Virus record (IMG/VR): IMGVR_UViG_3300031565_000002
DNA: 50,025 nt
Direction: 5' to 3' (one strand)
From: an uncultured virus (IMG/VR IMGVR_UViG_3300031565_000002)
Lineage: Duplodnaviria; Heunggongvirae; Uroviricota; Caudoviricetes
Part shown: piece after piece, positions 1-50,025 of the stretch
Layout: the number at the start of each line of letters is the position of its first letter
Position numbering within the stretch: position 1 is the first letter of the stretch
The notes under the pieces: generated by a model
What the model was told of the DNA's origin: nothing
What the model saw: only the letters and a program-made list of their open reading frames with translations
Database searches by the model: none
Position numbers and translations under genes: made by a program

Positions 1-1
1 C

Positions 2-520
2 ACTACATCCCATTATAAAATCTTTCTTACTTATAGTTGATAACCCTTTCTCCTGCTTATTCCATTGCTCCTTATAGCCAAGCATTATAACTTCATAAGG
101 AAGATAAACGTATGGAGCACTAGCGCTCTTCCACGACCCCCATGCCGTATACTTAATTCTATGGTTATCAGTCCAAAATGCTGTCCCTGCACTTTTTATC
201 TTAACAGTATCGAACATACGATAAAATTCAGCAAAAGGACTTACTCTATTTTTATTATCTTCAATCCCCATATCTATTAAAACATTCAAACAAATCCTAC
301 CATCAGGTTTCATAACACGGCGAAGTTCATGCAACCACTCGGTACACCATTTTACGTACTGATCCCAATCCTTATTGTCATCATAAGAATCATATTTAAT
401 ACCACAATTATAGGGAGGACTTGTAATAATTAAATCAACACTATCATCAGGAATCTCTTTTAATCTTTCTATACAATCTCCCTGAACTACCTGATCTAAA
501 AACTTTTCTTTCCAATCCAA
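2..520 (-). CDS. Site-specific DNA methyltransferase (beta class, N4C/N6A), 3' end runs off the window
   Basis: Not in the ORF track; read manually from TTG at 520: ...VVQGDCIERLKEIPDDSVDLIITSPPYN...LRRVMKPDGRICLN...TAWGSWKSASAPY; open to the window edge. Confidence 0.9.
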   Translation of the reverse strand, partial: MDWKEKFLDQVVQGDCIERLKEIPDDSVDLIITSPPYNCGIKYDSYDDNKDWDQYVKWCTEWLHELRRVMKPDGRICLNVLIDMGIEDNKNRVSPFAEFYRMFDTVKIKSAGTAFWTDNHRIKYTAWGSWKSASAPYVYLPYEVIMLGYKEQWNKQEKGLSTISKKDFIMGCS

Positions 521-531
521 TGTATGCCGCC

Positions 532-3228
532 TTACTCTAAATCAAAAAATGTCTTCTGTTCCATTGATTTCTCATTCTTCCTACTACGAATAACTACCAT
601 ACTATAACCACCATCAGCATCTTCGTCCAATCCAGCATCTAAACGACATCTTGCTATCTCACAATACTCTTCTTCTTTATCAATACCTATAAAATTAAAT
701 CCATCCTGTTTTGCTGCAATTAAAATGCTACCAGAACCAGCGAAAGGGTCAATTACAGTACCACCTTTTGGTGTAATTAAACTGACAAGATACCGACAAA
801 GTTTAAGCGGCTTCACGGTAGGATGCGTATTACCCTTAACAGTATTATGGACTCTTTCGGGTTCTTCACATTTACATGCTGACGGCCTTGTTTGATTCTG
901 CAAGATATACCCACCACATTTCCCACATTTATCAAACCTATTATGACCTATCATCTTCTCCGGTAAATCACCACACCCCTTATTCTTCTCAGACTTGCTT
1001 GCCTTAGCGCAATAAAAAAACCTTGAAGCACCACCTGAGTCACCATGAGTTATCTGAACATCTCCAGCACCACCCAATCCACCATGCTCTAAAAACATCC
1101 CTTCTTTTGTCCTCGTGCAATTAATCCCACTCCTTAAAAATCCAGACTGATCATTTAATATTTTAATAGGACAATCAGGATGACAATTCCAATCTTCTAC
1201 AATCTCATTCCCATCAGCATTAGCATGTCCCTTCCAAGGTTCATTATCTTTTATAGAAGATGCTTGTGTATAACTAATTACATCCTGATGCTCTTTTTGG
1301 TATTCATGACAATGAACACCCCCAGGCCCATTAGGATAACCCTTATGACCTTTAACCTCTTTAAATCCTATATGTTTACAGTCTTGATGGTGCTGTAAAA
1401 GAATATTTGTAGGCCATCTTCCTTCCGGACGAACTCCGGTAACCTCATTATTCTCATTCTTAAATCCACTTCCTTCATCCCATGTTGCTGTTTCCCTTTT
1501 CCCACGTTCAGTCTTTCGCAACATATCATCGACATTAGGATTAACTGGTATCCTACACTCGTCTATATTAATTCCACCGGTACCTAATGCTAAAATATTC
1601 TCAACAATATTCTTGCCTTCTAACGGTTTTCTTGCAAGACAAATAGGTTCATGGGCTGGCTTTAACTGAGTACCCCACCCATCCCAAATTTTTGCTTCTT
1701 CGCTTGCCGGTGCTGTCTCCTGAAATATATTACCGTGCTCATTATAATTATTTGGACGAAAACCCTGTTCTTTATTCACCTTATTAACATTTGCCATACC
1801 ACCTGATTTTGTTACCGTCTCGCTTATTACTTCTCTTTCCTTACCAAATTTCTTATCAATAGCCTTGCTTATATTCATAGACTTTGGGAAGCCAGAATTA
1901 CCAGTTATAAATATCTTGCCATTTCTCCTTGCTATAAAATTCCCGCTATCTGTATTTATACACCATACAATTCCACTATAATCAACTATTCTATCTTTAT
2001 GATGTTTACCCTGTATCTGTGTGCTATCGTTATAATGAATAGAGCATGACCACTTTTCATCATTTATCCAACCCTGTTTACCAGATAAATGTATCAATAC
2101 CTGGAACCATTCTAAAAACTTCATATTGTTCTGATAAAAAGCAATAAACCTACCCTTATCATTGCTACTACCATCCCCTCTACACAAACCTGTTATTAAC
2201 CTATCTTTTTCTTTTAAGCGTAAATGCCATAACATTCTTGTTGGTTTTTTATTGGGTATTATTTTCTTTATTTTATTGGCATCTTCACCACTAATATAAA
2301 ATTGATGCTCTACATACTTTCTCCCTTTATATGTTCTGTTCCTCTTATATTCATTATATCCAATCCCAGATCTTCCCAACACATATTTTATTCTGGACAC
2401 ATTTTTAGCATTAACACTCGATTGATAAATATTTACGGCATTACAATCTTTCTGATAATTACCTTCAGAAAGTACCCATCCTATTACCTCTGCAAAATCA
2501 CACCCTATAGAATAATCACCATCATAACAACTGGCGACTGGAAATGTATACCAAGTGCTATCGATCATAGAAGCATCTCTGTAATTATACCTTGCATCAG
2601 TATACCATTCTCTTTTTTTATTTCTTTGGTGCCTTTTTCCCTGTTTACATATCACCTTATGATTCAAAGTTAATAGTTGATCAGTATTATGATTTTTAAT
2701 AGAAATCATCTTACCATCATGCCTATACTTATAAACATGATTAACCCCACTAGTCCCCAACTTATTTTTATCAAGATTCATCGAAAAAACAATATCATTT
2801 TTTTTTATATTTTTATGATTTCTCCATCCATTTACGGTTAATATTTCAGTATCTTCAGACAAACACCCATAAATCCACTGCAATTGATCCCGAATTTCAA
2901 ACCCAGCCAGCCGTAAAGCAATTACCGATAAATCATATGTACGTGTTCCACTAAATACCAATATGTGAGCCCCAGGTTTTAATATCCTGAATAATTCTTC
3001 CCAATATTTTGGGCCGGGGACAAAAGAGTCCCACGACCTACCCATAAAACCAGCGCTCCCATGCTCATATTTTTCGCCACTTAGCCAATTAGTTAAAACA
3101 TCTCTTATATTTGGCTCTTGAGAAAGTCCATATGGCGGATCGGTCACGCAAGAATCAATGCTATTATCAGGTATCTTTTTCATTGCTTCGATGCAATCAT
3201 CACATATCACAGTATTAAGTTCTTCCAA
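532..3228 (-). CDS. DNA methyltransferase (beta class) containing an intein
   Basis: N-terminal DPPY motif IV; C-terminal HPTVKP and DPFAGSGS motif I; conserved YG|SGFPKS interrupted by an intein. Confidence 0.93.
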   Translation of the reverse strand: MEELNTVICDDCIEAMKKIPDNSIDSCVTDPPYGLSQEPNIRDVLTNWLSGEKYEHGSAGFMGRSWDSFVPGPKYWEELFRILKPGAHILVFSGTRTYDLSVIALRLAGFEIRDQLQWIYGCLSEDTEILTVNGWRNHKNIKKNDIVFSMNLDKNKLGTSGVNHVYKYRHDGKMISIKNHNTDQLLTLNHKVICKQGKRHQRNKKREWYTDARYNYRDASMIDSTWYTFPVASCYDGDYSIGCDFAEVIGWVLSEGNYQKDCNAVNIYQSSVNAKNVSRIKYVLGRSGIGYNEYKRNRTYKGRKYVEHQFYISGEDANKIKKIIPNKKPTRMLWHLRLKEKDRLITGLCRGDGSSNDKGRFIAFYQNNMKFLEWFQVLIHLSGKQGWINDEKWSCSIHYNDSTQIQGKHHKDRIVDYSGIVWCINTDSGNFIARRNGKIFITGNSGFPKSMNISKAIDKKFGKEREVISETVTKSGGMANVNKVNKEQGFRPNNYNEHGNIFQETAPASEEAKIWDGWGTQLKPAHEPICLARKPLEGKNIVENILALGTGGINIDECRIPVNPNVDDMLRKTERGKRETATWDEGSGFKNENNEVTGVRPEGRWPTNILLQHHQDCKHIGFKEVKGHKGYPNGPGGVHCHEYQKEHQDVISYTQASSIKDNEPWKGHANADGNEIVEDWNCHPDCPIKILNDQSGFLRSGINCTRTKEGMFLEHGGLGGAGDVQITHGDSGGASRFFYCAKASKSEKNKGCGDLPEKMIGHNRFDKCGKCGGYILQNQTRPSACKCEEPERVHNTVKGNTHPTVKPLKLCRYLVSLITPKGGTVIDPFAGSGSILIAAKQDGFNFIGIDKEEEYCEIARCRLDAGLDEDADGGYSMVVIRSRKNEKSMEQKTFFDLE
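1897..2865 (-). mobile_element. Intein with LAGLIDADG homing endonuclease (323 aa) in the methyltransferase
   Basis: Starts CLSEDTEILT, block B LLTLNHKV, LAGLIDADG-like blocks IGWVLSEG and ITGLCRGDGS, ends IFITGN followed by +1 Ser. Confidence 0.92.
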
Positions 3229-3230
3229 AA

Positions 3231-4052
3231 TTACTCCATTTCAAATAACGGTTGACTCATCCCATCTTTCAACAAGCAGCCAGTAAATCCCTGATCATTT
3301 ACGTTGCCTAATCGATCCCTGGATATATTACAAAACTCATCTGAAATATCTATGCCTATAAAATTCCTTTTCAACATTTTAGCTACTACGGCAGTAGTCC
3401 CACTACCAACAAATGGATCAAGCACCACATCGCCTTCATTACTTGAGAACCTAATAATACGGTCCGCTAATCTTAACGGCATTTGAGTGGGGTGTACTTT
3501 GGTCTTTGACCCCTTTTTTAATATCGCCTCTTTAGAAGCCATACAGCCACCAGAAATAAAAGGGATATCATTCCATTGATCTATCATTAAATTGCCCTTA
3601 TTGACCCGACTCCACGGCATAGCGGCACGACTAATATGATTCTCTGCCTTATGATTAAATGTATAATTTTTACTTTTTACATAATAAACAATAGGCTGAT
3701 AATTAATACAAAACCTATTCTTCACCGGCATAGAAGAATTTTTCCATACTATCGTATTCCTAAAAATCATTCCTAAATCATTAAGTATCTTTTGAAACAT
3801 CCATATATTTTCCTGAATATTCATTATGTAAATACTACCGGTATCCTTCAAAACGATATGGCAATAATTTATCCATTCTGTAATCCAAAGCATATAATCT
3901 TCAATTGATAAATTGTCATTAACATTTTCCCCATAATCTATACCAATGTTAAATGGGGGATCAGCAAAAATTAAATCAACTGAATTAGGTGGAATTTTAC
4001 TTAAAACATCAAGGCAATCACCACAAATTATCTTATTTTTAAACTCTTCCAT
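3231..4052 (-). CDS. DNA methyltransferase (beta class, DPPF)
   Basis: GDCLDVL...FADPPFN, HPTQMP, VLDPFVGSGTT. Confidence 0.93.
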   Translation of the reverse strand: MEEFKNKIICGDCLDVLSKIPPNSVDLIFADPPFNIGIDYGENVNDNLSIEDYMLWITEWINYCHIVLKDTGSIYIMNIQENIWMFQKILNDLGMIFRNTIVWKNSSMPVKNRFCINYQPIVYYVKSKNYTFNHKAENHISRAAMPWSRVNKGNLMIDQWNDIPFISGGCMASKEAILKKGSKTKVHPTQMPLRLADRIIRFSSNEGDVVLDPFVGSGTTAVVAKMLKRNFIGIDISDEFCNISRDRLGNVNDQGFTGCLLKDGMSQPLFEME

Positions 4053-4991
4053 TTACGTAAATAACCTCTGTCTAATTGCTATAATATTATCACTACCATC
4101 ACAATCATCGTCAAATTTACTCTGCAATATTTCCATTGCATTAATCTTATAATCAGGTTTATCTTCTTCTTCACATAATTTGAGTAAAGTTGTCTTATTT
4201 ATATTACACGACCAACTTGAACCTGCATTTATTGATGCTGCACGATCTATAGCCTCACCATTTGTTAAACAAATAGCAATAATTTCATCGTCATCATTTG
4301 TAATAATGTAAAATGGAGTATTAAACGATATGTTATTTTTTAGAGCATTAACAAAAAAATCAAATTTACTATTTAAATAATCTATCCGCGTTCTCTGGGC
4401 TGAAACATTTGCAACCATTTCATCATAATCGTCCTCATGGTTACATCTAGTATTTTCTAACTCTTCTTCCAACTGGCGACACTGATCTTTCCAATAATCT
4501 ACCGAATCCTCATTTTCTTTGCCAACACCATCTACGGTGCTCATGTCACCATAAATATTTTCTAAATCCTTTAAGTAACTCAATAACCTTTCAATAAAAT
4601 CCTTATCACTTAAACCATTGCTTAGGTAAATCAAATCAAGGTTCATATGATAAGGAAACTGCAAAGAACGTATTAACAGTGCCCTTTTATCATATGCATC
4701 TTCAATAGTTTTTTTATCACCCTGACAATCATCACACTCAGATTCATAATTAGGACATTCATGACATTCTAAACCACCTGGTTCTATACAATCGCAAACA
4801 TCACAAGCACCTGATGAATCTTTTATAATTTTTAGGAAAGTGTCTATAAAATTTTCACTATCAACATCAGGGGTATAGCATTGGATAAAACTTAATGCCT
4901 CAAAAAACAAATCCTCATTATAAACATAATCACTAACACGATCTGCCAATTCTTCAATCGCTATTGTCCCATTTTCAACTTCCTTCTCCAT
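4053..4991 (-). CDS. Acidic hypothetical protein with Cys cluster and coiled coil
   Basis: 312 aa ORF abutting neighbours; CDVCDC..CHEC..CDDC. Confidence 0.75.
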   Translation of the reverse strand: MEKEVENGTIAIEELADRVSDYVYNEDLFFEALSFIQCYTPDVDSENFIDTFLKIIKDSSGACDVCDCIEPGGLECHECPNYESECDDCQGDKKTIEDAYDKRALLIRSLQFPYHMNLDLIYLSNGLSDKDFIERLLSYLKDLENIYGDMSTVDGVGKENEDSVDYWKDQCRQLEEELENTRCNHEDDYDEMVANVSAQRTRIDYLNSKFDFFVNALKNNISFNTPFYIITNDDDEIIAICLTNGEAIDRAASINAGSSWSCNINKTTLLKLCEEEDKPDYKINAMEILQSKFDDDCDGSDNIIAIRQRLFT

Positions 4992-6321
4992 CTTGATCTT
5001 CCTCCCACGTTAAATCGAATACTGGTTGGGATTCATCCTTAACTCTGGTCTTTCTTTTTGTGCTCTTCACATCATTATTAGGATTATACCACTCATTTCT
5101 TAATCTATCGTCTGCCATTTCAGCATATTTATCACTCAACTCTATTCCAACATAATCCCTCTTATAAGACCTTGCTACAAGCCCCGTAGTCCCACTGCCC
5201 ATAAATATATCCATAACAACGCATGGAACTATTTCATCGGTTTCACAATCGCAGGTCTGCTCCCAGTGGCTCATTTCATAAAGGTTCTGCATCGACCCCT
5301 GCTTACTATAGGGACTGCCAGACAAATTACCCTTACCCCACCTTCTCTGAAACTCTCCCACCTTCTTTAGAATTCGCTTATAAGGTGCTCCACAGGCTGC
5401 ACAACACCCCTTCTCACTAGACCCTGCCTTGATACATGGTTCTATTAATTCTGGTGGAAACACGGCAAAATGAGCATCCTTAAACTGTGCTGGCTTATAA
5501 AACCAAACATCTCGCTTATTCTTGCCTATCGGATGGTTGAGTGAGGTACCATCTGCCTTCGTAGTGCCACTGTGACCAACAAAACCTGTCCCACTCCCAC
5601 CTATTTCAGGATTTTCCCCATTATGTTTTATTTTATCCCGATATTTCTCAGCCTGTCTCTCCATGCCAGATGGTCTATTCTCAACCCATGTACACGGTTC
5701 TCGTATAGCGTCAATATCGTAAAAATAAGAAGGCTGTTTCGTCAATAAAAAAATGTACTCTTTTGATTTTGTGCACCTTGTTTTAGTGCTCTCCGGAAGA
5801 AAAACTGGTTTAGCCCACACTATGTCATTTCTGACATACCACCCGCTATCCTGTAACGCTATAGCAACCCTATGTGGAACAAAACATAAGTCCTGTTCTT
5901 TAAGGGGTATTTCAGAATCTCTCATCCATTTTTTAGCAAAAGAATCTCCAATATTAAGCCATACAGTTCCATCATCTCGAAGAACTCTTTTTACTTCATC
6001 AAAAATTTGAACCATATGCCTAATGTAGTCAGTCAATGTCGGCTCATTGCCAAAATTGCCTCTCCATGCTCCGCACCCAACACACCACTGATTACAAACT
6101 TTCAACTCGTGTGGCATATCTTTCCAATCATGCTTATCTGGCGAAACAGCATCCCATATTAAAGGATCAGTACCATAAGAACGAAGGTTATAATAAGGCG
6201 GAGATGTAACTAAACAATGGACACTTTTTTCAGGTAATGCCCGCAAAACTTCCCTGCAATCCCCCGTTATAATCTCATTTTTCCAGGGATTACCACTCTT
6301 TAACTCATCCAGTGTAATCAT
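4975..6321 (-). CDS. DNA methyltransferase (beta class, SPPY, probably N4C)
   Basis: VTSPPYY, HFAVFP, MDIFMGSGTT; CxxC inserts. Confidence 0.92.
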   Translation of the reverse strand: MITLDELKSGNPWKNEIITGDCREVLRALPEKSVHCLVTSPPYYNLRSYGTDPLIWDAVSPDKHDWKDMPHELKVCNQWCVGCGAWRGNFGNEPTLTDYIRHMVQIFDEVKRVLRDDGTVWLNIGDSFAKKWMRDSEIPLKEQDLCFVPHRVAIALQDSGWYVRNDIVWAKPVFLPESTKTRCTKSKEYIFLLTKQPSYFYDIDAIREPCTWVENRPSGMERQAEKYRDKIKHNGENPEIGGSGTGFVGHSGTTKADGTSLNHPIGKNKRDVWFYKPAQFKDAHFAVFPPELIEPCIKAGSSEKGCCAACGAPYKRILKKVGEFQRRWGKGNLSGSPYSKQGSMQNLYEMSHWEQTCDCETDEIVPCVVMDIFMGSGTTGLVARSYKRDYVGIELSDKYAEMADDRLRNEWYNPNNDVKSTKRKTRVKDESQPVFDLTWEEDQDGEGS

Positions 6322-7551
6322 TTATTTCTCTGTCGTCATCTGCACGAACTTTAGCTCGTCATCTTTAAATGTCTCATTAACCGATTCAATAATATCATCA
6401 TTAGTTACACTGTTAATTTTTTCTTCTCTCTCTTCATAGCTTATTAACTGACAACCAAACTTGAAATAATTATCAAAAATCAAATGAGAATAACCACCAC
6501 TCTTCTCAAATTCATCAGCCAGATCGAAAAGCATGGTCTTTTTAGAAACCCGCAACAACTCTTCACTAAAACCCTGCTGCTTAGTTTTCTGTAATATCGT
6601 AGAAATCTCACCCTTTGCCTGCTCAATATTTCCTTCATCAAGCAAACAATAAACAAGAGAGTCGCCGGTATCTTTAAAAGATTGCGCCAATACCCCAACA
6701 CTGTAGCATAAACCCAACTCTTCCCTTATCCTATCAAATAATAAGGAATGCATTCCACCACCAAGGCCTACACTCATAACGGCTGACCTGTAGTTTGCAT
6801 CATGTTTCTCTATCGCACTCACACTCTTCGCCAAAAAACCAATTATTGCCTGTTTAGCCTTATGGTTAAAAGAGAAATCATCAAAATTTGCAGGAGCATA
6901 TTCTATTGTTGAATTATCAAGTTTCGCATAAGATTGAGACGGAGCATTTGACAATAATCCACTAAATACTTTTACTACTTCTTCTTCGCTAATATCACCA
7001 GCAACGGTAAATACGACATTATCAACATTATAATATCTTTTCCGGAAACTCTTTAAATCATCAATGGTCATATTCTGAATAGTATTCCTATTCCCAACAA
7101 TTTTATGCCCTCTCTGAGATCCCCAAAAACTTTCGCTCGACATATTCCAAAAATACGTAAACGGATCATCTAGTCTCGATTGATACTCCTCCAGGATAAC
7201 ACCTTTTTCAATTTCAAACTCTTCTTCTATAAACGCCGGTTCAAAAAACATTTCCATCAATATCTCAGCAGATCGACCAAAATCAGATGCTAAAGAGTTA
7301 ATGAAAAATGCTGTGGTCTCTTTACTGGTATAAGCATTGGCTTGACCAAGTTCTGCCGTTATCATGTTTATCTCTTTATAGGTATGTTTATTTGTACCTT
7401 TGAAAAACATGTGCTCAAGATAATGTGCAACCCCATATTCATTTTTTTCTTCATTAGTAGAACCAGCATTAACAACAATTCTTGTGCTGATAATATTCGT
7501 GGGGATCCTTTTATGTAAAACGGTGAATCCATTAACGTTTAATACGCCCAT
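6322..7551 (-). CDS. M16 family zinc peptidase (insulinase/pitrilysin-like)
   Basis: GVAHYLEHMFFKGT (HxxEH), NAYTS, LFDRIREELGLCYSV. Confidence 0.93.
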   Translation of the reverse strand: MGVLNVNGFTVLHKRIPTNIISTRIVVNAGSTNEEKNEYGVAHYLEHMFFKGTNKHTYKEINMITAELGQANAYTSKETTAFFINSLASDFGRSAEILMEMFFEPAFIEEEFEIEKGVILEEYQSRLDDPFTYFWNMSSESFWGSQRGHKIVGNRNTIQNMTIDDLKSFRKRYYNVDNVVFTVAGDISEEEVVKVFSGLLSNAPSQSYAKLDNSTIEYAPANFDDFSFNHKAKQAIIGFLAKSVSAIEKHDANYRSAVMSVGLGGGMHSLLFDRIREELGLCYSVGVLAQSFKDTGDSLVYCLLDEGNIEQAKGEISTILQKTKQQGFSEELLRVSKKTMLFDLADEFEKSGGYSHLIFDNYFKFGCQLISYEEREEKINSVTNDDIIESVNETFKDDELKFVQMTTEK

Positions 7552-7565
7552 CTGTCCCTCCTATT

Positions 7566-7880
7566 TTAATCTTCGATTATTTTTAACATTTTTAGTCTAT
7601 CGATGTTACCATACCCTTGATGTACTTTATTTTCTGTTGCCTTTTTATCAGTTTCACCACCATTAACCTTATATCCCATTGAAACCGGCTCATCAAACAT
7701 ACCATTTTCAATTAACCTAATAACTAAAGGATCAACTAACTCAATATCTACATAATCACCGCAAGAGTTAACTATCTTACCAACAGGTCTATTATCATGG
7801 GAAACATTAAGACCTAAAAAATCTAATGTCTGTTGCCCAGATTCATTCACCAAAAAATCTGATTTTACTCTTATTATCAT
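7566..7880 (-). CDS. Small protein resembling a minimal HK97/herpes-type prohead protease core
   Basis: SHDNRPVG and IENG...VSMGYKV resemble the His and Ser motifs of phage prohead proteases; only 104 aa. Confidence 0.5.
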   Translation of the reverse strand: MIIRVKSDFLVNESGQQTLDFLGLNVSHDNRPVGKIVNSCGDYVDIELVDPLVIRLIENGMFDEPVSMGYKVNGGETDKKATENKVHQGYGNIDRLKMLKIIED

Positions 7881-7912
7881 TTTTGCCCATTATAATAGAT
7901 GTAACCGACTAT

Positions 7913-7943
7913 TATAATATAAAGCCTATTATAAAAAAAGTAA
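7913..7943 (-). promoter_or_regulatory. Putative promoter (recurring motif)
   Basis: Minus strand TTACTT-N16-TATATTATA in an intergenic gap. Confidence 0.55.
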
Positions 7944-7982
7944 CAAAAAAAGATGAATTAAATGAAGGCGTACTACGAAGAA

Positions 7983-8378
7983 TTAAAAGAAGATATTAAG
8001 AAATGCACTTATGCCAGCCCCAACGAGACAAGCAAAAAATATCCACAATAACAAAATCGTCCAATTATTAAATCTACAATGTCTATGTAAAAAAATATAT
8101 ATACCAACCAAAATTTTCATTACATTACTATCTAACCCATTTTCTACCGTATCAGCATTTCTTAGACCACTTAACCCCCTAACTGCCAATCTCTCAACAG
8201 CCAAAGAGCCCCCAGTCTCCTCTAACTCATGCTCAAGAAACTTTTCTTTCTCCTGGCTCTCCTCAAGTTGTTTTTTTAGAGAAGAATTCTCAATCTTAAG
8301 ATTGTCTAACTCAATATCCTTAAGATCAACTTCAACACCGACTTTTTGTAGCCTTTTTCTAATTTCACTTGATGACAT
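7983..8378 (-). CDS. Coiled-coil membrane protein
   Basis: N-terminal coiled coil and C-terminal hydrophobic helices; N-terminal IRKRLQKVG tag. Confidence 0.75.
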   Translation of the reverse strand: MSSSEIRKRLQKVGVEVDLKDIELDNLKIENSSLKKQLEESQEKEKFLEHELEETGGSLAVERLAVRGLSGLRNADTVENGLDSNVMKILVGIYIFLHRHCRFNNWTILLLWIFFACLVGAGISAFLNIFF

Positions 8379-8418
8379 TTATATAATCAACCATAACAAT
8401 GTTAGTATTTACTTTACC

Positions 8419-8742
8419 TCACTGTCTACCAAATCTTACCATAGCATCAGCCGCCTGCTGCGCAGTAAAACTTGTCACAGCAAATGCCTTTGTTAAATTC
8501 TTCATCGCATCAATAGCCTGAACAACATCAAAAGCACCTTCCATCAGGATAAGTTTATCAATATTTCTGCGACTATAGTAAAGATCATGAAGGGCTGACA
8601 TTTCACTGCCAATCTGCTCATATTGCACTACCCCCCTAAATAAATAATCAATATAACCATCAATATATACAATTAAGTCTGCATCACTACAGACAGCACC
8701 ATCACTAGAAAATAAAACCTCACTAATCCTATCTTTTTGCAC
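8419..8742 (-). CDS. Hypothetical protein
   Basis: In the co-directional gene run. Confidence 0.65.
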
Positions 8743-9088
8743 TAAAAAATCCCCGTATCCCTGAATCTCTTTTCCATCTCTTTAATTGACCGTATATATC
8801 TAAATCTCTCTCTATATCCTTATAATCAACCCCATAAGTCTCTGCTAAATAAATCTTCATTATAAAATCTACGTTTAGTTTCATAATCTCTTCATCTGTA
8901 TATGTATCTTTCAAGACTTGATAAACATTATATGGTATATGTTGAGCATTCGAGAAATCTCTCAACCGTTCATAAGTAGTAAATCTCCTAGTGCACTTTT
9001 TACATTCATACCTTCTCCGTATAATAAAATCGCCAGGTTTCCTTGAATCTACAACTATACACTTAGTGTTACAAATAGGACAAAGCAT
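8729..9088 (-). CDS. NrdR-like zinc-ribbon protein lacking the ATP-cone
   Basis: MLCPIC...VVDSR...[19 protein letters not shown] matches the NrdR N-terminus; the remainder is not ATP-cone-like. Confidence 0.8.
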
Positions 9089-9104
9089 TTTACCATCCGA
9101 TTTA

Positions 9105-9647
9105 TTACAACATCCCTAAATTAGCCGCACGCCATATTACCGTATCAACCACACTTAACCTATCCCCAGTAACGGTTGATAAACGAACGCACATTTCATA
9201 AGGCGTAAAACCAAAAGTCCTCGCTATCCTAACGAGATGACGATCCGGCTTTACATAATCATACCCTAAATTTTTAGCAAGATGAAACTTTGTAATCTTG
9301 CCAATCCAAGGCAGTTTCTCCAGGAAAGATAACTTATCCCCTGCCTTTTTAAAATCATCAAATAATCTACATTGATTAAGCCATACATGCTTAATTGCTT
9401 TCACTTTACCTTTATGATTAAAAACTTCAGATATATCTCTTCCATCAATAAGTGCACCTTTTATTTTGTCCCATATTTTTCTTGCTACCTGGTTCTTCAT
9501 ACCAGAATTAATAACAACCCACCCATACTCTGCAAAAAATGCCGTTGCTTTTTCGCAAGGCTTTAAATCTTCAGCCCAATCTATCTCTTCGGCATACCCA
9601 ACTTCAATTAACTTACTTTTTATATCAAGGTATTGCTCGGGTGACAT
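9105..9647 (-). CDS. HhH-GPD superfamily DNA glycosylase-like protein
   Basis: [20 protein letters not shown] (HhH) followed by [10 protein letters not shown]. Confidence 0.65.
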
Positions 9648-10063
9648 TATCTAAAATTCATCCCTCTAATTTGTGTCAGATTCAATCTTCTTTTTACAAC
9701 ATCAACCTTTTCGGAAGTCATCGGTTTAAATCCACCAATAGCCATCTTCCTTAAATTGTCAATCTCTTTTTGAGAGTAAACAGATCCTTCTTTTCTGACA
9801 TACTTTTTAAAAATTCCAGCAGGATCATATGGTGAAACATTTTTATTTTTAATTATATGAATCTTCGATTTTAAATCCTTAACATCCCTTTCTAACCTAT
9901 TGTTCCTAACCCTTAACGATTCTCTATCTTTCTTTACTTCTTTCAGTTCAGCCAACAACTCTTTGACCTTTTTGGTCAATGCTGCATGCTCATCTTTTAA
10001 CATGTCATCATTAACTTCAAGAGCACCCAACCTTTTTTGAGCATTACTATACTTCTTGCCCAT
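9647..10063 (-). CDS. Coiled-coil hypothetical protein with N-terminal tag
   Basis: AQKRLGALEV followed by a heptad-rich segment. Confidence 0.75.
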   Translation of the reverse strand: MGKKYSNAQKRLGALEVNDDMLKDEHAALTKKVKELLAELKEVKKDRESLRVRNNRLERDVKDLKSKIHIIKNKNVSPYDPAGIFKKYVRKEGSVYSQKEIDNLRKMAIGGFKPMTSEKVDVVKRRLNLTQIRGMNFR

Positions 10064-10461
10064 TATTCCACCAACTCAATATCGTTATCATTCATCTTTT
10101 TAACTACATATTGAACTGTATTATCAATATTCCTTTTTCTCTTCATTAAAACAGATAATTTTTTTCTAAAATCAGCCCTTAAATCATCCATGCTCCTATT
10201 TTTTAACACTTTCCGTAATTGCTCATCGAGAGATTTCTGTACTGACAAATCAACATCATTAAAATCAATTCTATCTAACCTTTGTAATAAGCCATTAGCC
10301 TGTTTTATCGCATCGTCTAACTCTAATGATTTCTGCTGTGCTTTAATTAAAAGAGTATCTATTTTATTTGCACTCTCCTTATAGTCAGCCCTTGCAAAAT
10401 CATCGTTAATTCCTAATGCAGCAAACCTTTTAATGATAGAATTACTTCTTATATCAGGCAT
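10063..10461 (-). CDS. Coiled-coil hypothetical protein with N-terminal tag
   Basis: IIKRFAALGI followed by a helical region. Confidence 0.75.
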   Translation of the reverse strand: MPDIRSNSIIKRFAALGINDDFARADYKESANKIDTLLIKAQQKSLELDDAIKQANGLLQRLDRIDFNDVDLSVQKSLDEQLRKVLKNRSMDDLRADFRKKLSVLMKRKRNIDNTVQYVVKKMNDNDIELVE

Positions 10462-10470
10462 TAATATTCC

Positions 10471-11034
10471 TTACATATAAATTTCTTTGACTTTAACATT
10501 TTTAGGAACATATATCTTCGTCTTAATTAACACCATATGTGATAATGCAAAATATTTCATAATGCCTTCTATACTGACCATCCTATAATAATCAACCCTA
10601 AAATCACATGGCTCAACTTCACATATATGCAATTCAACATTCTTACTAACATAAGAACTATCATTACCCATATACTCCCCAAAATTTAAATCACCATTAC
10701 TATTCAAACAACAAAATTTAAATGTAATAATAGTATCTTTACCATCGCATTGAATTTTTTTTATATAATCATATTTATTATCACCTATATCTATTGGGAC
10801 AATTTTATCAGTGGTCATCTTCTTGTATTTACCCGGGGAAATAGTTCCCAAACACCACGCGGCAAGATAACCAACTACAAGACCAAATAAAATAGCCCCT
10901 ATACCTCCACCAGAAAATACTAACACCCTCACAGCACCAGTTAACCGGTGTCTTTTCCGTACCATTTTATTCTTTACCATTCCCAATACATAAAACAAAA
11001 TCATTAAAAACATTACGATGATGACGGTAAACAT
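10471..11034 (-). CDS. Membrane protein (two N-terminal TM helices)
   Basis: Two hydrophobic stretches near the N-terminus. Confidence 0.7.
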   Translation of the reverse strand: MFTVIIVMFLMILFYVLGMVKNKMVRKRHRLTGAVRVLVFSGGGIGAILFGLVVGYLAAWCLGTISPGKYKKMTTDKIVPIDIGDNKYDYIKKIQCDGKDTIITFKFCCLNSNGDLNFGEYMGNDSSYVSKNVELHICEVEPCDFRVDYYRMVSIEGIMKYFALSHMVLIKTKIYVPKNVKVKEIYM

Positions 11035-11049
11035 TATTTCTTTTCTCCT

Positions 11050-11622
11050 TTATCCTATGTTGTTTAATCTGTTATATATATCTTCCCTTTTATGTTCACT
11101 GGGACTTTTTTCATCTTTTTTATTATCGGGGGCTAATCCGTTCTCTTTTAAAAGTTCAAGATAACGATCCATATGCTGTCTCATAAAATCAGAGCAATGT
11201 TCATCGTCTGATATAAAATCTAATGTCCCCCTAACGAATGCCTGCAAATTAGCCACATGATCAATAGTAGCATCCAATCTACCTGATAACCTTGCATTAT
11301 CTGCACCAAGTTCGTCTATTTTATTATTTAATGTATTAAGTATTCTAATAAGTGGATCTGGATCTGATACCAATTGTTGTTGAGTAGCACGCGACTGAAG
11401 TGGGCCCTGTTGCCGCACTATCTGCTGAGCCAATGCCCGCTGTGCATCTAATGACTGCAGTTCTTGATCTGTCAGCCGTCCCTGCGGTAACTGCACTGAC
11501 GGCGGTGACGGCGGTGACGGTATATTTGGTGTCATACTATTCATCTCCATTAAATCTTCAGTACCATCCTGAAACCCTCGATTATATGCTACCGTTAAAT
11601 CATTCGGATCTAGTGATGGCAT
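11050..11622 (-). CDS. Pro/Gln-rich coiled-coil protein with C-terminal tag
   Basis: PSPPSPPS encoded by a 9-bp repeat near 11495-11521; ends IYNRLNNIG. Confidence 0.75.
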   Translation of the reverse strand: MPSLDPNDLTVAYNRGFQDGTEDLMEMNSMTPNIPSPPSPPSVQLPQGRLTDQELQSLDAQRALAQQIVRQQGPLQSRATQQQLVSDPDPLIRILNTLNNKIDELGADNARLSGRLDATIDHVANLQAFVRGTLDFISDDEHCSDFMRQHMDRYLELLKENGLAPDNKKDEKSPSEHKREDIYNRLNNIG

Positions 11623-12116
11623 TATTCACTATCCCCTATATTTTTAAGCCTTCTTTCTATCGGATTCATAAATTCTAGTAACTCTGATTCGTCAATATTA
11701 ACCTTATCAATATCACCACCATCATAATCGTCAACACCTTGTAATGTTATCTCTAACAAATTAACAATTACTTGCACAGGAATATGCTGATCAGACTTAG
11801 TGTGACCAATAACATTCAACATTTCTTTAACTTTAGAAATAACAATATTTCTCTGACGCAACAATGCTTTAAGTTTAGCGTTATCTTCCTTTATTTTTTC
11901 ATGCTCTACAATCAACGCCCGATAATCATCGAGGTGCTTATTGGCTTTCCTTTCAACTGATGCTATCTGACTATTAATACTTCTCGGTGCTAATGACAAT
12001 TTAATTCTCCTGATAAATTCATAAGTAACACTTCTACCATTTGCCCTCGACTCATAAATCTGATTCTCTAAACGCTTTAATATCTTATCTAACTCCATTG
12101 AAAACAATGCAGACAT
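11622..12116 (-). CDS. Coiled-coil protein with C-terminal tag
   Basis: Ends PIERRLKNIGDSE. Confidence 0.75.
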   Translation of the reverse strand: MSALFSMELDKILKRLENQIYESRANGRSVTYEFIRRIKLSLAPRSINSQIASVERKANKHLDDYRALIVEHEKIKEDNAKLKALLRQRNIVISKVKEMLNVIGHTKSDQHIPVQVIVNLLEITLQGVDDYDGGDIDKVNIDESELLEFMNPIERRLKNIGDSE

Positions 12117-12437
12117 TTATGCACCAATATTACCTAATCTTTTCTGAATAGCACTTTCACCATCTTTCTCATGCACAACTTCTTTATTTATCAGACTAAA
12201 ACTTAAATCAGTCCTACACTCAATCATATTCCCTATAACTTCCATAAAATAAGCAGCATCAAAGCCACCATCATCTGGATCCTCTTCGTCTACATAATAA
12301 TGTATCCTATCTAATATTTTCTCCCGTTCAGCAACAATACACTTCAACTCAACGATCTTTTCCCTCATCGCCATATTCTCTTCAGCTAACTTTCTTACCT
12401 TACCTTCAAAATCATTTAATAATTTAATATCAATCAT
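12117..12437 (-). CDS. Coiled-coil protein with C-terminal tag
   Basis: Ends AIQKRLGNIGA. Confidence 0.75.
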   Translation of the reverse strand: MIDIKLLNDFEGKVRKLAEENMAMREKIVELKCIVAEREKILDRIHYYVDEEDPDDGGFDAAYFMEVIGNMIECRTDLSFSLINKEVVHEKDGESAIQKRLGNIGA

Positions 12438-13036
12438 TTCTTTTTCTCCGGAAATATCGCTGATCTAAAATGCCCCTTGCTAACATATGCCCCATGACCA
12501 TATAATTTTACTACATCATGGCAAAGCCTACGAGCATTATGGCTTTCCTTACCATTACCACAATTTATTTTCTCCCACATTTCACCACGAGCATCCCATG
12601 CCCTCATTGAAATATCTTCCGGTGGATCAACATTATCCCAATATGAATAATCTTCAACCCAATCAGGAAATTTTATATATTTCTTCATCCAATCAGGACA
12701 TATGGGGATAGCATATACATGTTGAGCCCTTATCCAAAAATTAACAGCACAGTCTAAATCAAAATAATCCTTATCTGGACTATCAGATGCCTGTACAGAT
12801 CGATCTAATACAGTCTTTAACTGCACCCATTTCCTGTACCTGCTTTCTTTGCCCTTGGTATTTTTCCCATACTTCTTAATGTCTGCTTTAAATTTCTTTT
12901 CGTCAATCTTAATTGAATTCATCAATCTCTTTACATGCTTTAAGCAAATAACAAACATCTGGTCGTGGATCAAATCAATAAACTCAATCCATTTATGCCT
13001 TTTAAAACGATAAGCCCAATATATTTTAGTGCTCAT
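12434..13036 (-). CDS. Hypothetical phage protein
   Basis: 200 aa, Trp-rich YSYWDNVDPPE..W..R...W. Confidence 0.75.
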   Translation of the reverse strand: MSTKIYWAYRFKRHKWIEFIDLIHDQMFVICLKHVKRLMNSIKIDEKKFKADIKKYGKNTKGKESRYRKWVQLKTVLDRSVQASDSPDKDYFDLDCAVNFWIRAQHVYAIPICPDWMKKYIKFPDWVEDYSYWDNVDPPEDISMRAWDARGEMWEKINCGNGKESHNARRLCHDVVKLYGHGAYVSKGHFRSAIFPEKKK

Positions 13037-13037
13037 A

Positions 13038-13337
13038 TTAACCTACTATCCTAAGTTTACTGAGATAACCACCACTGACAATTATGCCACCATTACCATA
13101 CGGCTTTCCGCCAAACCCTGGGGCAAACATAGAAAGAGAACTGTTTATTATCTTATCAACTTTAAAAACAAGACCATTAAAATTATACTCCCACCTAGCG
13201 AAATCTTGAAAATATTTAATCCTCCCCACTGGGACTACCTTAATACCAACTCTCACATTACTTAAATCACGATTAACATTATCGTTTGATGCAACACCCA
13301 ATATCCACAATCTCTCAAAATTACTTTGCGAAATCAT
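13038..13337 (-). CDS. Hypothetical protein with N-terminal tag
   Basis: NFERLWILGV. Confidence 0.65.
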   Translation of the reverse strand: MISQSNFERLWILGVASNDNVNRDLSNVRVGIKVVPVGRIKYFQDFARWEYNFNGLVFKVDKIINSSLSMFAPGFGGKPYGNGGIIVSGGYLSKLRIVG

Positions 13338-13659
13338 CAGTCCAATTCCTGATCTCTAATATTTCCCCAAGCTGTATAGCAAAAACTTTCTTCCCATCCC
13401 ATAGCCCAATTTTCTGTCCCTTCCATTCAACTCTCATAAAAGGAGAATCTTTACCATAGCCATTCCTAAAATGTATCTCATCGTATTCTCTGATAACATC
13501 AAAGCCTTCATGCCCAAACATATCGTGCAGTTCTGTTAATCTTTTTTGCCAATAGGGTTTATACTCCCTATACTCTTCCTTCTTCTCTCCCCTTGCTATT
13601 TGATCAAACCACTTCTTGATTAGGGTTAAATGCAAAATCCTTTTCATTTTTTTATCCAT
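13321..13659 (-). CDS. ASCH/PUA-like domain protein
   Basis: LHLTLIKKWFDQIARGEKKEEYRE...FRNGY. Confidence 0.8.
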   Translation of the reverse strand: MDKKMKRILHLTLIKKWFDQIARGEKKEEYREYKPYWQKRLTELHDMFGHEGFDVIREYDEIHFRNGYGKDSPFMRVEWKGQKIGLWDGKKVFAIQLGEILEIRNWTDDFAK

Positions 13660-13686
13660 TATCTATACAACCTATACAGGTTGTAA

Positions 13687-13866
13687 TTACCCTTCATCCA
13701 CTTTTATATCATGCCAACCTTCAGAAATTACATCATCCCCTAATACAAGTTTGATACTCACATGACGACCATTAAACCCATACCATTCTTCGTCAACATC
13801 AACCCTTAAATTGCCCTTTAAGAAATCGACCAACTCTTCTTTTATCTCATCAAACTTCTCGCTCAA
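13687..13866 (-). CDS. Small hypothetical protein (59 aa, below the track cutoff)
   Basis: Manual read from TTG: SEKFDEIKEELVDFLKGNLRVDVDEEWYG...; fills the gap. Confidence 0.55.
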   Translation of the reverse strand: MSEKFDEIKEELVDFLKGNLRVDVDEEWYGFNGRHVSIKLVLGDDVISEGWHDIKVDEG

Positions 13867-14335
13867 TTAATAATCCTTCCTTCAGCGATTCATCTAATAA
13901 TTCTTTTGCCTTCTTTGGATTTTCATTCATAAAAAGCCTAAAATGAAGAGAGCCCAAACAAATACCAGTTTTTATCAAGGCTTTAAAATATTCAAATTTA
14001 TTCATTTTAACATCAATAGAAAATCTATTGCCATGAATTCCATCTGATGCATCATTAAATATTGTAGCAGGAAGAACCTTCCCTAATGATTCATGAGATT
14101 TTTCATATTCATTATAATCGTCACAATAAATACAATCAAAAATATCCCTTTTCCCATCATGCCCACCATACCACTCTTTTTCTTCAGAAAAATCAATTTC
14201 AATATAATGACAGCAAGAATGACAATGCAGCGTTTCTATCCCCTTCGGCTTATTATTTATAAATCCACGCTCACCACATTCCGTACAAATAACCTTCGTA
14301 TCACTCATCCGATAACAAGTTTTCCTAAGATTCAC
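13850..14335 (-). CDS. Zinc-finger hypothetical protein
   Basis: CTEC, CHSC, CIYC. Confidence 0.7.
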   Translation of the reverse strand: MNLRKTCYRMSDTKVICTECGERGFINNKPKGIETLHCHSCCHYIEIDFSEEKEWYGGHDGKRDIFDCIYCDDYNEYEKSHESLGKVLPATIFNDASDGIHGNRFSIDVKMNKFEYFKALIKTGICLGSLHFRLFMNENPKKAKELLDESLKEGLLIEREV

Positions 14336-14517
14336 TTATGGTCCTTTCGCTCACCATTAAACACATAGTAATAAGGCACCCACGTCCTATCTGCTATCAC
14401 ATTCTTATCTATGACCTGCTTCAAGTCATCATCAAGTATCTGCTTGCTGATTTCTCTCAATTTATCCATAGCCTTACTCTTGCTGCTCTCGTCTATCTGA
14501 ATCATTATTGAGTACAT
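14332..14517 (-). CDS. Hypothetical protein
   Basis: In the gene run. Confidence 0.55.
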   Translation of the reverse strand: MYSIMIQIDESSKSKAMDKLREISKQILDDDLKQVIDKNVIADRTWVPYYYVFNGERKDHK

Positions 14518-14827
14518 TTATAAACTCCAAAGCGTGGTTAATTTCCTCTTTTGTCTCTTCTAAATCTCTACTACCACCAACGACGAGAAATTTCCTTCCG
14601 TCAATACCAACATCCTGCATAGCACTTAAATTCCTCAACAACCTGCTTATTCTTCCTAAATCTAACCTTATATTTGTATCATTGTCGTATATAATAGCAT
14701 GATACTTTTTCCCAATCTGCAAGTGTATATTGGGGTCATAGTTATCACCAGTAAAGACATATGACTCCCCCATATTATCATTACTGGCATACCATCTTGC
14801 CTTCACCGTAAAAGAAAATTTAGGCAC
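14474..14827 (-). CDS. Hypothetical protein
   Basis: In the gene run. Confidence 0.65.
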   Translation of the reverse strand: MPKFSFTVKARWYASNDNMGESYVFTGDNYDPNIHLQIGKKYHAIIYDNDTNIRLDLGRISRLLRNLSAMQDVGIDGRKFLVVGGSRDLEETKEEINHALEFINVLNNDSDRREQQE

Positions 14828-15116
14828 TTTTATCCCCTCCCATATTTCTCTCCAACTCGTCTATCAAATCTGGCATTGCTTTTATAAACAGTGGTCCAGT
14901 ACCCGTAAAAACAACAAGCCCATGCCCACTATCCCTACACATTTTACCACCTATCTGAGGGTTACCCTTACGTATCACATCCAATACATCGTTCCTCGAC
15001 CAATCAGCGCCAAGTAAAGTATTAGGTACACTATAATACGTATGTATCATATCACCATCAGGCAACACAGAAACAGCCTGATCATAAGTCAATATTACTA
15101 TTTTACTATTGCTCAC
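14820..15116 (-). CDS. Hypothetical protein
   Basis: In the gene run. Confidence 0.7.
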   Translation of the reverse strand: MSNSKIVILTYDQAVSVLPDGDMIHTYYSVPNTLLGADWSRNDVLDVIRKGNPQIGGKMCRDSGHGLVVFTGTGPLFIKAMPDLIDELERNMGGDKSA

Positions 15117-15426
15117 CTGGCAACTCTAAATCTTCCCTAATTGCCCATATTTCTGCCTGAACAAAACTTCCGGGGACTCGTTTCCCAGTATCTTTAAATA
15201 AACCGGTTCTCTTAACAACCTGACAAATATCGTCATTTTCTGCCCATGATTTTATGATCACTTCCCTATCTTCTAATTCCTGTTCTGGAATATTTGTAGT
15301 TAAAGTGGCATACGGAACATTATCACTAGTTACCAAGTCTATTCTCATCCTTTTGCCTGCATACCTCCGTAACTGAAAATAGAGATTTTCACCTCTATAC
15401 TCAAGCATATGACCTTCTAATTTCAT
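15106..15426 (-). CDS. DUF4313-like protein
   Basis: PYATLTTN...IIKSWAEN...TGKRV.GSFV resembles DUF4313 (by eye). Confidence 0.5.
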   Translation of the reverse strand: MKLEGHMLEYRGENLYFQLRRYAGKRMRIDLVTSDNVPYATLTTNIPEQELEDREVIIKSWAENDDICQVVKRTGLFKDTGKRVPGSFVQAEIWAIREDLELPGEQ

Positions 15427-15469
15427 ATTATTCCCCTTTCACAATAATTAAATTTAAATTCTCCAATAC

Positions 15470-15727
15470 TCATATATTCTCCAACCTTTTCTTAATAGCC
15501 GGTGGAGATTTAGGTTCTTCAATCAATTCAATATCAATATACGGCACCCTACTTATTCTCACCATTACAAGACAGTTGGGGCATTCTTTAGTTTTCAATG
15601 TAGCACCACCATATACTTCAATAACTTCACATATTGTTCCACGGGGGATTTCGGCAAGACTATTCTGTAGGTTTCTAAGGGTGCGGACTTTCTTCCCTAT
15701 ATAATCTCTCTTCCTTTTAAGCACCAC
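15470..15727 (-). CDS. Small beta-barrel-like protein with C-terminal tag
   Basis: IGKKVRTL..IPRGTICEV; ends AIKKRLENI. Confidence 0.7.
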   Translation of the reverse strand: MVLKRKRDYIGKKVRTLRNLQNSLAEIPRGTICEVIEVYGGATLKTKECPNCLVMVRISRVPYIDIELIEEPKSPPAIKKRLENI

Positions 15728-15770
15728 AGCATTATCCCCTTAACACGAAAAATAGACAGGCTATACTCCT

Positions 15771-15802
15771 CTATAATATAACAAACAAGGTATTAAAAAT
15801 AA
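15771..15802 (-). promoter_or_regulatory. Putative promoter (recurring motif)
   Basis: Minus strand TTTGTTATATTATAG with AT-rich upstream. Confidence 0.65.
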
Positions 15803-15823
15803 AAAAGATTATAAAAAAATAAT

Positions 15824-15852
15824 TTGCATCTTATATGATGTTTTAGTATATT
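15824..15852 (+). promoter_or_regulatory. Putative divergent plus-strand promoter
   Basis: TTGCAT-N17-TATATT. Confidence 0.45.
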
Positions 15853-15907
15853 ACCTTTCGTAAGAAAATTAGGTCTCATCCTTCTTAGGCGCTGGATTGG
15901 AACTATA

Positions 15908-15940
15908 ACAAAAAGGCAGGAAATCCCTTTTCCTGCCTTC
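15908..15940 (-). terminator. Intrinsic terminator
   Basis: AAGGCAGGAAA...TTTCCTGCCTT hairpin followed by TTTGTT on the minus strand. Confidence 0.75.
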
Positions 15941-15959
15941 CCCATATAAAACTTCCGAT

Positions 15960-17138
15960 TTACTTAAATCTTATTTCAACACTTGTAGTACCAGACTCTG
16001 TAGGTATAAACACCCTGTCATTCTTAACTATTACACCGGACTCGTCAACATGAATCCCGCTTTTTAAAATCATCTTTTCGCCTTCCGTAACAACAACGTC
16101 ACATTTATGTATATCTAAATTCAAATTAATGCCATCGCTACCAATATCAGTTATTCTTACCCTATTTTTATCAATATAAACAAATCTTACCACAGCCCTT
16201 CCATTTATCATGTATGACATTCGTATACAATCATCTTCTCGCTTAATATCATTTAACCTACAATAACCAAACCTCCAGAAAGGCTCCTTCTGCTTCTCTA
16301 AAAAAATAGAGTTTTTGTTCTTTAAATCATACAACTTATGCTTTATCTTATTGTCAAACCCATTATAACCTACATGAAAAATCATGCTTTTACCACCATA
16401 ATAAACAACTATATCACCAATATCATAATGTGTATGACCATCATTTATGTACTTATAAATACAGGACGGATGCCTTACCAATAAGTACATATTTTCTGTC
16501 TTAAACAACGTCTGATCGCTATCATAACACAAAACCTTCTCTGAAACATATTCACTACCATCCCATTTAGTTTTCCATGTATCTCCTATTGGTGGAAGCA
16601 TATTATCAGGGGTGATATATTTCTTAATCCAAGCCCTACAAGTATCCTTTACATTTAATAAATAATTATCCTTATGAACCTTGTCTAAATAAAGATCAAT
16701 CATTTGCTCTGTATATAGATAATAACTAGGCCCTTCACTCCAAACATTACCATTTATCAAGTTGTAATCAATCCACTTTTTAGCATGTTCATACTTTGTC
16801 CTAACGCTATCATCATCATCTACCATTTTATACAATACTGCCAACAATAAATGATTCCTTATCGCTATATTATTATGATGAATAGCATTAAATCCAAAAA
16901 ACGAACTGTCAACTAAAATCTGACCTTCTAATATTTTAATTTCCTTACCAACATCTATATCTTCACCAGCTAATATTTTAGTCCTTAATTCAGTCTGCTT
17001 GTTAACGATGTCGGTAGACGACATAAGGTGATTCTTCATAAACTTGGCACCAGCACAACCAACTACGATAAGGATAACAATAACCAGTACCGTTATTAAT
17101 AGTGTCATTTTCCCCTTCCTTCTGTTTTTGGAAAACAT
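15960..17138 (-). CDS. Membrane-anchored heparinase II/III-like polysaccharide lyase
   Basis: N-terminal TM; WSEGPSYY, PPIGDT and GHTHYD motifs typical of heparinase II/III / oligoalginate lyases. Confidence 0.7.
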   Translation of the reverse strand: MFSKNRRKGKMTLLITVLVIVILIVVGCAGAKFMKNHLMSSTDIVNKQTELRTKILAGEDIDVGKEIKILEGQILVDSSFFGFNAIHHNNIAIRNHLLLAVLYKMVDDDDSVRTKYEHAKKWIDYNLINGNVWSEGPSYYLYTEQMIDLYLDKVHKDNYLLNVKDTCRAWIKKYITPDNMLPPIGDTWKTKWDGSEYVSEKVLCYDSDQTLFKTENMYLLVRHPSCIYKYINDGHTHYDIGDIVVYYGGKSMIFHVGYNGFDNKIKHKLYDLKNKNSIFLEKQKEPFWRFGYCRLNDIKREDDCIRMSYMINGRAVVRFVYIDKNRVRITDIGSDGINLNLDIHKCDVVVTEGEKMILKSGIHVDESGVIVKNDRVFIPTESGTTSVEIRFK

Positions 17139-17185
17139 TCGTTCAACCTCCGGTAATTCTGGTTTATGGATTATTTTTTATATAT

Positions 17186-17212
17186 AAAAACTATAACCCC
17201 TTGCGGGGCTAT
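17186..17212 (-). terminator. Hairpin with U-run in the leader of the lyase gene
   Basis: ATAGCCCC-GCAA-GGGGTTAT then AGTTTTT. Confidence 0.6.
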
Positions 17213-17225
17213 GTGTAGTCACTAA

Positions 17226-17257
17226 CTAGAATATAACAAATTGTAGGTTGATGTCAA
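17226..17257 (-). promoter_or_regulatory. Putative promoter (recurring motif)
   Basis: TTGACA-N16-TATATT with TG extension. Confidence 0.75.
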
Positions 17258-17485
17258 TTACTCTTTCATGAGTCGCCTTGTATTATTTAAAAATCTCTCT
17301 GATTGCAACTGTTGGATAGATTTTCTGTTTTGCTGAGTATTTACGGGGATAGGTGATTCAGAACCACTAATATTTTTAGAGAAATACATAGCAGCTTTCC
17401 TTCTCGCATCAAAAAAACTTTTTTCTAAGAATCCGTCTGTACTTTCAGATAATGAATTTGTCATAATTACCTTAATGTATACCAA
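17258..17485 (-). CDS. Hypothetical protein
   Basis: Short ORF in the run; start may be the internal MTNS. Confidence 0.55.
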   Translation of the reverse strand: MVYIKVIMTNSLSESTDGFLEKSFFDARRKAAMYFSKNISGSESPIPVNTQQNRKSIQQLQSERFLNNTRRLMKE

Positions 17486-18402
17486 GACATTAATGTGCTA
17501 ACTGATTTTGCATCAGGGTAACCCTTCTTTAACCACTCCTTGAAATTATCATTCCCCCACTCAACATCAGATGAGGTTATCCCATACTTATTCGAAAGGT
17601 CTTCTAAACTAATCATAAATTCAGCATTCATATATAATTTTTTCTGAAAAAGAAGTACGGCACCATATTTATAAATAAATACATACGATTCAAGATAATC
17701 AACCTTAATACTGTTATCTTCTTCGTAATCATTATAATAATCAGTAATAGCATCTCCACAAACACACTTCTGATCAGGGAAATGATATTTAAACTTAAAA
17801 AGATGAGAATTATATTCAAACATCGCTATCTTACTATCGTCAGCATTAGTATTATATGCAGAAAATTCATATGGAATATGCTCTATAAGCCTAACCATAG
17901 TCCTAATACTACCAACCATAGCATAAGAAAACGACCCAAAACCCTCGTCATAATCTATTTCCCACTCACCATTAATAGCCTTCTTTAAATAATAATTAAC
18001 CCCTAAACTTTGTCTAATATCATTTTCAGGATCAGACCAGGGAGAACCAGTATCTCGACCATATACAAATTGTTTGACATCTATTTTTCTAAGTGGGAAA
18101 ACAGAACTGATTTCTCGACCCTTTACGCCAAGTCCTGCAATATCAGAATCAACAACAGTTCCATCTTTTTTGATGGAATGATATACAAGGCTAATATAAG
18201 CAGCAGCAACCATCATATCGTCCATGTCTGTGCTAATGACTAAAGACCACTCTGAATCAACATCTGCCTTATCGTATAAATTAGCCTTAACCAATAATTC
18301 TACTTTATTAGTATCAGAGACCTTCTCTACGTCACCATTAAAGTACTCATATAATTCAGCACGATACAACGGAAAATAGCTGTTTGCTACTTCCTTATTC
18401 AT
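17467..18402 (-). CDS. Hypothetical protein
   Basis: 311 aa, GGAG RBS. Confidence 0.8.
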   Translation of the reverse strand: MNKEVANSYFPLYRAELYEYFNGDVEKVSDTNKVELLVKANLYDKADVDSEWSLVISTDMDDMMVAAAYISLVYHSIKKDGTVVDSDIAGLGVKGREISSVFPLRKIDVKQFVYGRDTGSPWSDPENDIRQSLGVNYYLKKAINGEWEIDYDEGFGSFSYAMVGSIRTMVRLIEHIPYEFSAYNTNADDSKIAMFEYNSHLFKFKYHFPDQKCVCGDAITDYYNDYEEDNSIKVDYLESYVFIYKYGAVLLFQKKLYMNAEFMISLEDLSNKYGITSSDVEWGNDNFKEWLKKGYPDAKSVSTLMSWYTLR

Positions 18403-18461
18403 ACATTACTCCGGTTAATAATAAGAACCTCAAAACCTTTCCATAAAAAGATACATCAATA

Positions 18462-18665
18462 TTACGCTACATTACCAATATTCTTCTCTGAATATGCAGT
18501 ATAATGACGCTCAAAATCAATAACCCACTGCAATTCATCATAAGTAGGATCACACTGTTTTACTATCTTTTTAAGATTCGTGTCCATCTTTATGAGTGCT
18601 ACAAATATAGGCGCTAGTTTTTCCGGAACTTTAACCGTCTCTGGTTGCTGTTCTAAAGTATTCAC
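18462..18665 (-). CDS. Hypothetical protein
   Basis: In the gene run. Confidence 0.6.
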   Translation of the reverse strand: MNTLEQQPETVKVPEKLAPIFVALIKMDTNLKKIVKQCDPTYDELQWVIDFERHYTAYSEKNIGNVA

Positions 18666-18667
18666 GA

Positions 18668-18847
18668 TTAATTTATTATCCTTTTAGCCAAAATCCTCGT
18701 TGATTGATCATCTAAATTAAACCAGAAAATTATTTGCTTCTCTTCCTCAGTGAAACAATCATCTAAACTTTTTCTCTGACCAACAGGATAAATTTTACCG
18801 TACTTTTTCTCAGCATCCTCCTTTAACTGTCTCTTCACTTCTACCAT
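18668..18847 (-). CDS. Small hypothetical protein (59 aa, below the track cutoff)
   Basis: Manual read MVEVKRQLKEDAEKKYGKIYPVG...FWFNLDDQSTRILAKRIIN. Confidence 0.65.
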   Translation of the reverse strand: MVEVKRQLKEDAEKKYGKIYPVGQRKSLDDCFTEEEKQIIFWFNLDDQSTRILAKRIIN

Positions 18848-18858
18848 AACGAAACCTT

Positions 18859-19470
18859 TTACTCGTTAACTTCGTCAATAACACGTTTTCTCCACCTCTT
18901 AATTAGTTCGCTAAAATCCAATTCATCGTTATGAACCGCGGGTAAATGAAAACATTCAACTCCCTTTTTTACATTTCTCCCTTTTTCGGGTAAAACGTTA
19001 AATATTTCCCCATCTTTATTCTGTAATTCGGTAACATTAACTAATATCTTTATGTCATCATTTACGGTTATCTCAGTAGCACCCAAAATACCCCATATAT
19101 GAATATTCTTATTTATCTTAAAATAAAGTTCTTTATCATCAAGTGCTGCCCGCAATAACTTATCAGAAACAAATTCCCTTAAAGGGGGAACTAAACATTC
19201 CTTAAATATTATAATGCTTATATATTTAATTATACCTTCATTTTTAAGATTTCTATAAAAAGTTAATTGTTCAATATTGTCAACAAAATCAGAAACATTA
19301 ATAACAGTATCGGATATATCTAAAACATTCCCTATCGCATGATACGATTTTCCAAACAAAAAATAAACAACATTTTTCCTTAAATCTTCATCAAGCTGAT
19401 TCTCAATATTATCGTTAACTACACCTAATGAATATAATTTTTTAAATGCAGGATTCTTTAAATCGGCCAC
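18859..19470 (-). CDS. Hypothetical protein with N-terminal tag
   Basis: PAFKKLYSLGV; AGGAGG upstream. Confidence 0.75.
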   Translation of the reverse strand: MADLKNPAFKKLYSLGVVNDNIENQLDEDLRKNVVYFLFGKSYHAIGNVLDISDTVINVSDFVDNIEQLTFYRNLKNEGIIKYISIIIFKECLVPPLREFVSDKLLRAALDDKELYFKINKNIHIWGILGATEITVNDDIKILVNVTELQNKDGEIFNVLPEKGRNVKKGVECFHLPAVHNDELDFSELIKRWRKRVIDEVNE

Positions 19471-19587
19471 TACGTAATCACCCTCCTAAATTGCATCTCA
19501 AAAACCTTTTTAATACTTTACTTTTTTACTTATTTATATCCAATTTAAATCTCTTAAACTGGTTAACTGTTTGTAAAAACAACTCAG

Positions 19588-20478
19588 TCAATGGAATACC
19601 CCATATACTTTTTTGCCATTATCTGGTGATGAAACATCAGAAAAATCATCACCAAAGTCTGCATCTAATTCATCAAGCGTAGCATCATCTTGACTTTCAG
19701 GCTCATTTTCATGGCTATTTGCTGACATATTAAGTAAAACCTGTCGAAAAAGATCATCTATAGTGTCAGCCGGAGCACTACCAACAATAGGAACACCTCC
19801 TGGTGACCCCCTTGCACTTTCTCCACCCCTTTCTGAACTTGATGAACTAGAAAAAGATGAACTTGAAGATGATGAACTTGAAGATTCCATACTCTGAGAT
19901 GGTGTCGATGAAATTGATGATGATGGTTCTGATATTGACGAAGATGATGATAGCGACGGCCCACTCGATAAATCGCCACTACTCGACTCACCACTACTTG
20001 ACACATTTAAGGGCTCACCCATATATAATTTTCGAAGCGATTCATCGCTATATGTATGCCCAGGGTCGCACATATACTTCCAAACAATACCAATCCTAAC
20101 TTTGCTTCCATTAATAGGATGATATGAACTCTGAAAACTTTCCATCTTGCCAACATTACACGAACCTGTATAAATCGGCCTACCCCACAAATCATTACTA
20201 GAAAGAGTTGATTCTACGATAACCTTAAACTCAAATCTAACCCCAACCTTGAATCCGGAAGAACTAGATGCACCACCTTGACCTATTATACCAGGGAGGT
20301 ATATATCATCCATTCTCAATTCTGAAATATGACCAACATGATTACCATCAACATCACAAACTTCACCATTGACAAATATATTATCCTGCTGTTCCTCAAG
20401 AGAATCATCGTATTCCTGCTCAATGGGAGCATCTGACACATTTAATGCTGTAAGCCGTCTATTTATCGACTGATTCAT
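19588..20478 (-). CDS. Protein with N-terminal tag, small domain and Ser-rich/acidic tail
   Basis: SINRRLTALNV; long poly-Ser tract. Confidence 0.8.
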   Translation of the reverse strand: MNQSINRRLTALNVSDAPIEQEYDDSLEEQQDNIFVNGEVCDVDGNHVGHISELRMDDIYLPGIIGQGGASSSSGFKVGVRFEFKVIVESTLSSNDLWGRPIYTGSCNVGKMESFQSSYHPINGSKVRIGIVWKYMCDPGHTYSDESLRKLYMGEPLNVSSSGESSSGDLSSGPSLSSSSSISEPSSSISSTPSQSMESSSSSSSSSSFSSSSSSERGGESARGSPGGVPIVGSAPADTIDDLFRQVLLNMSANSHENEPESQDDATLDELDADFGDDFSDVSSPDNGKKVYGVFH

Positions 20479-20689
20479 TTATTTCCTTCTTATGCTTCTC
20501 GTAACCAATATAATGACCATTTATCCAACCTACAAAAAACGTAGAAATTAATAATCCTAAAAATGCATACAATATCAACTTCCTCTTTAATCTCCACCTT
20601 CTAGTCTTGTCAGAAAATAAATTCTCTGAATATAAATATACAGTCGCAATTAAAAAAAGAAGAGCTATTATTGACAGGTAAATTTCCAC
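20459..20689 (-). CDS. Small two-TM membrane protein
   Basis: Two hydrophobic helices; AGGAGG RBS. Confidence 0.7.
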   Translation of the reverse strand: MEIYLSIIALLFLIATVYLYSENLFSDKTRRWRLKRKLILYAFLGLLISTFFVGWINGHYIGYEKHKKEINESVDK

Positions 20690-20706
20690 GATTACCTCCT
20701 AATCTA

Positions 20707-20937
20707 TTACCCAATCTCATCCCGCTTATTCTTAAAATGACCCGCCTGAACAATTAATCCCTCTTTCTCTAAAATAGTAATAGCATCCTTCAAAAGTGTA
20801 TCAACTATATCGAATTGTTTCAAGGGGACAAATTTTGCATCACATTCATCATCTCTATTGCACGGGTGCATATAGGGGTATTCCGTATCGTACTTATAAT
20901 ACTCAATCATACCACTTCCCTCCACTGAATCACCCAA
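20707..20937 (-). CDS. Hypothetical protein
   Basis: In the run; start may be MIEYY. Confidence 0.6.
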   Translation of the reverse strand: MGDSVEGSGMIEYYKYDTEYPYMHPCNRDDECDAKFVPLKQFDIVDTLLKDAITILEKEGLIVQAGHFKNKRDEIG

Positions 20938-21209
20938 TCACTACCAATATCATGAGGCTCCATCCCTTTTTTATCACACTCTTCCTTATACTCATTATAT
21001 AAATCTACATCATGCTCCTTCATATCTTCTAAACCGGCTTCATACGCCAACGGACAATCAAAATCATAACATAATCCAACTTCACACTTATCCTTCGACC
21101 TTGACTGACACCCATACCCACCATTTAATTCAATGCTCTTAAATAACCCACAATACTGACATAAATTAAATATATTAACTAAAACCGGTTCAATTTTTCT
21201 ATAACCCAT
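20907..21209 (-). CDS. Cys-rich hypothetical protein
   Basis: CQYC...GYGC...GLCYDFDCPLA. Confidence 0.7.
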   Translation of the reverse strand: MGYRKIEPVLVNIFNLCQYCGLFKSIELNGGYGCQSRSKDKCEVGLCYDFDCPLAYEAGLEDMKEHDVDLYNEYKEECDKKGMEPHDIGSDWVIQWREVV

Positions 21210-21414
21210 CTACAGCAGCCAACCTTTCTTCGTGACTTGAACCCTTATTAACAGGAAACCTTGCTATCTCAACATTCTCCACATGTAAACTTATATGTAG
21301 AATAGGAGTATCATTCTTTAATAATGCATACTTTTTAGCATCATCCATATCTTTTGCAACTATCCTACTATCTTCACCACCAGGATAATTCTGATTTACC
21401 CTATACACATTCAT
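21199..21414 (-). CDS. Small protein with C-terminal tag
   Basis: Likely start MNVYRV (ATGA overlap); ends GSSHEERLAAVDGL. Confidence 0.65.
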   Translation of the reverse strand: MNVYRVNQNYPGGEDSRIVAKDMDDAKKYALLKNDTPILHISLHVENVEIARFPVNKGSSHEERLAAVDGL

Positions 21415-21812
21415 TCGATTGCATCCAACTTTTCTTGCCAATTCCTTATCCCAGGCTTTTTCGGCTGATCTTCAGTATCAGATACTTTTGCGTATGTTTC
21501 CACTATAAGATCAAATTGCCTTTTAATATCCATATCACCGTCATAAGACAACGTTACATAACCCATCGGGGTCAATCCCTCAGGGATACTTTTTTTCCAT
21601 CCATCACAAAGAGAAATAATGAAATTCATATTCTTAACAACCTGCTTCTCAGACAATTTGAAAATCTCAATGCACTTATTTACAGCAACAATGCAACCCT
21701 CAAGACCCTCAACATCATCAAACTTATCAGCATCTTGACTTTCGAGACATTCATTTTTCCTTTTTGTGTACTCGTCCCTTAACTCTTTTAGACTTTTTAG
21801 ATAACTTTGCAT
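21411..21812 (-). CDS. Hypothetical protein
   Basis: Likely start MQSYLK after GGAG; ends WQEKLDAIE. Confidence 0.65.
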   Translation of the reverse strand: MQSYLKSLKELRDEYTKRKNECLESQDADKFDDVEGLEGCIVAVNKCIEIFKLSEKQVVKNMNFIISLCDGWKKSIPEGLTPMGYVTLSYDGDMDIKRQFDLIVETYAKVSDTEDQPKKPGIRNWQEKLDAIE

Positions 21813-21948
21813 TACTCCGTCTCTCCTTTTCATCTTTAGCCATACAACAAAGACAATCACCACAAAAACAATCCTTACCATCTAAAACCATATTATTAAT
21901 GGCTTTATCATCTAAACCCCTCACCATATGTGCGGTGTAATCTGTCAT
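21751..21948 (-). CDS. Small Cys-rich protein
   Basis: DCFCGDCLCC. Confidence 0.5.
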   Translation of the reverse strand: MTDYTAHMVRGLDDKAINNMVLDGKDCFCGDCLCCMAKDEKERRSNAKLSKKSKRVKGRVHKKEK

Positions 21949-22256
21949 ATCGCATCTCCAAGGCCTGGGAATACTTCATTTAATTGACGCAATAAACTCT
22001 CTAATTTCCTATAAACCAACTTAATAGATAATAATTTAGCCCCACTCTCTGTATCAACTTCAAGTTTATAATTATAATAGAAAGGTTGACATTGCATAAT
22101 CCATTGACCGGGATAATTTACGTGAATGTTCATAACCGATATTTTGAAAAAATCAGTATTTAACTCATGAATCCCACGCTTATTTTTCCACTTAATATTA
22201 CTATTCATCTTATTGCTTCCTATCTTCCATAAACTGCACAGCAAACGCTTTATCAA
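21945..22256 (-). CDS. Hypothetical protein
   Basis: Likely start MNSNIKW near 22208. Confidence 0.6.
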   Translation of the reverse strand: MIKRLLCSLWKIGSNKMNSNIKWKNKRGIHELNTDFFKISVMNIHVNYPGQWIMQCQPFYYNYKLEVDTESGAKLLSIKLVYRKLESLLRQLNEVFPGLGDAI

Positions 22257-22428
22257 TAATAATTAACCACGCATGATAAAATTTCTTCGGCAAATCCATT
22301 AAAAAATGTCTTAAACAACAGAATGGAATTGCCTTCGCAATATACCACCTATCATTTATCTCTACTCGCTCACCACTATTTCCACCATAATCATGTATCA
22401 GTTTGTCTATTAGTATCGGTTTATTCAC
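22210..22428 (-). CDS. Hypothetical phage protein
   Basis: WYIAKAIP...AW......A.AV pattern. Confidence 0.65.
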   Translation of the reverse strand: MNKPILIDKLIHDYGGNSGERVEINDRWYIAKAIPFCCLRHFLMDLPKKFYHAWLIIIDKAFAVQFMEDRKQ

Positions 22429-24388
22429 TTATTACCTCATTGTTAGAATCGGTTATACATACCACATCACCATCACTATCAATAGCAACATCACTATTAG
22501 ATAATAAAATCTCACCACAAAGATTTTCATGCTGACTTATACTACGATTTTTTTGAACTTCTAGCCTTAATTCATGATGACTACCAGGTTCAACTTCTTC
22601 ATTGTTTGGACTGACAATAGTAACTCCAGAAAAATTATTAGGTAAATCAGGTTGCAAATCTTCGCTATGCTCTCTATTATCCATTGCGGCACGAATATGA
22701 TCAAGATCAGGAAGGCCAGTGCTACCAATTAATGCATTATAAGCAGAAACAGTAGCGTCAACCATATCATTAGTTGGTGGCGAATTATTAATTTCATTTT
22801 CTACAGCAGCCAACGCATTATTGTTTACGTTATACCTAAAAAGTCTTTCAGAAATCCTATCTAAAGAATCAAAAGCATTTTCAGAAAAATATCCTGCATA
22901 CCGACCACTAGCTATTGCTCTGCGTATCATACCCAACGTATCACTTAAAGTCATTAAGCTCTGCATCGATACACTCCTAGCTATATTAAGAATATGAGCT
23001 TCCAATGCTGTCCTATCTCTCATCATCCTTATTCTGTCCTGCCGATCTTCAGGCTCACTACTAAAAGGAAATGCACTATTAGTTAAAGAAATAATCTGCT
23101 CCAACTCTCTCCTTATTTCTTCTTCCTGTATTGCTGCCTGATTAACCGTTGGATTGCAAATGCTACGCCCAACTGCCTGTACCATATGTGATGTAGATGA
23201 TGAAATATTCCTCAGCCGTTCTATGTGACTCCTTGCTAATCTCCTTAATGCACCTAATGCTGATTCTTCATTGAGCTGATTCTCAAGATCTTGAATTTCT
23301 CCTGATATTCCCCGTAATTCTTCACTTGATGCTTCTCTTAATTCTTCTGCAGACTGTATAAGTTCAGTAGACAATGCCCTTAATTCAGCAGATTCACGCC
23401 TTAAACGCTCAACTACACTAGCACTACACTCTATACCACCACTTGAATTATTTTCCTGAATAGGATTAGGCTCTTCACCGTTCCTTACAAGAGCATCTTC
23501 CATTCGCCTTAAAACTTCACTAGATATCATTTCTGCTAATACCTGACTTTGCCCCTCGGTAGGTTCAGCGCCAGACAAAGGCTGTCGAGTATATGTTCTT
23601 CTCTCTATAGGTTGTATCGAAGATGATTCTTCATTCGCTCCTATATTACTTACTGCTACATCGGGTGGTCTAGGAACAGATATTAAATTTCCAAGTGATA
23701 TTTCCGAACATGGATTAATAGTCCTACCTCCAGGTGGTGTCGGCGCTCCCGTCAAAGGATCAGTAGTCCTACCTCGCCCACTATCTATTGTAAGTGGTAC
23801 ACCGGTAATTATATCGCTAGGCATATCAGGGGAAGGGACAGAAACTTCTTCACACTCACATTCCGAAAAAAGACCTCCGCAAATAGAACATAATCGCCGA
23901 CCATCTTCAGTATGACCATCATCATAATTAGACTCAATCAAATCTTCAGAAATATCATCAACTTCAATCCCCATATCACTTGACCATTTCAATGTACCAG
24001 TCACCCTAAATCTACCATTTTCAGCATCTATATCAGCTTTTGATTCAACTAATATGCCAACAAAACTTTCCACAGGGTTCTTCCTATAAAATTTCTTCCC
24101 AACTAATTTACCAAGTTGTTTATTATCAATTTTGAATGCACAGTGGGTTATAACAACATCACAACGAAACATACTACGATTAATTTCATCAGTAAATAAG
24201 GGCGTAACCTTTTCTTCCGTATCCCTTTCTATGCTAGTTACCCAACCAACATGATTATCACAACAATCATATAACTTTTCAAGACCAGGAGAAGGACACC
24301 CAATATTAATAAGATTAATCTCTTCTGGAGAAGGTGGCTTATCAACTAATCCTAATGCCTGAAATCTCTTTTTTATATTTTCTTGCAT
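22421..24388 (-). CDS. Large, largely disordered/coiled-coil protein with N-terminal tag and embedded enzyme-like motifs
   Basis: 655 aa; NIKKRFQALGL; CSICG..CEC; NPCSEI, NLCGEI, DMVDA. Confidence 0.8.
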   Translation of the reverse strand: MQENIKKRFQALGLVDKPPSPEEINLINIGCPSPGLEKLYDCCDNHVGWVTSIERDTEEKVTPLFTDEINRSMFRCDVVITHCAFKIDNKQLGKLVGKKFYRKNPVESFVGILVESKADIDAENGRFRVTGTLKWSSDMGIEVDDISEDLIESNYDDGHTEDGRRLCSICGGLFSECECEEVSVPSPDMPSDIITGVPLTIDSGRGRTTDPLTGAPTPPGGRTINPCSEISLGNLISVPRPPDVAVSNIGANEESSSIQPIERRTYTRQPLSGAEPTEGQSQVLAEMISSEVLRRMEDALVRNGEEPNPIQENNSSGGIECSASVVERLRRESAELRALSTELIQSAEELREASSEELRGISGEIQDLENQLNEESALGALRRLARSHIERLRNISSSTSHMVQAVGRSICNPTVNQAAIQEEEIRRELEQIISLTNSAFPFSSEPEDRQDRIRMMRDRTALEAHILNIARSVSMQSLMTLSDTLGMIRRAIASGRYAGYFSENAFDSLDRISERLFRYNVNNNALAAVENEINNSPPTNDMVDATVSAYNALIGSTGLPDLDHIRAAMDNREHSEDLQPDLPNNFSGVTIVSPNNEEVEPGSHHELRLEVQKNRSISQHENLCGEILLSNSDVAIDSDGDVVCITDSNNEVISE

Positions 24389-24798
24389 AAATTATCTGTC
24401 AACCTTTTGTCAAACTCATCTATTGATTCATTGTTCATGTGAAAAGTGTTACAAAAACAACTGTAAAAATCATTCCAATAATCTCTCGTTTCTAAATCGG
24501 GATGCTTATACCCAACTATCTCAGCAGCATGACAAAGATGCAATGCAAAATGTATCGGGTAACTATCGAGATCATCAAGAAACTCTCCTATCATTCCATC
24601 TAATACATCTAACGTATCTGTTTTCATAAATAAACTTGATTCATCAGCATTCCTTAAAACAACTTTCCTTAATTCTCTAACTATAAACTTTGTTGGATCA
24701 TTTTTACTTTTTCCATCACAACCCCTTAAAGAAACGATTAAAACTGTCTGTTGTTTTAATGGTAACTCACAAACCCAATCCTGTAATACGCAACTCAT
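24373..24798 (-). CDS. Hypothetical phage protein
   Basis: VLQDWV..LRGCDG..HFALHLCHAAEIVGYKHP. Confidence 0.75.
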   Translation of the reverse strand: MSCVLQDWVCELPLKQQTVLIVSLRGCDGKSKNDPTKFIVRELRKVVLRNADESSLFMKTDTLDVLDGMIGEFLDDLDSYPIHFALHLCHAAEIVGYKHPDLETRDYWNDFYSCFCNTFHMNNESIDEFDKRLTDNLCKKI

Positions 24799-25337
24799 TT
24801 AAATATATCCCTTATCTTCTTTATATCATTAATAGATTCATTATTAACAATCGGACTTTTCTTATCACTCTCTAATAAATCTACTCTCTTATTACATATA
24901 GTAATATTTTGTGAATTAGTACAAGAACCACCCATTAAATCTTCACAATTATTATAAGCGGGGTTATGCGAATCCGCACAAAGAAATCTCGGCAACCATT
25001 GATTAAATTCATTATCAAAACAACTCTTAATTGTTCCACCACTATCACTTCCATAACTAATATTAATACAATCATCTTTATTAACGCAATTATAACAATT
25101 TTTTTTATTTAAAAGTCTATTTATAATTGCATCCGCAACATTAGTTGAAGCAGGCTCTATCACCTGCTCAACACGAACACCACTTATCCGCTTATATATT
25201 CTCCAAAACCACTGACTATACGTACCAACATTTGTCGTAATGGCAGTAGGATACCCATTATTATAGGGAAATGCTTCATAATTCCTTTCGTCAGTAACCC
25301 AGAAAATCTTATTCTTAAATAAAAATTTACCATTCAT
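24795..25337 (-). CDS. Cys-rich hypothetical protein
   Basis: In the run. Confidence 0.7.
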   Translation of the reverse strand: MNGKFLFKNKIFWVTDERNYEAFPYNNGYPTAITTNVGTYSQWFWRIYKRISGVRVEQVIEPASTNVADAIINRLLNKKNCYNCVNKDDCINISYGSDSGGTIKSCFDNEFNQWLPRFLCADSHNPAYNNCEDLMGGSCTNSQNITICNKRVDLLESDKKSPIVNNESINDIKKIRDIFK

Positions 25338-25338
25338 A

Positions 25339-25575
25339 CTAATCAGTCTTTATCCCGATTATTTCACAACACTCTATCAACTTTACTCTCATCTCTGTTA
25401 CCTGCTTTTCATATTTATCGGCACGTCTACAAGCCTTATCACGATCTTCCTGCAAAAGATCACTTAAACGAACATGATGTAAAAGCATATACCTTAAGTT
25501 CTCATCCGAAATACCAGCTACATACGCTTTCTGCTTTTCAGTACAAACCGGTCCCGCATCTGCTACTTCACTCAT
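25339..25575 (-). CDS. Hypothetical protein
   Basis: In the run. Confidence 0.65.
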   Translation of the reverse strand: MSEVADAGPVCTEKQKAYVAGISDENLRYMLLHHVRLSDLLQEDRDKACRRADKYEKQVTEMRVKLIECCEIIGIKTD

Positions 25576-25879
25576 TTTCTATCACCCTTCTTAATCGTTC
25601 CTCGTGACTACTACCACTTATTTGTGCCAAATTTTCAGGCTCTTCAACTTCAACTGATCTATTATGTGTAACTTTATCTTTATCTACTACATTATCATTA
25701 CCATCTAAAAATTTAAATATATTATCTGAACTTACCAACCGAGGCCCCTGATCGATCATTTCCATCATCCCTGGAACAATATCATTATTATAGTTACAAT
25801 GATCACATGTCCCCCAATTCTCATATTGCCTTGTCCAATAAACATACCCACACATACAGCATCTTACTGCGTCAGACAT
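25568..25879 (-). CDS. Zinc-ribbon protein with C-terminal tag
   Basis: CCMC..CDHC; ends GSSHEERLRRVIENE. Confidence 0.7.
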   Translation of the reverse strand: MSDAVRCCMCGYVYWTRQYENWGTCDHCNYNNDIVPGMMEMIDQGPRLVSSDNIFKFLDGNDNVVDKDKVTHNRSVEVEEPENLAQISGSSHEERLRRVIENE

Positions 25880-26220
25880 GATTCACTCCCTATTGCTGTA
25901 GTTCCCTCTCTATGAGAACTAAACGGACAAGCAGGATTCTCTTTTACAATAACCCTCGTACTTTCTACTTCCCCATCTCCCCACTCACAAATACATTTCA
26001 TTCCTTCTTCAACTTTCTCTTCTTTTAGATAAACCCGTAAATCTTCAAACCTTACTAAATCTCCATCCACCATTTCCATCTGACCAGACCCTAATTTTTC
26101 AACCCTAACACATACATCACCACTTAAACTATGCCTTATTATCGGCAAAGAATCTTCTTTTAATTGAAGATAAGGTTTCTTCTTCTTTTTATAATAGAAT
26201 ATCTTCTCTTTTTTACTCAT
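25864..26220 (-). CDS. Hypothetical protein
   Basis: In the run. Confidence 0.65.
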   Translation of the reverse strand: MSKKEKIFYYKKKKKPYLQLKEDSLPIIRHSLSGDVCVRVEKLGSGQMEMVDGDLVRFEDLRVYLKEEKVEEGMKCICEWGDGEVESTRVIVKENPACPFSSHREGTTAIGSESCLTQ

Positions 26221-26235
26221 TTTTTAAATCCTAAC

Positions 26236-26502
26236 TTATTTATAACTTAACTTATCTATTGCTTCACCAATTTTTTTCCTTACTGCCGTAACATTACTTG
26301 GATTCTTCCAATCCTCACTATCATTATAAGCATCCTTCAATAAAGCAATCACTTCAATTAATGTATTATCAGGCTTAATTGTTTCAGCAAGCACACCTAA
26401 TGAAACACCGGCTATCAATGCTACCATATTCTTATCAGTTTCATTATCAATCAACCCAACTCTTCTAACTACTTCTTCTCCAAATTCACCTATTCTTGAC
26501 AT
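26236..26502 (-). CDS. Hypothetical protein
   Basis: GAGGAG RBS. Confidence 0.7.
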   Translation of the reverse strand: MSRIGEFGEEVVRRVGLIDNETDKNMVALIAGVSLGVLAETIKPDNTLIEVIALLKDAYNDSEDWKNPSNVTAVRKKIGEAIDKLSYK

Positions 26503-26669
26503 GCACTTAACTCCTCAAATTTATCCATGACAACTTTCTTAAAAGCACGTTTATAAACATTTAACCGTTCAGCATTAGTCATACTATGGGGCTGCTCAAA
26601 ATCGCCTAAAGCAATATCCAAATACAGCATAAACATCTCATCTGATTCTTTTTCAGTTAATTTTTTCAA
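26490..26669 (-). CDS. Small hypothetical protein (59 aa, below the track cutoff)
   Basis: Manual read from TTG: KKLTEKESDEMFMLYLDIALG...; fills the gap. Confidence 0.5.
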   Translation of the reverse strand: MKKLTEKESDEMFMLYLDIALGDFEQPHSMTNAERLNVYKRAFKKVVMDKFEELSACQE

Positions 26670-27160
26670 AATGGTATTTCTTTCAATTCAAAAGTATTAT
26701 TTAAAAAATTACGAAATGCTAAAGCATGAGTCATATTAACTGAAATAATATGATTTAAATAATCAACCCAACATGCTTTATAAGGAACTGATGATTCCAA
26801 TATAATATCAAATTCTTCTATAAATTTATCAATTAACCCGTCATTAAATACATAGTAAACATCTTTACCATCAGCTTTCTTATCTTCATTAATACCAATC
26901 ATCATTACCGTTTTACCCCTTACTGCCTCATCCTTCTGATATTTTATTACTGATACCATATATCTCTCTTTATTTTCATCAAAAGGTACAGAAGGTTCAC
27001 TTATATTTTTAAAAATATCAAAAATTTCAAGTAGATTAGTCTTACTTAAAGTTTTATTCATATCTAAATGTCTCTGAATACTCCTAATATTTTCTTCTTT
27101 CAATTCTTCGGCATCATAATTAGCATCAATCTGCTTTAATCTCTTTTCGTGCTCACTCAT
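26666..27160 (-). CDS. Hypothetical protein with N-terminal tag and internal duplication
   Basis: SEHEKRLKQID; EPSVPF..YMVSVI and ESSVPY..YLNHII repeat-like halves. Confidence 0.7.
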   Translation of the reverse strand: MSEHEKRLKQIDANYDAEELKEENIRSIQRHLDMNKTLSKTNLLEIFDIFKNISEPSVPFDENKERYMVSVIKYQKDEAVRGKTVMMIGINEDKKADGKDVYYVFNDGLIDKFIEEFDIILESSVPYKACWVDYLNHIISVNMTHALAFRNFLNNTFELKEIPF

Positions 27161-27324
27161 ATCGTCATAGGCTCCAATAAAAGAGCAATGCTCACCATTC
27201 TTAATTGTTCTAACTCATCTATTATTTCTTTTGCTTCCCGAAAACAATTTAATAACTCTTCATGAAATTCAGGAGAACGGACAATTTTATCATAATCCAT
27301 ATCCAATTTCAAATGATCACCCAT
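27157..27324 (-). CDS. Small hypothetical protein (55 aa, below the track cutoff)
   Basis: Manual read MGDHLKLDMDYDKIVRSPEFHEELLNCFREAKE... Confidence 0.5.
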   Translation of the reverse strand: MGDHLKLDMDYDKIVRSPEFHEELLNCFREAKEIIDELEQLRMVSIALLLEPMTI

Positions 27325-27763
27325 CTGATTCACCGTTCAATTTCCGTGTTAATTCCGTACTATTCCTAAAATCTATATGTGGCAAAAGAATTTTCATCAC
27401 ATTGTCTCTCATAATAGTCCTATCCCAATCACCAACCTCAGGATAACGTATATAACCTTTATCAAAAAACATTTTGACAATATCACAACTTATCTTATTT
27501 GCTAATCCTGGAATAAATTCCATTCGGAAGACACGACTATTCCACTCATTGCATAAATCAAGCCGTGAAGCGAAAAAATGAATAGCATCTCCACATTGCA
27601 TAGTGCAGCAAGTGCATTCAGCCCACCAACCTAAAAAACTATCATTATCTATTGTACAGAAATCTGCTTCTCCATCGCAGCATGGACATGGTAACAGGGG
27701 GACAATATGTTCTCTTCCTGGGTATCTTTTAATTCCATACTCAGCATTAAGTGGTCTTGACAT
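27317..27763 (-). CDS. Lar-family restriction-alleviation-like zinc protein
   Basis: LLPCPCCDGEA...AECTCC...WNSR matches the Lar pattern. Confidence 0.65.
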   Translation of the reverse strand: MSRPLNAEYGIKRYPGREHIVPLLPCPCCDGEADFCTIDNDSFLGWWAECTCCTMQCGDAIHFFASRLDLCNEWNSRVFRMEFIPGLANKISCDIVKMFFDKGYIRYPEVGDWDRTIMRDNVMKILLPHIDFRNSTELTRKLNGESDG

Positions 27764-27784
27764 CGATAAATCCTTGTTAAAACG

Positions 27785-28012
27785 TTACTCTTTTGCTTCG
27801 TCAAAGCATAAACAATGCTTATCTTTACTCACCTCTATATAAAAATCTCTTTTTCTTAATTCTTCAATTATCTCATCTAACTGTTTTTCCTTTAACTGAT
27901 CTTCATGTAGTCTGAGAAATTCTAAAATCATATCCTGTGCTCTACGGCTGTTCCTGATTATCGTATTTAAATCCCTTTCCAATAGAATTTTAGTAAATAT
28001 TTCAGCTTTCAT
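27785..28012 (-). CDS. Hypothetical protein
   Basis: In the run. Confidence 0.6.
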   Translation of the reverse strand: MKAEIFTKILLERDLNTIIRNSRRAQDMILEFLRLHEDQLKEKQLDEIIEELRKRDFYIEVSKDKHCLCFDEAKE

Positions 28013-28017
28013 AGGTA

Positions 28018-28296
28018 CTACCTTTCTTCGGAAGGACTACGATAACTCTTGTTCTTATCCTCTTTTCTCCTTCTTTTCTTTTTAATTACGATAATACCTT
28101 TGTCTATTAATCTTTGGCGTTTTTTATATTGATCTCGTTGATAACGTATAATACTTGGCTTCGTGTAATGTCGGTGAGCTTTCTTATATTCAGAGACAAG
28201 ACCCACTGTTAACTTGCTAAACTTCCTTATTGCCCGCTCAACATAATCTCCCCTTACATTTACTGATATACTTACTCCATGTTTATTTCTTCCCAT
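28018..28296 (-). CDS. rpsU: Ribosomal protein bS21 homologue
   Basis: V.VRGDYVERAIRKF....G...E......YTKPS; very basic. Confidence 0.85.
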   Translation of the reverse strand: MGRNKHGVSISVNVRGDYVERAIRKFSKLTVGLVSEYKKAHRHYTKPSIIRYQRDQYKKRQRLIDKGIIVIKKKRRRKEDKNKSYRSPSEER

Positions 28297-28322
28297 ATGA
28301 TCATCTTTTTATATTGGTTATA

Positions 28323-28356
28323 CTATATAATATAAACTCATCTCAATAAAAATGAA
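28323..28356 (-). promoter_or_regulatory. Putative promoter for rpsU
   Basis: TTCATT-N16-TATATTATA. Confidence 0.65.
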
Positions 28357-28395
28357 TAAAAAGCCACTAAACACGATAGTTCTTCATCATTCCCC

Positions 28396-28590
28396 CTCTT
28401 ATTACTAGACTGGTCCTTTTATAAAGTTTTCTTTATTGGACCAGTCTTATCTTTAATCTTTTACAAAAGATTAAACGTATGGTTAGATTAACCTTATTAA
28501 GGAGTGTTCTTTTGAGGACCTGAATATCGAATTTTTCGTGACGATAAATTTGGTCCAAAATTTAAAAACATCTAACCTAAAAGTAAGAGA
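28396..28590. ncRNA. Candidate structured non-coding element (multi-branch)
   Basis: Nested inverted repeats: CTCTT..ACT/AGTAAGAG enclosing AGACTGGTCC/GGACCAGTCT, TTTAATCTTT/AAAGATTAAA and GGTTAGAT/ATCTAACC, the last with inner CCTT/AAGG and GGACC/GGTCC. Confidence 0.5.
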
Positions 28591-28620
28591 TTATTTCAAG
28601 ATATATTTTTTAACGTAAAA

Positions 28621-28797
28621 TTAAAATACGTCAGTATTTTCATCGAAAATCTCTTCTTCATTAAAATTATCACGCATAAGGTCTATAAAATCTTCTGGAT
28701 TTTGGATGTGCATATGTTCATCATCATACATGCCTTCTTGATACATTTTGTCCCCATTTTCATCATATGATTCGAAAAGCCATTCGTTGTCTCTCAT
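28621..28797 (-). CDS. Small highly acidic protein (58 aa)
   Basis: Manual read after AAGGAG RBS: MRDNEWLFESYDENGDKMYQEGMYDDEHMHIQNPEDFIDLMRDNFNEEEIFDENTDVF. Confidence 0.7.
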   Translation of the reverse strand: MRDNEWLFESYDENGDKMYQEGMYDDEHMHIQNPEDFIDLMRDNFNEEEIFDENTDVF

Positions 28798-28806
28798 TTT
28801 ATCTCC

Positions 28807-29394
28807 TTAAAAAAGTTTGATAAAACGATAATACCATTTATCCTTATCTTGATAAAGTCCCATAGCCTTCAATCTGTCTATGGCGGGGTTACTCTTCGGA
28901 CTTAGTTTTACATTTATTTTTTTCGAATCATCTATCGTTATTAATTTTTCTCTCATTCCCCTTTTTATAAATAATTTTTGAATAAGCCAAGTAAAAGGCA
29001 TTAATCCCACATAATGTATCTTCTTATTAAGAGCACCCACAAAGCCCGTAATGACATAATATCTTCCACCTTCTCCTACTCCCCATTGCTCATAATACTC
29101 AATAACAGCACCCCTAAAAGAGCATACATCACCTTTTATGCTATACTTTCCTGTATCGTAGGAATTAACTGTTTCTTCGCATATATTTAATATTTCATCC
29201 CCTATTTTTTTTTCTTCCTGAACCTTATCATGATTTAATATTTTTCTGTAAAAATAGAGCAATACTTTTTCTTTAGCATCCTGTCTGTTCATTTTAAACC
29301 TGTACATAACAGAATACTGATGTTCATTGCTGTCTTTACCAACAATGACATGTTTAGATCTAGAACGATAATCGTCAAAAGTAATATTAATCAT
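28807..29394 (-). CDS. Hypothetical protein with near-C-terminal tag
   Basis: NPAIDRLKAMGLY. Confidence 0.75.
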   Translation of the reverse strand: MINITFDDYRSRSKHVIVGKDSNEHQYSVMYRFKMNRQDAKEKVLLYFYRKILNHDKVQEEKKIGDEILNICEETVNSYDTGKYSIKGDVCSFRGAVIEYYEQWGVGEGGRYYVITGFVGALNKKIHYVGLMPFTWLIQKLFIKRGMREKLITIDDSKKINVKLSPKSNPAIDRLKAMGLYQDKDKWYYRFIKLF

Positions 29395-29395
29395 A

Positions 29396-29434
29396 ATAAA
29401 AAAATACGGCCACCTATAAAAAGCGACCGCATTT
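29396..29434 (-). terminator. Intrinsic terminator
   Basis: AAATGCGGTCGCTT...AGGTGGCCGTATTT with G-U pairs on the minus strand, then a U-run. Confidence 0.7.
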
Positions 29435-29459
29435 CACTGATCCCTATTTTAAAGGTCAA

Positions 29460-30257
29460 TTAATCGTCGCCACTATCTCCACTACTATCTCCACCACTAT
29501 CTCCACCACTATCATAATCATTACTTGATGTAGTATCTGGTTCGTATGTGCTTCCTCTTCCGATATTACTTCTGTCAGGTTCAGGCTCATACGTATTTTG
29601 ATCCTGAAAAGTTTCCTGGATTTCAGTAATTTCAACCGGTTCTAATTCCGGTGTCTGATATTCATCGGAAGTCAAAAAATTTTCATCTGCTCCAATACAT
29701 TCACCGACAAAATCAAAATCCAGGACCCCATCAGTTATGAAATCGAGAAGCAAGAACAGGTAAATAGGATCAATAAAATCATCATAATCTTCAAAATATT
29801 CCGGCGCAATATTGATTCCTCTACGGGCAGATTTATTCTTCAAGAAACCATGTAGAACACGTGCATCGCTCTGTAGTCCCTGGGAAAGAAAAATACCAAT
29901 ATCTTCGTCATCGTATGCTTCGTCAATAAGGATTGCTTTCCGGACATAAAAATCCGTAACACTAATCCCTAACTCTTCTTTTACGATATTAGATACAACT
30001 TCCTGAACCCTTCCTTTGAGTGCCTGCCTATTTAACCCTTCTCCCTTTAACTCTCCAACAGCACGAGATATTTTTCGCATAGTACTTTCAATAGATTCCC
30101 TTTCATCCATCAAAAGAACCACACCCTTTTCCTTTAGGAGTCTTAGCGTGCCCTTCCAATCAAAGCCACCGATCCCACCAACTTTGTTTACTTCCAACAG
30201 CCTTAAAAGTTGCAGGAGGGTATGATTGCATCTTTCCGTACTTGATAATTCCTTCAC
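29460..30257 (-). CDS. Hypothetical protein with acidic SGGD-repeat tail
   Basis: C-terminal DSGGDSGGDSSGDSGDD from a 12-bp tandem repeat near 29467-29515. Confidence 0.8.
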   Translation of the reverse strand: MKELSSTERCNHTLLQLLRLLEVNKVGGIGGFDWKGTLRLLKEKGVVLLMDERESIESTMRKISRAVGELKGEGLNRQALKGRVQEVVSNIVKEELGISVTDFYVRKAILIDEAYDDEDIGIFLSQGLQSDARVLHGFLKNKSARRGINIAPEYFEDYDDFIDPIYLFLLLDFITDGVLDFDFVGECIGADENFLTSDEYQTPELEPVEITEIQETFQDQNTYEPEPDRSNIGRGSTYEPDTTSSNDYDSGGDSGGDSSGDSGDD

Positions 30258-30290
30258 GGGTATCCCCTTTGTGAAACGTTAATAATAGTG

Positions 30291-30515
30291 TTACATCAAC
30301 ACCTTAATCAATACAATAGAAGCAAATAAAAAGCCAAAAAATGCAATCACAGCGCCCAATGTATTAGATTGCAGTATCCTTATAACTTTACTTTTAGGTT
30401 TATATGTAATAACAACATCATCATTTTCTTTACGGGAACTAATAATTTCGTCAGTACGAATATTATTAAGCTGCTCTACGCTCACTTCCTTTACCCTTAT
30501 TTCTTGCTCACTCAT
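30291..30515 (-). CDS. Small tail-anchored membrane protein
   Basis: C-terminal TM. Confidence 0.65.
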   Translation of the reverse strand: MSEQEIRVKEVSVEQLNNIRTDEIISSRKENDDVVITYKPKSKVIRILQSNTLGAVIAFFGFLFASIVLIKVLM

Positions 30516-30879
30516 TGACTGCAGCCAATCTTTTCTGAACTCCCTTTTTCATAAATTTATAACCTGGCGTTTTTCCAAAAATTGGCAATATTATTTCTTT
30601 ATCAGGAGGCCCAAAAAAACATCTTTCACACTCCCTTGAACACCATTTATTTAATTTAGGTTCATTACTACGAGGTTTACCAACACCACCTTCATAAGTA
30701 TCTGGTCGTGGAGCTACAATAAATTCATCGTCAGCAATAAATTCAAAATCATCTTCATTCACTGTTTCACCAGCAAGATATCTTTTTGGTCTATCATGGT
30801 AACCCCATGCCTTATCACATCTCTCATCGCATGCAATTACGGCAGGTTGACCAAAGTAGATTATATCTTTCTTAATCAT
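30508..30879 (-). CDS. Cys-containing hypothetical protein with C-terminal tag
   Basis: CDERCDKAWG...TYEGG...NKWCSRECERC; ends GVQKRLAAVNE. Confidence 0.75.
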   Translation of the reverse strand: MIKKDIIYFGQPAVIACDERCDKAWGYHDRPKRYLAGETVNEDDFEFIADDEFIVAPRPDTYEGGVGKPRSNEPKLNKWCSRECERCFFGPPDKEIILPIFGKTPGYKFMKKGVQKRLAAVNE

Positions 30880-31028
30880 CTTTGAACTGCCCCGGGGTCT
30901 TGCTCTTTTCTTTGGTGATTATCATAATCGTTAAATCTCCACTCTTCATTAAAATAAATATCCCCTTCTTCAGACTCCTTATTTAAGAATCCAAAATGAC
31001 ATTTTCTATATGCGTTTAATCTTTTCAT
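30876..31028 (-). CDS. Small hypothetical protein (50 aa)
   Basis: Manual read MKRLNAYRKCHFGFLNKE...; ATGA overlap with the next gene. Confidence 0.5.
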   Translation of the reverse strand: MKRLNAYRKCHFGFLNKESEEGDIYFNEEWRFNDYDNHQRKEQDPGAVQR

Positions 31029-31031
31029 ACG

Positions 31032-31244
31032 TTAAACTTCACATCCGACTGCAGCCAGTCTTTTTTCTATATGATTAAGTTCCCGGGGAACTTCTATTAT
31101 ATCAAAATGTCTAGGAAGCATATTTTTACAATTAAAGTCTGCCGTACTAGTGCTTTTAAAATCGCTATTATGGCTATGACATACAACGTGCCCATTACCA
31201 TGATCTTCCATATAAACACACATTTTACATTTTGTTATTATCAT
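31032..31244 (-). CDS. Small Cys-rich protein with C-terminal tag
   Basis: CKMC...C...C; ends HIEKRLAAVGCEV. Confidence 0.7.
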   Translation of the reverse strand: MIITKCKMCVYMEDHGNGHVVCHSHNSDFKSTSTADFNCKNMLPRHFDIIEVPRELNHIEKRLAAVGCEV

Positions 31245-31246
31245 AA

Positions 31247-31693
31247 TTAAAAATTAGGCGATCCATAATTAGGATTACGTAACATTTCTCTCATCGGGTG
31301 TCCAATACCATGTGAAGCATCTATGGTTATTCTTTCAGGATCATTTGACTGCATCCCTCGTAAAATCCTACAGATCTCTTGTGCTGTAGCATTGTCTGGA
31401 AGTTGATAAAACTGTACAAATCCCATATCATTCCTTCCTCTATAACAAACAACAGCCCACCCACCCCCTCGCATATGGACATCAGCACCAACAAGAACTG
31501 AATCTTTTATCTGTTTGTGCTCTGCTGCATATACTGTAAGCATACGTTTCATTGTATCCATAGATTCTTTAATATGCTTATCCTGCTCTATCTGCTTCTG
31601 TCTAATTGTTGCATAAACAACATCTACTTTTAAAAGTTTAGCAACAAAACGTCTGATTCGCTTTGTTAGCCATGATTCTTTTTTCTTCCCCAT
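31247..31693 (-). CDS. Hypothetical phage protein
   Basis: GADVH..GGGWAVVC...ID. Confidence 0.75.
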   Translation of the reverse strand: MGKKKESWLTKRIRRFVAKLLKVDVVYATIRQKQIEQDKHIKESMDTMKRMLTVYAAEHKQIKDSVLVGADVHMRGGGWAVVCYRGRNDMGFVQFYQLPDNATAQEICRILRGMQSNDPERITIDASHGIGHPMREMLRNPNYGSPNF

Positions 31694-31694
31694 T

Positions 31695-32171
31695 TTACCC
31701 TAATCTTTTATATATCTGAACCGTCTCTACTTCATACCCATGTCTTTTATACATTGATTTAGCTAATTTGTTTTCATTTAATACAAATAATGTACAATCT
31801 TCAGCACCCTTCATGTGAAGAAATTTTTCAATATGATCCAGTAATTTTTTAGCAATATGATTCTTACGAAATTCTTTTCTAACATATAAGTTTTCTATAT
31901 ACCCGATCACCCTATGTTGATGATACGGTGGTTTGGTCATTAATCCACCAATGGCAAATCCTGCCGGTTTTTCATCTATATATGCTATTGCAACTCTGTT
32001 TTCAGCCCTTGAGAATATTTTTTCAAAGAAATCACGAATATTTGGCTCCAAATTACCGGGATCGGTAAGATTAAAATATTTACCAATAGAACTCTCAATT
32101 TCTATCAATTCTTTAAACATTTGTAGAAGATCATCATGTAAATCTTTAGCCACAACTATTGAAACATTCAT
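31695..32171 (-). CDS. GNAT family N-acetyltransferase
   Basis: IENLYVRKEFRKNHIAKKLL...N..AKSMYKRHGY. Confidence 0.9.
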   Translation of the reverse strand: MNVSIVVAKDLHDDLLQMFKELIEIESSIGKYFNLTDPGNLEPNIRDFFEKIFSRAENRVAIAYIDEKPAGFAIGGLMTKPPYHQHRVIGYIENLYVRKEFRKNHIAKKLLDHIEKFLHMKGAEDCTLFVLNENKLAKSMYKRHGYEVETVQIYKRLG

Positions 32172-32173
32172 AA

Positions 32174-34378
32174 TTAAACCTTTACACTTCCGATTGGTTT
32201 TAACTTCATTTTAATGTCAATAAGATCGCCTTGTGCTCTTATAACTTGTTCGATATCCTTATAGGCTGCAGGGGCCTCACTAAAATCAGGTCTGCCCTTT
32301 CTATCCTTTGACCACCCCAGATGCTCTACTCCCTCCATTGATTTTTCGGCTTTCTCAAGGCTATACTGCCTATTAAATGCCATTCTACCCATAGTCCTAC
32401 CCGCACCATGAGAAGCAGACTCAAACGACTCCTTGTTGCCCTTTCCTTCGACAATATAAGAAGCTGTACCCATAGAGCCAGGTATTATGCCTGTAACGCC
32501 CTCTGACATGCATATAGCCCCTTTACGGTGTACCCACACGTCTTTACCGTAATGACTCTCTAATGCTGCATAATTATGGTGAATATTAACCTCAGAAAGA
32601 AGATTTACACTCCCAATACTCCCAACATGCTTCCGAATCAGGTTAAATACAACATTTTTAATTTTCTCCATCATTACACGGCGATTTTCTTTGGCAAAAT
32701 CCAACGCAAAGTTCATTGCCCGAATGTATTGTTTCCCAAATTGAGAATTTACATCAAAGTGCGCAAGACCTTCATCTCCACGATATTCAAATCCACCCAA
32801 CGCCTGAGCAAAAGTATTGAAATGTTTTGCTATCTTATATCCAAAATTCCTAGAACCACTATGAAGCATTATGCAAAGATTATTGACATTACCATTAACA
32901 GCATCAAGTCTATTATGTATATCATTGCCAGATAATTTTGACTGTAATTCAATGAAATGATTTCCTCCACCAAGAGTCCCTATCTGAAATCTTGCCTTCT
33001 CCAATTCATCTGCAATAACCTCTATATCCATAATATCATGGGTGGGATTATCCAACAATAAGCACTCCTGAGGCTTCTTATGGTGGGCAAACCCAACAGG
33101 AACTACTTTTTTGATTGTTTTGAGAATAGTCTTTATCAGACTTTCGCCATGAACCTGAACATTCCTCAATTGTTCAACCGGAACATCTGTTTCGATAAAT
33201 CCCATCCCACAATTACCAGTAATGCAAATACACCCATTACGTCTCATTATCCAATAACCAGTTGTTGTTGTAAAACAATACTTCATTTTATCAACAGATT
33301 TATATATAGTTATATTCCTATCTTTATTTATACCTGCTATACCAACTGATTGATTATCAGATATTATTAATCTATATCCTTCTTTATTTACCCTACTATC
33401 TTTATTTATAGTTGAACGTTTACCATTTATAGCAAAAGCATACTGAACAAAATCAATATCACTTTTATATTTTGAAAAATAAACAGTCCCATCCATCCAC
33501 CCATCCCAATGAAGAACTTCATCACAAATAATATTTATTTGAGATTTACTAGCTCCCCAAAAATATGATATTCTCTTTTCTGTTGATGAATTATGGAAAT
33601 AAATAGTAGTAATCCCATTATTATCTTCATTTAAAGAATATGAAATATTAGCTTTTTTAAGCAATTCTTGAGATCGTAATATTTTCCTTTTTTTCTTAAA
33701 TCTTAACCTGCAATATTTTGTGTTTTTATTAACTGTATATCCATCTGCCATTAACATTATTTGCACTCTTATTTCATCGTCTGACATTTTAATCTCTGTA
33801 TTAAGATTAATAGACGGAATAATAGCAATAAATTTATCTCTTTCTCCTAATTTTAAAGTTTCATTCCTTTTATAAAAATCTTTCATACTAATAGTGTATA
33901 ATTCTCCACGTCTTTTTTCCCTATGGTGACTCCCTTTTTGTAATAACATTTTATGGTTTTCACATAAAACTTGATCAACACCATATTTAGATAAAATATG
34001 ATAAAACATATCACAAGGAAGTTTTATATAATTTAAAGGAATCTCAAAAAAACTGGTATAATTATCTTTATCAAATACTAGTATTTCTTCATTCTTATAA
34101 TCACTTATTTTTACCCATCCATTATGAGTTAAATATTCTGTATCTTTATCTGTACATCCGATATCAACCCCGACAGCGTTAGGGATAATAACATCTTTAC
34201 ATGCAATTACTCCACCGATAGGCATACCCATACCTTGATGGCAATCCGGCATTAAAGCAACATGATCTACTACAAAATCAAGATTAGCAAGATTCTCTGC
34301 CTGTGCCAGCGCTCCATCTTCAAGTCCTATTGCCCAGTTCGCTATAGGAACTTTTGTATTATTATTAATCCATTCCAT
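32174..34378 (-). CDS. rtcB: RtcB RNA ligase containing an intein
   Basis: MPDCHQG, GVDIG|CG, GTLGGGNHFIE, HSGSR, HHNY, VHRKGA, PGSMG, SHGAGR, EAPAAYK. Confidence 0.96.
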   Translation of the reverse strand: MEWINNNTKVPIANWAIGLEDGALAQAENLANLDFVVDHVALMPDCHQGMGMPIGGVIACKDVIIPNAVGVDIGCTDKDTEYLTHNGWVKISDYKNEEILVFDKDNYTSFFEIPLNYIKLPCDMFYHILSKYGVDQVLCENHKMLLQKGSHHREKRRGELYTISMKDFYKRNETLKLGERDKFIAIIPSINLNTEIKMSDDEIRVQIMLMADGYTVNKNTKYCRLRFKKKRKILRSQELLKKANISYSLNEDNNGITTIYFHNSSTEKRISYFWGASKSQINIICDEVLHWDGWMDGTVYFSKYKSDIDFVQYAFAINGKRSTINKDSRVNKEGYRLIISDNQSVGIAGINKDRNITIYKSVDKMKYCFTTTTGYWIMRRNGCICITGNCGMGFIETDVPVEQLRNVQVHGESLIKTILKTIKKVVPVGFAHHKKPQECLLLDNPTHDIMDIEVIADELEKARFQIGTLGGGNHFIELQSKLSGNDIHNRLDAVNGNVNNLCIMLHSGSRNFGYKIAKHFNTFAQALGGFEYRGDEGLAHFDVNSQFGKQYIRAMNFALDFAKENRRVMMEKIKNVVFNLIRKHVGSIGSVNLLSEVNIHHNYAALESHYGKDVWVHRKGAICMSEGVTGIIPGSMGTASYIVEGKGNKESFESASHGAGRTMGRMAFNRQYSLEKAEKSMEGVEHLGWSKDRKGRPDFSEAPAAYKDIEQVIRAQGDLIDIKMKLKPIGSVKV
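33212..34156 (-). mobile_element. Intein (315 aa) with degenerate LAGLIDADG domain in RtcB
   Basis: CTDKDTEYLT...ENH...LMADG...LHWDG...CITGN, +1 Cys is the RtcB metal-ligand Cys; more AT-rich than the flanks. Confidence 0.92.
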
Positions 34379-34380
34379 AA

Positions 34381-34527
34381 TTATTCTTTCACTTCTGCTT
34401 TATCAGCAACCATTGGCATATAACATTTCGGACACATTGGAGTATCATCCGGCTTTACTTCTCCTGCCCCAATTTCTTTTTCTTCTCCGCAAACAACACA
34501 TTTCGCTACAACTACAATCTTGCCCAT
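34381..34527 (-). CDS. Small zinc-ribbon protein (48 aa)
   Basis: Manual read MGKIVVVAKCVVCGEEKE...PMCPKCYMPM. Confidence 0.7.
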   Translation of the reverse strand: MGKIVVVAKCVVCGEEKEIGAGEVKPDDTPMCPKCYMPMVADKAEVKE

Positions 34528-34528
34528 T

Positions 34529-34684
34529 TTATCCCACCATTTTTGAACATAAAAGTATTGTAAAAATTATCATAATTATAGAGATAGCAATAAAGGCAAT
34601 GAACGGAGAAATAAGAAATATAAACGGTATATTATTCTGTTCTGCATATTCAACTAATTCCTCTGCCATCTCAAGTGTTAACAT
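34529..34684 (-). CDS. Small single-TM membrane protein (51 aa)
   Basis: Manual read after AAGGAG; long hydrophobic stretch. Confidence 0.55.
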   Translation of the reverse strand: MLTLEMAEELVEYAEQNNIPFIFLISPFIAFIAISIIMIIFTILLCSKMVG

Positions 34685-34974
34685 CGTTGCGATCTCCTTA
34701 CTAATACAGCATCTTCTTCTACTGATTTGGGGGGTATTTTAATCTTTCCCTTTCCCCCTTTTGATCTCCATTCTTTCATATACTTTTTTAAATGAAGTTT
34801 AACTCCGACCAATTTACTCTCCGCCTTTTCAACTTTATCAAAAAAATTTTCTCTTACTTTTCGTGGATAACTTTTCATAATAGACATTTTTTTGAGTACA
34901 GGAATTTTAGATTCAAGTTCCTTATCCTGCCTCATTAAATCTATAATCTTATTTTTTAAAACTTCAATATCCAT
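34678..34974 (-). CDS. Basic hypothetical protein
   Basis: In the run. Confidence 0.65.
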   Translation of the reverse strand: MDIEVLKNKIIDLMRQDKELESKIPVLKKMSIMKSYPRKVRENFFDKVEKAESKLVGVKLHLKKYMKEWRSKGGKGKIKIPPKSVEEDAVLVRRSQRC

Positions 34975-34984
34975 AATTCACTCA

Positions 34985-36250
34985 TTAATACAATCTATGA
35001 AAATAATTATTATGATCATTTTTTAAATCTCGCTGAATTTCAGCTTTGAGGCTATTGTCATAACCTTCATCTTCACACATACCTTTACCTGCACTATCAG
35101 CAATCTTTGAAACCGGCCTACCCATGCACTCAATAATTTTCATGACAACCTGCATCGGTATAATTCCAACATCGTTAGTAAAATGTGTTCCGATACCATG
35201 TGAAACTAATATACGATTTAAAAAATAATCACATAACTTAAATGCTATTTCGAAAGTAAGCCCATCACTAAAAACGGCTGTTTTTGTCATGGGATCAATT
35301 TGAAAACCCTGATAATGATCAATAAGTCTGTCCCCCCATTTAAAAGGGTCTGCAGAATCATGCCTACAACCAGCGAATAGCATTGCAAAATACTTATCAA
35401 AATCTTTCAGGAATTTATCAAATCCCATTGTATCAGTTAACGCTATCCCCAGTTCCCCAGGATATTCATTTGCCCATTTTTGCAATATGAACTTTTGGCA
35501 ATCTACCCAAAGTATAAATGCCTGTGCCATTTGCAATACTTCATGAGCTATTGTCCCGATAGAACTAATATCATATAATATTGACAACAAGACATTACTT
35601 GTTCCAACAAAAACATTTGATGGAAGCGCTTTAACTGTTGTTGCTATTACTTCTTCATGCCATATCCCAGATGCTCTTCTTCTCCCGCCAAAATCAGCAA
35701 AAGAAAAAGGTTTTCCAGTTGCAGTGTACTCCTGTACTTTCCTTAATTTTTCAGTCAGTCTTTCCCGACCCTCTTTGTAATCAAGATCAGGATATATATT
35801 CCTTGTGTAAATTTCTTCTACTATCTCAAGAACATAAATTTCAAATAACATAACGTGTACAAGTGGGCCTTTAGCTTCAATACGTAATTCTCCAGCATCA
35901 TCCACCCATGCTTTTATATAATCCCTATTTAACTGAAACATTCTCAGAAACTGGACAAAATCGACTGACATAAATCTGTTCTTACTAATACCGGCAAGTT
36001 CAAATTCAGTAAAACGCAACGAACATAACCAATCAAGTTCCTTGTTTATCTGATCTACAAACGATGATATACTAGGTATCCCTGTAGTACGATTCTTATA
36101 TTTATATTTTCCGTTTACCCAGGGAAATTGGTGCAATAAGAACTGTAACATCGTAAACTTGTAAAAGTCAATATCAGAAAGAAAATTAATTATATGACCA
36201 TTACTTCTATCAATTTTACTTTTGAATACCATAGTTAATTCTCCTACCAC
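34985..36250 (-). CDS. pncB: Nicotinate phosphoribosyltransferase
   Basis: DFYKFTM, FADFGGRRR, GTSNV, GTIAHE, ALTDT, RHDSAD, FSDGL, GIGT, SKIADSAGK. Confidence 0.93.
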   Translation of the reverse strand: MVGELTMVFKSKIDRSNGHIINFLSDIDFYKFTMLQFLLHQFPWVNGKYKYKNRTTGIPSISSFVDQINKELDWLCSLRFTEFELAGISKNRFMSVDFVQFLRMFQLNRDYIKAWVDDAGELRIEAKGPLVHVMLFEIYVLEIVEEIYTRNIYPDLDYKEGRERLTEKLRKVQEYTATGKPFSFADFGGRRRASGIWHEEVIATTVKALPSNVFVGTSNVLLSILYDISSIGTIAHEVLQMAQAFILWVDCQKFILQKWANEYPGELGIALTDTMGFDKFLKDFDKYFAMLFAGCRHDSADPFKWGDRLIDHYQGFQIDPMTKTAVFSDGLTFEIAFKLCDYFLNRILVSHGIGTHFTNDVGIIPMQVVMKIIECMGRPVSKIADSAGKGMCEDEGYDNSLKAEIQRDLKNDHNNYFHRLY

Positions 36251-37173
36251 AATAAATTCATCCCTTTTACAAGTGTGCTTCTTGAAATATTATAAGACCC
36301 TTTACGCTTATGGTGAGTCCGTTCATACAATTTAACTATTGTATGGTCTTTAATGGTTTCCCGATAATCCTTAAAAATTTCATACTTTAAAGACCGTCCT
36401 TCATAATTATATGCTTCGTCATAATAAAAAGAATCAATATCATCACAGAGCCACGTTTTTATTATCTTATCAACTTCTCTATAGGCAGCGATGTGATTAC
36501 TAAATTTATTTTCCCAACCAGGTAATATCTGATCGAGATCACTATTACTAATCCCTAACCCATCTGTTGGCATTCCTCTACCACAAGCCGTCAACGGATA
36601 CGAATTCCTATTCTGACTATCCATTCTATCAGCTAGGAAAGGAATGAAATCATATATTTCACTCTTCCACATACTTTGGATTGGCCCAAAATCACCGACA
36701 TCTCCATGTTTAGTATAAAAACCTAAAAAATATTCTGTAAGATTGTCGTTTGATAATACCATTCCACCACGTATACCCGATGCAAAATAATTCAAAATCA
36801 TACGTATTCTTGCTTTGATATTACCGTTGGCAATATTGATATCATGATCAGGCAAACTAAGTCCAATCTCTTCCCATATTCTATCTCTAAGCATCTTATA
36901 TTCATTGGTAAAATCCATTTCGTGAAATCCCGAACAATAATTTTGACCAACCAGTTGTGCTCTTTCTATTTCAGATGATTTATTTGACTCAATGGGAATA
37001 CTAATCCCAATCAATGGGATCCCCAGTTTTTGACAAACAGGCTGTACAAGTGCACAGGTTGTTGCACTATCAATACCTCCAGAAACACCAGTTACTAATG
37101 CCTGTATTTTATCTCGCTTGATATAACTGGTAATATCTTCTTCAATATTCTTTATTAATAATTCGTAATCCAT
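36244..37173 (-). CDS. nadE: NH3-dependent NAD synthetase
   Basis: GVSGGIDSA, GNIKARIRM, GFYTKHGD, PTDGL, D.DQ, HKR. Confidence 0.93.
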   Translation of the reverse strand: MDYELLIKNIEEDITSYIKRDKIQALVTGVSGGIDSATTCALVQPVCQKLGIPLIGISIPIESNKSSEIERAQLVGQNYCSGFHEMDFTNEYKMLRDRIWEEIGLSLPDHDINIANGNIKARIRMILNYFASGIRGGMVLSNDNLTEYFLGFYTKHGDVGDFGPIQSMWKSEIYDFIPFLADRMDSQNRNSYPLTACGRGMPTDGLGISNSDLDQILPGWENKFSNHIAAYREVDKIIKTWLCDDIDSFYYDEAYNYEGRSLKYEIFKDYRETIKDHTIVKLYERTHHKRKGSYNISRSTLVKGMNLLW

Positions 37174-37182
37174 AATTCTCCC

Positions 37183-37530
37183 TTATATAGGTTCCCATGC
37201 ATATTCAGGAGCATAACAGTCACACTCATGCATCCTTGTTGCACCACAAGTGTCACAAGAATACCCACCATCACTTATTCTCGCTATTTTCTTTTCGGTA
37301 ATCCGTCTTTTTATTTCCGGTACTGGAGTAGCACAATGAGGGCAAAACTTTATCTCAATATTACGGTAACCATTTAACTCTTCAGCCCAACCTGCACCCT
37401 TCCATTTAGGCTTATGGTCTTCCTGTCCGTCAGAATCATAAATAGCATCTGAATCAAAAAGAAGTGTTACAATTTGACTCTTCTGTATTTCTTCACAACA
37501 TTTAGGGGTGATAATTATATTTTTAGGCAT
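37183..37530 (-). CDS. Zinc-binding hypothetical protein
   Basis: CC...IKFCPHC...CDTC...CDC. Confidence 0.75.
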   Translation of the reverse strand: MPKNIIITPKCCEEIQKSQIVTLLFDSDAIYDSDGQEDHKPKWKGAGWAEELNGYRNIEIKFCPHCATPVPEIKRRITEKKIARISDGGYSCDTCGATRMHECDCYAPEYAWEPI

Positions 37531-38231
37531 TATTCGTAAACAACCATTTTTTCAAGTTCGGATGTATGTTCAATGATTATTGCCTTATTTCCATTTACCC
37601 CTTTCCTCATCTTATCAAGAGCAGCAAAAGTTGTATCTTGAGCAATTCCACGACAAGCAGCAAGGTTAAGGATAACAACAAAACCGGCATCAAGAAGTTC
37701 CATAACAGTCTGAAATACACAATAATCAGTAGCAAGACCACCGACAATAACAAGCCTAACACCTTTAGCCTGTAGCCACTCTATTGCACCGGTACTTAAT
37801 TTTTTATGTAAATCGTGATAACAAAGTCCATATGGATGCATATCTAACTCAATACCCTTCCATACGAAATAATCATATTCTATAACAGGAGGGAGGCCTT
37901 CAATAAGTTTGAATCCAAATGTCCCTGGGACTCCATGAACTTTCCATCGAATATCAAGGTTAGAATAACCTGCGATTTCAGAAAACTGCGGATGTTGATC
38001 GCTATCGACCCATAAAGATGCCATTGAATGAGCATCCTTTGACCCAATCCTGTACATCGCAAATTTTGCCTGCGCATTTAAATCAGCAACTATTAAATGC
38101 CCTTCTTCTACCGGCAATTCTCCAGCACATAATGGAGTAAAACAATTTTCAGAATCAACATCAACACTTGATATCTGTTCAAATAAAAATAAATTCAATG
38201 CTGTCTTAATACCCTTAATTTTTTTGCCCAT
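37530..38231 (-). CDS. pncA: Nicotinamidase
   Basis: DVDSENCF, ELPV, KDAH, H.V.GT.G, KG, GGLATDYCV. Confidence 0.92.
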   Translation of the reverse strand: MGKKIKGIKTALNLFLFEQISSVDVDSENCFTPLCAGELPVEEGHLIVADLNAQAKFAMYRIGSKDAHSMASLWVDSDQHPQFSEIAGYSNLDIRWKVHGVPGTFGFKLIEGLPPVIEYDYFVWKGIELDMHPYGLCYHDLHKKLSTGAIEWLQAKGVRLVIVGGLATDYCVFQTVMELLDAGFVVILNLAACRGIAQDTTFAALDKMRKGVNGNKAIIIEHTSELEKMVVYE

Positions 38232-38232
38232 C

Positions 38233-38832
38233 TTAATCTCCTTTTTTCCTTTTAATCATATCGTCTAATCGTCCATTTGCAAACAGGGAAACGGCAAACC
38301 ACGCCTTAAATCCCAAATTAATTTTCCCTGATACAGCATCATGCATCAATGTTGTTGCTTCTGTAACATCTAATAACTTTGGCGTTATTACTTCCGATGA
38401 TTCTATGTTCTTATTTGACACTTCTCCATGTGCCTCAACAAATACAATCGCAGTCTGTTCATCTGTTAATCCTGGAGAATTATACAAAAAAGGTGATTGC
38501 AATAATACCCTATCCAACTCAAGATTAGTCTCCTGAAAAAGTTCTTTCTCAGCAGTTTGAAGAACAGTGTCACCAGGTTCAATAAGACCTGCTGGCAATT
38601 CAACGCCAACCTGCTTTAACGGAATCCTATATTCTTCAATAATCGCAATTCTTTTCGTTCTTCCATCAACTATGGCAGCAATAGCAACTGATTTTGTTTT
38701 ACCAAGTCTGGTCACCCATTGCCATGTTTTTCTTTTCCCATTATTGTCCTCATAATCAGTCTCAACCAATCCGACAAAATTAGGGACAGAAAAATCAGTC
38801 GGATATACTGTTCTATCTTCTAATATTTTCAT
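38233..38832 (-). CDS. Nudix hydrolase, ADP-ribose pyrophosphatase (NudF)-like
   Basis: EYRIPL...ELPAGLIEPGD...AEKELFQET...SPGLTDE; Nudix box partly degenerate. Confidence 0.85.
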   Translation of the reverse strand: MKILEDRTVYPTDFSVPNFVGLVETDYEDNNGKRKTWQWVTRLGKTKSVAIAAIVDGRTKRIAIIEEYRIPLKQVGVELPAGLIEPGDTVLQTAEKELFQETNLELDRVLLQSPFLYNSPGLTDEQTAIVFVEAHGEVSNKNIESSEVITPKLLDVTEATTLMHDAVSGKINLGFKAWFAVSLFANGRLDDMIKRKKGD

Positions 38833-38865
38833 TACTTTATTCCATAATAAAATTGCATGTTTTAA

Positions 38866-39279
38866 CTATGTTCCCACCGAAATACGTGCATAAACAGTAC
38901 TGAAAAATTCACCATACTTACCAGAATCATCAAAATGCATATCTATGCCTTCTCGCTTACAATATTCACCCTTTGTCCTGTCCCATATTTCCCCATCCAT
39001 CCAAGGAGTCCCTTTTGCATCATAGGTTATTGTAACGCCCTGACTCCTTTGATAATCAGTAACAGAGAAAAAATGAGTATACTTAATACACCATTCTTTT
39101 AATTTATCTTTAATCTCATCTTTTTCTTCTTGTCCGGTTATTATATGAACTTCATGCCCATTGTCTACAAGTAAATTCGATAAAACGGCAAAAAGGGGAC
39201 ATAACTTATCTATTACCCCTCCAATATCAATCCCTATTTTTATTACAGTATGTTTTTTGCCGTCAGTCCTTATCTGCAT
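38866..39279 (-). CDS. HAD-superfamily phosphatase/nucleotidase-like protein
   Basis: IGIDIGGVI, IITG, K, FDDS. Confidence 0.75.
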   Translation of the reverse strand: MQIRTDGKKHTVIKIGIDIGGVIDKLCPLFAVLSNLLVDNGHEVHIITGQEEKDEIKDKLKEWCIKYTHFFSVTDYQRSQGVTITYDAKGTPWMDGEIWDRTKGEYCKREGIDMHFDDSGKYGEFFSTVYARISVGT

Positions 39280-39310
39280 TTTAATTAATTTCCCACTATT
39301 TTTTATACTT

Positions 39311-39631
39311 TTAAATTATACTGTAAGTTAAACAAATTTTTTCCCGTTCTGTATATTCCCCTAATTCTATCCATGCTTCAATGTAATCATCATATTGACT
39401 TAAAATATCATCAACTGAACCTTCAACAATAATATCTATTACAATACATTTATCTCCTGTTTCAGGATCAACCTGAATTCTCAATGTGATCGTATCAATT
39501 TTTTTAAACTTATCCTTAACTAATAAAACAGCATTATCGACAAAAGAAACTATACCATTTTCTTCAGCGAACACCTTTACTTCATCAGAAAGTTTATTTT
39601 CCTTCATTTTGATTCGCTTCCCATTCTTCAA
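39311..39631 (-). CDS. Hypothetical protein
   Basis: Likely start MKENK at 39607. Confidence 0.65.
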   Translation of the reverse strand: MKNGKRIKMKENKLSDEVKVFAEENGIVSFVDNAVLLVKDKFKKIDTITLRIQVDPETGDKCIVIDIIVEGSVDDILSQYDDYIEAWIELGEYTEREKICLTYSII

Positions 39632-40673
39632 AATAAGGTTTCAAACAAAACCGGTATCCACCGGCCCTCCTGTATTTGTCTATATCAGGCAAAAGATGAT
39701 TCGGTATTTGATCAACTTCTACCTTGTTGATATGAGCCAGAATAGCAGCATCACTACAGCGTAACGGAAGATTATGTTTATCAGCTAATTTAGTAACAAT
39801 ATCCTGTTGAATAGGCTTATATTTTTCCATAAGAATAACAGGATCTATCTCATTCATAATTGTTTTAGCAATCAGAATAGACGGTACCACTTTAAACCAT
39901 TTATTCCCGGCCAAAGACGGAATTTCCATTTTACTTAATAATCCACCGAACCTAAAATAAAATAACCCATAAGGTTTAGTGTACGACATCACTACAGCTT
40001 TTATATTCTCATGAGTAAGGTCAAAATTATGAGGTAACGTACAATCGACATACGCTAAATCCATAAAAACATAATGACCGGCTTCACATATTCTTTGGAT
40101 ATATGAATTAGGAATAATATTACCATCTATTGCTGATGGATTAGATATAAAAAACCATCCTGGAGGGATATCACCTATCATATCCACACTTACTTCTGCA
40201 ACTTTTACATTATAATCCCTATATCTTCTCGTTTCCCCAACAAACTTATACCCTTCATACTCACCTTCCAATACATATGCATCCTGACAACCAATAGAAA
40301 GAAGATAAGTCATAAACTCCCTGATTCCTTCTTCTGATCCGGCTGTAGGATATACATTTGCGAACCGGTCTATTCCAGGCAATGTATTCCTGTGTTCATA
40401 AACCCATCTTTTAAAAACTGGCTCATGCATAACATCCATACAACCAGGTGTCTGCAAAAAATGGGACAGAAAATTTTCATCAAAGTTATTACGGCAAAGT
40501 TTTAATACATGTTCAGCGAACGCGCCATTATCCTTCCCATGTTCAAGCAATTTTTTATGAGAATAGAAAAGTTCCCCATAAAAACTCTGTCCAATCATCG
40601 TATTGAATATGCATTTTTTAACTTCCGGAAACATGTAACTATAAACGGTATTGAGTGCTTTTATCTGCTCCAT
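39594..40673 (-). CDS. PLP-dependent class I/II aminotransferase-like protein
   Basis: GSEEGI, SNPSAIDG, DLAY, SYTKPYGL...RFG. Confidence 0.8.
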   Translation of the reverse strand: MEQIKALNTVYSYMFPEVKKCIFNTMIGQSFYGELFYSHKKLLEHGKDNGAFAEHVLKLCRNNFDENFLSHFLQTPGCMDVMHEPVFKRWVYEHRNTLPGIDRFANVYPTAGSEEGIREFMTYLLSIGCQDAYVLEGEYEGYKFVGETRRYRDYNVKVAEVSVDMIGDIPPGWFFISNPSAIDGNIIPNSYIQRICEAGHYVFMDLAYVDCTLPHNFDLTHENIKAVVMSYTKPYGLFYFRFGGLLSKMEIPSLAGNKWFKVVPSILIAKTIMNEIDPVILMEKYKPIQQDIVTKLADKHNLPLRCSDAAILAHINKVEVDQIPNHLLPDIDKYRRAGGYRFCLKPYFEEWEANQNEGK

Positions 40674-41554
40674 TAATATATTCTCCCTCCTTCTACGTTC
40701 TCCCAGCTTGTCGTTAATATATCTTCCCCAGGTTGTGGGAAATATATCAATTGACGGATATCATCTTTACCTGCATCTTTGGTGAGTCCGGTAGTAATAC
40801 AAACATTCTGACCATCCACTTCATATACTTCTGCTCCATGTGGCAATACATCACAAAGAGCACCACCTTTAACATATTTCAATATTTCATCATATTTATT
40901 CTCTGATAACCGATACTTCATAGCCTCATTAGCAACACCAAAATCTAGCGTATTAGTGGGAATATCAATTTCCCTTAATGATAACTGCATTACTTTTCTA
41001 TCTTTAGCATATTGGATTAAATTTTTAACTTCCCCTACTTTATCTATATATTTCTCTGCGAGCACACAAGATAAACGCACCCTGAATCCAAATGCATGAA
41101 GTTTGTCTATTAACTTTACCAAGTTATACGAACTATTAACACCAAACATCTCTTTATTAAGTTCGGGGTCATAATGATATATAGAAATAGCAATTACATC
41201 AAGCCCCAACATTTTCCACACCTTTAGAAACTCATCTATCGCTCCATCTGTGGCTAAATACGATCCTTCAGTCTGCAATTCAGTTTTATCAAACGGGTGC
41301 CCCTTAAACTCTATTAAATATTGAGATACTTGAGCTGGAAAATAAGTAGGTTCACCTTTACCAGTTATCAGTATATTTTGAGCATTGTGGTTAAGCGCAA
41401 ATTGTCTTGATTTTCTTAAGGTCTCTACGCAAATTTCATTTGGAGCACCGGCCCCGATCTGATGAAATGGAGTCATCTTAGAAATACATATTGGGCAATT
41501 ATTGGGACATGCCCTTGAACCGGCAATCAATGTTAAAGTAAGAACGTTTTTCAC
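40673..41554 (-). CDS. Radical SAM protein
   Basis: CPNNCPIC (CxxxCxxC), ITGKGEP. Confidence 0.9.
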   Translation of the reverse strand: MKNVLTLTLIAGSRACPNNCPICISKMTPFHQIGAGAPNEICVETLRKSRQFALNHNAQNILITGKGEPTYFPAQVSQYLIEFKGHPFDKTELQTEGSYLATDGAIDEFLKVWKMLGLDVIAISIYHYDPELNKEMFGVNSSYNLVKLIDKLHAFGFRVRLSCVLAEKYIDKVGEVKNLIQYAKDRKVMQLSLREIDIPTNTLDFGVANEAMKYRLSENKYDEILKYVKGGALCDVLPHGAEVYEVDGQNVCITTGLTKDAGKDDIRQLIYFPQPGEDILTTSWENVEGGRIY

Positions 41555-41580
41555 AACGATAATCCTTTTTTTAAACGTTA

Positions 41581-41612
41581 CTATAATATAACAAATACAA
41601 GAATAAAATCAA
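41581..41612 (-). promoter_or_regulatory. Putative promoter (recurring motif)
   Basis: TTGATT-N16-TATATTATAG. Confidence 0.75.
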
Positions 41613-41618
41613 CTATAA

Positions 41619-41660
41619 AATAACAAAACCCAATCACAAATTGCAATCAGGTTTTATTAT
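41619..41660 (-). terminator. Putative terminator
   Basis: AAAACCTGATTGCA-ATT-TGTGATTGGGTTTT with G-U pairs, then U-rich sequence. Confidence 0.55.
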
Positions 41661-41680
41661 TAACCAACTAAACGTTTTTA

Positions 41681-42064
41681 TTATAGTGAATCTAATTCTT
41701 TTTGATCTCGATCAATTTCCTTTTGAATAGAAAGCATTTCCTGTGCTATCCTTGTTAACATTTCTTTTGTAGCACCATTCTTTTTATATGCTTCATATTT
41801 ATCGGACAACCTTTGGAGTCTAATCGTCATACCTTTGGTATTACGACTTAATTCAGCCTTCTTTAAAATAACTGGAGGTATCAAGTCTGCTTTAATCATT
41901 TCATGAATGATCATAGCATTAAATTCGCTGATTTTACGAACATTAGTTATAGCAGCATAAAGATTATCAATTACATTTTCACTCTCAACATCAAATGGAT
42001 CATCTATACCCAAATGATGAAACAAAATATTTATCTTCTGAATCAGTTCATCGAGATTTTCCAT
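41681..42064 (-). CDS. Helical hypothetical protein
   Basis: ATG at 42064 follows GGAGG (the track starts at 42085). Confidence 0.75.
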   Translation of the reverse strand: MENLDELIQKINILFHHLGIDDPFDVESENVIDNLYAAITNVRKISEFNAMIIHEMIKADLIPPVILKKAELSRNTKGMTIRLQRLSDKYEAYKKNGATKEMLTRIAQEMLSIQKEIDRDQKELDSL

Positions 42065-42182
42065 AGCATCCTCCCCCAAAGACACGAAAGACAGCTTTAT
42101 GCTGTCTTTCGCATGCAGAGGGTAACTCTTATGTCATAGCATTCAATTAATCCAGCCAATATACCCGGGACAATATACAATA

Positions 42183-42401
42183 TTACTGTTTCGCACGGCT
42201 AACATTTACAACCCTTTTCTCAGGTTGCTGATTCATTTCCCTTGTATTTGTACGTTCCTCAACTTCACCAAGGCCGTTTTCGAGTACTGCTGTAGCATCA
42301 AGACATTTCTTGCCCTTAATACCATGAACGTGCAACTCAACCTTATCACCAGTTGGATCTATGGTGATTTCAATTTCTTCTCTTTTTACAGATTTCGTCA
42401 T
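42183..42401 (-). CDS. DUF2997-like protein
   Basis: EIEITIDPTG.VELHVHGIKGKKCLDAT..LE..LG.V. Confidence 0.8.
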   Translation of the reverse strand: MTKSVKREEIEITIDPTGDKVELHVHGIKGKKCLDATAVLENGLGEVEERTNTREMNQQPEKRVVNVSRAKQ

Positions 42402-42467
42402 TACGATACTCCCGTTAAATTGTTATTAAATACTTGGTTAAACCTATCCCCAAATATGCATAAATAA

Positions 42468-42857
42468 TTATGCTGCCATCGCACGGGCACGAATTTTTAC
42501 AGCACCGCCCTTTACGGTTTCCTCACTCAAAACAGTATAGCGTTTTCTGCGCAGAAGGACTTTAACTTCCTTCGCAACATAGATCTTCTTGACTGAATTT
42601 CTGAAAGTCTGCTCGCTCACGTCGGTCTGATAGAAGTCACCAACAAGGTCGTAGTACCCTTCCTTCTGGTCGAGTTTGAAACCAACTCTGTTGGAGTGGT
42701 TACCGGTATTAACCAATAAATCAACAACCCCAAGATTCTTATCGCGGTAATCGGCAAGTTTTCCATTTTCAGAGTAGGAGTATCCCAACTCTTCAAGGGT
42801 CGTCTTTAATGTTTCCAGATTCTTGATCTGGACTTTGAGTTGTACTTGATGAGACAT
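42468..42857 (-). CDS. DUF1257-like protein
   Basis: MSH.......IKNLETLKTTLEELGY...VGF......Y.LVGDFY. Confidence 0.8.
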   Translation of the reverse strand: MSHQVQLKVQIKNLETLKTTLEELGYSYSENGKLADYRDKNLGVVDLLVNTGNHSNRVGFKLDQKEGYYDLVGDFYQTDVSEQTFRNSVKKIYVAKEVKVLLRRKRYTVLSEETVKGGAVKIRARAMAA

Positions 42858-42901
42858 ACTAATCTCCTTTTTTTAAATAATACTCTCTTATTAATAATTT
42901 A

Positions 42902-42933
42902 CTATAATATAACAATTCATCGAAAAAAATCAA
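42902..42933 (-). promoter_or_regulatory. Putative promoter (recurring motif)
   Basis: TTGATT-N16-TATATTATAG. Confidence 0.75.
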
Positions 42934-43070
42934 CTAAATCAATTTTTTATTTTTTATTTTTCCCCCTTTTCAGCACTTTTTGCCTTTTTATAGTTCATCT
43001 TTTTAAGAACCTTCCTTAAAATCTCTAATTTTTTTCCTATCAAGTGGAATAAATACATGGTGTGATATAT

Positions 43071-44645
43071 TTACACTTTCTCCTTTTCAGATTTTTTATC
43101 ACCTGAAATTAACTGTAATACTTTGACATCACCTTCAGCTTCCTTAGATGATACCTGTTTCGCTCCATTATCAGTCGCCCACTGTATTAATGCTTGTATT
43201 TTTTCTCCCTGAGACTTACTTTGTGGTGTCATATCATTGACAACAGATAATATAAGGTTTGTATTCAAATCCTTCTTGCCAACATACGCTTCAATGATAC
43301 TATCTTTAGTTATCTGCTCTATTTCAGCACCATTAAACGTATCGGTAACCCTCGCCAATTCATGATAATCAATCTTTTTAGAACCCTTATTTCTTTTCTC
43401 ATAATGAATTCTAAAAATAACTTCTCTTTCTTCAGTATTTGGTAAACCGGCAAACATTATTCTATCCCATCTGCCAGGTCTTACCATTTCAGGTGAAAGG
43501 CTCGATACATTATTAGCTGTAGCAACAACAAAGAAATCAGCATTTCTATTTTCAAGTTTATCCAAAAATATAGAAAGAGTTCTTGATGTCATTCCACCAT
43601 CTGACTGTCCTGATGATTCCATACCACTTGCCCCTTTTTCAATTTCGTCCATAAAAACAACACAAGGGGCAACGGCTTCAATCGTCCTAAACGCTTCCAA
43701 TAGCCAGTTTTCAGCCTGTCCAACAATACCGCCAGATTGAGCCATAACAGAAGCCAAACTCAGTATTACAACAGGAAGATTATACTCATACCCAATACAC
43801 TTTGCAAATTTAGATTTACCACAACCAGGAACACCGAACAATAAAAGTCCCTTTGGAGCTTCAACACCGAAATTACGGCTATCTTCAGAGAAGCAGGTCT
43901 TACGTTTTTCAATAAAAAGTTTACCAAGATCCCACCCTCCAAGCAAACTGAATTTATCATCAATCCTCGGATTATATATTTCAAGTACAGGATTCTTTTT
44001 AACAATACTTAACTTTTCCTGATTCAAAAGCTCAATACTAACAATCTGACTTTTATCAATAGCTGCTTGTCGTGCAATAACATTAACTGCTTCCATCTCC
44101 GTCAATCCTGCCATTGCCTTATTTATCTTATCTCTTTGTTCAGGGTTCAATGCATTTTTAGCATTCTTAACGTAATTAATAATAGTATTACGTTCACTTT
44201 CTGTTGGCAATGACCACTCAATAACCTGTATACTTTTACTGAGCCGTTGTGGAAGATTTAACATTGGAGCAAGGATAATAATATTTACATGAATTAGACC
44301 ATCTTCAACTATTGTTCTCAAATGCCTTTGTACAAGATCATCCGGAAGATAAGCATCATAATCCTTCAAGACATATACCGTTTTTTCATTCTCGGGTGTT
44401 TTCTTTATTTTTTCCAATATGGCAACTGGATCAGCCAATTCATTGCCACCCTCTGCTACACCATCGCTGTTAACAAGGCCAACATCAGTTGACCATGTTT
44501 TCAAACTCTGGCCAAAGCCCTTTTCTGATTTAAGTAGATTGTCAATAATATTTAATATCCTTTTTTCTTCATAACTTACTATGTAAATTACAGGATATAA
44601 AGCCTTGATCATTTCTTTCAAATTCTGAAGATTTTCCGCACTCAT
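43071..44645 (-). CDS. Ycf46-like AAA+ ATPase
   Basis: YIVSYEEKR N-domain, GVPGCGKS Walker A, FMDEIEK Walker B, ATAN, RPGRWD. Confidence 0.9.
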   Translation of the reverse strand: MSAENLQNLKEMIKALYPVIYIVSYEEKRILNIIDNLLKSEKGFGQSLKTWSTDVGLVNSDGVAEGGNELADPVAILEKIKKTPENEKTVYVLKDYDAYLPDDLVQRHLRTIVEDGLIHVNIIILAPMLNLPQRLSKSIQVIEWSLPTESERNTIINYVKNAKNALNPEQRDKINKAMAGLTEMEAVNVIARQAAIDKSQIVSIELLNQEKLSIVKKNPVLEIYNPRIDDKFSLLGGWDLGKLFIEKRKTCFSEDSRNFGVEAPKGLLLFGVPGCGKSKFAKCIGYEYNLPVVILSLASVMAQSGGIVGQAENWLLEAFRTIEAVAPCVVFMDEIEKGASGMESSGQSDGGMTSRTLSIFLDKLENRNADFFVVATANNVSSLSPEMVRPGRWDRIMFAGLPNTEEREVIFRIHYEKRNKGSKKIDYHELARVTDTFNGAEIEQITKDSIIEAYVGKKDLNTNLILSVVNDMTPQSKSQGEKIQALIQWATDNGAKQVSSKEAEGDVKVLQLISGDKKSEKEKV

Positions 44646-44658
44646 TAAGAAATCCTTT

Positions 44659-45906
44659 CTATACGCATTTACCTAATGCACTTTCGTCTATATCTTTAAA
44701 TATTTTAGTTGCGACCTTATGATCTATAATAATCTTATTATCACCTTTTTTAACCATGTCAGGCAATTCAAACTGTAACTCCAACACTAGCCCTTTCACT
44801 ATTGATCTTAGCCCTCTTGCTCCAGTTCTTCTCTCAATAGCTCTATCAACAATCATATCAAGACACTTATCGGTGAATTCAATACTGCAATTATCAAGTT
44901 CAAAACTATACTGTATCTGCTTGACAAGGCTATTCTTCGGCTCAACTAGAATCTGTTTCAATTCTACCCTATTTAATTCGTCAAGAGTTACATATATCGG
45001 AATTCTTCCAAGTAATTCAGGAATCAAACCAAACTTTATTAAATCTTCAGTTGTAACCAAAGGAAGATAATCATTAACATTAATTCTTTCACTCTTCTTC
45101 GATATTGTACCCGTAAAACCTATAACTGATCCTTTTGAAACTCTCTTCCTTATAATTTCAGCGAGACCATCAAAAGACCCACCAAGAACAAACAATACAT
45201 TCTGAGTATTGAAAGTCATAGATTTCTGGTGAGGGTGTTTTCTGGTAGAGCCATCCATAGGAAGAAGGCATTCTGATCCCTCTATCATTTTTAATAGCGA
45301 CTGCTGCACGCCCTCACCACTGACATCTCTAGTTAAACTTGGGCTTTCCCCCTTGCGTGAATTTTTGTCTATTTCGTCAATAAATACAATTCCTCTTTCC
45401 GCCCTCACCAAATCATAATCAGCATTGATAATTAACGATGTTAAAACGCTTTCTACGTCATTACCAACATATCCAGCTTGGGTAAATGTGGTAGCATCAC
45501 CAATTGCAAATGGAACATCGAGAATCCTTGCTATCGTTTTCAGGAGAAGGGTTTTCCCACAACCGGTAGGTCCAATTAATAGAATGTTAGCCTTTTCTAA
45601 TTCAACATAATTAGTCTTTGGAGCATTAATCCTTTTATAGTGTTCCCTTACTTCAGTTGCTAATATTTTCTTCGATCTTACTTGACCAATAACATATTCA
45701 TTTAATCTCTCAAAAAGTTCCTTGGGAGTAAGATCAAACTTATCATTGTTTTCATTTTGTTTTTTGGAGTTTACTATTATATTGGAAGCAGCACCAATAC
45801 ACGTTTCACAAATCTTAACGCCTTCTCTACCCTCAACAAAATTTTTAACGGCTTTTTTTGTTCCTCCGCAAAAATTGCAAATAGGCTCACTAATATCATT
45901 GGTCAT
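44659..45906 (-). CDS. clpX: ATP-dependent Clp protease ATPase subunit ClpX
   Basis: CNFCG..ICETC zinc domain, [39 protein letters not shown] loop, GARGLR. Confidence 0.95.
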
Positions 45907-45942
45907 ATATAGTCCTTAAAATTGTTTAAATTTCACCTTCAA

Positions 45943-45974
45943 GATAATATAACAAAAACCTAACAAAAAGTCAT
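45943..45974 (-). promoter_or_regulatory. Putative promoter for clpX
   Basis: ATGACT-N17-TATATTAT with TG extension. Confidence 0.65.
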
Positions 45975-45977
45975 AAA

Positions 45978-46331
45978 CTAATTAATCTTTTTCAATCTTT
46001 TTTCAACATAATTAGGGGTATTGTCAGATACTTTTACCCTATTTTCAAAGAATTCTCTATTTAATGTATAATTTTTCAACTCAAAAAACTCACTTCCCAA
46101 CAACTTAGCAACAATAATTGCAACTACATCCTTGAATTCCCCATAAGTCTTACCATATTTATCATCTTTCTCAATCGAATCATTATCATAGATAAAATTG
46201 CCTGTCTCTAAATCAATTTCCGATAACATTCCTTTGGTAACAGATAATACAGGGCGAGATACTTCATCGAATTCTACAAGGGAAATTTTAACAAACCTTT
46301 TCCCCTTAACTAAGAATCTAATATCTCTCAT
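45978..46331 (-). CDS. Hypothetical protein with C-terminal tag
   Basis: Ends PNYVEKRLKKIN. Confidence 0.7.
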   Translation of the reverse strand: MRDIRFLVKGKRFVKISLVEFDEVSRPVLSVTKGMLSEIDLETGNFIYDNDSIEKDDKYGKTYGEFKDVVAIIVAKLLGSEFFELKNYTLNREFFENRVKVSDNTPNYVEKRLKKIN

Positions 46332-47026
46332 AACTTTAATACCTTGTGCAGATAAACATAATCTTTCATTTGCTGATGAAAATAATCAGGCATATACTCT
46401 AGTACAAGTTCCTGAACATGATAAGTGCTCTGCTTTAAAGTCTTAATTACCAGCCCCGTTAAAACTTCTCCCTTATGATTTATCGGCCTATGATGATCTT
46501 TTGAATTAATACTTAATCTCTGACTAAAATGTATTATATCAGCATTCTGAATCAATGATCTCATTAACTGTTCAGACCGTACTACGTCAGGATCTAAATG
46601 ACTAGTATCAAGGGTCATCTGACCACAAGTTCTCAAAATATGAAATGGACTCCTCAACTGTTTCTTCTTTTTATAAGGGAAATTTTCCGGATAAAGCCAA
46701 GGGATATCAGCAAACTCTTTCCCAAATCTATTAGGATGTATTACAACCATAAAATCAGTAGTCATATCAATTTTTATTGGCATGAAAAACGCCTTGTATT
46801 CCTCAAGTTTCTTGATATACTCATCAAATGACTCTTCCTTATCAGCATTAAACGCATGCAAGCTGGTAACTTTGAGATTATCTGGAACTAGTTCCCTGTA
46901 TTCCATAAAATCGGAATAATGAAAGAATTCTAAATGGCAATTAATACCCCTTTCGGCTATCACCTTCAGTCTCTCAACATCTTCATTTGAGTCAACAAAA
47001 ATTCCAACACTAATTATCATTCTCAT
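46328..47026 (-). CDS. Xylose isomerase/AP endonuclease 2-like TIM barrel
   Basis: SLH, VIHP, EN, TLDTSH, IHFS, H.P, LEY metal-ligand pattern. Confidence 0.7.
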   Translation of the reverse strand: MRMIISVGIFVDSNEDVERLKVIAERGINCHLEFFHYSDFMEYRELVPDNLKVTSLHAFNADKEESFDEYIKKLEEYKAFFMPIKIDMTTDFMVVIHPNRFGKEFADIPWLYPENFPYKKKKQLRSPFHILRTCGQMTLDTSHLDPDVVRSEQLMRSLIQNADIIHFSQRLSINSKDHHRPINHKGEVLTGLVIKTLKQSTYHVQELVLEYMPDYFHQQMKDYVYLHKVLKL

Positions 47027-47039
47027 TCTCCATTAATTA

Positions 47040-48512
47040 TTATGCAATCGGATTATTACTCTTATCCTTTTTTCCCTTCTTCTCCTGCTCGTTCTTGTCA
47101 TTACCCATAAAACCCTTCGTGAAATTTTCCATTTGAGAGCCTGCACTACCATACGTCATACCTTTAGATAACCCAGACATCCTACGACCAGAACTCAATG
47201 TACTTCTCATATATGACATATCTGCACTTAAACTACTATTATATGATTTCATATTATCAGCAAATCCCCTGATGCTAGAACCTACAGACTGTAAATTTTC
47301 AGAAGAAGCATAACAGGCTGTCTTAATGAGAGCACTATCAAAATCTCTCAATAAGCGTTCTGCATCTGTAACATTTCCCTGATCAGCAACATATCGAGCT
47401 TCATGTTGTACCTGTGCAGAATTAAGAAGAATAACCTGCTCTTCAACAACACTATCAGGAATATCCTGAATCTCATCTTCACCGACAAATTCAACGGCAG
47501 CAACAGAATCAACCCTATGCTTCTTATCATCCGAAATTTTTGTATACATAACACTAACATCAACAAGGTCACTTTCATCAAGATGATCAGTTACTTTCAA
47601 TTCTGCAACCACGCTTCTTGATTCTTCCCCATAAATATTAGCAATACTAATGACAACTTCATCACCCTGAATATCATTTAATAAAACCTGAATTCTTTCA
47701 GGCACAGGAGTAACTTCTTCTTCCTGATCATCCTTAATGACCTTCACGCTGAAATCATTAAGGATTTTATGAACAGTAACTCCTCTTTTCGGTTTCAGTT
47801 TAACAACAATATCCTTCGCAAAAGTCGTCAGCAACCCACCAAGTTCAGTACCAAAATACTCATCACACTCTGTTAATTCCTGGATATAAAAATTATTGCC
47901 TTTGCCGACCTTCGCAAATCCACCCAGCAGTTCAGGATCATGATCTTCTCCAAACCCGAAGGTAGAAATTGAAATATCAGGGTTACGTTTCCTAACAATA
48001 TCTATCAATCCGGTATAATTCTGAACACCGGCAGTAGGACAACCATCAGTAAAAAATATAGCTCTCTTTATAACATTTTCACCTTTGCTCTTACCGCTTA
48101 ATAACTCAAACATAGTCATAAGGGTATCACTCATATTTGTTGCGCCAATTGTATGCAAATCATCAATCTTCTTTTTAAGATCTTCTTTATTTTCCCTTGT
48201 TGCATAAACTGGCTCTTCTGTAACCATTATCACATGCGAAGAAAATGCCACAATACTTATGCGATCTTTAGGTGACATATTGTCAATAAATTTTTTAGCA
48301 GACCCCTTCATCGTTTCTATTTTACGTCCACCCATAGATCCTGAGACATCTAATGCAATGCAAACTTCCAGCATAGGTCTCTGCTCATCTGAAATAATTA
48401 TTTCAGGAGCACCAACGGTTACCATCAAATGTAAATCATTCGGAACGCCATTATTAATACTTGAGTAATCAAACTTCGTTTCAACAGATAAAGATTCCAT
48501 AAATCCCTCCAC
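47040..48512 (-). CDS. vWA domain protein (YfbK-like)
   Basis: LDVSGSM MIDAS, GATN, FTDG, FGFG. Confidence 0.9.
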   Translation of the reverse strand: MEGFMESLSVETKFDYSSINNGVPNDLHLMVTVGAPEIIISDEQRPMLEVCIALDVSGSMGGRKIETMKGSAKKFIDNMSPKDRISIVAFSSHVIMVTEEPVYATRENKEDLKKKIDDLHTIGATNMSDTLMTMFELLSGKSKGENVIKRAIFFTDGCPTAGVQNYTGLIDIVRKRNPDISISTFGFGEDHDPELLGGFAKVGKGNNFYIQELTECDEYFGTELGGLLTTFAKDIVVKLKPKRGVTVHKILNDFSVKVIKDDQEEEVTPVPERIQVLLNDIQGDEVVISIANIYGEESRSVVAELKVTDHLDESDLVDVSVMYTKISDDKKHRVDSVAAVEFVGEDEIQDIPDSVVEEQVILLNSAQVQHEARYVADQGNVTDAERLLRDFDSALIKTACYASSENLQSVGSSIRGFADNMKSYNSSLSADMSYMRSTLSSGRRMSGLSKGMTYGSAGSQMENFTKGFMGNDKNEQEKKGKKDKSNNPIA

Positions 48513-48544
48513 TATTATTAATTATTACCATTTATTGTCCGGTT

Positions 48545-48576
48545 CTATAATATAACAAATAAAGTAAAAAAGTGAA
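48545..48576 (-). promoter_or_regulatory. Putative promoter (recurring motif)
   Basis: TTCACT-N16-TATATTATAG. Confidence 0.7.
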
Positions 48577-48577
48577 C

Positions 48578-48612
48578 AAAAATGAAAAAGGGCGAAAATA
48601 TCACCCTTTTTC
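48578..48612 (-). terminator. Intrinsic terminator
   Basis: GAAAAAGGGTGA-TATTT-TCGCCCTTTTTC then ATTTTT. Confidence 0.7.
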
Positions 48613-48637
48613 TTTAACGAACACCATAGAGAGGGGA

Positions 48638-49051
48638 TCATCGTTCATCTACTTCATCGCCACCCCTTTGCTTTCTTAACTTATCTTTCCTCTTAATTAT
48701 ACCATGTTTATCAAAATATTCAATATTTTCATTGGCCATTTCCAATAATCTTCGCATATAATCATGGTCACCTTTTCTCACCAATTCTCCAACATCATCT
48801 ACTTCAATATCGCAATTCGGACAACTAAAAATTGGCAAACCCAGTCTTTCTTTTAATTCGAAAAGTTCCTCTTCAAGTAAAATAACAAACATAGCATCAG
48901 GAAAAGTTCCTATTTGACCACTCTTATTAACTCCATAAGGGGTTTCGTACTTTTCGGTCAAACAACGAATATCATAAATCATCTTAATATGCCTAGTTGT
49001 TAGATCGACTTTAAATTTACAGGGTTTTCTGCTGGGAGATTTGTTATCCAT
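48638..49051 (-). CDS. Hypothetical protein
   Basis: GAGG RBS; CPNC. Confidence 0.7.
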   Translation of the reverse strand: MDNKSPSRKPCKFKVDLTTRHIKMIYDIRCLTEKYETPYGVNKSGQIGTFPDAMFVILLEEELFELKERLGLPIFSCPNCDIEVDDVGELVRKGDHDYMRRLLEMANENIEYFDKHGIIKRKDKLRKQRGGDEVDER

Positions 49052-49062
49052 GCGACATCACC

Positions 49063-49359
49063 TCATTTCATTTTAAGAAAGTTATTGTTTTTTAAAATCG
49101 CGTATAACCTTCTTGCAAGATCATCTACCAACTTATGAGGCATTGGGTGAGTTTCGTTATCGCATATATGTACTATCTCATGGAAAAGTGACTCTTCAAT
49201 TACAGATCTCTTCATCCGTTTTCTTAGGCGCACTTTTAATTCGGATTTATCTACATCTGCGTATGTTATGTCATTTTCGTTATCTCCAAATTCTTCTCCA
49301 TTAACCCAGACTACATCATAAATATGCCCTTCGAACTTTAACTGTTTTGGGATTCTCAT
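49063..49359 (-). CDS. Small HExxH zinc-metallopeptidase-like protein
   Basis: EESLFHEIVH. Confidence 0.7.
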   Translation of the reverse strand: MRIPKQLKFEGHIYDVVWVNGEEFGDNENDITYADVDKSELKVRLRKRMKRSVIEESLFHEIVHICDNETHPMPHKLVDDLARRLYAILKNNNFLKMK

Positions 49360-49381
49360 AACAGGCCAGCCTGGTTAAAGA

Positions 49382-50017
49382 TTATTCAAATTCAAATGTA
49401 GAACTCGCTACGTCATTTTGTTTCTCCGGTTCAACGATAGTTCTCCTTACTAATGTTTGGTTAATGTTAGTATGCAAACCAGATAAAAAACTGGTATCAC
49501 ATTTCATAGTTCTTATACCTTCGTAAATCTCGCTGATCGTAATCACAATACGCGCAGTAACACTGTCCTGAATAACATCTGCGTGTCTTATAGCATCAAG
49601 TATTGAGGCATTAAGCAATTGTCTTAAATTTTGATTGGCACAATAATTAGGGATATCATCAATATTTTTTACAACATCACTAATATGCTCCCGATAAATC
49701 TCATCTGCATTTTCTACTCCATCCGATTCACCGGCAATAAATATGCTTTTAGCCATTACACTTGTTCCAAATCCGGTAGATGTAGTTAATGAAACAACGT
49801 AAATATCCTCTTCTTGAAACGTATATATAGGATTTATCTCTGTAGAAGTAGTGCCATCGCCAAAATCCCATAAATAACTTACAGCATTACCCTCACAACT
49901 ATTTGGCATATTGTCATTAATAATGTATATATCTCTAACAGCCATATGCCAGTCCGATACATCGTTCCTTAAATTCATCTTTAAACGTAACCCGTGAGAG
50001 CCAGAATCTAATCCCAT
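49382..50017 (-). CDS. PKD domain protein (start uncertain near the window edge)
   Basis: SYLWDFGDGTTSTEINPIYTFQEEDIYVVSLT is a canonical PKD signature. Confidence 0.8.
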   Translation of the reverse strand: MGLDSGSHGLRLKMNLRNDVSDWHMAVRDIYIINDNMPNSCEGNAVSYLWDFGDGTTSTEINPIYTFQEEDIYVVSLTTSTGFGTSVMAKSIFIAGESDGVENADEIYREHISDVVKNIDDIPNYCANQNLRQLLNASILDAIRHADVIQDSVTARIVITISEIYEGIRTMKCDTSFLSGLHTNINQTLVRRTIVEPEKQNDVASSTFEFE

Positions 50018-50025
50018 AACACTCG

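What the first reader, a model, noticed from the sequence alone, without database searches (positions are those of the whole stretch)
7566..46331. A shared ~10-residue peptide tag on about 20 unrelated proteins: candidate undescribed protein-targeting system
Seen: the same amphipathic motif, about [SNPD]-h-x-[KREN]-R-[LF]-x-x-[ILV]-[GND], sits at the extreme ends of otherwise dissimilar ORFs. N-terminal copies: 8378 EIRKRLQKVG, 10063 NAQKRLGALE, 10461 SIIKRFAALG, 13337 SNFERLWILG, 19470 PAFKKLYSLG, 20478 SINRRLTALN, 24388 NIKKRFQALG, 27160 EHEKRLKQID. C-terminal copies: 7566 GNIDRLKMLK, 11050 DIYNRLNNIG, 11622 PIERRLKNIG, 12117 AIQKRLGNIG, 15470 AIKKRLENI, 21199 SHEERLAAVD, 21411 NWQEKLDAIE, 25568 SHEERLRRVI, 28807 PAIDRLKAMG, 30508 GVQKRLAAVN, 31032 HIEKRLAAVG, 45978 YVEKRLKKIN. 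It usually follows a linker and a helix-capping residue. Carriers include zinc ribbons, coiled coils, a membrane protein and a protease-like domain. N-terminal copies prefer xALG and C-terminal copies prefer xNIG or AAV. Inference: a portable docking signal read by one phage hub. Candidates are capsid packaging (analogous to the T4 capsid-targeting sequence or encapsulin cargo peptides), recruitment to a phage compartment, or recognition by the co-encoded ClpX, AAA or M16 proteins. I know of no described system matching it.
Basis: partly seen in the sequence, partly recalled or inferred. Interest (0 to 1): 0.92.

Follow-up and report, generated by a model that had tools for sequence, protein, structure and literature searches.

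The report
Shared terminal docking tag, orphan phage proteins
About a quarter of the small, mostly orphan proteins on this stretch of an uncultured large phage carry the same short peptide on a loose linker at one end, most likely a common address label read by one partner that is still unidentified.

Summary
All 20 listed copies sit at the stated gene ends (17 robust, 3 marginal). The motif [SNP]-x-Φ-x-[KE]-R-[LF]-x-x-[ILV]-[GN] lies 3-8 residues from the N-terminus or 0-5 from the C-terminus (one copy at 17).

It is far above chance: 19 terminal hits against 0.37 in shuffles. It is absent from antisense and off-frame ORFs, and 1,859 ORFs of 60 unrelated phage loci show no terminal enrichment.

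Selection acts on the peptide, because third codon positions vary freely, and spacing to the next gene rules out a ribosome-binding site. The carriers are not paralogues, and none reaches a Pfam cut-off or any PHROG.

One carrier has 88 homologues elsewhere and none bears the tag; in its model the tail hangs loose. A relative whose AAA ATPase is 67% identical also has tag-like ends on 2 of 7 ORFs.

I read it as a lineage-private docking handle. The AAA ATPase is Cdc48-like and has no MIT bundle. Resemblances to MIM1 and MinE are at spacing level only. Capsid targeting is weakly disfavoured. No published equivalent turned up in two searches, although this scan has noted similar tags in other huge phages.

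The parts
7581..7613 (-). C-terminal tag YGNIDRLKMLK of the 104-aa ORF 7566-7880 (marginal copy)
   Evidence: leave-one-out score -0.2 bits
8337..8369 (-). N-terminal tag SEIRKRLQKVG of the 131-aa ORF 7983-8378. The carrier has a coiled coil and a hydrophobic C-terminal anchor.
   Evidence: 16.9 bits; anchor read from the sequence, no predictor run
10016..10048 (-). N-terminal tag SNAQKRLGALE of the 138-aa ORF 9647-10063
   Evidence: 22.4 bits
10411..10443 (-). N-terminal tag NSIIKRFAALG of the 132-aa ORF 10063-10461
   Evidence: 22.5 bits; no alternative in-frame start within 50 codons
11053..11085 (-). C-terminal tag EDIYNRLNNIG of the 190-aa ORF 11050-11622 (marginal by PWM)
   Evidence: 1.7 bits
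11634..11666 (-). C-terminal tag NPIERRLKNIG of the 164-aa ORF 11622-12116
   Evidence: 19.4 bits
12123..12155 (-). C-terminal tag SAIQKRLGNIG of the 106-aa ORF 12117-12437
   Evidence: 23.0 bits
13296..13328 (-). N-terminal tag QSNFERLWILG of the 99-aa ORF 13038-13337
   Evidence: 10.8 bits
15473..15502 (-). C-terminal tag PAIKKRLENI, ending at the stop, of the 85-aa ORF 15470-15727
   Evidence: 8.3 bits
19423..19455 (-). N-terminal tag NPAFKKLYSLG of the 203-aa ORF 18859-19470 (an orphan protein)
   Evidence: 10.4 bits; orphan in 1.84 billion representatives
20440..20472 (-). N-terminal tag QSINRRLTALN of the 296-aa ORF 19588-20478
   Evidence: 13.1 bits
21208..21240 (-). C-terminal tag SSHEERLAAVD of the 80-aa ORF 21199-21441
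   Evidence: 18.7 bits
21414..21446 (-). C-terminal tag RNWQEKLDAIE of the 156-aa ORF 21411-21881 (marginal copy)
   Evidence: 1.4 bits
24350..24382 (-). N-terminal tag ENIKKRFQALG of the 655-aa ORF 22421-24388 (an orphan protein)
   Evidence: 17.3 bits; only itself found among 5.8 billion proteins
25580..25612 (-). C-terminal tag SSHEERLRRVI of the 103-aa Cys-rich ORF 25568-25879
   Evidence: 7.1 bits
27125..27157 (-). N-terminal tag SEHEKRLKQID of the 164-aa ORF 26666-27160
   Evidence: 15.2 bits
28858..28890 (-). Near-C-terminal tag NPAIDRLKAMG of the 195-aa ORF 28807-29394 (17 residues follow position +3)
   Evidence: 15.7 bits
30514..30546 (-). C-terminal tag KGVQKRLAAVN of the 123-aa Cys-rich ORF 30508-30879. 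This is the carrier whose 88 homologues lack the tag.
   Evidence: 15.4 bits against a maximum of 3.1 in the homologues
31044..31076 (-). C-terminal tag NHIEKRLAAVG of the 70-aa Cys-rich ORF 31032-31244
   Evidence: 18.7 bits
45981..46013 (-). C-terminal tag NYVEKRLKKIN of the 117-aa ORF 45978-46331, the gene directly upstream of clpX
   Evidence: 13.6 bits; this gene is absent from the syntenic relative L009
23201..23233 (-). Possible internal copy RSHIERLRNIS inside the 655-aa carrier (not claimed)
   Evidence: 11.2 bits
32894..32926 (-). Possible internal copy NDIHNRLDAVN in a variable surface segment of RtcB (not claimed)
   Evidence: 13.8 bits; the segment is missing in L009 RtcB but a segment of similar length exists in Pyrococcus RtcB
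44659..45906 (-). Phage ClpX with zinc-binding N-domain and IGF-type loop. Candidate reader only; binding is not shown.

Best explanation
The tag is a portable, lineage-specific short linear motif. It is probably a capped two-turn amphipathic helix, with an N-cap of S/N/P, hydrophobic residues at -4, 0 and +3, an invariant basic residue (Arg in 18 of 20 copies) at -1, and Gly or Asn as the C-cap. It is attached by a polar, flexible linker to the extreme N- or C-terminus of at least 20 unrelated, mostly orphan proteins.

It most likely works as a common docking handle. One partner protein binds the helix, so all carriers are brought to the same place or machine.

What is shown: the motif, its terminal position, peptide-level selection, its add-on nature, and its presence in a relative.

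What is inferred: that it is a helix, that it binds a protein, and that there is a single reader.

The confidence given (0.65) is for the common-reader docking mechanism. This would be ClpX through its zinc-binding N-domain, in the manner of SspB-type tethers, or the Cdc48-like ATPase through an adaptor. The carriers would then be clients or substrate-delivering adaptors.
For: - The tag is terminal and far above chance, and specific to this genome.
- Codon positions 1 and 2 are conserved and position 3 is nearly free. Arg uses AGA, AGG, CGA and CGG, and Leu uses TTA, TTG, CTG, CTT and CTA.
- There is no fixed spacing to the next start codon; it ranges from -10 to 92 nt.
- The carriers share no detectable similarity outside the tag. 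None of the 20 reaches a Pfam cut-off and none has a PHROG hit.
- None of the 88 homologues of carrier 30508-30879 reaches 8 bits (maximum 3.1), against 15.4 for the window protein, scored with a PWM that excludes that carrier.
- In the AF2 model of that carrier, residues 104-123 have pLDDT below 50 and no packing, whereas the domain is modelled.
- Linkers are polar: 0.67 against 0.51 +/- 0.03.
- Copies occur at either end in the same orientation, which fits a tether on a flexible leash.
- In the relative L008, 2 of 7 ORFs have tag-like ends, against 6 of 1,859 control ORFs (p 2e-4).
- For an AAA+ reader: the window encodes a genuine ClpX with N-domain and a Cdc48-like ATPase with no recognition domain of its own. 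A tagged gene directly precedes clpX. SspB has the same architecture of folded domain, disordered region and short ClpX-N-binding end segment (PMC9963277, passages).
Against: - No reader is identified and no interaction is shown.
- The helix is not seen in the AF2 model, which draws the tail as low-confidence coil.
- The tag profile finds no significant match to any PDB chain, including ESCRT-III tails and MinE, within E <= 10.
- The AAA ATPase has no MIT-like bundle.
- The syntenic relative L009 keeps ClpX and the AAA ATPase but lacks the tagged gene next to clpX, and shows no tag in 16.7 kb. This is not informative either way, because the equivalent region of the window holds only one tag.
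- Adjacency of a tagged gene to clpX is weak evidence when 20 of 86 genes are tagged.
- Only 50 kb of a genome of at least 192.5 kb was visible.
- Two of the three carriers searched for homologues were orphans, so the add-on test rests on one family.
Confidence: 0.65

Rival explanations
1. Address label for packaging into the capsid, or for import into a phage-built compartment. This would be analogous to the T4 capsid-targeting sequence, encapsulin cargo-loading peptides or microcompartment encapsulation peptides (all recalled, not checked here).
For: A short terminal peptide on a linker, placed on unrelated cargo at either end, is the recalled architecture of microcompartment and encapsulin targeting peptides. 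Linker and terminal position are shown. The capsid, scaffold and portal genes are outside the visible 50 kb, so this could not be tested.
Against: - The robustly tagged carrier 7983-8378 ends in a long hydrophobic stretch that looks like a membrane anchor (read by eye). That would not suit a packaged or imported cargo.
- The tagged genes lie in a block of small orphan genes next to metabolic and methylase genes, not next to structural genes.
- Published phage-nucleus import uses recognition surfaces, and no terminal signal was found (PMC11087766, passages).
Confidence: 0.12
2. A degron. The tag would mark early proteins for timed destruction and be engaged directly by a protease, ClpXP or another, rather than serving as a tether.
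For: ClpX recognises unstructured degrons at N- or C-termini, in five classes (PMC12723719, abstract and passages). The phage encodes its own ClpX with a ClpP-docking IGF-type loop. The tags are within 0-8 residues of an end.
Against: - The residues at the very ends differ among copies (..NIG..AVNE..VGCEV..VIENE..ENI), and one copy lies 17 residues in.
- The helix-capping pattern suggests a folded binding element, not an unstructured tail.
- No ClpP gene is in the window.
Confidence: 0.1
3. Mimic of a host hub ligand. For example, the R-L helix could engage a MinD/ParA-type ATPase as the MinE contact helix does, placing or activating the carriers on a host scaffold.
For: MinE R21 lies in the MinD-binding contact helix and stimulates the MinD ATPase, and the L22R and K19E/R21G mutants lose MinD binding (PMC7276532 and PMC2883074, passages). 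The tag has the same adjacent Arg-Leu in a short helix-like segment.
Against: - The tag profile did not retrieve MinE from PDB sequences within E <= 10.
- No ParA/MinD-type protein was found by Pfam in the window or in the 4.6-kb extension.
- The host is unknown.
- The resemblance covers two residues and spacing only.
Confidence: 0.08
4. Self-association handle. The helices would bind each other, or the coiled coils of some carriers, and co-assemble the tagged proteins without a dedicated reader.
For: Several carriers are coiled-coil-like. The top PDB profile hits are coiled-coil peptides and ZapB, though at E 0.1-2 they are not significant.
Against: - A two-turn helix with three hydrophobic positions is short for stable self-assembly.
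- The invariant Arg and the capping Gly suggest a specific pocket.
- Many carriers are not coiled coils.
Confidence: 0.05
5. Cleavage or recognition site for the co-encoded M16 (pitrilysin/MPP-type) peptidase, which would trim the ends of the carriers.
For: The M16 gene 6322-7551 has both M16 domains and an HxxEH motif, HYLEH. It directly follows a tagged gene. From recall, MPP recognises Arg-containing amphipathic presequences.
Against: - 12 of 20 copies are C-terminal, 0-5 residues from the end. Cleavage there would remove almost nothing, and it is not how presequence peptidases are known to act (recalled).
- The tagged gene next to M16 is one of the three marginal copies.
Confidence: 0.04
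6. Membrane-targeting amphipathic helix of the MinD/FtsA type (recalled).
For: The tag is a basic, amphipathic, terminal segment.
Against: - There are only three hydrophobic positions, and +1 and +2 are often polar (K, N, E, Q).
- Sequence-specific conservation of Arg-Leu and Gly is not needed for lipid binding.
- One carrier already has its own hydrophobic anchor.
Confidence: 0.04
7. Not a protein feature at all: the shadow of a DNA motif (promoter, ribosome-binding site or recombination linker at gene boundaries), compositional bias, or chance.
For: The copies lie at gene boundaries, and the Lys-Arg codons are purine-rich.
Against: - Third codon positions carry 0.02-0.26 bits in 11 of the 13 aligned codons (0.67 at the Arg codon, 0.37 at -5), against 1.2-1.7 bits at positions 1 and 2 of the Arg and Leu codons. 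The +3 codon keeps only its middle T.
- Spacing to the next start ranges from -10 to 92 nt, and separate Shine-Dalgarno sites are visible.
- Antisense and off-frame ORFs of the same DNA give 1 and 0 hits.
- Shuffles give 0.37 terminal hits.
- 60 other phage loci show no terminal enrichment.
Confidence: 0.01

Closest known systems
SspB-type tethering adaptors: a C-terminal ClpX-binding segment docking on the ClpX N-domain
   Same: The architecture matches: a folded domain, a disordered region and a short terminal peptide that binds one receptor domain (PMC9963277, passages). A ClpX with that N-domain is encoded here.
   Different: Here about 20 different proteins carry the peptide, at either end. 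It looks helical, with an Arg-Leu core. Binding to ClpX is not shown. The sequence of the SspB segment is known to me only from recall and was not compared.
MIM1 helices of ESCRT-III tails binding MIT domains (Vps4, USP8 and others)
   Same: Both are terminal amphipathic helices with the spacing hydrophobic-x-x-Arg-hydrophobic-x-x-hydrophobic. The published consensus is [DE]xxLxxRLxxL[KR], and LxxR(Phi)xxL is said to suffice (PMC12057046, passages). 13 of 20 tags fit Phi-x-x-R-[LF]-x-x-[ILVM].
   Different: None of the 20 carriers matches the strict consensus. No MIT-like bundle is present in the AAA ATPase. The tag profile retrieves no ESCRT-III chain. The carriers are not ESCRT-III proteins. 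This is an analogy of mechanism only.
Sliding-clamp-binding tails of T4-type phages (gp43, gp33 and gp55 on gp45; recalled) and the terminal tags noted by this scan in other huge phages
   Same: One short peptide at the ends of several unrelated phage proteins, read by one hub. Eight earlier notes describe lineage-private tags of this kind.
   Different: The motif is different. The carriers here are orphan proteins of unknown function, not replication or transcription enzymes. No clamp gene is in view. The earlier notes are unchecked AI notes, not publications.
Encapsulin cargo-loading peptides, microcompartment encapsulation peptides and the T4 capsid-targeting sequence (all recalled)
   Same: A portable terminal peptide on a linker that addresses unrelated cargo to one shell.
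   Different: No shell, scaffold or capsid gene could be examined. One robust carrier appears membrane-anchored. The motif sequences differ as far as I recall them.
MinE contact helix on MinD
   Same: A short helix whose adjacent Arg and Leu are needed for binding or activation (PMC7276532 and PMC2883074, passages).
   Different: No MinD/ParA-type gene is seen. MinE was not retrieved by the tag profile. There are twenty carriers instead of one regulator.

Membership tests
MIM1-MIT system | Ligand matches [DE]xxLxxRLxxL[KR] (ELM consensus as quoted in PMC12057046) | tested here: not met
   None of the 20 carriers matches the strict pattern. 13 of 20 fit the relaxed Phi-x-x-R-[LF]-x-x-[ILVM].
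MIM1-MIT system | A reader with a three-helix MIT domain, typically at the N-terminus of a Vps4-like AAA ATPase | tested here: not met
   In the AF2 model of the AAA ATPase (pLDDT 85.7), residues 1-215 form an alpha/beta domain plus lid. The whole chain superposes on p97/Cdc48/Rix7 D1-D2 with TMq up to 0.72. The rest of the genome was not visible.
MIM1-MIT system | Sequence-level similarity of the tag to known MIM1 ligands | tested here: not met
   The profile of 20 tags searched against 177,635 PDB sequences retrieved no ESCRT-III chain within E <= 10. Chains under 20 residues are not in that library.
SspB-like ClpX tether | Folded domain, disordered linker and short terminal docking peptide | tested here: met
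   The tail 104-123 is unpacked, with pLDDT below 50, in the one carrier with a deep alignment. Linkers are polar in all 20 carriers.
SspB-like ClpX tether | ClpX with its zinc-binding N-domain is available | tested here: met
   PF06689 matches at residues 9-44. E 2.3e-118 to solved ClpX over residues 9-398.
SspB-like ClpX tether | The peptide binds the ClpX N-domain | not testable with these tools
   No experimental route is available here. See Tried and rejected for the one modelling job.
ClpX terminal degrons (N-motifs 1-3, C-motifs 1-2) | Unstructured signal at the extreme N- or C-terminus with a class-specific sequence | tested here: inconclusive
   The terminal position is met.
Capsid or shell targeting peptides | A shell, scaffold or capsid partner encoded in the same genome, and carriers found inside it | not testable with these tools
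   Structural genes are not in the 50-kb window or the 4.6-kb extension. The full record could not be reached.
MinE-MinD type contact helix | A MinD/ParA-type ATPase partner | tested here: not met
   No such Pfam family was found in the 86 window ORFs or in the 6 ORFs of the L007 extension. The host is unknown.
   None of the 88 homologues of carrier 30508-30879 reaches 8 bits (maximum 3.1). They carry a different conserved tail, PDFSKRxYN[MI]P, in 59 of 88 by regex. Two other carriers were orphans and could not be tested.

The most novel reading that the evidence does not exclude
The phage carries a library of twenty or more orphan proteins, each with a different target-binding domain. All are plugged by the same tether into one phage-encoded AAA+ unfoldase or protease (ClpX, or the Cdc48-like ATPase). 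The phage would thereby redirect protein unfolding or degradation to many host targets at once. This would be a bacterial-virus counterpart of the substrate-receptor families that eukaryotic viruses use to hijack ubiquitin ligases. The tags this scan has noted in other huge phages would be lineage-private versions of the same strategy.
Probability: 0.12. Interest if true: 0.9.

Novelty: new variant of a known kind. Interest (0 to 1): 0.72.

Why it matters
Short docking peptides that plug many proteins into one hub are well known, for example clamp-binding tails, ClpX tethers and shell-targeting peptides. A private tag carried by roughly a quarter of the genes in a block of orphan genes did not turn up in my two literature searches.

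If the reading is right, it gives a handle on phage 'dark matter'. Twenty proteins of unknown function become one functional class, and a single pull-down with the peptide could reveal the machine they serve.

The tag is also a practical tool: a roughly 11-residue label for recruiting proteins in this phage lineage. Together with the eight similar cases noted by this scan, it suggests a general and undescribed organising principle of huge phage proteomes.

Tried and rejected
1. **MIT-domain reader in the AAA ATPase.** Rejected. The N-terminal 215 residues are a degenerate AAA D1, not a helical bundle.

2. **Tag profile against all PDB sequences.** Nothing significant. The best hits were a designed repeat protein (E 5e-4, through its repeats), ZapB (E 0.13) and coiled-serine peptides. 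No MIM1 tail and no MinE appeared.

3. **Complex prediction.** ClpX N-domain (residues 1-62, two copies, 3-row alignment) with the last 35 residues of carrier 11622-12116. The verdict was 'no answer', score 0.00, and the controls were not run.

4. **DNA-motif, RBS and composition rivals.** Rejected.

5. **Paralogy of the carriers.** Rejected. The only link is 25568-25879 against 21199-21441 at E 0.13, within the tail region.

6. **Reaching the rest of the genome.**
   - No G000 is held.
   - Exact-match scans of the viral and metagenome collections found nothing.
   - A protein-based scan found L007, a 57,670-nt contig 99.994% identical over window 33074-50025, which adds 4,620 nt.
   - The record behind L007 is not searchable.

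7. **Homologues of the 655-aa and 203-aa N-tagged carriers.** Both are orphans.

8. **Whether the Cys-rich family's own tail 'DFSKRxYNxP' is the same tag.** I suspected so at first. It was rejected by the PWM (maximum 3.1 bits), and the tail is absent from non-family proteins in 60 loci: 1 terminal hit, itself probably a missed family member.

9. **RtcB internal copy as a phage-specific insertion.** Rejected as a claim. The segment is missing in L009, but a segment of similar length is present in Pyrococcus RtcB.

10. **Whether the tag copies the tail of ClpX or the AAA ATPase** (lead from note e1-6054368). Neither protein ends in the motif.

11. **Atlas look-ups** of the vWA C-terminal half and of the 134-aa neighbour. 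Neither revealed a peptide-binding module.

12. **ClpX scan of genome contigs** for an alignment and a host hint. Only two 40% relatives were found, which is not informative.

Full report
**What the window is.** All long ORFs lie on the minus strand. GC content is about 35%, with a strong purine bias on the coding strand. A greedy non-overlapping set gives 86 ORFs and 15,782 aa.

Pfam names the following:
- three DNA methyltransferases
- an M16 peptidase
- an RtcB ligase
- an NAD-salvage cluster
- a radical-SAM protein
- a ClpX
- a classical AAA ATPase followed by DUF1257 and DUF2997
- a vWA protein and a PKD protein

No deposited phage is similar at the DNA level. One carrier occurs on contigs of up to 192,507 nt, so this is part of a large, isolated, uncultured phage-like genome. 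No whole genome is held.

With the invariant Leu/Phe as position 0, the consensus is:
- [SNQ] at -6 and [SNP] at -5
- a hydrophobic residue, mostly Ile, at -4
- [KE] at -2
- Arg at -1 (18 of 20; Lys in 2)
- Leu (17) or Phe (3) at 0
- [AN] at +2
- [ILV] at +3 (Met in one copy)
- Gly (9), Asn (3), Asp (2) or Glu (2) at +4

N-terminal copies start 3-8 residues after the initiator. C-terminal copies end 0-5 residues before the stop, except one with 17 residues following.

**Is it more than chance?** Yes, by every control I could devise.
- Regex counts: 18 terminal hits against 1.61 +/- 1.23 in shuffles. For the core R[LF]xx[ILVM]G, 9 against 0.31.
- Because the motif was defined on these data, I also used leave-one-out PWM scoring. 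17 of 20 copies score 7.1-23.0 bits. Three are marginal: 7566-7880, 21411-21881 and 11050-11622.
- The full PWM finds only 5 further positions at >=8 bits among roughly 15,000, all internal.
- Antisense ORFs of the same DNA give 1 hit and off-frame ORFs give 0. Ten other loci (about 40,500 aa) give 2 terminal and 7 internal hits.
- 60 unrelated viral loci (1,859 ORFs, 289,164 aa) give 12 terminal and 51 internal hits. That is the proportion expected from the size of the terminal zones.
- A blind enumeration of 11,136 gapped three-position patterns ranks [KR][ILVM]..[ILVM], [KR][KR][ILVM] and [ILVM]..[KR][ILVM] first for terminal enrichment (p 3e-10 for the first).

**Protein or DNA?** It is a protein feature. 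Codon positions 1 and 2 of the Arg and Leu codons carry 1.2-1.7 bits. Third positions carry 0.02-0.26 bits in 11 of the 13 aligned codons (0.67 at the Arg codon, 0.37 at -5). The +3 codon keeps only its middle T. Arg and Leu each use four or five synonymous codons.

The Arg codon lies from -10 to 92 nt from the next start codon, and separate Shine-Dalgarno sites are visible, so the C-terminal copies are not ribosome-binding sites.

Three of the 8 N-tagged genes have no other in-frame start within 50 codons. Several have a Shine-Dalgarno sequence before the annotated start, so the N-terminal copies are translated.

**Are the carriers related?** No. All-against-all BLASTP finds no pair of carriers below E 0.1. 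The nearest is E 0.13, within the tails of 25568-25879 and 21199-21441.

None of the 20 reaches a Pfam gathering score, and none hits a PHROG.

By eye they are coiled coils, Cys-rich ribbons, beta-rich proteins and a Ser-rich disordered protein. One, 7983-8378, has a hydrophobic C-terminal anchor (no predictor was run).

19 of 56 genes between 7.5 and 31.3 kb are tagged, against 1 of 30 outside that block (p 7e-4).

**Do homologues lack the tail?** Three carriers were searched. The 655-aa and 203-aa proteins are orphans.

The 123-aa Cys-rich protein 30508-30879 has 88 homologues. These carry their own conserved tail, P-D-F-S-K-R-x-Y-N-[MI]-P, mostly 14-17 residues after the domain (range 11-24), in 59 of 88 by regex. 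I first took that tail for the same tag.

A PWM built from the other 19 window tags gives the window protein 15.4 bits and no homologue more than 3.1 bits. The family tail is also not found on other proteins of 60 loci that encode the family. The window protein keeps a degenerate remnant of the family tail (LPIFGK...) and then adds the tag. So the tag is a lineage-specific add-on.

In the AF2 model built on the family alignment, the domain is modelled (block means 53-92). Residues 104-123 have pLDDT below 50 with no packing.

The 12 residues between the tag and the body of each carrier are polar: 0.67 against 0.51 +/- 0.03, with 0 of 2,000 random draws reaching that value.

**Relatives.** The AAA ATPase has relatives at 84% and at 54-69% identity on other contigs.
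- L009 (66%) is syntenic from the PKD gene to RtcB. It lacks the vWA gene and the tagged gene beside clpX.
- L008 (67%, 4.9 kb) has two small non-conserved ORFs, and both have tag-like ends...PSIFDRLE-stop at 13.3 bits and MNNNIERVKNLNN at 10.6 bits. That is 2 of 7 ORFs, against 6 of 1,859 in controls (p 2e-4).

So the tag is shared within the lineage.

**Who reads it?** This is not known.

ClpX is genuine. It has E 2.3e-118 to solved ClpX, a zinc-ribbon N-domain and an IGF-type loop.

The AAA ATPase belongs to the family that sources label SpoVK/Ycf46/Vps4. Its model superposes on the D1-D2 tandem of p97/Cdc48/Rix7. It therefore has a degenerate D1 and no N-terminal recognition domain.

That removes my first idea, which was that the tag docks on a MIT domain. 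The tag's spacing does equal the relaxed MIM1 pattern LxxR(Phi)xxL (PMC12057046, passages), and 13 of 20 copies fit it. But none of the 20 carriers matches the strict consensus, and the tag profile retrieves no ESCRT-III chain or MinE from PDB sequences.

The Arg-Leu pair is also what MinE uses on MinD, but no MinD/ParA-type gene is in view.

These are analogies of mechanism, not memberships.

**What I conclude.** The features are:
- a capped amphipathic segment
- an invariant basic-hydrophobic pair
- a polar leash
- position at either end in one orientation
- an add-on nature
- persistence in a relative

Together these are those of a docking motif read by one partner. I give that about 0.65.

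Among possible readers I lean, weakly, to the phage's AAA+ machines. SspB shows that exactly this architecture tethers proteins to the ClpX N-domain (PMC9963277). ClpX is known to read both kinds of termini (PMC12723719). The Cdc48-like ATPase has no recognition domain of its own.

Capsid or compartment targeting is possible but weakly disfavoured, by the apparently membrane-anchored carrier and by the gene neighbourhood.

Two literature searches found no description of a phage-wide terminal tag. The scan's own earlier notes list eight other huge-phage windows with different private tags, none with an identified reader. These notes are unchecked leads. They suggest the phenomenon is general.

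**Limits.**
- Only 50 kb plus 4.6 kb of a genome of at least 192.5 kb was visible.
- The add-on test rests on one family.
- The helix and the membrane anchor are inferred from sequence.
- No binding is shown.

Noticed in passing
window 30508-30879 and homologues P0123-P0210; loci L015-L074: A widespread family of roughly 115-aa Cys-rich proteins of phages and plasmids (invariant C17, C21, W79, C80, ...ECER) with no Pfam or PHROG model. It has its own conserved C-terminal peptide, P-D-F-S-K-R-x-Y-N-[MI]-P, mostly 14-17 residues after the domain, in 59 of 88 members. Its function is unknown.
   Followed up: partly
window 41681-44645; L008 1398-4111; L009 9965-12650: A conserved four-gene module: a Cdc48-like AAA ATPase (degenerate D1 plus active D2, labelled Ycf46-type by sources), DUF1257, DUF2997 and a helical-hairpin protein of 121-134 aa. 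It lies directly after clpX in all three phages. The AAA ATPase also has full-length relatives (about 29% identity) in Mycobacterium phages.
   Followed up: partly
window 32174-34378 and 532-3228: The RtcB ORF is 734 aa, against 395 aa in the relative L009. Its extra residues 74-391 resemble (22.6% identity, E 1e-12) a LAGLIDADG-containing segment inside the 898-aa DNA methyltransferase. These are probably inteins in both genes. Splice junctions were not examined.
   Followed up: partly
window 34985-38832: A cluster for NAD salvage and turnover: an NAPRTase-family phosphoribosyltransferase, NAD synthase, an isochorismatase-family protein and a NUDIX hydrolase. It is partly conserved in L009.
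   Followed up: no
L007 3720-5264 (its end overlaps window 49382-50017); L009 5892-7545: A second, different shared C-terminal peptide, roughly [VI]-R-R-T-x-V-E-P-[EN]-x-Q-[NE]-[DN]. It sits near the ends of two adjacent proteins (about 104 aa and a PKD-domain protein of about 407-447 aa) and is conserved in the 66% relative.
   Followed up: no
window 49063-49359; L009 7577-7900: The phrog_1233 protein has 'ARRLYA[IL]LK' near its C-terminus, which resembles the tag. It is conserved in the relative and scores only 2.3 bits, so it is probably part of that family's fold and not a tag.
   Followed up: partly
window 532-6321; L007 2051-3472: Four N6/N4-type DNA methyltransferase genes lie within about 60 kb. 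A RlaP-like nucleotidyltransferase (L007 875-1813; clearer in L009 4807-5688) occurs together with RtcB, which suggests an RNA-repair pair.
   Followed up: no
window 32894-32926 and 23201-23233: Two internal positions score like tags: NDIHNRLDAVN in a variable surface segment of RtcB (13.8 bits) and RSHIERLRNIS in the middle of the 655-aa carrier (11.2 bits). They could be internal copies or chance.
   Followed up: partly
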